Shown here piece by piece: positions 1 to 64,000 of a stretch of 64,000 nucleotides of DNA. The position numbers were made by a program, and so were the translations under genes. The number at the start of each line of letters is the position of its first letter. The first letter of the stretch is position 1. Under the pieces are notes generated by a model. The model had not been told where the DNA came from and made no database searches. It saw only the letters and a list, made by a program, of their open reading frames with translations. The stretch covers positions 77,500,001 through 77,564,000 of the forward strand of contig NW_027266264.1 in the NCBI RefSeq assembly GCF_022045235.1, read 5' to 3'. This stretch comes from Haliotis cracherodii. Taxonomy: Eukaryota.

Positions 1-221
1 TAGGTGCTTCTCACGTATAAAGAATGCCGACATTTGCATTTTGGTAAATGTCATCGTGGACAGAGAGTGTTGGATACTACAGAAGACTAATGGTAAACAT
101 TGTTTGTGTGTTACCGAAGGCACACGATCAGGTGGCTATTATATATGAATATGTGACCTTTGTTATGGAACATTAATTGCCAACTTCTGTTGTTGTGTAT
201 TTCCAGACTACGTGCATGTCG

Positions 222-470
222 CTTTGTTTTCTTGTTTGTTTGTTTAACGCCGCACTCGACAATATTTCAGCTAAATTACGGCGGTCTGTAAATATTCCAG
301 TCTGGACCAGACAATCCAGTGATTGACACTATGAGCATCGATCTATGCAATCGGGATACAATAACATACATCACCAAGTCAGCAAGCCTGACCACCCGAT
401 CCCGTTAGTCACCTCTTAAAGCAAGCATGGGTTGCTGAAGACTTATATTCTAAACCGGATGGTCACGGAT
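222..470 (-). mobile_element. SINE-like interspersed repeat (one copy per array unit; same family at ~30310, ~44275, ~44975, ~61500)
   Basis: On the minus strand it reads ...gactaacgggatcgggtggtcagg...ctggtccagac...gagtgcggcgttaaacaaacaaac, with an (AAAC)n tail. Dispersed copies occur outside the array. Confidence 0.8.
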
Positions 471-1047
471 CCGGTCTGCAGGGACGAAAGTTCAACACTA
501 TAAGTTGATCAATGTCATTGAGGAATATACATATCTGAACCTCCATAATGCATTCAAACAACTTTCACGTGCGAATGAATGACACTTTTTCAGAATCCTA
601 CGAAATTTCTGTCAATAACAGGTACTCGGTGCCACATGCTTGTCGTAAGAGCTGACTTATGAAGGCGACCAGATGTTTATTGTGTGTGACCTGACTGATT
701 GTGCGTCACCCGTGCCGCATGGTTTTGTGCCTCTGCCATGGTGTAATTTGACAAAGGCTGACTGTAGCGTTAAACAACACTCTCTCATTCACCCACTCAT
801 TCGCTCATGCCAGTAAACTAGTATACGCGTTTCTCTTTCATTTTGATGATTTATAACTCACTGTTCCGATACAAACTCTCTTAATAACATTTGTTTCCTT
901 TTGTAACATAGCCCCAACACTACTATGAATCAAAAACGTAAGACATTGTTTCAATGATTGTGTTTAATGTGACATATTTCAAACCGGATACAATAAATAA
1001 TGTACATATTGATGATGCAGATGAATTGTGACACTGGAGCGACAACC

Positions 1048-1586
1048 TTAGTAGTAGCCATATCCAATACCTGCAACAAAAAGAAGAGGATTTTGTTTAA
1101 GAATATTTTCCGTACAAAGTCATTTCTACGTCTAGTAATAATTTCTATATCCAATATATCGATAGGTTAGTTATGCTGCATGTGTCCAATTAAGGTGGAA
1201 AATAAGTTTGGTGTAATTAACTTATTTATAATCTGTCAAAGTATTAGGTATATGTGAGGGTCAATAATATTCTCGGCATGATTGTATTTGCATTTACCTT
1301 TTCCGAAACCTCCGATTCCTCCGTAAAGTCCTCCTAATCCGTAGCCTCCGTATAGACCACCCATTCCATAGCCTCCGTATAGACCACCCATTCCGTAGCC
1401 TCCGTACAGTCCTCCCAATCCGTACCCTCCGTACAGACCTCCCATTCCGTAGCCTCCGTACAGACCACCCATTCCGTAGCCTCCGTAAACACCACCCGTT
1501 CCGAAGCCTCCGTGCAGACCATAGCTCACAGGCTCAGCAAAGGCAGCGACAGCCAGACAGGCAACAAGGGCGATAACTTTCATCAT
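1048..1586 (-). CDS. Secreted Gly/Tyr-rich repeat protein, copy 1 (103 aa; coding exons 1586-1298 and 1070-1048)
   Basis: Signal peptide MMKVIALVACLAVAAFA, then six 9-aa GG[L/V]YGGYG[M/L] repeats. Donor AAG|GTAAAT at 1297 and acceptor TTTTGTTGCAG| at 1071 join in frame to give ...GGFGKGIGYGYY*. ATTAAA at 963-968. This copy has GTGGVY where the others have GKGGLY. Confidence 0.9.
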
Positions 1587-1925
1587 TTTGGAAGGCTGAA
1601 AAGGAGTTTTTCATTCATTATTCAAGTCTGTAAGAAATTCCGTTTCTGTACCAACTTGTGGTCGCTATTCTACACTTTTTTTATTTGGTTGGTTTAAGTA
1701 GAACTTTATCTGAGAAACATGTGTTGTCAGATTTGAACTAGAGTTGGTTGATTTGAAAACTACAAACACATTTGGAGGATTCAATCAATGTTACAAATAG
1801 TAATCAGTAAAAGTTTGAAATAGCATCACAGCAATAACTACTGACTAACACTCATAAAACAGCAACGTAAAATACAGCGTTCACAGGGACAGGCTGAATA
1901 CCCCGTAAAACACAAACCAACTGAT

Positions 1926-2015
1926 ACTCACAGAGTGTGTTGATTAGACTGGATCTAAACGTGAAGAGAGGCGACAGCAGTGATAGCTAGTGCTTGAAAA
2001 CAAGACGCTTATATA
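1926..2015 (-). promoter_or_regulatory. Core promoter and non-coding exon 1 of the Gly/Tyr-rich gene (repeated in every unit)
   Basis: TATATAAG at 2015-2008 and Inr-like TCACT about 32 nt downstream (A at 1981). GTGAGT donor at 1931-1926. Matching acceptor CTTTTCAG| at 1596, 9 nt before the ATG. Confidence 0.7.
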
Positions 2016-3377
2016 CACCTGTATTTGGTCCACACCCGGAGCTGACTAATTACAAGTACATTATCTAATGCAGCACCAATTTGCAACACCTTTTAAGAAT
2101 CATTGCTGATATGAATTTCGTTTCCCTATGCCCCCCAGGGACTATGTCCAATGCAATGTATGTGTGTAGGTGCGGGCGAATGATTAGGGAAGTAATTACA
2201 TCACTGACAAATGACCCGTGATGAAATTGCGTCGATATGCGTAGATTCGTGTATAAATACCGTTACAGATGAGCATAGCCAGTGTTTTCCTATGTGGTCT
2301 GTGAAAAAACAATTCTGTCACAATGACCAAGTAACGGGTATTGTTATAATTGTAATGATAAAAGACAGTGTGTAATTCATTTCCCCTCCTAGATGGTTAC
2401 TCTATAAAGTAATATCTCTTAAAGGAAAGTGTTCCAAAACATACATGGAGAGCAGGTTATCTTCCGAACATTGTGTTTCGATCCATTTTACCACCATTCT
2501 TTTCCGACATGTGTATGTATGATATATATACATGGCTTTCCTAAAAGCTTATAACTTTCCCCATTTCTAGGCATCGGTTTGGGATGGGTCGTTCTTGCTG
2601 CGCTGTGGATCCTTATTTTTGATATTCATCTCACCTCTGAAATTTAAATAATGATTCGCTGACTTACATCGTATCTGCTCCTAATCATAAATTTCTTAAT
2701 TTAAAACNNNNNNNNNNNNNNNNNNNNNNNNNNNNNNNNNNNNNNNNNNNNNNNNNNNNNNNNNNNNNNNNNNNNNNNNNNNNNNNNNNNNNNNNNNNNN
2801 NNNNNNNNNNNNNNNNNNNNNNNNNNNNNNNNNNNNNNNNNNNNNNNNNNNNNNNNNNNNNNNNNNNNNACAAAGAGTCACAATATACTTTTGCATAGCC
2901 CATGGTATACTTTTATTAAGAACAACCTTGACAAACGAACATTCTACTCATCATTTCATTAAGGCATCCAAGCCCTATATATTTCCTATCAATTCATTTA
3001 TTTATACTTCACTATCTGGATGATAACTGCAAATGATAATTTTATTTAAAGAAATGATGCTCCATGTTACGGTCATGAAGAAAAGTCAGTGCAGATTTAA
3101 TGTTCACATTTCAGCTGTGACTTTTCACGCACGCCTCTGGTAACACGGTTAAAAAAACCTGTTGAAACAGTTCCTGTTAAAGAACAGATCTCAATGTATT
3201 TCATATGTAGTGTGATCTACAAATGGAACCTGCATTTCATAGAAAGAAATATATCATTGATTACAATGAAACAACATCGGAGCTCTAAAAGGGTCTTCCT
3301 GTATTATTAATACTGAAAAAGAGGAATGTGCAGTAGGGAGTATGGCTAATCAAGGAGTTGTATGTAAAAAGGATACA

Positions 3378-3460
3378 GGAAAAGGATAAATGTAGGATGA
3401 TAACTAAAGCTACGGAATGGGTTGACTATGCAGCTACAGAATGGTACGACTGTAGGGGGG
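3378..3460 (+). pseudogene. Decayed plus-strand relic of the GGLYGGYGM coding repeat (present in each unit)
   Basis: agc tac gga atg ggt tga cta tgc agc tac aga atg gta cga ctg tag ggg ggc aligns codon by codon with ggc tac gga atg ggt ggt cta tac (gga) ggc tac gga atg gga ggt ctg tac gga ggt. An in-frame gga aaa gga (GKG) lies upstream. Several stops are present. Confidence 0.55.
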
Positions 3461-4620
3461 CACATTTCAAACTTTGTAACTGTCAATTCTTGCCATTACC
3501 AAAAACCTGTCGAGTCGTTTACTACTTTACCAAGAAAGCTTAATAATAATCCTTACTTTTACAGATGGCATAAAGGTTTAGGTGCTTCTCACGTATAAAG
3601 AATGCCGACATTTGCATTTTTGTAAATGTCATCGTGGACAGAGAGTGTTGGATACTACAGAAGACTAATGGTAAACATTTGTTTGTGTGTTACCGAAGGC
3701 ACACGATCAGGTGGCTATTATATATGAGTATGAGACCTTGTTATGGAACATTAATTGCCAACTTCTGTTGCTGTGTATTTCCAGACTACGTGCATGTCGC
3801 TTTGTTTGCTTGTTTGTTTAACGCCGCACTCGACAATATTTCAGCTAAATTACGGCGGTCTGTAAATATTCCAGTCTGGACCAGACAATCCAGTGATTGA
3901 CACTATGAGCATCGATCTATGCAATCGGGATACAATAACATACATCAACCAAGTCAGCAAGCCTGACCACCCGATCCCGTTAGTCACCTCTTAAAGCAAG
4001 CATGGGTTGCTGAAGACTTATATTCTAAACCGGATGGTCACGGATCCGGTCTGCAGGGACGAAAGTCAACACTATAAAGTTGATCAATGTCATTGAGGAA
4101 TATACATATCTGAACCTCCATAATGCATTCAAACAACTTTCACGTGCGAATGAATGACACTTTTCAGAATCCTACGAAATTTCTGTCAATAACAGGTACT
4201 CGGTGCCACATGCTTGTCGTAAGAGCTGACTTATGAAGGCGACCAGATGTTTATTGTGTGTGACCTGACTGATTGTGCGTCACCGTGCCGCATGGTTTTG
4301 TGCCTCTGCCATGGTGTAATTTGACAAAGGCTGACTGTAGCGTTAAACAACACTCTCTCATTCACCCACTCATTCGCTCATGCCAGTAAACTAGTATACG
4401 CGTTTCTCTTTCATTTTGATGATTTATATCTCACTGTTCCGATACAACTCTCTTAATAACATTTGTTTTCCTTTTGTAACATAGCCCCAACACTACTATG
4501 AATCAAAAACGTAAGACATTGTTTCAATGATTGTGTTTAATGTGACATATTTCAAACCGGATGCAATAAATAATGTACATATTGATGATGCAGATGAATT
4601 GTGACACTGGAGCGACAACC

Positions 4621-5156
4621 TTAGTAGTAGCCATATCCAATACCTGCAACAAAAAGAAGAGGATTTTGTTTAAGAATATTTTCCGTACAAAGTCATTTCT
4701 ACGTCTAGTAATAATTTCTATATCCAATATATCGATAGGTTAGTTATGCTGCATGTGTCCAATTAAGGTGGAAAATAAGTTTGGTGTAATTAACTTATTT
4801 ATAATCTGTCAAAGTATTAGGTATATGTGAGGGTCAATAATATTCTCGGCATGATTGTATTTGCATTTACCTTTTCCGAAACCTCCGATTCCTCCGTAAA
4901 GTCCTCCTAATCCGTAGCCTCCGTATAGACCACCCATTCCATAGCCTCCGTATAGACCACCCATTCCGTAGCCTCCGTACAGTCCTCCCAATCCGTAACC
5001 TCCGTACAGACCTCCCATTCCGTAGCCTCCGTACAAACCACCCATTCCGTAGCCTCCGTACAGACCACCCTTTCCGAAGCCTCCGTGCAGACCATAGCTC
5101 ACAGGCTCAGCAAAGGCAGCGACAGCCAGACAGGCAACAAGGGCGATAACTTTCAT
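4621..5156 (-). CDS. Secreted Gly/Tyr-rich repeat protein, copy 2 (102 aa; exons 5156-4871, 4643-4621)
   Basis: Same structure as copy 1. The first ATG is ATA here, so the protein starts MKVIAL. Confidence 0.9.
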
Positions 5157-8100
5157 TATTTTGGAAGGCTGAAAAGGAGTTTTCATTCATTATTCAAGTC
5201 TGTAAGAAAATCCGTTTCTGTACCAACTTGTGGTCGCAATTCTACACTTTTTTTATTTGGTTGGTTTAAGTAGAACTTTATCTGAGAAACATGTGTTGTC
5301 AGATTTGAACTAGAGTTGGTTGATTTGAAAACTACAAACACATTTGGAGGATTCAATCAATGTTACAAATAGTAATCAGTAAAAGTTTGAAATAGCATCA
5401 CAGCAATAACTACTGACTAACACTCATAAAACAGCAAGGTAAAATACAGCGTTCACAGGGACAGGCTGAATACCCCGTAAAACACAAACCAACTGATACT
5501 CACAGAGTGTGTTGATTAGACTGGATCTAAACGCGAAGAGAGGCGACAGCAGTGATAGCTAGTGCTTGAAAACAAGACGCTTATATACACCTGTATTTGG
5601 TCCACACCCGGAACTGACTAATTACAAGTATATTATCTAATGCAGCACCAATTTGCAACACCTTTTAAGAATCATTGCTGATATGAATTTCGTTTCCCTA
5701 TGCCCCCCAGGGACTATGTCCAATGCAATGTATGTGTGTAGGTGCGGGCGAATGATTAGGGAAGTAATTACATCACTGACAAATGACCCGTGATGAAATT
5801 GCGTCGATATGCGTAGATTCGTGTATAAATACCGTTACAGATGAGCATAGCCAGTGTTTTCCTATGTGGTCTGTGAAAAAACAATTCTATCACAATGACC
5901 AAGTAACGGGTATTGTTATAATTGTAATGATAAAAGACAGTGTGTAATTCATTTCCCCTCCTAGATGGTTGCTCTATAAAGTAATATCTCTTAAAGGAAA
6001 GTGTTCCAAAACATACATGGAGAGCAGGTTATCTTCCAAACATGGTGTTTCGATCCATTTTACCACCATTCTTTTCCGACATGTGTATGTATGATATATA
6101 TCCATGGCTTTCCTAAAAGCTTATAACTTTCCCCATTTCTAGGCATCGGTTTGGGATGGGTCGTTCTTGCTGCGCTGTGGATCCTTATTTTTGATATTCA
6201 TCTCACCTCTAAAATTTAAATAATGATTCGCTGACTTACATCGTATCTGCTCCTAATCATAAATTTCTTAATTTAAAACCAACCNNNNNNNNNNNNNNNN
6301 NNNNNNNNNNNNNNNNNNNNNNNNNNNNNNNNNNNNNNNNNNNNNNNNNNNNNNNNNNNNNNNNNNNNNNNNNNNNNNNNNNNNNNNNNNNNNNNNNNNN
6401 NNNNNNNNNNNNNNNNNNNNNNNNNNNNNNNNNNNNNACATTGTTGAAACTATGGAACGACAAAGAGTCACCATATACTTTTGCATAGCCCATGGTATAC
6501 TTTTATTAAGAACAACCTTGACAAACGAACATTCTACTCATCATTTCATTAAGGCATCCAAGCCCTATATATTTCCTATCAATTCATTTATTTATACTTC
6601 ACTATCTGGATGATAACTGCAAATGATAATTTTATTTAATGTAATGATGCTCCATGTTACGGTCATGAAGAAAAGTCAGTGCAGATTTAATGTTCACATT
6701 TCAGCTGTGACTTTTCACGGACGCCTCTGGTAACACGGTTAAAAAAACCTGTTGAAACAGTTCCTGTTAAAGAACAGATCTCAATGTATTTCATATGTAG
6801 TGTGATCTACAAATGGAACCTGCATTTCATAGAAAGAAATATATCATTGATTACAATGAAACAACATCGGAGCTCTAAAAGGGTCTTCCTGTATTATTAA
6901 TACTGAAAAAGAGGAATGTGCAGTAGGGAGTATGGCTAATCAAGGAGTTGTATGTAAAAAGGATACAGGAAAAGGATAAATGTAGGATGATAACTAAAGC
7001 TACGGAATGGGTTGACTATGCAGCTACAGAATGGTACGACTGTAGGGGGGCACATTTCAAACTTTGTAACTGTCAAGTCTTGCCATTACCAAAAACCTGT
7101 CGAGTCGTTTACTACTTTACCAAGAAAGCTTAATAATAATCCTTACTTTTACAGATGGCATAAAGGTTTAGGTGCTTCTCACGTATAAAGAATGCCGACA
7201 TTTGCATTTTTGTAAATGTCATCGTGGACAGAGAGTGTTGGATACTACAGAAGACTAATGGTAAACATTTGTTTGTGTGTTACCGAAGGCACACGATCAG
7301 GTGGCTATTATATATGAGTATGTGACCTTGTTATGGAACATTAATTGCCAACTTCTGTTGCTGTGTATTTCCAGACTACGTGCATGTCGCTTTGTTTGCT
7401 TGTTTGTTTAACGCCGCACTCGACAATATTTCAGCTAAATTACGGCGGTCTGTAAATATTCCAGTCTGGACCAGACAATCCAGTGATTGACACTATGAGC
7501 ATCGATCTATGCAATCGGGATACAATAACATACATCAACCAAGTCAGCAAGCCTGACCACCCGATCCCGTTAGTCACCTCTTAAAGCAAGCATGGGTTGC
7601 TGAAGACTTATATTCTAAACCGGATGGTCACGGATCCGGTCTGCAGGGACGAAAGTCAACACTATAAAGTTGAACAATGTCATTGAGGAATATACATATC
7701 TGAACCTCCATAATGCATTCAAACAACTTTCACGTGCGAATGAATGACACTTTTCAGAATCCTACGAAATTTCTGTCAATAACAGGTACTCGGTGCCACA
7801 TGCTTGTCGTAAGAGCTGACTTATGAAGGCGACCAGATGTTTATTGTGTGTGACCTGACTGATTGTGCGTCACCGTGCCGCATGGTTTTGTGCCTCTGCC
7901 ATGGTGTAATTTGACAAAGGCTGACTGTAGCGTTAAACAACACTCTCTCATTCACCCACTCATTCGCTCATGCCAGTAAACTAGTATACGCGTTTCTCTT
8001 TCATTTTGATGATTTATATCTCACTGTTCCGATACAACTCTCTTAATAACATTTGTTTTCCTTTTGTAACATAGCCCCAACACTACTATGAATCAAAAAA

Positions 8101-8211
8101 CGTAAGACATTGTTTCAATGATTGTGTTTAATGTGACATATTTCAAACCGGATGCAATAAATAATGTACATATTGATGATGCAGATGAATTGTGACACTG
8201 GAGCGACAACC

Positions 8212-8747
8212 TTAGTAGTAGCCATATCCAATACCTGCAACAAAAAGAAGAGGATTTTGTTTAAGAATATTTTCCGTACAAAGTCATTTCTACGTCTAGT
8301 AATAATTTCTATATCCAATATATCGATAGGTTAGTTATGCTGCATGTGTCCAATTAAGGTGGAAAATAAGTTTGGTGTAATTAACTTATTTATAATCTGT
8401 CAAAGTATTAGGTATATGTGAGGGTCAATAATATTCTCGGCATGATTGTATTTGCATTTACCTTTTCCGAAACCTCCGATTCCTCCGTAAAGTCCTCCTA
8501 ATCCGTAGCCTCCGTATAGACCACCCATTCCATAGCCTCCGTATAGACCACCCATTCCGTAGCCTCCGTACAGTCCTCCCAATCCGTAACCTCCGTACAG
8601 ACCTCCCATTCCGTAGCCTCCGTACAAACCACCCATTCCGTAGCCTCCGTACAGACCACCCTTTCCGAAGCCTCCGTGCAGACCATAGCTCACAGGCTCA
8701 GCAAAGGCAGCGACAGCCAGACAGGCAACAAGGGCGATAACTTTCAT
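8212..8747 (-). CDS. Secreted Gly/Tyr-rich repeat protein, copy 3 (102 aa; exons 8747-8462, 8234-8212)
   Basis: Intact frame and splice sites; single-ATG variant. Confidence 0.9.
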
Positions 8748-9889
8748 TATTTTGGAAGGCTGAAAAGGAGTTTTCATTCATTATTCAAGTCTGTAAGAAA
8801 ATCCGTTTCTGTACCAACTTGTGGTCGCAATTCTACACTTTTTTTATTTGGTTGGTTTAAGTAGAACTTTATCTGAGAAACATGTGTTGTCAGATTTGAA
8901 CTAGAGTTGGTTGATTTGAAAACTACAAACACATTTGGAGGATTCAATCAATGTTACAAATAGTAATCAGTAAAAGTTTGAAATAGCATCACAGCAATAA
9001 CTACTGACTAACACTCATAAAACAGCAACGTAAAATACAGCGTTCACAGGGACAGGCTGAATACCCCGTAAAACACAAACCAACTGATACTCACAGAGTG
9101 TGTTGATTAGACTGGATCTAAACGCGAAGAGAGGCGACAGCAGTGATAGCTAGTGCTTGAAAACAAGACGCTTATATACACCTGTATTTGGTCCACACCC
9201 GGAACTGACTAATTACAAGTATATTATCTAATGCAGCACCAATTTGCAACACCTTTTAAGAATCATTGCTGATATGAATTTCGTTTCCCTATGCCCCCCA
9301 GGGACTATGTCCAATGCAATGTATGTGTGTAGGTGCGGGCGAATGATTAGGGAAGTAATTACATCACTGACAAATGACCCGTGATGAAATTGCGTCGATA
9401 TGCGTAGATTCGTGTATAAATACCGTTACAGATGAGCATAGCCAGTGTTTTCCTATGTGGTCTGTGAAAAAACAATTCTATCACAATGACCAAGTAACGG
9501 GTATTGTTATAATTGTAATGATAAAAGACAGTGTGTAATTCATTTCCCCTCCTAGATGGTTGCTCTATAAAGTAATATCTCTTAAAGGAAAGTGTTCCAA
9601 AACATACATGGAGAGCAGGTTATCTTCCAAACATGGTGTTTCGATCCATTTTACCACCATTCTTTTCCGACATGTGTATGTATGATATATATCCATGGCT
9701 TTCCTAAAAGCTTATAACTTTCCCCATTTCTAGGCATCGGTTTGGGATGGGTCGTTCTTGCTGCGCTGTGGATCCTTATTTTTGATATTCATCTCACCTC
9801 TAAAATTTAAATAATGATTCGCTGACTTACATCGTATCTGCTCCTAATCATAAATTTCTTAATTTAAAACCAACCACAGACTTATTTTT

Positions 9890-9943
<54 letters not shown>

Positions 9944-9978
9944 CTCTCTCTCGCTCTCTCGCTCTCTCTCTCTCTCTG
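9890..9978. repeat. (CT)n microsatellite; also resolved at ~24203-24281 and ~38149-38200, and replaced by N-runs in the other six units
   Basis: Read directly. N-runs at 2708-2869, 6285-6437, 13441-13589, 17026-17174, 20611-20765 and 34547-34701 sit at the homologous position. Confidence 0.95.
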
Positions 9979-11776
9979 TATATATGTACGCCCTCTGCTA
10001 AAACATTGTTGAAACTATGGAACGACAAAGAGTCACCATATACTTTTGCATAGCCCATGGTATACTTTTATTAAGAACAACCTTGACAAACGAACATTCT
10101 ACTCATCATTTCATTAAGGCATCCAAGCCCTATATATTTCCTATCAATTCATTTATTTATACTTCACTATCTGGATGATAACTGCAAATGATAATTTTAT
10201 TTAATGTAATGATGCTCCATGTTACGGTCATGAAGAAAAGTCAGTGCAGATTTAATGTTCACATTTCAGCTGTGACTTTTCACGGACGCCTCTGGTAACA
10301 CGGTTAAAAAAACCTGTTGAAACAGTTCCTGTTAAAGAACAGATCTCAATGTATTTCATATGTAGTGTGATCTACAAATGGAACCTGCATTTCATAGAAA
10401 GAAATATATCATTGATTACAATGAAACAACATCGGAGCTCTGAAAGGGTCTTCCTGTATTATTAATACTGAAAAAGAGGAATGTGCAGTGGGGAGTATGG
10501 CTAATCAAGGAGTTGTATGTAAAGAGGATACAGGAAAAGGATAAATGTAAGATGATAACTAAAGCTACGGAATGGGTTGACTATGCAGCTACAGAATGGT
10601 ACGACTGTTGGGGGGCACATTTCAAACTTTGTAACTGTCAATTCTTGCCATTACCAAAAACCTGTCGAGTCGTTTACTACTTTACCAAGAAAGCTTAATA
10701 ATAATCCTTACTTTTACAGATGGCATAAAGGTTTAGGTGCTTCTCACGTATAAAGAATGCCGACATTTGCATTTTTGTAAATGTCATCGTGGACAGAGAG
10801 TGTTGGATACTACAGAAGACTAATGGTAAACATTTGTTTGTGTGTTACCGAAGGCACACGATCAGGTGGCTCTTATATATGAGTATGTGACCTTGTTATG
10901 GAACATTAATTGCCAACTTCTGTTGCTGTGTATTTCCAGACTACGTGCATGTCGCTTTGTTTGCTTGTTTGTTTAACGCCGCACTCGACAATATTTCAGC
11001 TAAATTACGGCGGTCTGTAAATATTCCAGTCTGGACCAGACAATCCAGTGATTGACACTATGAGCATCGATCTATGCAATCGGGATACAATAACATACAT
11101 CAACCAAGTCAGCAAGCCTGACCACCCGATCCCGTTAGTCGCCTCTTACAGCAAGCATGGGTTGCTGAAGACTTATATTCTAAACCGGATGGTCACGGAT
11201 CCGGTCTGCAGGGACGAAAGTCAACACTATAAAGTTGATCAATGTCATTGAGGAATATACATATCTGAACCTCCATAATGCATTCAAACAACTTTCACGT
11301 GCGAAAGAATGACACTTTTACAGAATCCTACGAAATTTCTGTCAATAACAGGTACTCGGTGCCACATGCTTGTCGTAAGAGCTGACTTATGAAGGCGACC
11401 AGATGTTTATTGTGTGTGACCTGACTGATTGTGCGTCACCGTGCCGCATGGTTTTGTGCCTCTGCCATGGTGTAATTTGACAAAGGCTGACTGTAGCGTT
11501 AAACAACACTCTCTCATTCACCCACTCATTCGCTCATGCCAGTAAACTAGTATACGCGTTTCTCTTTCATTTTGATGATTTATATCTCACTGTTCCGATA
11601 CAACTCTCTTAATAACATTTGTTTTCCTTTTGTAACATAGCCCCAACACTACTATGAATCAAAAACGTAAGACATTGTTTCAATGATTGTGTTTAATGTG
11701 ACATATTTCAAACCGGATACAATAAATAATGTACATATTGATGATGCAGATGAATTGTGACACTGGAGCGACAACC

Positions 11777-12315
11777 TTAGTAGTAGCCATATCCAATACC
11801 TGCAACAAAAAGAAGAGGATTTTGTTTAAGAATATTTTCCGTACAAAGTCATTTCTACGTCTAGTAATAATTTCTATATCCAATATATCGATAGGTTAGT
11901 TATGCTGCATGTGTCCAATTAAGGTGGAAAATAAGTTTGGTGTAATTAACTTATTTATAATCTGTCAAAGTATTAGGTATATGTGAGGGTCAATAATATT
12001 CTCGGCATGATTGTATTTGCATTTACCTTTTCCGAAACCTCCGATTCCTCCGTAAAGTCCTCCTAATCCGTAGCCTCCGTATAGACCACCCATTCCATAG
12101 CCTCCGTATAGACCACCCATTCCGTAGCCTCCGTACAGTCCTCCCAATCCGTAACCTCCGTACAGACCTCCCATTCCGTAGCCTCCGTACAGACCACCCA
12201 TTCCGTAGCCTCCGTACAGACCACCCTTTCCGAAGCCTCCGTGCAGACCATAGCTCACAGGCTCAGCAAAGGCAGCGACAGCCAGACAGGCAACAAGGGC
12301 GATAACTTTCATCAT
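11777..12315 (-). CDS. Secreted Gly/Tyr-rich repeat protein, copy 4 (103 aa; exons 12315-12027, 11799-11777)
   Basis: Intact frame and splice sites. Confidence 0.9.
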
Positions 12316-15300
12316 TTTGGAAGGCTGAAAAGGAGTTTTTCATTCATTATTCAAGTCTGTAAGAAAATCCGTTTCTGTACCAACTTGTGGTCGCTATTCT
12401 ACACTTTTTTTATTTGGTTGGTTTAAGTAGAACTTTATCTGAGAAACATGTGTTGTCAGATTTGAACTAGAGTTGGTTGATTTGAAAACTACAAACACAT
12501 TTGGAGGATTCAATCAATGTTACAAATAGTAATCAGTAAAAGTTTGAAATAGCATCACAGCAATAACTACTGACTAACACTCATAAAACAGCAAGGTAAA
12601 ATACAGCGTTCACAGGGACAGGCTGAATACCCCGTAAAACACAAACCAACTGATACTCACAGAGTGTGTTGATTAGACTGGATCTAAACGTGAAGAGAGG
12701 CGACAGCAGTGATAGCTAGTGCTTGAAAACAAGACGCTTATATACACCTGTATTTGGTCCACATCCGGAACTGACTAATTACAAGTATATTATCTAATGC
12801 AGCACCAATTTGCAACACCTTTTAAGAATCATTGCTGATATGAATTTCGTTTCCCTATGCCCCCCATGGACTATGTCCAATGCAATGTATGTGTGTAGGT
12901 GCGGGCGAATGATTAGGGAAGTAATTACATCACTGACAAATGACCCGTGATGATATTGCGTCGATATGCGTAGATTCGTGTATAAATACCGTTACAGATG
13001 AGCATAGCCAGTGTGTTCCTTTGTGGTCTGTGAAAAAACAATTCTATCACAATGACCAAGTAACGGGTATTGTTATAATTGTAATGATAAAAGACAGTGT
13101 GTAATTCATTTCCCCTCCTAGATGGTTACTCTATAAAGTAATATCTCTTAAAGGAAAGTGTTCCAAAACATACATGGAGAGCAGGTTATCTTCCGAACAT
13201 GGTGTTTCGATACATTCTACCACCATTCTTTTCCGACATGTGTATGTATGATATATATACATAGCTTTCCTAAAAGCTTATAACTTTCCCCATTTCTAGG
13301 CATCGGTTTGGGATGGGTCGTTCTTGCTGCGCTGTGGATCCTTATTTTTGATATTCATCTCACCTCTGAAATTTAAATAATGATTCGCTGACTTACATCG
13401 TATCTGCTCCTAATCATAAATTTCTTAATTTAAAACCAACNNNNNNNNNNNNNNNNNNNNNNNNNNNNNNNNNNNNNNNNNNNNNNNNNNNNNNNNNNNN
13501 NNNNNNNNNNNNNNNNNNNNNNNNNNNNNNNNNNNNNNNNNNNNNNNNNNNNNNNNNNNNNNNNNNNNNNNNNNNNNNNNNNNNNNNNNACATTGTTGAA
13601 ACTATGGAACGACAAAGAGTCACCATATACTTTTGCATAGCCCATGGTATACTTTTATTAAGAACAACCTTGACAAACGAACATTCTACTCATCATTTCA
13701 TTAAGGCATCCAAGCCCTATATATTTCCTATCAATTCATTTATTTATACTTCACTATCTGGATGATAACTGCAAATGATAATTTTATTTAATGTAATGAT
13801 GCTCCATGTTACGGTCATGAAGAAAAGTCAGTGCAGATTTAATGTTCACATTTCAGCTGTGACTTTTCACGGACGCCTCTGGTAACACGGTTAAAAAAAC
13901 CTGTTGAAACAGTTCCTGTTAAAGAACAGATCTCAATGTATTTCATATGTAGTGTGATCTACAAATGGAACCTGCATTTCATAGAAAGAAATATATCATT
14001 GATTACAATGAAACAACATCGGAGCTCTGAAATGGTCTTCCTGTATTATTAATACTGAAAAAGAGGAATGTGCAGTGGGGAGTATGGCTAATCAAGGAGT
14101 TGTATGTAAAGAGGATACAGGAAAAGGATAAATGTAGGATGATAACTAAAGCTACGGAATGGGTTGACTATGCAGCTACAGAATGGTACGACTGTTGGGG
14201 GGCACATTTCAAACTTTGTAACTGTCAAGTCTTGCCATTACCAAAAACCTGTCGAGTCGTTTACTACTTTACCAAGAAAGCTTAATAATAATCCTTACTT
14301 TTACAGATGGCATAAAGGTTTAGGTGCTTCTCACGTATAAAGAATGCCGACATTTGCATTTTTGTAAATGTCATCGTGGACAGAGAGTGTTGGATACTAC
14401 AGAAGACTAATGGTAAACATTTGTTTGTGTGTTACCGAAGGCACACGATCAGGTGGCTATTATATATGAGTATGTGACCTTGTTATGGAACATTAATTGC
14501 CAACTTCTGTTGCTGTGTATTTCCAGACTACGTGCATGTCGCTTTGTTTGCTTGTTTGTTTAACGCCGCACTCGACAATATTTCAGCTAAATTACGGCGG
14601 TCTGTAAATATTCCAGTCTGGACCAGACAATCCAGTGATTGACACTATGAGCATCGATCTATGCAATCGGGATACAATAACATACATCAACCAAGTCAGC
14701 AAGCCTGACCACCCGATCCCGTTAGTCACCTCTTAAAGCAAGCATGGGTTGCTGAAGACTTATATTCTAAACCGGATGGTCACGGATCCGGTCTGCAGGG
14801 ACGAAAGTCAACACTATAAAGTTGAACAATGTCATTGAGGAATATACATATCTGAACCTCCATAATGCATTCAAACAACTTTCACGTGCGAATGAATGAC
14901 ACTTTTCAGAATCCTACGAAATTTCTGTCAATAACAGGTACTCGGTGCCACATGCTTGTCGTAAGAGCTGACTTATGAAGGCGACCAGATGTTTATTGTG
15001 TGTGACCTGACTGATTGTGCGTCACCGTGCCGCATGGTTTTGTGCCTCTGCCATGGTGTAATTTGACAAAGGCTGACTGTAGCGTTAAACAACACTCTCT
15101 CATTCACCCACTCATTCGCTCATGCCAGTAAACTAGTATACGCGTTTCTCTTTCATTTTGATGATTTATATCTCACTGTTCCGATACAACTCTCTTAATA
15201 ACATTTGTTTTCCTTTTGTAACATAGCCCCAACACTACTATGAATCAAAAACGTAAGACATTGTTTCAGTGATTGTGTTTAATGTGACATATTTCAAACC

Positions 15301-15362
15301 GGATGCAATAAATAATGTACATATTGATGATGCAGATGAATTGTGACACTGGAGCGACAACC

Positions 15363-15898
15363 TTAGTAGTAGCCATATCCAATACCTGCAACAAAAAGAA
15401 GAGGATTTTGTTTAAGAATATTTTCCGTACAAAGTCATTTCTACGTCTAGTAATAATTTCTATATCCAATATATCGATAGGTTAGTTATGCTGCATGTGT
15501 CCAATTAAGGTGGAAAATAAGTTTGGTGTAATTAACTTATTTATAATCTGTCAAAGTATTAGGTATATGTGAGGGTCAATAATATTCTCGGCATGATTGT
15601 ATTTGCATTTACCTTTTCCGAAACCTCCGATTCCTCCGTAAAGTCCTCCTAATCCGTAGCCTCCGTATAGACCACCCATTCCATAGCCTCCGTATAGACC
15701 ACCCATTCCGTAGCCTCCGTACAGTCCTCCCAATCCGTAACCTCCGTACAGACCTCCCATTCCGTAGCCTCCGTACAAACCACCCATTCCGTAGCCTCCG
15801 TACAGACCACCCTTTCCGAAGCCTCCGTGCAGACCATAGCTCACAGGCTCAGCAAAGGCAGCGACAGCCAGACAGGCAACAAGGGCGATAACTTTCAT
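15363..15898 (-). CDS. Secreted Gly/Tyr-rich repeat protein, copy 5 (102 aa; exons 15898-15613, 15385-15363)
   Basis: Intact frame and splice sites; single-ATG variant. Confidence 0.9.
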
Positions 15899-18800
15899 TA
15901 TTTTGGAAGGCTGAAAAGGAGTTTTCATTCATTATTCAAGTCTGTAAGAAAATCCGTTTCTGTACCAACTTGTGGTCGCAATTCTACACTTTTTTTATTT
16001 GGTTGGTTTAAGTAGAACTTTATCTGAGAAACATGTGTTGTCAGATTTGAACTAGAGTTGGTTGATTTGAAAACTACAAACACATTTGGAGGATTCAATC
16101 AATGTTACAAATAGTAATCAGTAAAAGTTTGAAATAGCATCACAGCAATAACTACTGACTAACACTCATAAAACAGCAACGTAAAATACAGCGTTCACAG
16201 GGACAGGCTGAATACCCCGTAAAACACAAACCAACTGATACTCACAGAGTGTGTTGATTAGACTGGATCTAAACGCGAAGAGAGGCGACAGCAGTGATAG
16301 CTAGTGCTTGAAAACAAGACGCTTATATACACCTGTACTTGGTCCACACCCGGAACTGACTAATTACAAGTATATTATCTAATGCAGCACCAATTTGCAA
16401 CACCTTTTAAGAATCATTGCTGATATGAATTTCGTTTCCCTATGCCCCCCAGGGACTATGTCCAATGCAATGTATGTGTGTAGGTGCGGGCGAATGATTA
16501 GGGAAGTAATTACATCACTGACAAATGACCCGTGATGAAATTGCGTCGATATGCGTAGATTCGTGTATAAATACCGTTACAGATGAGCATAGCCAGTGTT
16601 TTCCTATGTGGTCTGTGAAAAAACAATTCTATCACAATGACCAAGTAACGGGTATTGTTATAATTGTAATGATAAAAGACAGTGTGTAATTCATTTCCCC
16701 TCCTAGATGGTTGCTCTATAAAGTAATATCTCTTAAAGGAAAGTGTTCCAAAACATACATGGAGAGCAGGTTATCTTCCAAACATGGTGTTTCGATCCAT
16801 TTTACCACCATTCTTTTCCGACATGTGTATGTATGATATATATCCATGGCTTTCCTAAAAGCTTATAACTTTCCCCATTTCTAGGCATCGGTTTGGGATG
16901 GGTCGTTCTTGCTGCGCTGTGGATCCTTATTTTTGATATTCATCTCACCTCTGAAATTTAAATAATGATTCGCTGACTTACATCGTATCTGCTCCTAATC
17001 ATAAATTTCTTAATTTAAAACCAACNNNNNNNNNNNNNNNNNNNNNNNNNNNNNNNNNNNNNNNNNNNNNNNNNNNNNNNNNNNNNNNNNNNNNNNNNNN
17101 NNNNNNNNNNNNNNNNNNNNNNNNNNNNNNNNNNNNNNNNNNNNNNNNNNNNNNNNNNNNNNNNNNNNNNNNNNACATTGTTGAAACTATGGAACGACAA
17201 AGAGTCACCATATACTTTTGCATAGCCCATGGTATACTTTTATTAAGAACAACCTTGACAAACGAACATTCTACTCATCATTTCATTAAGGCATCCAAGC
17301 CCTATATATTTCATATCAATTCATTTATTTATACTTCACTATCTGGATGATAACTGCAAATGATAATTATATTTAATGTAATGATGCTCCATGTTACGGC
17401 CATGAAGAAAAGTCAGTGCAGATTTAATGTTCACATTTCAGCTGTGACTCTTCACGCACGCCTCTGGTAACACGGTTAAAAAAACCTGTTGAAACAGTTC
17501 CTGTTAAAGAACAGATCTCAATGTATTTCATATGTAGTGTGATCTACAAATGGAACCTGCATTTCATAGAAAGAAATATATCATTGATTACAATGAAACA
17601 ACATCGGAGCTCTGAAAGGGTCTTCCTGTATTATTAATACTGAAAAAGAGGAATGTGCAGTGGGGAGTATGGCTAATCAAGGAGTTGTATGTAAAGAGGA
17701 TACAGGAAAAGGATAAATGTAAGATGATAACTAAAGCTACGGAATGGGTTGACTATGCAGCTACAGAATGGTACGACTGTTGGGGGGCACATTTCAAACT
17801 TTGTAACTGTCAATTCTTGCCATTACCAAAAACCTGTCGAGTCGTTTACTACTTTACCAAGAAAGCTTAATAATAATCCTTACTTTTACAGATGGCATAA
17901 AGGTTTAGGTGCTTCTCACGTATAAAGAATGCCGACATTTGCATTTTTGTAAATGTCATCGTGGACAGAGAGTGTTGGATACTACAGAAGACTAATGGTA
18001 AACATTTGTTTGTGTGTTACCGAAGGCACACGATCAGGTGGCTCTTATATATGAATATGTGACCTTGTTATGGAACATTAATTGCCAACTTCTGTTGTGT
18101 ATTTCCAGACTACGTGCATGTCGCTTTGTTTGCTTGTTTGTTTAACGCCGCACTCGACAATATTTCAGCTAAATTACGGCGGTCTGTAAATATTCCAGTC
18201 TGGACCAGACAATCCAGTGATTGACACTATGAGCATCGATCTATGCAATCGGGATACAATAACATACATCAACCAAGTCAGCAAGCCTGACCACCCGATC
18301 CCGTTAGTCGCCTCTTACAGCAAGCATGGGTTGCTGAAGACTTATATTCTAAACCGGATGGTCACGGATCCGGTCTGCAGGGACGAAAGTCAACACTATA
18401 AAGTTGATCAATGTCATTGAGGAATATACATATCTGAACCTCCATAATGCATTCAAACAACTTTCACGTGCGAAAGAATGACACTTTTACAGAATCCTAC
18501 GAAATTTCTGTCAATAACAGGTACTCGGTGCCACATGCTTGTCGTAAGAGCTGACTTATGAAGGCGACCAGATGTTTATTGTGTGTGACCTGACTGATTG
18601 TGCGTCACCGTGCCGGCATGGTTTTGTGCCTCTGCCATGGTGTAATTTGACAAAGGCTGACTGTAGCGTTAAACAACACTCTCTCATTCACCCACTCATT
18701 CGCTCATGCCAGTAAACTAGTATACGCGTTTCTCTTTCATTTTGATGATTTATATCTCACTGTTCCGATACAACTCTCTTAATAACATTTGTTTTCCTTT

Positions 18801-18946
18801 TGTAACATAGCCCCAACACTACTATGAATAAAAAACGTAAGACATTGTTTCAATGATTGTGTTTAATGTGACATATTTCAAACCGGATACAATAAATAAT
18901 GTACATATTGATGATGCAGATGAATTGTGACACTGGAGCGACAACC

Positions 18947-19487
18947 TTAGTAGTAGCCATATCCAATACCTGCAACAAAAAGAAGAGGATTTTGTTTAAG
19001 AATATTTTCCGTACAAAGTCATTTCTACGTCTAGTAATAATTTCTATATCCAATATATCGATAGGTTAGTTATGCTGCATGTGTCCAATTAAGGTGGAAA
19101 ATAAGTTTGGTGTAATTAACTTATTTATAATCTGTCAAAGTATTAGGTATATGTGAGGGTCAATAATATTCTCGGCATGATTGTATTTGCATTTACCTTT
19201 TCCGAAACCTCCGATTCCTCCGTAAAGTCCTCCTAATCCGTAGCCTCCGTATAGACCACCCATTCCATAGCCTCCGTATAGACCACCCATTCCGTAGCCT
19301 CCGTACAGTCCTCCCAATCGTAACCTCCGTACAGACCTCCCATTCCGTAGCCTCCGTACAGACCACCCATTCCGTAGACCTCCGTACAGACCACCCTTTC
19401 CGAAGCCTCCGTGCAGACCATAGCTCACAGGGCTACAGCAAAGGCAGCGACAGCCAGACAGGCAACAAGGGCGATAACTTTCATCAT
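18947..19487 (-). pseudogene. Gly/Tyr-rich protein copy 6, frameshifted (pseudogene or consensus error)
   Basis: Three 1-nt insertions (cacagggctacagca; ccgtagacctcc) and one 1-nt deletion (caatcgtaacc) in exon 2, net +2. Confidence 0.7.
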
Positions 19488-22400
19488 TTTGAAGGCTGAA
19501 AAGGAGTTTTTCATTCATTATTCAAGTCTGTAAGAAAATCCGTTTCTGTACCAACTTGTGGTCGCTATTCTACACTTTTTTTATTTGGTTGGTTTAAGTA
19601 GAACTTTATCTGAGAAACATGTGTTGTCAGATTTGAACTAGAGTGGTTGATTTGAAAACTACAAACACATTTGGAGGATTCAATCAATGTTACAAATAGT
19701 AATCAGTAAAAGTTTGAAATAGCATCACAGCAATAACTACTGACTAACACTCATAAAACAGCAAGGTAAAATACAGCGTTCACAGGGACAGGCTGAATAC
19801 CCCGTAAACACAAACCAACTGATACTCACAGAGTGTGTTGATTAGACTGGATCTAAACGTGAAGAGAGGCGACAGCAGTGATAGCTAGTGCTTGAAAACA
19901 AGACGCTTATATACACCTGTATTTGGTCCACATCCGGAACTGACTAATTACAAGTATATTATCTAATGCAGCACCAATTGCAACACCTTTTAAGAATCAT
20001 TGCTGATATGAATTTCGTTTCCCTATGCCCCCCAGGGACTATGTCCAATGCAATGTATGTGTGTAGGTGCGGGCGAATGATTAGGGAAGTAATTACATCA
20101 CTGACAAATGACCCGTGATGATATTGCGTCGATATGCGTAGATTCGTGTATAAATACGTTACAGATGAGCATAGCCAGTGTGTTCCTTTGTGGTCTGTGA
20201 AAAAACAATTCTATCACAATGACCAAGTATCGGGTATTGTTATAATTGTAATGATAAAAGACAGTGTGTAATTCATTTCCCCTCCTAGATGGTTACTCTA
20301 TAAAGTAATATCTCTTAAGGAAAAGTGTTCCAAAACATACATGGAGAGCAGGTTATCTTCCGAACATGGTGTTTCGATACATTCTACCACCATTCTTTTC
20401 CGACATGTGTATGTATGATATATATCCATGGCTTTCCTAAAAGCTTATAACTTTCCCCATTTCTAGGCATCGGTTTGGGATGGGTCGTTCTTGCTGCGCT
20501 GTGGATCCTTATTTTTGATATTCATCTCACCTCTGAAATTTAAATAATGATTCGCTGACTTACATCGTATCTGCTCCTAATCATAAATTTCTTAATTTAA
20601 AACCAACCACNNNNNNNNNNNNNNNNNNNNNNNNNNNNNNNNNNNNNNNNNNNNNNNNNNNNNNNNNNNNNNNNNNNNNNNNNNNNNNNNNNNNNNNNNN
20701 NNNNNNNNNNNNNNNNNNNNNNNNNNNNNNNNNNNNNNNNNNNNNNNNNNNNNNNNNNNNNNNNNACATTGTTGAAACTATGGAACGACAAAGAGTCACC
20801 ATATACTTTTGCATAGCCCATGGTATACTTTTATTAAGAACAACCTTGACAAACGAACATTCTACTCATCATTTCATTAAGGCATCCAAGCCCTATATAT
20901 TTCATATCAATTCATTTATTTATACTTCACTATCTGGATGATAACTGCAAATGATAATTATATTTAATGTAATGATGCTCCATGTTACGGTCATGAAGAA
21001 AAGTCAGTGCAGATTTAATGTTCACATTTCAGCTGTGACTCTTCACGCACGCCTCTGGTAACACGGTTAAAAAAACCTGTTGAAACAGTTCCTGTTAAAG
21101 AACAGATCTCAATGTATTTCATATGTAGTGTGATCTACAAATGGAACCTGCATTTCATAGAAAGAAATATATCATTGATTACAATGAAACAACATCGGAG
21201 CTCTGAAAGGGTCTTCCTGTATTATTAATACTGAAAAAGAGGAATGTGCAGTGGGGAGTATGGCTAATCAAGGAGTTGTATGTAAAGAGGATACAGGAAA
21301 AGGATAAATGTAAGATGATAACTAAAGCTACGGAATAGGTTGACTATGCAGCTACAGAATGGTACGACTGTTGGGGGGCACATTTCAAACTTTGTAACTG
21401 TCAATTCTTGCCATTACCAAAAACCTGTCGAGTCGTTTACTACTTTACCAAGAAAGCTTAATAATAATCCTTACTTTTACAGATTTAGGTGCTTCTCACG
21501 TATAAAGAATGCCGACATTTGCATTTTTGTAAATGTCATCGTGGACAGAGAGTGTTGGATACTACAGAAGACTAATGGTAAACATTTGTTTGTGTGTTAC
21601 CGAAGGCACACGATCAGGTGGCTCTTATATATGAATATGTGACCTTGTTATGGAACATTAATTGCCAACTTCTGTTGTGTATTTCCAGACTACGTGCATG
21701 TCGCTTTGTTTGCTTGTTTGTTTAACGCCGCACTCGACAATATTTCAGCTAAATTACGGCGGTCTGTAAATATTCCAGTCTGGACCAGACAATCCAGTGA
21801 TTGACACTATGAGCATCGATCTATGCAATCGGGATACAATAACATACATCAACCAAGTCAGCAAGCCTGACCACCCGATCCCGTTAGTCGCCTCTTACAG
21901 CAAGCATGGGTTGCTGAAGACTTATATTCTAAACCGGATGGTCACGGATCCGGTCTGCAGGGACGAAAGTCAACACTATAAAGTTGATCAATGTCATTGA
22001 GGAATATACATATCTGAACCTCCATAATGCATTCAAACAACTTTCACGTGCGAAAGAATGACACTTTTACAGAATCCTACGAAATTTCTGTCAATAACAG
22101 GTACTCGGTGCCACATGCTTGTCGTAAGAGCTGACTTATGAAGGCGACCAGATGTTTATTGTGTGTGACCTGACTGATTGTGCGTCACCGTTGCCGCATG
22201 GTTTTGTGCCTCTGCCATGGTGTAATTTGACAAAGGCTGACTGTAGCGTTAAACAACACTCTCTCATTCACCCACTCATTCGCTCATGCCAGTAAACTAG
22301 TATACGCGTTTCTCTTTCATTTTGATGATTTATATCTCACTGTTCCGATACAACTCTCTTAATAACATTTGTTTTCCTTTTGTAACATAGCCCCAACACT

Positions 22401-22526
22401 ACTATGAATAAAAAACGTAAGACATTGTTTCAATGATTGTGTTTAATGTGACATATTTCAAACCGGATACAATAAATAATGTACATATTGATGATGCAGA
22501 TGAATTGTGACACTGGAGCGACAACC

Positions 22527-23065
22527 TTAGTAGTAGCCATATCCAATACCTGCAACAAAAAGAAGAGTATTTTGTTTAAGAATATTTTCCGTACAAAGTC
22601 ATTTCTACGTCTAGTAATAATTTCTATATCCAATATATCGATAGGTTAGTTATGCTGCATGTGTCCAATTAAGGTGGAAAATAAGTTTGGTGTAATTAAC
22701 TTATTTATAATCTGTCAAAGTATTAGGTATATGTGAGGGTCAATAATATTCTCGGCATGATTGTATTTGCATTTACCTTTTCCGAAACCTCCGATTCCTC
22801 CGTAAAGTCCTCCTAATCCGTAGCCTCCGTATAGACCACCCATTCCATAGCCTCCGTATAGACCACCCATTCCGTAGCCTCCGTACAGTCCTCCCAATCC
22901 GTAACCTCCGTACAGACCTCCCATTCCGTAGCCTCCGTACAGACCACCCATTCCGTAGCCTCCGTACAGACCACCCTTTCCGAAGCCTCCGTGCAGACCA
23001 TAGCTCACAGGCTCAGCAAAGGCAGCGACAGCCAGACAGGCAACAAGGGCGATAACTTTCATCAT
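22527..23065 (-). CDS. Secreted Gly/Tyr-rich repeat protein, copy 7 (103 aa; exons 23065-22777, 22549-22527)
   Basis: Intact frame and splice sites. Confidence 0.9.
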
Positions 23066-24203
23066 TTTGGAAGGCTGAAAAGGAGTTTTTCATTCATTAT
23101 TCAAGTCTGTAAGAAAATCCGTTTCTGTACCAACTTGTGGTCGCAATTCTACACTTTTTTTATTTGGTTGGTTTAAGTAGAACTTTATCTGAGAAACATG
23201 TGTTGTCAGATTTGAACTAGAGTTGGTTGATTTGAAAACTACAAACACATTTGGAGGATTCAATCAATGTTACAAATAGTAATCAGTAAAAGTTTGAAAT
23301 AGCATCACAGCAATAACTACTGACTAACACTCATAAAACAGCAAGGTAAAATACAGCGTTCACAGGGACAGGCTGAATACCCCGTAAAACACAAACCAAC
23401 TGATACTCACAGAGTGTGTTGATTAGACTGGATCTAAACGTGAAGAGAGGCGACAGCAGTGATAGCTAGTGCTTGAAAACAAGACGCTTATATACACCTG
23501 TACTTGGTCCACACCCGGAACTGACTAATTTCAAGTATATTATCTAATGCAGCACCAATTTGCAACACCTTTTAAGAATCATTGCTGATATGAATTTCGT
23601 TTCCCTATGCCCCCCAGGGACTATGTCCAATGCAATGTATGTGTGTAGGTGCGGGCGAATGATTAGGGAAGTAATTACATCACTGACAAATGACCCGTGA
23701 TGATATTGCGTCGATATGCGTAGATTCGTGAAATAAATACCGTTACAGATGAGCATAGCCAGTGTGTTCCTTTGTGGTCTGTGAAAAAACAATTCTATCA
23801 CAATGACCAAGTAACGGGTATTGTTATAATTGTAATGATAAAAGACAGTGTGTAATTCATTTCCCCTCCTAGATGGTTACTCTATAAAGTAATATCTCTT
23901 AAAGGAAAGTGTTCCAAAACATACATGGAGAGCAGGTTATCTTCCGAACATGGTGTTTCGATCCATTTTACCACCATTCTTTTCCGACATGTGTATGTAT
24001 GATATATATACCTGGCTTTCCTAAAAGCTTATAACTTTCCCCATTTCTAGGCATCGGTTTGGGATGGGTCGTTCTTGCTGCGCTGTGGATCCTTATTTTT
24101 GATATTCATCTCACCTCTGAAATTTAAATAATGATTTGCTGACTTACATCGTATCTGCTCCTAATCATAAATTTCTTAATTTAAAACCAACCACAGACTT
24201 ATC

Positions 24204-24285
<82 letters not shown>

Positions 24286-26078
24286 ATATGTACGCCCTCT
24301 GCTAAAACATTGTTGAAACTATGGAACGACAAAGAGTCACCATATACTTTTGCATAGCCCATGGTATACTTTTATTAAGAACAACCTTGACAAACGAACA
24401 TTCTACTCATCATTTCATTAAGGCATCCAAGCCCTATATATTTCCTATCAATTCATTTATTTATACTTCACTATCTGGATAATAACTGCAAATGATAATT
24501 ATATTTAATGTAATGATGCTCCATGTTACGGTCATGAAGAAAAGTCAGTGCAGATTTAATGTTCACATTTCAGCTGTGACTCTTCACGCACGCCTCTGGT
24601 AACACGGTTAAAAAAACCTGTTGAAACAGTTCCTGTTAAAGAACAGATCTCAATGTATTTCATATGTAGTGTGATCTACAAATGGAACCTGCATTTCATA
24701 GAAAGAAATATATCATTGATTACAATGAAACAACATCGGAGCTCTGAAAGGGTCTTCCTGTATTATTAATACTGAAAAAGAGGAATGTGCAGTGGGGAGT
24801 ATGGCTAATCAAGGAGTTGTATGTAAAGAGGATACAGGAAAAGGATAAATGTAAGATGATAACTAAAGCTAAGGAATGGGTTGACTATGCAGCTACAGAA
24901 TGGTACGACTGTTGGGGGGCACATTTCAAACTTTGTAACTGTCAATTCTTGCCATTACCAAAAACCTGTCGAGTCGTTTACTACTTTACCAAGAAAGCTT
25001 AATAATAATCCTTACTTTTACAGATGGCATAAAGGTTTAGGTGCTTCTCACGTATAAAGAATGCCGACATTTGCATTTTTGTAAATGTCATCGTGGACAG
25101 AGAGTGTTGGATACTACAGAAGACTAATGGTAAACATTTGTTTGTGTGTTACCGAAGGCACACGATCAGGTGGCTCTTATATATGAATATGTGACCTTGT
25201 TATGGAACATTAATTGCCAACTTCTGTTGTGTATTTCCAGACTACGTGCATGTCGCTTTGTTTGCTTGTTTGTTTAACGCCGCACTCGACAATATTTCAG
25301 CTAAATTACGGCGGTCTGTAAATATTCCAGTCTGGACCAGACAATCCAGTGATTGACACTATGAGCATCGATCTATGCAATCGGGATACAATAACATACA
25401 TCAACCAAGTCAGCAAGCCTGACCACCCGATCCCGTTAGTCGCCTCTTACAGCAAGCATGGGTTGCTGAAGACTTATATTCTAAACCGGATGGTCACGGA
25501 TCCGGTCTGCAGGGACGAAAGTCAACACTATAAAGTTGATCAATGTCATTGAGGAATATACATATCTGAACCTCCATAATGCATTCAAACAACTTTCACG
25601 TGCGAATGAATGACACTTTTTCAGAATCCTACGAAATTTCTGTCAATAACAGGTACTCGGTGCCACATGCTTGTCGTAAGAGCTGACTTATGAAGGCGAC
25701 CAGATGTTTATTGTGTGTGACCTGACTGATTGTGCGTCACCGTTGCCGCATGGTTTTGTGCCTCTGCCATGGTGTAATTTGACAAAGGCTGACTGTAGCG
25801 TTAAACAACACTCTCTCATTCACCCACTCATTCGCTCATGCCAGTAAACTAGTATACGCGTTTCTCTTTCATTTTGATGATTTATATCTCACTGTTCCGA
25901 TACAACTCTCTTAATAACATTTGTTTTCCTTTTGTAACATAGCCCCAACACTACTATGAATAAAAAACGTAAGACATTGTTTCAATGATTGTGTTTAATG
26001 TGACATATTTCAAACCGGATACAATAAATAATGTACATATTGATGATGCAGATGAATTGTGACACTGGAGCGACAACC

Positions 26079-26617
26079 TTAGTAGTAGCCATATCCAATA
26101 CCTGCAACAAAAAGAAGAGTATTTTGTTTAAGAATATTTTCCGTACAAAGTCATTTCTACGTCTAGTAATAATTTCTATATCCAATATATCGATAGGTTA
26201 GTTATGCTGCATGTGTCCAATTAAGGTGGAAAATAAGTTTGGTGTAATTAACTTATTTATAATCTGTCAAAGTATTAGGTATATGTGAGGGTCAATAATA
26301 TTCTCGGCATGATTGTATTTGCATTTACCTTTTCCGAAACCTCCGATTCCTCCGTAAAGTCCTCCTAATCCGTAGCCTCCGTATAGACCACCCATTCCAT
26401 AGCCTCCGTATAGACCACCCATTCCGTAGCCTCCGTACAGTCCTCCCAATCCGTAACCTCCGTACAGACCTCCCATTCCGTAGCCTCCGTACAGACCACC
26501 CATTCCGTAGCCTCCGTACAGACCACCCTTTCCGAAGCCTCCGTGCAGACCATAGCTCACAGGCTCAGCAAAGGCAGCGACAGCCAGACAGGCAACAAGG
26601 GCGATAACTTTCATCAT
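26079..26617 (-). CDS. Secreted Gly/Tyr-rich repeat protein, copy 8 (103 aa; exons 26617-26329, 26101-26079)
   Basis: Intact frame and splice sites. A transposon is inserted about 570 bp upstream of the predicted TSS. Confidence 0.9.
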
Positions 26618-27583
26618 TTTGGAAGGCTGAAAAGGAGTTTTTCATTCATTATTCAAGTCTGTAAGAAAATCCGTTTCTGTACCAACTTGTGGTCGCTATT
26701 CTACACTTTTTTTATTTGGTTGGTTTAAGTAGAACTTTATCTGAGAAACATGTGTTGTCAGATTTGAACTAGAGTTGGTTGATTTGAAAACTACAAACAC
26801 ATTTGGAGGATTCAATCAATGTTACAAATAGTAATCAGTAAAAGTTTGAAATAGCATCACAGCAATAACTACTGACTAACACTCATAAAACAGCAAGGTA
26901 AAATACAGCGTTCACAGGGACAGGCTGAATACCCCGTAAAACACAAACCAACTGATACTCACAGAGTGTGTTGATTAGACTGGATCTAAACGTGAAGAGA
27001 GGCGACAGCAGTGATAGCTAGTGCTTGAAAACAAGACGCTTATATACACCTGTATTTGGTCCACACCCGGAACTGACTAATTACAAGTATATTATCTAAT
27101 GCAGCACCAATTTGCAACACCTTTTAAGAATCATTGCTGATATGAATTTCGTTTCCCTATGCCCCCCAGGGACTATGTCCAATGCAATGTATGTGTGTAG
27201 GTGCGGGCGAATGATTAGGGAAGTAATTACATCACTGACAAATGACCCGTGATGATATTGCGTCGATATGCGTAGATTCGTGTATAAATACCGTTACAGA
27301 TGAGCATAGCCAGTGTTTTCCTATGTGGTCTGTGAAAAAACAATTCTATCACAATGACCAAGTAACGGGTATTGTTATAATTGTAATGATAAAAGACAGT
27401 GTGTAATTCATTTCCCCTCCTAGATGGTTACTCTATAAAGTAATATCTCTTAAAGGAAAGTGTTCCAAAACATACATGGAGAGCAGGTTATCTTCCGAAC
27501 ATGGTGTTTCGATACATTCTACCACCATTCTTTTCCGACATGTGTATGTATGATATATATACATGGCTTTCCTAAAAGCTTAT

Positions 27584-30500
27584 AACACGTCCCATTTTAA
27601 TTCTGGAAACCCAAAAGTCCAGAAACTCTACGCTCTTTGCCCAGTCTCGGTTGAAGGTATTTACAAAATTAAACATGCCGTTTTCATGGGAACATACCAA
27701 GGATGAAAAAATGAAAAAAAAAATGTTTAAAAACTCGATATTTAGACTATGTCGCCCATGGGCCTGCCCATGGACGAAGTCTGGCCCATGGGTAGGCCCA
27801 TGGGCGAGAATATGTTCCTTTACTTAAAACTCATGATTTTGTTTCGCAAATACATTAAATGTATTTATTTAAGTATCATGACACAAAATTTAAGTCATTT
27901 TAACTTAATTCAACGATTTTATAGCGATATTGAAATATTTCGCCCATGGGCGAGAAAAAGGTTTGGCCCATGGGCGAGAATATGTTCCTGTACTTAAAAC
28001 TCATGATTTTGTTTCGCAAATACATTAAATGTATTCATTCAAGTATCATGACACAAAATTTAACTCATTTTAACTTAATTCAACGATTTTATAGCGATAT
28101 TGAAATATTTCGCCCATGGGCGAGAAAAAGGTTTGGCCCATGGGCAGGCCCATGGGCGAGAATATGTTCCTTTACTTAAAACTCATGATTTTGTTTCGCA
28201 AATACATCAAATGTATTCACTGAAGTATCATGACACAAAATTTAATGAAAAAATGAAAAAAAAATGTTCAAAAACTCAATATTTAGACTATGTCGCCCAT
28301 GGGCCTGCCCATGGGCGAAGTCTGGCCCATGGGTAGGCCCATGGGCGAGAATATGTTCCTTTACTCAAAACTCATGTTTTTGTTTCGCAAATACATTAAA
28401 TGTATTTATTTAAGTACCATGACACAAAATTTAACTCATTTTAACTTAATTCAACGATTTTATAGCGCTATTGAAATATTTCGCCCATGGGCGAGAAAAG
28501 GGTTTGTCCCATGGGCGAGAATATTTTCCTTTACTTAAAACTTATGATTTTGTTTCGCAAATACATGCAGGTGTTTCATGGCACATAATGAAACTCAATT
28601 TTACTCAATTCAGCTATTTTACAGATTTATTGAAATATTTCGCCCATGGGCGAGAAAAGGTTTTGCCTTCGAAATCCTTGATTATTATATCATGCCAGAG
28701 TTCTGAAATTCAGTGACAATGTTGCTGAACAGTAGAATCTGATGGACGTATTGTGCAGAACCTGTTTGACACTATGGGTTCCAGGACCACTAACACTCTG
28801 AGCTGAAAAAGTTTGGTCCTAACCGCACCCAACATCTTTAATGAACCCGGCCTTATCTCTCAAAACGTTTTGGCAGTTTATCATACGAATTCATGTGCGT
28901 GTACAACATTAAATTTTAGTTAGTTTCTATTTCATTTCCCATTTTATGACCCGTTGATACATCACACTGTGCAATTACGTGACAGGTACGCGTGCGCGTA
29001 TTTTAATGGAAAGAAACTATTCGTCTTTTATTGCATAACGTTTGGCTGAATATCTTACATTCTAACGAAATCTCGAAATAATTATTTAATTACAAGCAGT
29101 GTCGAACTGACCAGTAGGAATTATGTTTCAATGCGATTGAGGAAAACGTGAGTGAATATTGTGACACTAAAGCAACTTTTAACTGCATTGTCACTTTTGG
29201 TATGAAAATGGTAATAGTTAAGAAAAACGTAACAGCCTTCTTATGATAATTCGTGAATAAACAGTTATGCAGGTGTTGCTGTGGGCAAATACCTAGCCTG
29301 TACATGTATATTTTTGTGGATACATGTATTACATATTTTCGTTGATATGTGGATATATTAAGCACAAAGACACAAAAAGTTTATGAAAGATGAATTTGTG
29401 CCTTGATATATATATTCAACGCGAACGAAGCTTGTATTTTCTCCGCGATCCTGATGTGTATCATCGTTTAATTGGTCATTCATTAAAAGTATGTTGTGAG
29501 GCGATATCAAAGGAGCCGCTCAATATACACAGTGTCGTCCGTTTCGCGTGAACTACCACCCTACCCTGTCAGTAAGAGTTATGTAATCGGTACACAAATA
29601 TATTTGGTGCGATGTCAGTGTGGAAGGAGTTTGAATTACGTCCGCCAGTGGCCACAGAAAGTATAGTACAAATCAACAAGGCCAATGCCGTACTAATAAC
29701 CTAGTGACTCGCGTAACAACGGCTGTCAATATGTCTGCTACATCTACCATACCATCATCCCTGTCACAAATGGGGTATTAACGGCTTATTCAAAATATTA
29801 ATTGTAGAAATGTCGTTATCAGACTAACGTACGTCGTATTCAGTCCTCAACTGGATGTTACATTTCTGTTACCAGCCATGTTTGTGAAAATATTTACTAG
29901 ACATAAGATTTAAAGACTAATAAAATCAATTGTAAGACCGCATAGACAATAAAACCGAATAAAATATGTCTTGGTATCATCTCTTGTGTATTAGATGATG
30001 GCAATGACCGGAAATTTTATAACGTTAGATTAAGAAGGAGAAACATTAAAGTGTTTTACAATACTTGGAAACATGAGCAATAAGATGTAGCAACATAAAC
30101 ATGCATGGAATAGGGAAAAAGGATGAAAACAAATTGAAAAGGATTTTAATACAAAATTATCGAACTAAATAACTTGCCTGAACAGAAGGGGTACCCAAAT
30201 TTGTTTGACAGTTATTCGTGTGTTGTAGACTGTCGAATGGGACTCATGTGTGTACGTAGGGTACGCATATCTATTGCAAGTTTTAGTACTCATACACTTT
30301 CTCTTTTTGTGTTTTGTTTGTTTGTTAGTTGTATAACGCCACATTTAGCAATATTTCAGCTGTATGACGGCGGTCTGTAAATAATCGAGTCTGGACCAGA
30401 CAATCCAGTGATTGACATCATGTGCATCGATCCACGCAATTGGGATACGATGACATGCATCAACCAAGTCAGCGAGCCTGACCACCCGATCCCGGTAGTC

Positions 30501-33500
30501 GCTTCTTACGACAAGCGCTGTCGCCCTTTTACGCCAAGAATGGTTTGTTGAAGATCTTCACGGGTCTATTGAATGCAGGGATTTGTGTAAAGTCATTCAG
30601 ACAGCATACAATGCCAACTAAAAAATTATACTCAGTGTCTCCGCAAAGTAATATAGTACGGTACTTAGAGTACATGTGAGATTATACTCAGATTAGGGAG
30701 ATGTTTAATCCATATAACGTGTTATTATTCTACCTAACAATGTATTTAATGAAATGAATGCAAAACAAACTCAACGGCTAAAAGGTTTCATTGAAGAAAC
30801 TACCCCTAGTCTTGACTAATAAAACAACTGCAACCCGACACAGATTAAACGCAACTTACAAACACAATCATAATCTGGTTAGTCTGTATCACTCAACGAG
30901 GCCGCTTACTCTGCCCACAGTATGACAGTATTGGGCAGTTCAGTAATTAGGAGCCAAAACCAGGCAGGTACGCTGGTCACACTTGACTGGTCTGACTGAT
31001 GATTAGGTCGTCTGACAATTGGGAGTGAACCATAGCAGAAGTATCTGCGAAACTATTTGCTCCTTTTATGGGACCGATTAGTTTTATGACCATGGGCCCT
31101 CGGCACAAGCGTGGTGTTGGAAGACAAGTTATACATGTACATCCGATATGGTGACTGTTTTTTCGCTATTCATATTCTAAATACATTCATAATACCACAA
31201 CATTTTAGTACTCCTTGAAACTTTACAATCACTTCAATATGTACAATAGATTGAACGAGAACACTTGATATATTGCAGATTATTAAATCATTGTCTCTAT
31301 TATCAGCCGCTACGTTTGTATCGTTTGCATTGTACAAAGAAATGTTTTATCTGTCCTTTTGCAGATTTAGCCTCAGAATGTGCTCATTCGAATTAGGAAC
31401 GAAAATAATTGCTTATCATTAGTATATATGATACAGTTAAAAGTTACTTGTACACTGTAGACGTATTCACTTTAAAGTCGCATACGACCTTCGCGAGCGA
31501 GTTGAATGATCCAGGTTAATTGGAACGAAGTCTAGAAAGGGTTATAAAGTTTTGTATTTGGTAATGTGTAGGTTAGTTAAATATAATTTTTTAAATTCCT
31601 TTTATTTCAATTTCAAAAACATAACTATGCGCTTAAAAACAGAGCTGACTTGATGGGAGATAGCCACCTCAGATTGTCTGTTGGGCACGGTTTTAACCTT
31701 ACTGTGTCCTCACCCTGGTGTTGTTACCGTTGTTATAAGGGATTAAGAGCTACGGCTCATTGCATTTTTGGTTACAGTCTGTATCACTAAAGTGGACATG
31801 TGCAGGTGAACTCCGTTCAATTAGTATATGAAATGCCCCAAAATGTGAACTCCAGACAATAATAACCTGAGGGTAAATCCACGTGCGTCTGCCTTTCCCC
31901 TCGTTCACCTTCGAATCCTTGGATTATTATATCATGCCGGAGTTCTGAAATTCAGTGACAATGTTGCTGAACAGTAGAATCTGATGGACGTTTTGTGCAG
32001 AACCAGAAAAAGTTTGGTCCTAACCACACCCAACATCTACAAGTTTGTAAGATACAGTGATGTAAGCATCTTCTAAAATCTTCTAAAAATATAATAAAAT
32101 ACAAAACTCTCTGCCGTATTTTTTTGTGGAAATCATTCGATCAAGTAAAAAATGACTGCGTGACAAGACGAATCAACTATTTATACCCGATAAAAGAAAC
32201 TGCCGTATTTTAGGAACAGTGCTATAACAAGACATTTGAAATTTCTAACAAGCAGATACATTAGATACAGTGACTAGACTACAGGTACGTAATCCGTATC
32301 AATCAAAGGTGTAAAAAAACTGAAAATCATATCTGTCGGAGACCTACCAAATTACCAAGTTTTATCATTACTATATTTATTACAATGCAAATACTTTAGT
32401 GATACATTTTTTAGAGGAGAGGGCATACACACAAGTATATTGCTTCCGTGTGTGAATGCAGGTTGTACTTGGTATCTCAGTTCTCAGTTTCATACCGGTT
32501 GTATAACTGAATTTGTATATGGAACCATGCGTACAGCATGACAATTACTTGCTATTCGTCAGTTTACAACACACATAACACGGTCAAACAATTTTAGGCA
32601 CTGCTTTTGCGAGTTATTTAGTACTATAATGTTTTATTAAAATCTATTTCAATTTGTTTTCACCATTTTCCCTATTGACAGTCGTTGTTTCGTGCGTCAC
32701 TAGGTAATTAGTACGGATTGACCTTGTTTATTGTTTCTATACTTTGAGGATTTCTGTGGCAAGTGGCGGACGTAATTCAAACTCCTTCCGCACTGACACC
32801 GCATCAAATATATTTGTGTACCGATTACATAACTCTAATGGACAGAGTGGGGTGGTAGTTCACCGGACGACACTGTGTATATTGGGCGGCTCCTTTGATA
32901 TCTCCTCCAAACACACGTTTATTGAATGACTCCATTAAACGATGATACACATCTCGATGAATATATCAAGGCACTAATTCATCTTTCATAAACATTTTTT
33001 TGTCTTTGTGCTTAATATATCCACATATCAACGAACATTTGTAAAACATGTATCCTAAAAAAAAAAACATTTTCAGGCTAGGTATTTGCCCACAGCAACA
33101 CCTGCATAACTGTTTATTCACGCGTGGTGTGGTAGATCGTAATTGACCGAGAGCAGGTATTGTAGAATCACCTGTAAATAAGGCCGACACTGTAATTAGA
33201 TACAACGTACTAATGAGAATTATCATAAGAAGGCTGTTGTTTTTTCTGAACTGTTACCATTTTCATACCAAAAGTGACAATGCAGTTAAAAGTTGCTTTA
33301 GTGTCACAATATTCACTCACGTTTTCCTCAATCGCATTGAAACATAATTCCCACTGGTCAGTTCGAAACCGCATGTAATTAAATAATTATTTCGAGATTT
33401 CGTTAGAATCTAAGATATTCAGCCAAACGTTATGCAATAAAAGACGAATAGTTTTTTTCATTAAAATACGCGCACGCGTACCTGTATATTGCATACCTAG

Positions 33501-34385
33501 TGTCACGTAATTGCCCAGTGTGATGTATCAACGGGACATAAAATGGGAAATGAAATAGAAACTAACTAAAATTTAATGTTGTGGAAAATAACTCCAATGA
33601 ACTGGAGTACACGCACATGAATTCGTATGATAAACTGTCAAAACGTTTTGAGAGGTAAGGCCGGGTTCATTAAAGATCGCTACAATATGTAAAACAGGTG
33701 AAATTTATAGAACTAGAGGAAACATCCAGCCAAATGCCCTTTTAAATAGTAATGTAATGATATAATATAAAGTATATTTCACACGATACAATATACTTTG
33801 CAAACAGTTAGTTGATGCTTGAAAGGGACTGACGAAAACATGGGCGAAATATTTTAATAACGCCGTAAAATCCTTGAATTAAGTTAAAAAGAGTTTAATT
33901 TTGTGTCATGATACTTGAATGAATACATTAAATGTATTTGCGAAACAAAAACATGAGTTTTAAGTAAAGGAACATATTCTCGCCCATGGGCCAAACCTTT
34001 TTCTCGCCCATGGGCGAAATATTTCAATATCGCTAAAAAACAGTTGAATTAAGTTAAAATGACTTAAATTTTGTGTCATGATACTTAAATAAATACATTT
34101 AATGTATTTGCGAAACAAAATCATGAGTTTTAAGTAAAGGAACATATTCTCGCCCATGGGCCTGCCCATGGGCCTACCCATGGGCCAGACTTCGCCCATG
34201 GGCAGGCCCATGGGCGACATAGTCTAAATATTGAGTTTTTAAACATTTTTTTTTTCATTTTTTCATCCTTGGTATGTTCCCATGAAAACGGCATGTTTAA
34301 TTTTGTAAATACCTTTAACCGAGACTGGGCAAAGAGCGTAGAGTTTCTGGACTTTTGGGTTTCCAGAATTAAAATGGGACGTGTT
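27584..34385. mobile_element. Non-autonomous foldback-type DNA transposon, 6802 bp, long TIRs, 4-bp TSD TTAT
   Basis: Empty site in other units is aaagc-TTAT-aactttcc. Here it reads aaagcTTAT[aacacgtcccattttaattctgg...ccagaattaaaatgggacgtgtt]TTATaactttcc. The termini are near-perfect inverted repeats over ~500 bp with GCCCATGGGC subrepeats. There is no transposase-sized ORF. Confidence 0.93.
30310..30567 (-). mobile_element. SINE-like repeat nested inside the foldback element
   Basis: Same family as 222-470 (gtctggaccagacaatccagtgattgac...caaccaagtcagcgagcctgaccacccgatccc). Confidence 0.8.
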
Positions 34386-36473
34386 TTATAACTTTCCCCA
34401 TTTCTAGGCATCGGTTTGGGATGGGTCGTTCTTGCTGCGCTGTGGATCCTTATTTTTGATATTCATCTCACCTCTGAAATTTAAATAATGATTCGCTGAC
34501 TTACATCGTATCTGCTCCTAATCATAAATTTCTTAATTTAAAACCANNNNNNNNNNNNNNNNNNNNNNNNNNNNNNNNNNNNNNNNNNNNNNNNNNNNNN
34601 NNNNNNNNNNNNNNNNNNNNNNNNNNNNNNNNNNNNNNNNNNNNNNNNNNNNNNNNNNNNNNNNNNNNNNNNNNNNNNNNNNNNNNNNNNNNNNNNNNNN
34701 NACATTGTTGAAACTATGGAACGACAAAGAGTCACCATATACTTTTGCATAGCCCATGGTATACTTTTATTAAGAACAACCTTGACAAACGAACATTCTA
34801 CTCATCATTTCATTAAGGCATCCAAGCCCTATATATTTCCTATCAATTCATTTATTTATACTTCACTATCTGGATGATAACTGCAAATGATAATTATATT
34901 TAATGTAATGATGCTCCATGTTACGGTCATGAAGAAAAGTCAGTGCAGATTTAATGTTCACATTTCAGCTGTGACTCTTCACGCACGCCTCTGGTAACAC
35001 GGTTAAAAAAACCTGTTGAAACAGTTCCTGTTAAAGAACAGATCTCAATGTATTTCATATGTAGTGTGATCTACAAATGGAACCTGCATTTCATAGAAAG
35101 AAATATATCATTGATTACAATGAAACAACATCGGAGCTCTGAAAGGGTCTTCCTGTATTATTAATACTGAAAAAGAGGAATGTGCAGTGGGGAGTATGGC
35201 TAATCAAGGAGTTGTATGTAAAGAGGATACAGGAAAAGGATAAATGTAAGATGATAACTAAAGCTACGGAATGGGTTGACTATGCAGCTACAGAATGGTA
35301 CGACTGTTGGGGGGCACATTTCAAACTTTGTAACTGTCAATTCTTGCCATTACCAAAAACCTGTCGAGTCGTTTACTACTTTACCAGGAAAGCTTAATAA
35401 TAATCCTTACTTTTACAGATGGCATAAAGGTTTAGGTGCTTCTCACGTATAAAGAATGCCGACATTTGCATTTTTGTAAATGTCATCGTGGACAGAGAGT
35501 GTTGGATACTACAGAAGACTAATGGTAAACATTTGTTTGTGTGTTACCGAAGGCACACGATCAGGTGGCTCTTATATATGAATATGTGACCTTGTTATGG
35601 AACATTAATTGCCAACTTCTGTTGTGTATTTCCAGACTACGTGCATGTCGCTTTGTTTGCTTGTTTGTTTAACGCCGCACTCGACAATATTTCAGCTAAA
35701 TTACGGCGGTCTGTAAATATTCCAGTCTGGACCAGACAATCCAGTGATTGACACTATGAGCATCGATCTATGCAATCGGGATACAATAACATACATCAAC
35801 CAAGTCAGCAAGCCTGACCACCCGATCCCGTTAGTCGCCTCTTACAGCAAGCATGGGTTGCTGAAGACTTATATTCTAAACCGGATGGTCACGGATCCGG
35901 TCTGCAGGGACGAAAGTCAACACTATAAAGTTGATCAATGTCATTGAGGAATATACATATCTGAACCTCCATAATGCATTCAAACAACTTTCACGTGCGA
36001 ATGAATGACACTTTTTCAGAATCCTACGAAATTTCTGTCAATAACAGGTACTCGGTGCCACATGCTTGTCGTAAGAGCTGACTTATGAAGGCGACCAGAT
36101 GTTTATTGTGTGTGACCTGACTGATTGTGCGTCACCGTTGCCGCATGGTTTTGTGCCTCTGCCATGGTGTAATTTGACAAAGGCTGACTGTAGCGTTAAA
36201 CAACACTCTCTCATTCACCCACTCATTCGCTCATGCCAGTAAACTAGTATACGCGTTTCTCTTTCATTTTGATGATTTATATCTCACTGTTCCGATACAA
36301 CTCTCTTAATAACATTTGTTTTCCTTTTGTAACATAGCCCCAACACTACTATGAATAAAAAACGTAAGACATTGTTTCAATGATTGTGTTTAATATGACA
36401 TATTTCAAACCGGATACAATAAATTATGTACATATTGATGATGCAGATGAATTGTGACACTGGAGCGACAACC

Positions 36474-37012
36474 TTAGTAGTAGCCATATCCAATACCTGC
36501 AACAAAAAGAAGAGTATTTTGTTTAAGAATATTTTCCGTACAAAGTCATTTCTACGTCTTGTAATAATTTCTATATCCAATATATCGATAGGTTAGTTAT
36601 GCTGCATGTGTCCAATTAAGGTGGAAAATAAGTTTGGTGTAATTAACTTATTTATAATCTGTCAAAGTATTAGGTATATGTGAGGGTCAATAATATTCTC
36701 GGCATGATTGTATTTGCATTTACCTTTTCCGAAACCTCCGATTCCTCCGTAAAGTCCTCCTAATCCGTAGCCTCCGTATAGACCACCCATTCCATAGCCT
36801 CCGTATAGACCACCCATTCCGTAGCCTCCGTACAGTCCTCCCAATCCGTAACCTCCGTACAGACCTCCCATTCCGTAGCCTCCGTACAGACCACCCATTC
36901 CGTAGCCTCCGTACAGACCACCCTTTCCGAAGCCTCCGTGCAGACCATAGCTCACAGGCTCAGCAAAGGCAGCGACAGCCAGACAGGCAACAAGGGCGAT
37001 AACTTTCATCAT
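36474..37012 (-). CDS. Secreted Gly/Tyr-rich repeat protein, copy 9, terminal copy (103 aa; exons 37012-36724, 36496-36474)
   Basis: Intact frame and splice sites; its upstream flank runs into unique sequence at 38288. Confidence 0.9.
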
Positions 37013-38148
37013 TTTGGAAGGCTGAAAAGGAGTTTTTCATTCATTATTCAAGTCTGTAAGAAAATCCGTTTCTGTACCAACTTGTGGTCGCTATTCTACA
37101 CTTTTTTTATTTGGTTGGTTTAAGTAGAACTTTATCTGAGAAACATGTGTTGTCATATTTGAACTAGAGTTGGTTGATTTGAAAACTACAAACACATTTG
37201 GAGGATTCAATCAATGTTACAAATAGTAATCAGTAAAAGTTTGAAATAGCATCACAGCAATAACTACTGACTAACACTCATAAAACAGCAAGGTAAAATA
37301 CAGCGTTCACAGGGACAGGCTGAATACCCCGTAAAACACAAACCAACTGATACTCACAGAGTGTGTTGATTAGACTGGATCTAAACGTGAAGAGAGGCGA
37401 CAGCAGTGATAGCTAGTGCTTGAAAACAAGACGCTTATATACACCAGTATTTGGTCCACACCCGGAACTGACTAATTTCAAGTATATTATCTAATGCAGC
37501 ACCAATTTGCAACACCTTTTAAGAATCATTGCTGATATGAATTTCGTTTCCCTTGCCCCCCAGGGACTATGTCCAATGCAATGTATGTGTGTAGGTGCGG
37601 GCGAATGATTAGGGAAGTAATTACATCACTGACAAATGACCCGTGATGAAATTACGTCGATATGCGTAGATTCGTGTATAAATACCGTTACAGATGAGCA
37701 TAGCCAGTGTTTTCCTATGTGGTCTGTGAAAAAACAATTCTATCACAATGACCAAGTAACGGGTATTGTTATAATTGTAATGATAAAAGACAGTGTGTAA
37801 TTCATTTCCCCTCCTAGATGGTTACTCTATAAAGTAATATCTCTTAAAGGAAAGTGTTCCAAAACATACATGGAGAGCAGGTTATCTTCCGAACATGGTG
37901 TTTCGATACATTCTACCACCATTCTTTTCCGACATGTGTATGTATGATATATATACATGGCTTTCCTAAAAGCTTATAACTTTCCCCATTTCTAGGCATC
38001 GGTTTGGGATGGGTCGTTCTTGCTGCGCTGTGGATCCTTATTTTTGATATTCATCTCACCTCTGAAATTTAAATAATGATTCGCTGACTTACATCGTATC
38101 TGCTCCTAATCATAAATTTCTTAATTTAAAACCAACCACAGACTTATT

Positions 38149-38205
<57 letters not shown>

Positions 38206-38803
38206 TGCTAAAACATTCTTGAAACTATAGAACGACAAGGAGTCACCATGTACTTTTGCATAGCCCATGGTATACTTTTATTAAGAATGTAATTGGTTGC
38301 TTGTTCCTTGGTTTCATTGATAGATTGAGGACACATGTTCAATAATGATTGTGCAAGCTATGATTTGATTATATTGTGATAGGTTTGGATAGTTATATAA
38401 CTATGTCTTCCCAGTGATAATGAAAGGCTAAATATGTTTCAGTATATACTCCTGAACTGCTTATCCAAAATTGTGATGTGTCTACACAGATAAATTGCAA
38501 TAGGTTCCATTTGCTAAAGAACTGTGGTCGGTGTGTTGAGTATCCTGTGGCTGGACATAGAGCTTGGGTTTCGGGCTACCCATAGTTTGTTTTCTCTTTG
38601 CATGTACAAGGATAGTTGAATGTATGTTTATTGAACAATGGATATGACGATCCACTGAAATATTTGTCACTGGTTGTGACCTGGCTGTCTGTGTGTCATC
38701 GTACCATCGTGACTAAGTTTATTGGCATTTACCCCTTCCGACAACAAAACTATATCAGAATAAAATCTATCAGAAAATGTAACTGGTCACGGTTTAAAAT
38801 GTT

Positions 38804-39379
38804 AACAAGAGTCATCAGAAAGATGACATATCCCCCCAGCAGCTGTCTGTAAAGTAACCACAAGTAAATGTGCACGTCTGTATGTAATGAGTCAACAGTT
38901 GAATGTTCTTTAAGAAGCATACATTGTTTACCCACTGAATGGTTTTCGAATTCTGGCCCGGAAATGAACCCGTTCCCCAATGGAGTCTAGGTCCAACTTC
39001 CTTCTATAAAAATTGTAAAAAATAAAAATATCAAAAGGCACCACTTCAGTATGTGCCTGATAGATTTGCCAAGTTTCGATCAAATACACTGAATGGTTTT
39101 TCGAATTCTGCCCCGGAAACTAACCCCATCCCCAATTGAGTCTATATCCAACTTCATTCCATAAAATTTAAAAAAAATAAAAATTAGAAAAATCCCAAAA
39201 TATCAAAAGGCACCACTTCAGTATGTGCCTGATAAAATTGCCAAGTTTCGATCAAATACACTGAATGGTTTTGGAATTCTGCCCCGGAAAAGGAGATGAT
39301 TACGGACGGACAGACGGACAGGTAGACAGACTGGCTGATCGCTACATCCCCCCGCATTATATGCCGGGAGGATAAAAAA
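38804..39379. mobile_element. Helentron-associated (HINE/DINE-1-like) non-autonomous element
   Basis: Starts aacaagag with a gtcatc-agaaa-gatgac hairpin and atatcccccc. It has 2-3 internal tandem repeats of ~155-170 bp (cactgaatggtttt..gaattctg at ~38933, 39087, 39259), a (GGAC/AGAC)n tract, and a terminal hairpin atccccccgc..gccgggaggat followed by an A-run. This is the modular layout known for invertebrate HINEs. Confidence 0.7.
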
Positions 39380-39455
39380 TGGCTTACTGACCATATTTCA
39401 ACGACTACATGGTGTCATATCATGTACTCTTTTAATTCAGTGTTCATGATGATGA

Positions 39456-39840
39456 GACCGCCTCCGTGGTCTAGTGGTAGAGCGTCTGCCCGAAGAGAGG
39501 AAGGTCCGGGGTTCGATGCCCGGCCACGTCATACCAAGAGACGTTAAAAGATGGTACTTGTTGTTACCCTGTCTGGCGCTCGGCAAAAGGACATAAAACA
39601 AGGACTGGTCGTCTCGGAGTCTGTATACTGTGTCTTAGTGGGGTATTCATGTTAAACTGCGGCATGGTATCTCATAGGGCTACCACTATAAATCGGCATT
39701 AGTCCGGACTAGTACACGCACGCACGCACGCACGCAAGCACCCACGCACGCACGCACGCACGCACGCACGTCGCTATTTTAGTGCAATAATCTTGGACCC
39801 GACGTTAAACCCAATTTCACCTCACCTCACCTCACCTCAC
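39456..39840 (+). mobile_element. Full-length tRNA-derived SINE with target-site duplication
   Basis: A box tggtctagtgg, B box ggttcgatgcc, internal (GCAC)n, tail gacgttaaacccaattt(CACCT)n. Flanked by catgatgatga at 39445-39455 and 39841-39851. Confidence 0.88.
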
Positions 39841-41093
39841 CATGATGATGAGTCCATTACGAGCAACAAAGGTTCCAAAATAACACGTACGTTCAATGTA
39901 GAGAATGGCATACTGAATAAAATACAAATATCCTCGAACATAAACAGTTTAACATATTTTTTGTTAGTAAACCATTATTTCCACATGAAATTAGTTCGTC
40001 AACAATGACAGTGAAAGCAAGAAGCTCCGTTACTGCCAAGTGGTGTACAACAACACAGGTGAGTGGAATTTTTCTGTCAGCTAAGTTACGACAATATACA
40101 TACAGCCAAGGTAGAAAATACTTTACACACCTACATTAACTGGTACAGCAAGAAAGGTTTGGTAAATATCAGTGAAGGATATATATTTAGACTACTTCAA
40201 AGTCAAGCCAACACATTCATTTGCTTGCCAGAGTACTGAATAGCGGAGATAGCCTAGTCGGTCAAGGTGCGACTATTCACTCTGCAGAGTAGCCTCCCTC
40301 AGGCGTTCCAGAATCTTATGGTCATGGTTTCCAAACCCAGATTGGTCCCGATTCTTGGTTTGTCATTACCATACCCGAGTTTGCTTCACAAAAGAGCCCA
40401 AAATCTCGGACCTGCACAACTTTGCGCTTTCATCCACGCTGTGTTTCATTGAAAGATAACTGAAATAGTATTGATAATAATTGTTCATAGTAACTTTAAA
40501 CCAAACTTACTCATTCGGGTTTACAGGGGAACATAGAAGGGACGCGGATCCAGTTCTGCATGTTTTCGGATAATTTCCATAAACGGAAGCTTCAATAATA
40601 CCACTTAGCGACCGGTTTTCAATTGTCTAGTTTGCATAGAAAATTAGCGATTTGAAAACATTAAATAATGACCCAATTCGCAGCCATTATCAATAAAGAA
40701 GGTTCGCTTATATAACAATTACCTCTAATATTACATGCAAATGTATTAATATACTTACTGTGACTATATTAAACGACAAAACTAAATGGTAGGAATGGGG
40801 CAATTTCACTAGACTAGTACGATATTAATCTCACAATGACATAACACTTATCATTGTATTGGCAAGACGCGTATAGAAACAGTATAAAATATTTATTGCA
40901 CTTGGTACAATTCAGTGATAAATATATAAAAATGTGACACTATGGAGACAATTGCGTCAGGAATTGCATAATCGTACGAAAAAGCTGAGGTGTAGTAGAT
41001 GAACTGCGAACAATGAGCAGGTGGCAGCGAACAGTGCGGCAGTGGGCAGTGAACAGTGCGGCAGGTGGCAGTGAACAGTGCGGCAGTGTTCTT

Positions 41094-43859
41094 TCACAAA
41101 CAGCTGTAGATGAGACCTGGAATCTGTCCGTGTTCCACGTCTGTACTGTTCTTGCTCTTTGAGGATGAATAAAACGTCCAGCAGACGTCGTCTTTGACGC
41201 ATGTAGATCGTCCCCTGCACCCCCTTCTAGAATCAGGCCCGCAAACATTCAACACAATTGTATATTTCAAATCCTTGGTCAAATGCAATGGGGTCTCAAA
41301 AAGCACGTCCATGAAGTGCTCTTGGGCGCTGACCAAAACTGTTTTCTCCACATAAGACCCCTCCAATACATTCCCGCCTTTGAAAAACGTATGGGACAGA
41401 TAATCTTGTCGCAGATCCTCTTCAATACTGCATTCGACTGAATACGATAAAATGCCGTTTGCATCTGGGGTTGGGAAGGCTCCATATAGCATGACACCCA
41501 GCAGTTCCACTGGCGTGTCGCACGAGAATGATATGGCGTCACTCCGTTTCTCATTGAATGTCCACGAAAGAGATTCCTCTGTCTTCAAAAACCGGTTTAC
41601 TCTGGTTGGAAGCTGTTTACGAGGTCGTGCCGACATAGACGATGCGGTACATTCATCAATGTCAATTCTAGTGTCAAAGAAAGGTCGTAGTAGACTAAGC
41701 CAGTCTTTATCTAATATTCCTATGCACAGTTCAAACGACTTCAGTCCAATCAGTGGAAATCGCACGTAGTTGATAGAATCTCCTAACACATCACATTTGG
41801 AATCAGGAGTTATCTCCCTTCCCTGTCTCACGCATTCAGCCTCCGACCACCAGAGGACAGCACAAAACACGCTCATTTCGTCTGCTCGCAAATCGTCTGA
41901 TTCGAGTATTCTGTTCAGACATTGTCTTGACATTTCCTTAAAGCTTAAAGACTTGAAGACGTCCAGAGCGTTGACAGTGATGACTCGTAGTGCCGTGCCA
42001 GCAAGGTCTTCCTCATTGTAGAGATGCGCTTGTTCTAAGATGTCACACGCATTGTCGGCATTGAGGACGGAGTCTAAGAAACTCACACATTTTTCACTAA
42101 GGGACTTCACGGAGTACTTCTTCGCAGCATACAATAAACCGGTCACGCTGTCTGTGGTCAGTTCCACGCTGTTGCTGTACAGGTACCTGGAAGGAGACAG
42201 GACATTGTATTCATTGACTACGGATCTGCTTAAAATTGAGTGAGTGAGTTGGGTTTAACGCCGCTTTTAACATTATTCCAGTAATATCACGGCGTGTTAG
42301 CTTAATGTGGGAGGAAAGCCCCAAGTGATGTAGGTCTCAGACGTTTACCACTTCGGTGAAACCCACGAGCACGGGTATGGTGCTGACAAACCTAGAAACA
42401 TAATTGGGGCGAATAGGGATTCGAACCCACGATCATAGATTTTATGGCGTGCCCAAGGGACGCAACTCTGCACAGCGAATCGCGGCGCCTTAGACGACTG
42501 GGACACCCGTGCCCCCGGATATGCTTAAAAGTACCCAACTTGTTATATATAACATAGAGGGTAAGTTTGTTTTAACGCTGCTTTGAAAAGTATTCCAGTT
42601 ATATCACAGCGTGTTAGCTTCATTTAGGGAGGAACGCTCGAAGCCATACGGACGTTTACTACTTCAGGTATGGTGTTGACAAACCTAGAAACATGATCAG
42701 GACGAACCGAGATTTGAACCTACAATCACAGATTCCTGGCGTTTCTTAGGGAGCTATATAAAAGTACGAGTAAAGTAGTGTGGTTTCACGACAATTTATT
42801 CAGTTTACATTCCAGTCATAAACGACAGAGATATCATAATTGAATTCACACATTTTCCATGTTGAGAATCGAACCTGAGTTTTCGGCGTGACGACGAACA
42901 CTTGACCACACGTCGCCGTCAATAGCTAACATACACTGCATTGGTAGTAAACTCAAAGATGCGCGTTTAAAATCTAATATAAGCAATTACGCGGCAACTA
43001 TCTAAAACAGCCTTGTTTCTCTTCAGAGGATACAGAGGATAATATCGGGTGAGTTCGGTTCAACGTCGCCTCGAACGATATTTAAGTTATCTTTCCTCTT
43101 AGCACACGTAGAGGACGAACATAAATAAATATTATTACAGATTCATAATCATGTCTACGTGTAAGCTACGAATCTCTGTTCGCATATAGTCATCACCTAT
43201 CATATTAGTATCAGTATAAGCCTTAATTGATCTCAATATATTCTGAAATACCTATATTATTATCGGTCGTCAGAAAAAGGATCAGCTTCATAAATGAGTG
43301 CCACAGACTTCGGAACCAAAATCTCAGGCCCCAAAACACCCAAAAACATTGCCCACCACTGTCTTCCTTGGTTACCCCCTTTAATGTTGATTGTCATGTT
43401 ACACCTAGTTTTTCATGTCTTTTCCAGTCATTACCGTCACTCGATACCTCTTTGTATTTCTTACAATAGGTGAAGCCTATTTCTGGTGTCCCTAAATGTG
43501 ATATTGCTGGAACATTGCGCTAAACGCGGCGTAAAACCGCACTCATTCATTCTTTGTATTTTTCGTTTAGGTTATTCACAAGCCGCATCATACCTTAAGA
43601 AACTGTGAAACACATCCGAGTCAATTTCTGGGATCTCAACTTCAGCTTTCTCCGCGAGGGGACCATAAAACATGGAAAAAAACACAGAACTCCTGCTGAC
43701 CAGAATGTACTTGTGCGCCATTATTATCTCCCTTTTAAGACCAACGCGGAAACTGACGTCACAAGCAATCTTGTGTGTCAACATCGTCAAATTCGTCTCA
43801 GCAAAGTCAGTGGCAGACTGCCAGTCTTGGGGGTCACTGACTGTGTAGGTCTTCGCCAT
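41094..43859 (-). CDS. BTB/POZ-BACK-PHR domain protein, BTBD3/BTBD6-like (452 aa; exons 43859-43594 and 42186-41094)
   Basis: BTB motifs DWQ...CDVSFRVG...AHKYILVSRSSVFFSMFYG...EIPEI. A phase-2 intron (AAG|GTATGA ... CCTTCCAG|G) restores FLRYLYS. BACK region NACDILEQA..., VRFPLI. PHR region VNRF...DAISF...GVMLYG...TDVEHGQIPGLIY. AATAAA at ~40892-40897. Confidence 0.93.
42238..42518 (-). mobile_element. tRNA-derived SINE in the BTB gene intron (partial sisters at ~42560-42750 and ~46650-46790)
   Basis: Minus-strand head ggtgtcccagtcgtctaaggcg...gggttcgaatccc; tail gcggcgttaaacccaactcactcactc. Confidence 0.7.
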
Positions 43860-44274
43860 TGTCTGCTCAATCTGAAAACCAAACACATAGATCTATTGAG
43901 TACATTACCAACTGGGTGTATAAGCCTGTATGCTGTGGAGCTGCAGAGCAATTCAGAACACCTGAGTCATGGTAATTCTCGACTTTCATTAATAGGGTTT
44001 ACATATTAATGTAATTCACGTACATTCTCATCACACACCTGAATGTCCTGAATAATTAACAGATGAATGGTTGGCCATAATGTGCCTTTATCTGCAATAT
44101 TGTCATAATCAATTCAACTTTGTTATTGTTTAATACGGGTCTTCGTTATTTATATAACCTACATTATATTGACCTCTGGGTGATCAGGAGACACGGATTA
44201 ATCTTCATCGGGGACCTAGACAAAACTGGAACTATAAGTCACCTCATTTAGAATATACCTCTTGGTAGTTTTCT

Positions 44275-44543
44275 TCTGTTTGGGTTTGTTTTGTTTTTTG
44301 GTCTAACGCCGCGATCAGCAATATTCCAGCTATGACACGGCGGTCTGTAAATAATCGAGTCTGTACAAGGTGATCCAGAGATTGACATCCTGAGCATCGA
44401 TCTACACAATTGGGATACGATGACATGCATGAACCAAGTCAGCGAGTCTGACAAGCCGATCCCTTAAGTCGCCTCTTACCACAGGCATAGTCGCTTTTTA
44501 CACAGCAAGCATGACCTATTCTACCCCGGATCTTCACGGGTCT
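44275..44543 (-). mobile_element. SINE-like repeat
   Basis: Same family as 222-470; ends gatcttcacgggtc on the plus strand. Confidence 0.8.
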
Positions 44544-44974
44544 CTTGGTAGTTTGAACAGAAGTTAGTTTGATAATCGACGTACATCACATTGTAAGTGC
44601 TATAATCTTACCTCTCCTCATTAGGAGTTCACACTGATGAAAAGAAAACTTCTTACATCTTACATCGTTAATTAAGATGATTGCACTAATAGTTTGTATT
44701 GTATCGATTATTCAACACATACATTGTACATGACACTGTGCAGGCCTAGCGATCTGAAGCTACATTGACCAAAAGGCATATAAAACATTATCAAAAGATA
44801 TCTGTCATCTATCCAAGGCAGATATGTTAATGTCTGTCGTGATACCTGCACGTATTTCACGGAAAACATGCAATAATATACATTTCGGGAATATCGGGAA
44901 ATTTTGTCTAACTCTCCTTTTTGTCAATAAGAGAAATGGAGTGGTTTTAAGTTGGTGATTCTTTTATCGCCGCC

Positions 44975-45225
44975 TTGGTTTCGGTTTTTTTGGGTTGTTA
45001 AACGCCGCACTCAGCAATATTCCAGCTATACGACGGCGGCCTGTAAAAAAATCGAGTCTGGACCAGACAATCAAGTGATTGACATCATGAGCATCGATCC
45101 ACGCAATTGGGATAAGATGACATGCATCAACCAAGTCAGCGAGCCTGACCACCCGACCCCGTTAAGTCGCCTCTTACGGCAAGCATGTGATGCTGAAGAC
45201 CTATTCTACCCTGCATCTTCACGGG
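44975..45225 (-). mobile_element. SINE-like repeat
   Basis: Same family as 222-470. Confidence 0.8.
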
Positions 45226-45899
45226 CCTTATCGCCGCTTTGAAGGGTATTTCAGTCACACTTATCAGCACATCAGCTTGATGTGATAATCCCAAATATGG
45301 GCACACAATAAACGCTTCATCAGTTGTTTGGTGTGTATTCACCACGTTCTATAATAGCCAATAATTAAGGGGGCTGCGAATCAATCCAAATGTTATCACT
45401 CATTTTCACTGTGTATCAGTTACGTACACGAGATAATTACACGTACTAACCTTTATAATTCTCCTGTCTACTAGTGATTCAATCCAGCATCAATTTGTTC
45501 TTCGTTTGTCTTCATCGCTTATCGACAGCGGCGTAACTGTCAACAACTGTGCCTTACTGCATGTACAGTCTCTACTTCCTACTATAAAGGTCAAGGCTGA
45601 TTGCATCAGCCAACCGGTATGTGTGGAACCGAAACCGGTTTGTTTACTCTCAGTTGTACGAAATATCAGTGAAGACTTGCGTTTGACGACGTGACTGCGG
45701 ACATGTCCGGCTACTGTCAGTTAACTTTAATGTCTAGTCTATTCTAGATAGTTGCGTCACTGGGATTGGGATGTAGATGATTGTGACTACCTGTACATGA
45801 CATAGTGCACGGAGGTTGTAAGATTGAGATTACAGATGTGGCATAGAGTGGGGTTTTCATAACAAGAAAATTATAATATATCATAGAGCAGGCGTGTGA

Positions 45900-46247
45900 T
45901 AGGCGTTTATTATACAACATAGATCTGTTATAAGGGTGTTTGTTATATAACATTGAGCTGTTATAAGGGGTGTTTATTACTCAACATTGAGCTAGTTATA
46001 AGGGGTGTTTATTACACAACACTGAGCTGGTAAAAAGGGGTGTTTATTACACAACATTGGGCTAATTATAAGGGGTGTTTATTATACAACATTGAGCTGG
46101 TAAAAAGGGGTGTTTATTATACAACATAGAGCTGGTTTGAAGAGTGTTTATTATACAACATAGAGCTGGTTGTAAGTGATGTTTATAATACAACATAGCG
46201 CTGGTTATAAGGAGTGTTTATTACACAGCATAGGGCTAGTTATAAGG
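45900..46247. repeat. 35-bp minisatellite, ~10 copies
   Basis: Consensus approximately ggggtgtttattatacaacattgagctggttataa; tgttt recurs every 34-35 nt. Confidence 0.9.
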
Positions 46248-46450
46248 ACCGCCTCCGTGGTCTAGTGGTAGGTTCGATCCCCGGCCGGTCATACCAAAGG
46301 CGTTAAAAGATGGTACTTGTTGTTACCCTGTCTGGCGCTCGGCATTAAGGGGCTAAAACAAGGACTGGTCGGCTCGGAGTCAGTATACTGTGTCTGAGTG
46401 GGGTATTCATGTTACACTGCGGCATGGTATGACGAGTACAAGCACACACA
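46248..46450 (+). mobile_element. Internally deleted copy of the 39456 tRNA-SINE
   Basis: gaccgcctccgtggtctagtggta joins directly to ggttcgatcccc; the body matches 39530-39670. Confidence 0.8.
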
Positions 46451-47127
46451 TAGTTTGTGTGGAGTAAGTTTTGTACAAATGATGGCGACGTCGTCTATTA
46501 TTTTCATATATTACCATCCAAAGAAATCATATCATGTGCATGGGATTTGTCGAGTTGCATCACTAGTTTGAACTTCGGGCAAACTGCCCAATGTTTTTCA
46601 TGAGAAGCGACTTAAGGAGGTTCACATGTTCACGTTGACGTCTAAGTAAGTGAGTGAGTGAGTGAGTTGGGTTTAACGCCGCTTTTAACCGTATTCCAGT
46701 TATATCGCGGCGTGTCAGCTTAATGTGGTAGGAAAGCCCGAAGTACGGGTATGGTGCTGTCAAACCTAGAAACATAATCGGGGCGAACCGGCACCTCCCA
46801 GGAAGACACATCCTCAGATTGAAAACTAGTGAATACCATCTTACACTTTCACCTGGCTGATTGTGTGTCATCGTACCTCAGCAGCACGGAGCATTGCTCC
46901 CACTATCAACCACTGGTTTGTATAGTCCAGGGTACTTACACATCACGCAGTTAATGATGGCAAACAACACAAATCACACACCACTGACGGATAGGTCTAG
47001 CTAAATAAAACTAGAAACGCTCGTAAAATCATATTGTTCTGTCCAAAATGCACCATTCGGCTGCCAAACATGTATTCATGGCTGCCGTTCTACAAGCTTC
47101 GATTTTTGGTGATGTGTATACATGTTA

Positions 47128-49592
47128 AGTAGCGTCAATAATAATATAGTGGCGTCACCAGAATAGTAGCGTCAACAATACAGTAGCGTCACCATTACAG
47201 TAGGGTTAACAATATGGTTGCGTCAACAGTATAGTCAGGTTAACACTATGGTAGCGTCAACAGTATAGTAGCGTCAACAATACAGTAGCGTCACCATTAC
47301 AGTAGGGTTAACAATATGGTTGCGTCAACAGTATAGTCAGGTTAACACTATGGTAGCGTCAACAGTATAGTAGCGTCAACAATACAGTAGCGTCACCATT
47401 ACATTAGGGTTAACAATACGGTAGCGTCAACAGTATAGTAGCGTCAACAATACAGTAGCGTCACCATTACATTAGGGTTAACAATACGGTAGCGTCAACA
47501 GTATAGTAGCGTCAACAATACAGTAGCGTCACCATTACAGTAGGGTTAACAATATGGTAGCGTCAACAGTATAGTAGCGTCAACAATACAGTAGCGTCAC
47601 CATTACATTAGGGTTAACAATACGGTAGCGTCAACAGTATAGTAGCGTCAACAATACAGTAGCGTCACCATTACAGTAGGGTTAACAATATGGTAGCGTC
47701 AACAGTATAGTAGCGTCAACAATACAGTAGCGTCACCATTACATTAGGGTTAACAATACGGTAGCGTCAACATTATAGTAGCGTCAACAATACAGTAGCG
47801 TCACCATTACATTAGGGTTAACAATACGGTAGCGTCAACAGTATAGTAGCGTCAACAATACAGTAGCGTCACCATTACATTAGGGTTAACAATACGGTAG
47901 CGTCAACAGTATAGTAGCGTCAACAATACAGTAGCGTCACCATTACAGTAGGGTTAACAATATGGTAGCGTCAACAGTATAGTAGCGTCAACAATACAGT
48001 AGCGTCACCATTACATTAGGGTTAACAATACGGTAGCGTCAACAGTATAGTAGCGTCAACAATACAGTAGCGTCACCATTACAGTAGGGTTAACAATACG
48101 GTAGCGTCAACAGTATAGTAGCGTCAACAATACAGTAGCGTCACCATTACATTAGGGTTAACAATATGTTTGCGTCAACAGTATAGTAAGGTTAACGATA
48201 TGGTAGCGTCAACAGTACAGTAGGGTTAACAGTATGGTAGAGTCAACAGTATAGTAGGGTTAACAATATGGTAGCGTCAACAGTATAGAAGGGTTAACAA
48301 TATGGTAGCGTCAACAGTATAGAAGGGTTAACCATATGGTAGCGTCAACAGTATAGTAGAGTTAATCATATGGTAGCGTCAACATTATAGCAGGGTTTAC
48401 TATATGGTAGCGTCAACAGTATTGAAGAGTTAACAATATGGTAGCGTCAACAATATAGTAGAGTTAACAATATGGTAGCGTCAACATTATAGCAGGGTTA
48501 ACAATATGGTAGCGTCAACATAATAGCATGGTTAACAATATGGTAGCGTCAACAGTATAGAAGGGTTAACAATATGGTAGCGTCAACAGTATAGTAGTGT
48601 TAACAATATGGTAGCGTCAACATTATAGTAGGGTTAACAATATGGTAGCGTCAACAGTATAGTAGGGTTAACAATATGGTAGCGTCAACATTATAGTAGT
48701 GTTAACAATATGGTAGCGTCAACATTATAGTAGGGCTAACAATATGGTAGCGTCAACAGTATAGGAGGGTTAACAATATGGTAGCGTCAACAGTATAGTA
48801 GTGTTAACAATATGGTAGCCTCAACATTATAGTAGTGTTAACAATATGGTAGCGTCAACAGTATAGTAGGGTTAACAATATGGTAGCGTCAACATTATAG
48901 TAGTGTTAACAATATGGTAGCGTCAACATCATAGTAAGGTTAACAATATGGTAGCGTCAACAGTATAGTAGTGTTAACAATATGGTAGCGTCAACATTAT
49001 AGTAGTGTTAACAATATGGTAGCGTCAACAGTATAGTAGGGTTAACAATATGGTAGCGTCAACAGTATAGAAGGGTTAACAATATGGTAGCGTCAACATT
49101 ATAGTAGTGTTAACAATATGGTAGCGTCAACATCATAGTAAGGTTAACAATATGGTAGCGTCAACAGTATAGTAGGGTTAACAATATGGTAGCGTCAACA
49201 TTATAGTAGTGTTAACAATATGGTAGCGTCAACATCATAGTAAGGTTAACAGTATGGTAGCGTCAACATTATAGTAGGGCTAACAATATGGTAGCGTCAA
49301 CAGTATAGAAGGGTTAACAATATGATAGCGTCAACAGTATAGTAGTGTTAACAATATGGTAGCGTCAACATTATAGTAGTGTTAACAATATGGTAGCGTC
49401 AACATTATAGTAGTGTTAACAATATGGTAGCGTCAACATCATAGTAAGGTTAACAGTATGGTAGCGTCAACATTATAGTAGGGTTAACAATATGGTAGCG
49501 TCAACAGTATAGACGGGTTAACAATAGGGTAGCGTCAACATTACAGTAGTGTTAACAATATGGTAGCGTCAACAGTATAGTAGCGTCACCAT
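47128..49592. repeat. 17-bp satellite (gtagcgtcaacagtata and variants) with 102-, 68- and 34-bp higher-order repeats
   Basis: Monomers read directly; for example the 68-bp unit at 47421 recurs at 47489. Confidence 0.95.
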
Positions 49593-50767
49593 CTGTTAAT
49601 CGTTTTCAGTATAGTTTGCCTTGTGTACATTCAATCTCCCGCTGTGGTAAAGCATTACCTACATTGTTCACAAAAAACCCGTTATCGAAACGAAAATATT
49701 AATGTATAAACAGCGATTTCTTTTATCAAACAGGGAGTATTTGTATTCATTTAGCTGGAACTTTTATCCTGGTTATTTATTTTGTTAATCACTATCGCAT
49801 TCTTGGCAGGCCGACAGACGGGGGGAACATGGATCAAATCAACCTATTACAAGAGAGGAAGTCATTTTGCCCAGACCACATGTCACGTGCCGGCAATGTT
49901 TGTGACGTACGTGCTGTCATACCGGCAGTAGATTAAAAGAGTTCCGTTCACGAACGTGACAACAATTTTACAGCTCGGCGTGACACGAGAAGAATAATAC
50001 GAGATCGCGCCGGAGTTGATTTGAATCTAGCGATCTTACACGTGGTCGCCAGGAGGCGGGGCCATACTAGCGGAACATTTGTAACACTTCGCTGATCATG
50101 TCTTTACTTCTAACAAAAGTAAAAAAATGAACATCGGTGTTTCCAACAAATATTATTTGTACAAATTCATGCGCGGTTGTTAATAAATATGATTTGTAAT
50201 ACAACAATACTGAATTAATAACAAACTTAATTTGTAGAAAAACGTCCATAGCTATTTCATGTCCACTGATTTACCCACCTGAATTACATGTGGAAATACA
50301 TTAGACCCGTGAAACCGACTCATCTCGTTCATATTTAGTTCTATGCATAAATATTCTGTAACAATAAAGTATCCACAAGACCAAAAGTCAACTTTCTCAG
50401 TATGTCCAGCAATATTCCAGTCTTTGGTGACTACATTTCACAACATTTTAAGCACAATCAAGTATTTCTTTCGTCAAAGAGCATCTAACGACTATTGCTC
50501 AAAAGTTGTTTCATCAGGGCTACGGCATTCGAGGCCTTTCTGAGACTTTCAAAAGGTTTTACGATAGATATTTGGAGGTCATTTCCAATTTGACTCTTCA
50601 GTGACAATAATAGCGCAAATCCCTATTTTGACATGTACCATACGTTTTCGTGTTTCAGGTGATCAATTACTTGTCCTGTCATGCGTTTGGGACGGGTGCC
50701 ACCGATGGGCCAGGATACTCTCGTCTTTTCGCGAACACCTGGTGTCATCACTATTTGATAGTGATTC

Positions 50768-50912
50768 ATAAAAGAAGGTTTCTTTGTGTCATCCCGGCCA
50801 TTGTTTTCTTTGTCGCTCTGGGCACTGGTTTCTTTGTGTCATTTTGGACACTAGCTTCTTTGTGTCATTTCGGGCACTGGTTTCTTTGTGTCATTTTGAA
50901 CACTGGGTTGTT
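50768..50912. repeat. Short diverged cluster (~5 units) of the 26-bp satellite monomer
   Basis: gggcactggtttctttgtgtcatt repeats about 1 kb upstream of the main array. Confidence 0.85.
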
Positions 50913-51920
50913 TTTCATACACATGCGTATAAAGTACGGATACATTGGACGCTGCCTCTCGCAGACACTTCTTAAGAAGATGGAAAATTGAAAGATATCA
51001 GATCATCGATACACCTCAGGATGATGAATGTTTTGGTCACATTTCCTTGTTTTGATCTTGTTCCCTTGTTGAACAAAGGACTTGCCCTTGCAAGTCTATT
51101 CCAAGACGGCTGCCTTTATTGCAAGAATCCCGGTTCGCCCTGATTATGTTTAAGGTTTGTCAGCACTATACCCGTGGTCGTGGCTTCGTCTAAGACCAAC
51201 ATCACTTGGGCCTTTCGCCCCATATCACTCCCTGATGTATCTGAAATAATGTTCAAAGAGGCGTAAAACCAAACCCACTAATTCATAAGGTAAACTAATG
51301 AAGTGTCATATCTATGTAAATACTCAAGATACACATGTATCACACAACTTGTGTTTTCGCTTTAATAAAAATACCTTTAACATTTCACAAATGTATTTCA
51401 ACCCTATGTCTTTTTTATATTTTTTAATACTTGCTCAAATGTCGGAATATGAGAACACATGTCTCACATCCCTGAACTCCTCGACGCTCTGTCCAAATAT
51501 CGTATCTCGCACCTGTTAATGTTTACTGATATTTAATGACTGTGTCAGATTTATCAGAAAGGGCAGCTGTTTTGTCACTTAAGACACATCAAACGTTTAG
51601 TTTCTTGCGTTTTTTATGTAAATATTGCAATATCAAATACCCAAGGGAGTTGACGCATCTGCTTCTCGATGTATTAACAGTCGTATATTTGCTTACCAAG
51701 CTGAAACCTGTTTAGAATTGCCATACTGGTGGCCAGGAGAGGCGATTATATGAATGAACAGTTCTGTTAAATTTCATCGTTAATACGAAGGAACACTTAG
51801 ATATGTCGGTATATGTGTGATTGTATAGTGTTACACCAGGTTCAATTGGCTCCGCTGTAACCCATGCGTAAGATTGGAACAGAAATGAGATCCATTACTT
51901 GGGAAGTAAATGCATCTTCG

Positions 51921-64000: not shown

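What the first reader, a model, noticed from the sequence alone, without database searches (positions are those of the whole stretch)
1..38287. Highly homogenised tandem amplification (at least 9 copies) of a small secreted Gly/Tyr-repeat protein gene
Seen: whole 3.58 kb units, including introns, old SINEs and spacers, are near-identical, and seven copies (2-5, 7-9) encode the same mature protein. Known: histone, rDNA and silkmoth chorion arrays use tandem copies to meet bulk or burst demand for a product. Inference: this is a recent dosage amplification of a structural extracellular protein (shell organic layer, periostracum, operculum, radula, egg coat or mucus) or a Gly-rich defence peptide. 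It is probably copy-number variable, and is the best candidate here for an undescribed system.
Basis: partly seen in the sequence, partly recalled or inferred. Interest (0 to 1): 0.78.

Follow-up and report, generated by a model that had tools for sequence, protein, structure and literature searches.

The report
Abalone glycine-tyrosine protein gene array
A black abalone chromosome carries at least 17 near-identical head-to-tail copies of a small gene for a secreted glycine- and tyrosine-rich protein, probably a cross-linkable building material of the outer shell; it belongs to a gene family already known from abalone shell-forming tissue.

Summary
The window has 9 units of 3.55-3.59 kb, 98.5-100% identical to unit 2. 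The array runs 27.4 kb further left, giving at least 17 units, with a 100-N scaffold gap inside unit 6.

Each unit has a minus-strand gene. I infer its model from sequence only: a TATA box, a short non-coding exon, a 286-nt coding exon and a 23-nt last exon. The predicted 86-residue mature protein is 51% Gly and 20% Tyr, with six GYG(M/L)GGLYG repeats.

- **Intact copies:** 10 of 17 coding exons are intact (8 of 9 in the window). The 7 frameshifted ones lie partly in units full of homopolymer indels, so some may be consensus errors.
- **N runs:** they lie in the spacer, not in the gene.
- **Sister array:** 14 direct copies plus 1 inverted copy sit 1.04 Mb away. Its product is 94% identical, and NCBI calls it 'shematrin-like protein 2'.
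- **Wider family:** more arrays exist on other scaffolds. This scan had already noted the family on other DNA of this genome.

This is a new member of a known kind, not an undescribed system.

The parts
1..38287 (-). Window part of the tandem array: 9 units of 3.55-3.59 kb. Unit starts are about 22, 3600, 7190, 10755, 14342, 17927, 21507, 25059 and 35454. The last unit is truncated at unit position 2913. The array continues 27.4 kb to the left, outside the window.
963..2015 (-). Gene copy 1, from TATA box to ATTAAA. Coding exon 1298-1583. The last exon starts at 1070. The product differs from the common one by K29T and L32V.
4536..5587 (-). Gene copy 2, the reference model. TATATAAG 5587-5580; inferred non-coding exon about 5555-5504; donor GTGAGT at 5503; intron 1 5503-5169; coding exon 5168-4871 with ATG at 5156; intron 2 4870-4644 (227 nt); last exon from 4643; stop TAA 4623-4621; ATTAAA 4541-4536.
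   Evidence: The model is inferred from sequence; no RNA evidence was obtained.
8127..9178 (-). Gene copy 3. Coding exon 8462-8747. Product is the common one.
11692..12744 (-). Gene copy 4. Coding exon 12027-12312. Product is the common one.
15278..16329 (-). Gene copy 5. Coding exon 15613-15898. Product is the common one.
18862..19913 (-). Gene copy 6. Coding exon 19197-19484 is 288 nt and frameshifted by several small indels. Its unit has 10 indel events, 7 of them 1-bp indels next to the same base. It is either a pseudogene or a consensus error.
22442..23494 (-). Gene copy 7. Coding exon 22777-23062. Product is the common one.
25994..27046 (-). Gene copy 8. Coding exon 26329-26614. Product is the common one. 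The foldback element lies about 540 bp upstream of its TATA box.
36389..37441 (-). Gene copy 9. Coding exon 36724-37009. Product is the common one. The 3' limit is approximate.
27581..34388 (.). 6.8-kb foldback-type insertion in the spacer of unit 8. It has long inverted arms with 170-bp internal tandem repeats and no ORF of 120 aa or more. Unit positions 2522-2528 appear on both sides, consistent with a 7-bp target duplication.

Best explanation
This is a real tandem array of at least 17 units of 3.6 kb on the largest scaffold of the black abalone (Haliotis cracherodii) assembly.

**The gene.** Each unit carries a small TATA-box gene. It encodes a 16-residue signal peptide and an 86-residue mature protein that is almost uncharged and has no predicted fold. 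The protein is built from GYG(M/L)GGLYG nonapeptides and ends in GYGYY.

**The family.** The gene belongs to an abalone family of secreted Gly/Tyr/Leu/Met-repeat proteins that sit in several internally homogenised arrays.

**Inferred mechanism.**
- Many identical promoters and genes together supply large amounts of one product to a small population of secretory cells, most likely at the mantle edge.
- Outside the cell, the many Tyr residues next to Gly are oxidised by a peroxidase or tyrosinase. This cross-links the protein into an insoluble organic layer, either periostracum or the framework of the outer shell.
- Unequal crossing-over and gene conversion keep neighbouring units alike.

**Shown:** the array, the gene anatomy, the protein composition, the family, purifying selection between arrays, and units that are far more alike within an array than between arrays.

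**Inferred:** transcription, splicing, tissue, cross-linking and the dosage rationale.
For: **Array.** There are 9 units in the window and 8 to its left. The 15 aligned units are all distinct, with 3-90 substitutions. Near neighbours are more alike: 1.05-1.12% at lags 1-2 against about 1.7% at lags 5-12 (Mantel r 0.27; 94 of 5000 permutations reach it).

**Genome identity.** NCBI places P0003 in H. cracherodii on a contig of that length.

**Gene.**
- 10 of 17 coding exons are open, and 8 of 17 give one identical product.
- TATATAAG and a GT(G/A)AGT donor are conserved in 16 of 17 units here and in 14 of 14 direct sister units. They lie in the best-conserved non-coding block, which is 91.8% identical over 429 nt.
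- NCBI's sister-array model P0153 ends in GKGIGYGYY, as my exon 2 / exon 3 splice predicts. P0003 and P0154 end in a shorter ...GIGYY.

**Selection.** Between the two arrays dS is 0.147, dN 0.039 and dN/dS 0.27. Intron 2 is 82.8% identical.

**Protein.** Gly is 51.2%, Tyr 19.8%, Leu 11.6% and Met 4.7%, with 2 Lys, 1 Glu and 1 His. AlphaFold gives mean pLDDT 50.4, with residues 28-95 below 50. Pfam finds 0 families.

**Family.** 85 matches at E <= 1e-5 fall in this array, the sister array, C1:60.01 and 79.15 Mb, C80:48.7, 51.0-51.4 and 56.2-56.6 Mb, and C2:36.81 Mb. Most start at residue 3, inside the signal peptide.

**Analogy.**
- Has-tsfgr1 is 114 aa, with a 17-residue signal peptide, Gly/Leu/Tyr repeats and a C-terminal Tyr. 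It is expressed at the shell-field edge and the outer mantle fold (PMC2034539, passages).
- Lymnaea secreted Gly/Tyr-rich proteins are expressed next to a peroxidase zone. Tyr flanked by Gly is favoured for cross-linking (PMC6007483, passages).
Against: - Three runs of the same species guessed to be RNA hold next to none of the gene's words (X22-X24). No gene model of this array turned up in three protein searches.
- **Broken copies.** 7 of 17 coding exons are frameshifted, so part of the array may be dead.
- **Weak link to Has-tsfgr1.** It rests on architecture and composition only. The GGYGLGL motif is not in this gene. It is encoded at 7 other places (C18:9.19-9.24 Mb and C80:35.43 Mb; control 1), which I could not fetch.
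- **No detectable homology to bivalve proteins.** BLASTP finds no alignment to the Mya protein P0002.
- **Shell proteomics.** In the passages that my six search terms retrieved from the H. laevigata shell proteome paper, none described a Gly/Tyr-repeat protein of this kind, and 'tyrosine', 'GGY' and 'tsfgr' had no hits (PMC6003135). Its supplementary tables were not seen.
- **Diversity inside the array.** The coding exon (0.83%) is no less diverse than intron 2 (0.78%), so within-array identity alone shows no selection.
Confidence: 0.55

Rival explanations
1. Same gene and same array, but the protein builds another secreted structure: radula or jaw, larval operculum, egg coat, or pedal adhesive or mucus. 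In this reading it works as a suckerin-M2-like Gly/Tyr/Leu network polymer rather than as shell matrix.
For: The repeat is made of GYG and GGLY, the sub-motifs listed for the amorphous M2 module of squid sucker-ring-tooth proteins (PMC11931252, passages). The motif GGLYGG occurs in 14 papers, 13 listed, and by their titles most deal with squid ring teeth or materials derived from them. No tissue data were obtained here. The protein-atlas look-alikes are arthropod cuticle proteins, but weakly (0.77-0.78).
Against: The only abalone proteins of this style with published expression are mantle and shell-field products. The Ala/His-rich M1 module that defines suckerins is absent: the mature protein has 0 Ala and 1 His.
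Confidence: 0.2
2. The product is a glycine/tyrosine-rich defence peptide, comparable to nematode NLP-29/31-type peptides or crustacean armadillidins. It would be amplified for a fast, strong response.
For: One of the two database hits is a Mya arenaria protein that NCBI names 'neuropeptide-like protein 31'. The motif GGLYGG also occurs in a paper on isopod Gly-rich antimicrobial peptides (PMC7017220, search listing only). The protein is small and secreted and sits in a multi-copy cluster.
Against: The net charge is only about +1 (2 Lys, 1 Glu, 1 His). There are no dibasic processing sites and no amidation signal. The homology to P0002 cannot be shown. The resemblance is compositional.
Confidence: 0.12
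3. Much of the array is an assembly product or a graveyard. Either the true copy number is far lower because repeats were over-expanded or haplotypes strung together, or most copies are dead and only the sister array functions.
For: The array contains a 100-N scaffold join. Units 5, 8 and 14 carry 25, 30 and 10 indel events in 2.7 kb, mostly 1-bp indels next to the same base, which points to poor local consensus. 7 of 17 coding exons are frameshifted, whereas all 15 sister-array coding exons are open. Read depth could not be examined.
Against: - The 15 aligned units are all different, with at least 3 substitutions between any two. Even if both haplotypes had been chained, at least 8 copies per haplotype are needed (inference).
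- A foldback element sits in one unit only.
- The HiFi read N50 of 16 kb spans about 4 units.
- 8 of 9 window copies are intact, and their promoters are conserved.
Confidence: 0.08

Closest known systems
Has-tsfgr1 and the GGYGLGL-repeat proteins of the Haliotis asinina mantle secretome (Jackson et al. 2006 and 2007; PMC1676022, PMC2034539; passages read)
   Same: Same genus. Both are small secreted proteins (114 aa against about 102 aa) with a signal peptide of 16-17 residues. Both mature proteins are over 50% Gly with Leu and Tyr repeats, and both have a short C-terminal motif ending in Tyr.
   Different: The repeat unit differs: GYG(M/L)GGLYG here, GGYGLGL there. That motif is not encoded in this gene but at 7 other places in this genome. 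Genomic organisation was not reported for Has-tsfgr1 in the passages I read.
Shematrins of pearl oysters (Pinctada). NCBI's name for the sister array's products is 'shematrin-like protein 2'.
   Same: Both are Gly-rich repetitive secreted proteins whose C-terminus ends in Tyr. Shematrins are expressed at the mantle edge and found in the prismatic layer, and their genes are tandemly arranged: five genes on two scaffolds.
   Different: - No sequence homology can be shown.
- There are far more copies here, and they are far more alike: at least 17 plus 15 within 1.1 Mb.
- I recall the basic residues before the terminal Tyr of shematrins from memory, not from a call. They are absent here.
- The shell location of this protein is unknown.
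Lymnaea stagnalis Lstag-sfc-6, -7 and -8 (Herlitze et al. 2018, PMC6007483; passages read)
   Same: These are secreted gastropod proteins made of low-complexity Gly/Tyr/Leu-rich repeats, with Tyr flanked by Gly. They are proposed substrates of a mantle peroxidase that tans the periostracum. This is the working model I adopt.
   Different: The Lymnaea proteins are basic and also rich in Asn. No homology was tested, and no array was reported in the passages read.
Suckerins of squid sucker ring teeth (PMC11931252; passages read)
   Same: The M2 module sub-motifs GYG and GGLY make up nearly the whole mature protein here.
   Different: The Ala/His-rich, Pro-flanked M1 beta-sheet module is absent, so the protein is not a suckerin. 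Lineage and tissue also differ.
Homogenised tandem gene arrays made for bulk product (histone, rDNA and silkmoth chorion arrays; established knowledge, not tested by a call)
   Same: Head-to-tail units include their spacers. Within-array identity is far above between-array identity, products are identical, and neighbouring units are more alike than distant ones.
   Different: Copy number here is modest. 7 of 17 copies may be broken. High or burst expression has not been shown.

Membership tests
Abalone secreted Gly/Tyr/Leu/Met-repeat family (sister array annotated by NCBI as 'shematrin-like protein 2') | Shared signal peptide and repeat region detectable by sequence | tested here: met
   The exon product is 93-94% identical to the 15 sister-array copies and to P0003 (E 2.1e-99). 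Matches on C80 and C2 start at residue 3, inside the signal peptide.
Abalone secreted Gly/Tyr/Leu/Met-repeat family (sister array annotated by NCBI as 'shematrin-like protein 2') | Same gene structure: 286-nt coding exon, intron of about 228 nt, and a tiny last exon encoding the Tyr-ending tail | tested here: met
   In 14 of 14 direct sister units the exon is 286 nt and the intron 229 nt; here they are 286 and 227 nt. The tail is GIGYY or GIGYGYY.
Has-tsfgr1-type proteins (H. asinina) | GGYGLGL repeat motif | tested here: not met
   The repeats here are GYG(M/L)GGLYG. The GGYGLGLG-coding pattern is found at 7 other places in the genome and none in this array.
Has-tsfgr1-type proteins (H. asinina) | Signal peptide, mature protein over 50% Gly, and a C-terminal motif ending in Tyr | tested here: met
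   Predicted 16-residue signal peptide (cleavage after AFA by the -3/-1 rule; no predictor was run), 51.2% Gly, and a tail ending in GYGYY. Compared with the description.
Has-tsfgr1-type proteins (H. asinina) | Expression at the shell-field edge and the anterior outer mantle fold | not testable with these tools
No RNA holder is on record.
Shematrins (Pinctada) | Detectable sequence homology to a shematrin | not tested
   No shematrin sequence was compared. Neither the word-indexed search (2 hits) nor the full HMMER search gave a named shematrin; the latter's other hits are long Gly-rich repeat proteins, of which I read three, and that library carries no names. NCBI's name is automatic.
Shematrins (Pinctada) | Gly-rich repeats and a C-terminus ending in Tyr | tested here: met
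   The feature is as described in PMC2034539.
Shematrins (Pinctada) | Presence in the prismatic shell layer | not testable with these tools
   This needs proteomics. The supplementary tables of shell proteome papers were not seen.
Suckerins | Alternating P[M1]P[M2] modules, with M1 rich in Ala and His and forming beta-sheets | tested here: not met
   The mature protein has 0 Ala, 1 His and 1 Pro. Only M2-like sequence is present.
Gly/Tyr-rich antimicrobial peptides (NLP-29/31 type) | Processing into short cationic peptides, and induction by infection | tested here: inconclusive
   There are no dibasic sites and the net charge is about +1. Induction is not testable here. These defining features are recalled from memory, not taken from a call.
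Concertedly evolving tandem gene arrays | Units, spacers included, are much more alike within an array than between paralogous arrays | tested here: met
   Substitution distance is 0.1-3.4% within the array, against about 80% DNA identity, dS 0.147 and 82.8% intron identity between arrays.
Concertedly evolving tandem gene arrays | Copy-number variation between individuals | not testable with these tools

The most novel reading that the evidence does not exclude
These arrays may encode the long-sought bulk precursor of gastropod periostracum or outer-shell scleroprotein. In this reading it is a pure 'M2-only' Gly/Tyr/Leu polymer that cross-links through its roughly 17 tyrosines. Its supply would be set by gene dosage spread over several homogenised arrays. 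The two neighbouring arrays would make two fixed isoforms, one with an M-M-L register and one with all Met, that assemble together. Copy number would then be a heritable, variable control on shell growth or toughness. The family would also be a gastropod counterpart, convergent or anciently shared, of the amorphous module of cephalopod suckerins.
Probability: 0.15. Interest if true: 0.6.

Novelty: new member of a known kind. Interest (0 to 1): 0.35.

Why it matters
If the genes are active, this locus and its sister arrays are a clean example of how a mollusc supplies a low-complexity structural protein. It would do so through many identical TATA-box genes rather than one long repetitive gene.

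The locus also offers defined, short, Tyr-rich sequences for testing peroxidase or tyrosinase tanning of shell organic layers. For a critically endangered species, a copy-number-variable shell-protein locus could serve as a marker of shell growth traits.

There are two practical lessons for annotation. NCBI's models of the sister array fuse 2 to 7 units into chimeric 'spidroin-like' proteins. No model for this array turned up in my searches, so family counts based on annotation will be wrong.

Tried and rejected
- **Pfam on the exon product:** 0 families.
- **Word-indexed protein searches:** 2 weak hits; then no hit with signal-peptide words; then only P0003. No model of this array was found.
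- **Full HMMER search:** 654 hits at E <= 0.001. Apart from P0003, the listed ones are 354-5005 aa long with multiple matched stretches. The three I read (P0004, P0024, P0035) are long Gly-X-repeat proteins and were rejected as compositional matches.
- **BLASTP against the Mya protein:** no alignment.
- **Protein atlas:** weak arthropod cuticle look-alikes at 0.77-0.78, a lead only.
- **AlphaFold on the single sequence:** no fold, so no fold search was run.
- **ARAGORN and Rfam on a unit:** nothing found, so 'SINE' is unconfirmed.
- **NCBI 'linker' exon:** it lies 0.9-1.03 kb upstream of the ATG here, at only 49-52% identity in 8 of the 9 window matches (73% over a 22-residue fragment in the ninth). 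I treat it as a read-through or model artefact, not the normal first exon, because a conserved TATA box and donor lie nearer the gene.
- **GGYGLGL pattern:** two consecutive units gave 0 matches; one unit gave 7 places elsewhere.
- **Literature that gave nothing on this family:** the abalone copy-number paper PMC9936805 (find: no hit for shematrin, glycine, spidroin, tandem or mantle); 'shematrin-like' with abalone (5 papers, none on abalone genes by title); 'tsfgr1' (1 paper, the original).
- **Not in print, as far as these searches go:** a description of this array or of tandem arrays of this family in Haliotis.
- **Supplementary files** were not opened. The H. laevigata and H. asinina shell proteome tables and the EST files may hold family members.
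- **Joining exons:** I searched the spliced model exon by exon only and left the joined protein out of all calls. The composition adds residue counts without joining.
- **A script timed out** and was redone with BLAST.

Full report
**What is there**

TRF finds a 27-bp repeat (7.6 copies) at nine places in the window, spaced 3552-3591 bp apart, with one spacing of 10,395 bp. BLAST of one unit (3600-7190) against the window gives nine collinear units. Their left blocks (unit positions 1-2685) are 98.55-100% identical and their right blocks (2839-3591) 98.47-100%.

The long spacing is caused by a 6.8-kb insertion at 27581-34388. It has long inverted arms (for example 225 nt at 98% and 336 nt at 96%), internal 170-bp tandem repeats and no ORF of 120 aa or more. 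Unit positions 2522-2528 are present on both sides of it.

**The array is larger than the finding**

The window is G000:C1:77500001-77564000. I fetched 200 kb to its left. The array continues to 27,378 bp before the window start, adding eight units at 96.2-98.5% identity to unit 2. It therefore has at least 17 units in 65.7 kb.

A 100-N run lies inside unit 6. This is a scaffold join within the array, so 17 is a lower bound.

**Which genome**

C1 is 89,134,964 bp long. That is exactly the largest scaffold of the black abalone assembly xgHalCrac1, which was made from PacBio HiFi reads at 37x with read N50 15,971 bp, assembled with hifiasm, with 52 gaps per Gbp (PMC9709981, passages). NCBI places the related protein P0003 in Haliotis cracherodii on a contig of that length.

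**The N runs (asked to be tested first)**

All six lie at the same unit position, between unit positions about 2685 and 2839. This is intergenic spacer, about 0.7 kb upstream of the TATA box and 1.1 kb upstream of the ATG of the gene on their low-coordinate side.

The letters on both sides align collinearly with the units that have no N there. Units with an N run have periods of 3573-3591 bp, against 3552-3565 bp without. No reading frame crosses them.

An assembly with about 52 gaps per Gbp is unlikely to hold six true gaps here, and the one gap I saw outside the window is exactly 100 N. So they are probably masks, but I cannot tell. I did not read the corresponding letters in other copies.

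**The gene**

It lies on the minus strand. In unit 2 the parts are:

| Part | Position in unit 2 |
|---|---|
| TATATAAG | 5587-5580 |
| GTGAGT donor | 5503 |
| Acceptor ...TTTTCAG | ends at 5169 |
| ATG | 5156 |
| Coding exon end (286 nt of coding sequence) | 4871 |
| Intron 2 | 227 nt |
| Last exon start | 4643 |
| Stop TAA | 4623-4621 |
| ATTAAA | 4541-4536 |

The last exon completes a Gly codon and adds IGYGYY before the stop.

The promoter and donor stretch is conserved in 16 of 17 units of this array; unit 6 gave no match, and its promoter position falls at the 100-N gap or in the unaligned stretch beside it. It is also conserved in 14 of 14 direct units of the sister array, where the donor reads GTAAGT. 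It lies inside the best-conserved non-coding block between the two arrays, 91.8% identical over 429 nt.

This model is inferred from sequence. I have no RNA evidence for it.

**Copies**

| Set | Coding exons open | Notes |
|---|---|---|
| Window (9 copies) | 8 | 7 give one identical product; copy 1 has K29T and L32V; copy 6 is frameshifted |
| Left of the window (8 copies) | 2 | 6 are frameshifted by small indels |
| Whole array (17 copies) | 10 | 8 of 17 give the identical product |

Among the upstream copies, two last exons end in TGA instead of TAA, one has an extra base, and one has lost the stop at that place.

Units 5, 8 and 14 carry 25, 30 and 10 indel events in about 2.7 kb. Of these, 17, 22 and 7 are single-base indels next to the same base. 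Most other units have 0-7. Units 5 to 8 surround the 100-N join. This pattern looks like poor local consensus rather than decay, so some of the frameshifts may be artefacts. Units 3 and 4 have few indels overall (5 and 4), and their frameshifts may be real. Only reads can settle this.

**Is the array real?**

The 15 units that I could align over the left block are all different from one another, by 3 to 90 substitutions, or 0.1-3.4%. Units 1 and 6 were left out because they are truncated.

There are close sets: units 10, 11 and 13 (0.1-0.2% apart); units 12 and 14 (0.4%); units 2 and 4 (0.1%). These suggest duplication of two-unit blocks. Units one or two steps apart differ by 1.05-1.12% on average, against about 1.7% at five to twelve steps (Mantel r 0.27; 94 of 5000 permutations reach it).

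Fifteen distinct variants cannot come from one or two true copies. Even if both haplotypes had been chained, at least eight copies per haplotype are needed; that is an inference. Read depth, the direct test, could not be done.

**The protein**

By the -3/-1 rule, the signal peptide is 16 residues, with cleavage after AFA (rule applied by eye; no predictor was run). The mature protein is 86 residues: Gly 51.2%, Tyr 19.8%, Leu 11.6%, Met 4.7%, with 2 Lys, no Arg, 1 Glu and 1 His.

It has six exact nonapeptides GYG(M/L)GGLYG in the order M-M-L-M-M-L. At DNA level, repeats three steps apart are the most alike (24-26 of 27 bases), so the protein is built from a doubled 81-bp block.

Pfam finds nothing. 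AlphaFold on the single sequence gives mean pLDDT 50.4, with only the signal peptide helical and residues 28-95 below 50.

**The family**

- **In this genome.** A six-frame search with the exon product gives 85 matches at E <= 1e-5 (150 of 1666 candidates were scored, so counts are lower bounds). They fall in:
  - this array;
  - a sister array at C1:76.40-76.46 Mb;
  - degenerate or longer relatives at C1:60.014-60.016 Mb and C1:79.145-79.156 Mb;
  - 15 matches between C80:51.289 and 51.395 Mb, mostly 3.99 kb apart;
  - further matches at C80:48.7, 51.03, 56.20-56.22 and 56.60 Mb;
  - four matches at C2:36.81-36.82 Mb.

  Most of the C80 and C2 matches begin at residue 3, inside the signal peptide, which is not low-complexity sequence. 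That supports true kinship.
- **The sister array.** I fetched it. It has 14 direct units on the opposite strand with a period of 4.05-4.19 kb. All have open 286-nt exons, and 13 of 14 give an identical product. There is also one inverted copy with one repeat fewer. Its product is 94% identical to this one and has Met in every repeat.
- **Divergence between the arrays.** The coding exon differs at 18 of 286 bases, with dS 0.147, dN 0.039 and dN/dS 0.27. Intron 2 is 82.8% identical (188 of 227), and the units overall are about 80% identical. So the coding sequence is under purifying selection. Each array is far more uniform inside than the two are to each other, through either concerted evolution or independent recent expansion. 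Inside this array, the exon (0.83% mean pairwise difference) is no less diverse than intron 2 (0.78%), and both are below the flanks (1.2-2.2%).
- **In the databases.** The full HMMER search of 1.84 billion representatives found one close relative, P0003 (E 2.1e-99, 93%). The remaining listed hits are 354-5005 aa long with multiple matched stretches; the three I read are long Gly-X-repeat proteins, which I reject as compositional.
- **NCBI's models.** P0003 and its two cluster mates are models XP_071095146.1, XP_071095156.1 and XP_071095135.1 of H. cracherodii, named 'shematrin-like protein 2' and 'spidroin-1-like'. Their sequences are chains of 2 to 7 sister-array units joined through an extra exon; the 979-aa model ends in GKGIGYGYY and the other two in a shorter ...GIGYY. 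That agrees with my last-exon splice, but the chaining looks like an annotation artefact.

**What is published**

- The H. asinina mantle EST study reports novel secreted ORFs with GGYGLGL repeats (PMC1676022, passages).
- The follow-up describes Has-tsfgr1 (PMC2034539, passages). It is 114 aa, with a 17-residue signal peptide, over 52% Gly, Gly/Leu/Tyr repeats and a C-terminal GYKGY likened to shematrins. [quoted passage not shown]
- This gene shares that architecture but not the repeat. The GGYGLGLG-coding pattern occurs at 7 places, none here: six at C18:9.19-9.24 Mb and one at C80:35.43 Mb, with 1 match for the reversed control. Two consecutive units gave 0 matches.
- Tandem arrangement of shell-matrix genes, including five shematrin genes on two scaffolds, is reported for Pinctada and noted for Lottia. 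The authors suggest that copy number raises transcript supply (PMC4759782, passages).
- A review describes shematrin and KRMP expansions and their high mantle expression (PMC4897951, passages).
- For Lymnaea, secreted Gly/Tyr/Asn/Leu-rich proteins are expressed in the mantle zone next to a peroxidase zone. Tyr flanked by Gly is said to favour peroxidase cross-linking (PMC6007483, passages). Here six Tyr sit in GYG and seven in LYG contexts.
- The motif GGLYGG is otherwise found mainly in squid ring-teeth papers, judging by titles (14 papers, 13 listed). Suckerins are defined by alternating Ala/His-rich M1 and Gly/Tyr/Leu-rich M2 modules (PMC11931252, passages). This protein has only M2-like sequence, so it is not a suckerin.

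**Expression**

None was shown. The run search listed 24 runs:

- Nine runs, all of the same organism label and guessed to be DNA, from four studies, hold at least half of the sampled words.
- Runs of two other organism labels hold 0.34-0.35.
- Six runs guessed to be RNA, from three further organism labels, hold 0.18-0.29. This would fit conserved exons, which make up about 41% of the stretch, but those runs may be DNA.
- Three runs of the same organism guessed to be RNA hold next to none.

This neither supports nor refutes transcription.

**Verdict**

It is wrong that this is an undescribed system.

This is a further array of an abalone gene family whose style of protein, likely site of synthesis and tandem genomics are in print. 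The same scan had already met the family on another scaffold (s1-823181); I checked that note only in part. Its claim of expression and of more than 100 genes is not verified here.

My best mechanism is bulk secretion from many identical TATA genes, followed by oxidative Tyr cross-linking into periostracum or outer-shell framework. It rests on analogy, and I hold it at about 0.55. The rivals are another secreted material (0.2), a defence peptide (0.12) and a largely artefactual or dead array (0.08).

Noticed in passing
window 27581-34388: 6.8-kb foldback-type element. It has long inverted arms, 170-bp internal tandem repeats, no ORF of 120 aa or more, and a likely 7-bp target duplication. It sits in one unit only, so it arrived after the amplification. 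It also holds a copy of the unit's dispersed repeat (30317-30508, 86%).
   Followed up: partly
G000:C1:76397000-76459500 (loci L021-L027): Sister array of 14 direct units plus one inverted unit (period 4.05-4.19 kb), on the opposite strand and 1.04 Mb away. All its coding exons are open, and its product has Met in every repeat. NCBI's gene models chain 2-7 of its units into 200-979-aa 'shematrin-like' and 'spidroin-1-like' proteins, which looks like an annotation artefact.
   Followed up: partly
G000:C18:9194707-9240663 and G000:C80:35432648-35432670: Seven places encode GGYGLGLG, the repeat of the published H. asinina Has-tsfgr1. The six on C18 are grouped at five positions spaced 10-12 kb apart, suggesting another tandem cluster. 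They could not be fetched.
   Followed up: no
G000:C80:51288855-51395102: Fifteen matches to the exon product, mostly 3.99 kb apart. This is another large array of the family on a different scaffold.
   Followed up: no
L028 (G000:C1:60014400-60016700) and L030 (G000:C1:79155400-79155981): At 60.01 Mb there is a long degenerate run of the same 27-bp coding repeat, with many in-frame stops. At 79.155 Mb there is an open frame of at least 193 aa made of related repeats. Both are family relatives outside arrays.
   Followed up: partly
left of the window, units 5-8 around the 100-N run (about 14 kb to 0.9 kb before window base 1), and window 17927-20608: These units carry 10-30 small indels per 2.7 kb, mostly single bases next to the same base. 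That is far above the assembly's stated indel quality and points to local consensus errors in the array near a contig join.
   Followed up: partly
window 41094-43886, minus strand: The neighbouring gene has BTB, BACK and PHR domains (Pfam E 2.7e-11, 2.8e-11 and 2.5e-27).
   Followed up: partly
window 45905-46247, 47139-49583 and 51922-56485: Three satellite-like tandem repeats lie to the right of the array: 35 bp x 9.9, 68 bp x 36, and 26 bp x 177. The last has a very strong AT skew (-0.58 to -0.63).
   Followed up: no
right flank of the array, within window 38288-41400: A dispersed repeat of about 575 bp has many copies (40 candidates scored of 10,207) at 85-93% identity on other scaffolds. 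The rest of this flank found only its own place among the scored candidates.
   Followed up: no
G000:C1:77564409-77564634 (just right of the window end): An inverted 226-bp fragment of the array unit (unit positions 2839-3065, 93%) lies 26 kb beyond the array's right end. It may be a trace of an old rearrangement at the array border.
   Followed up: no
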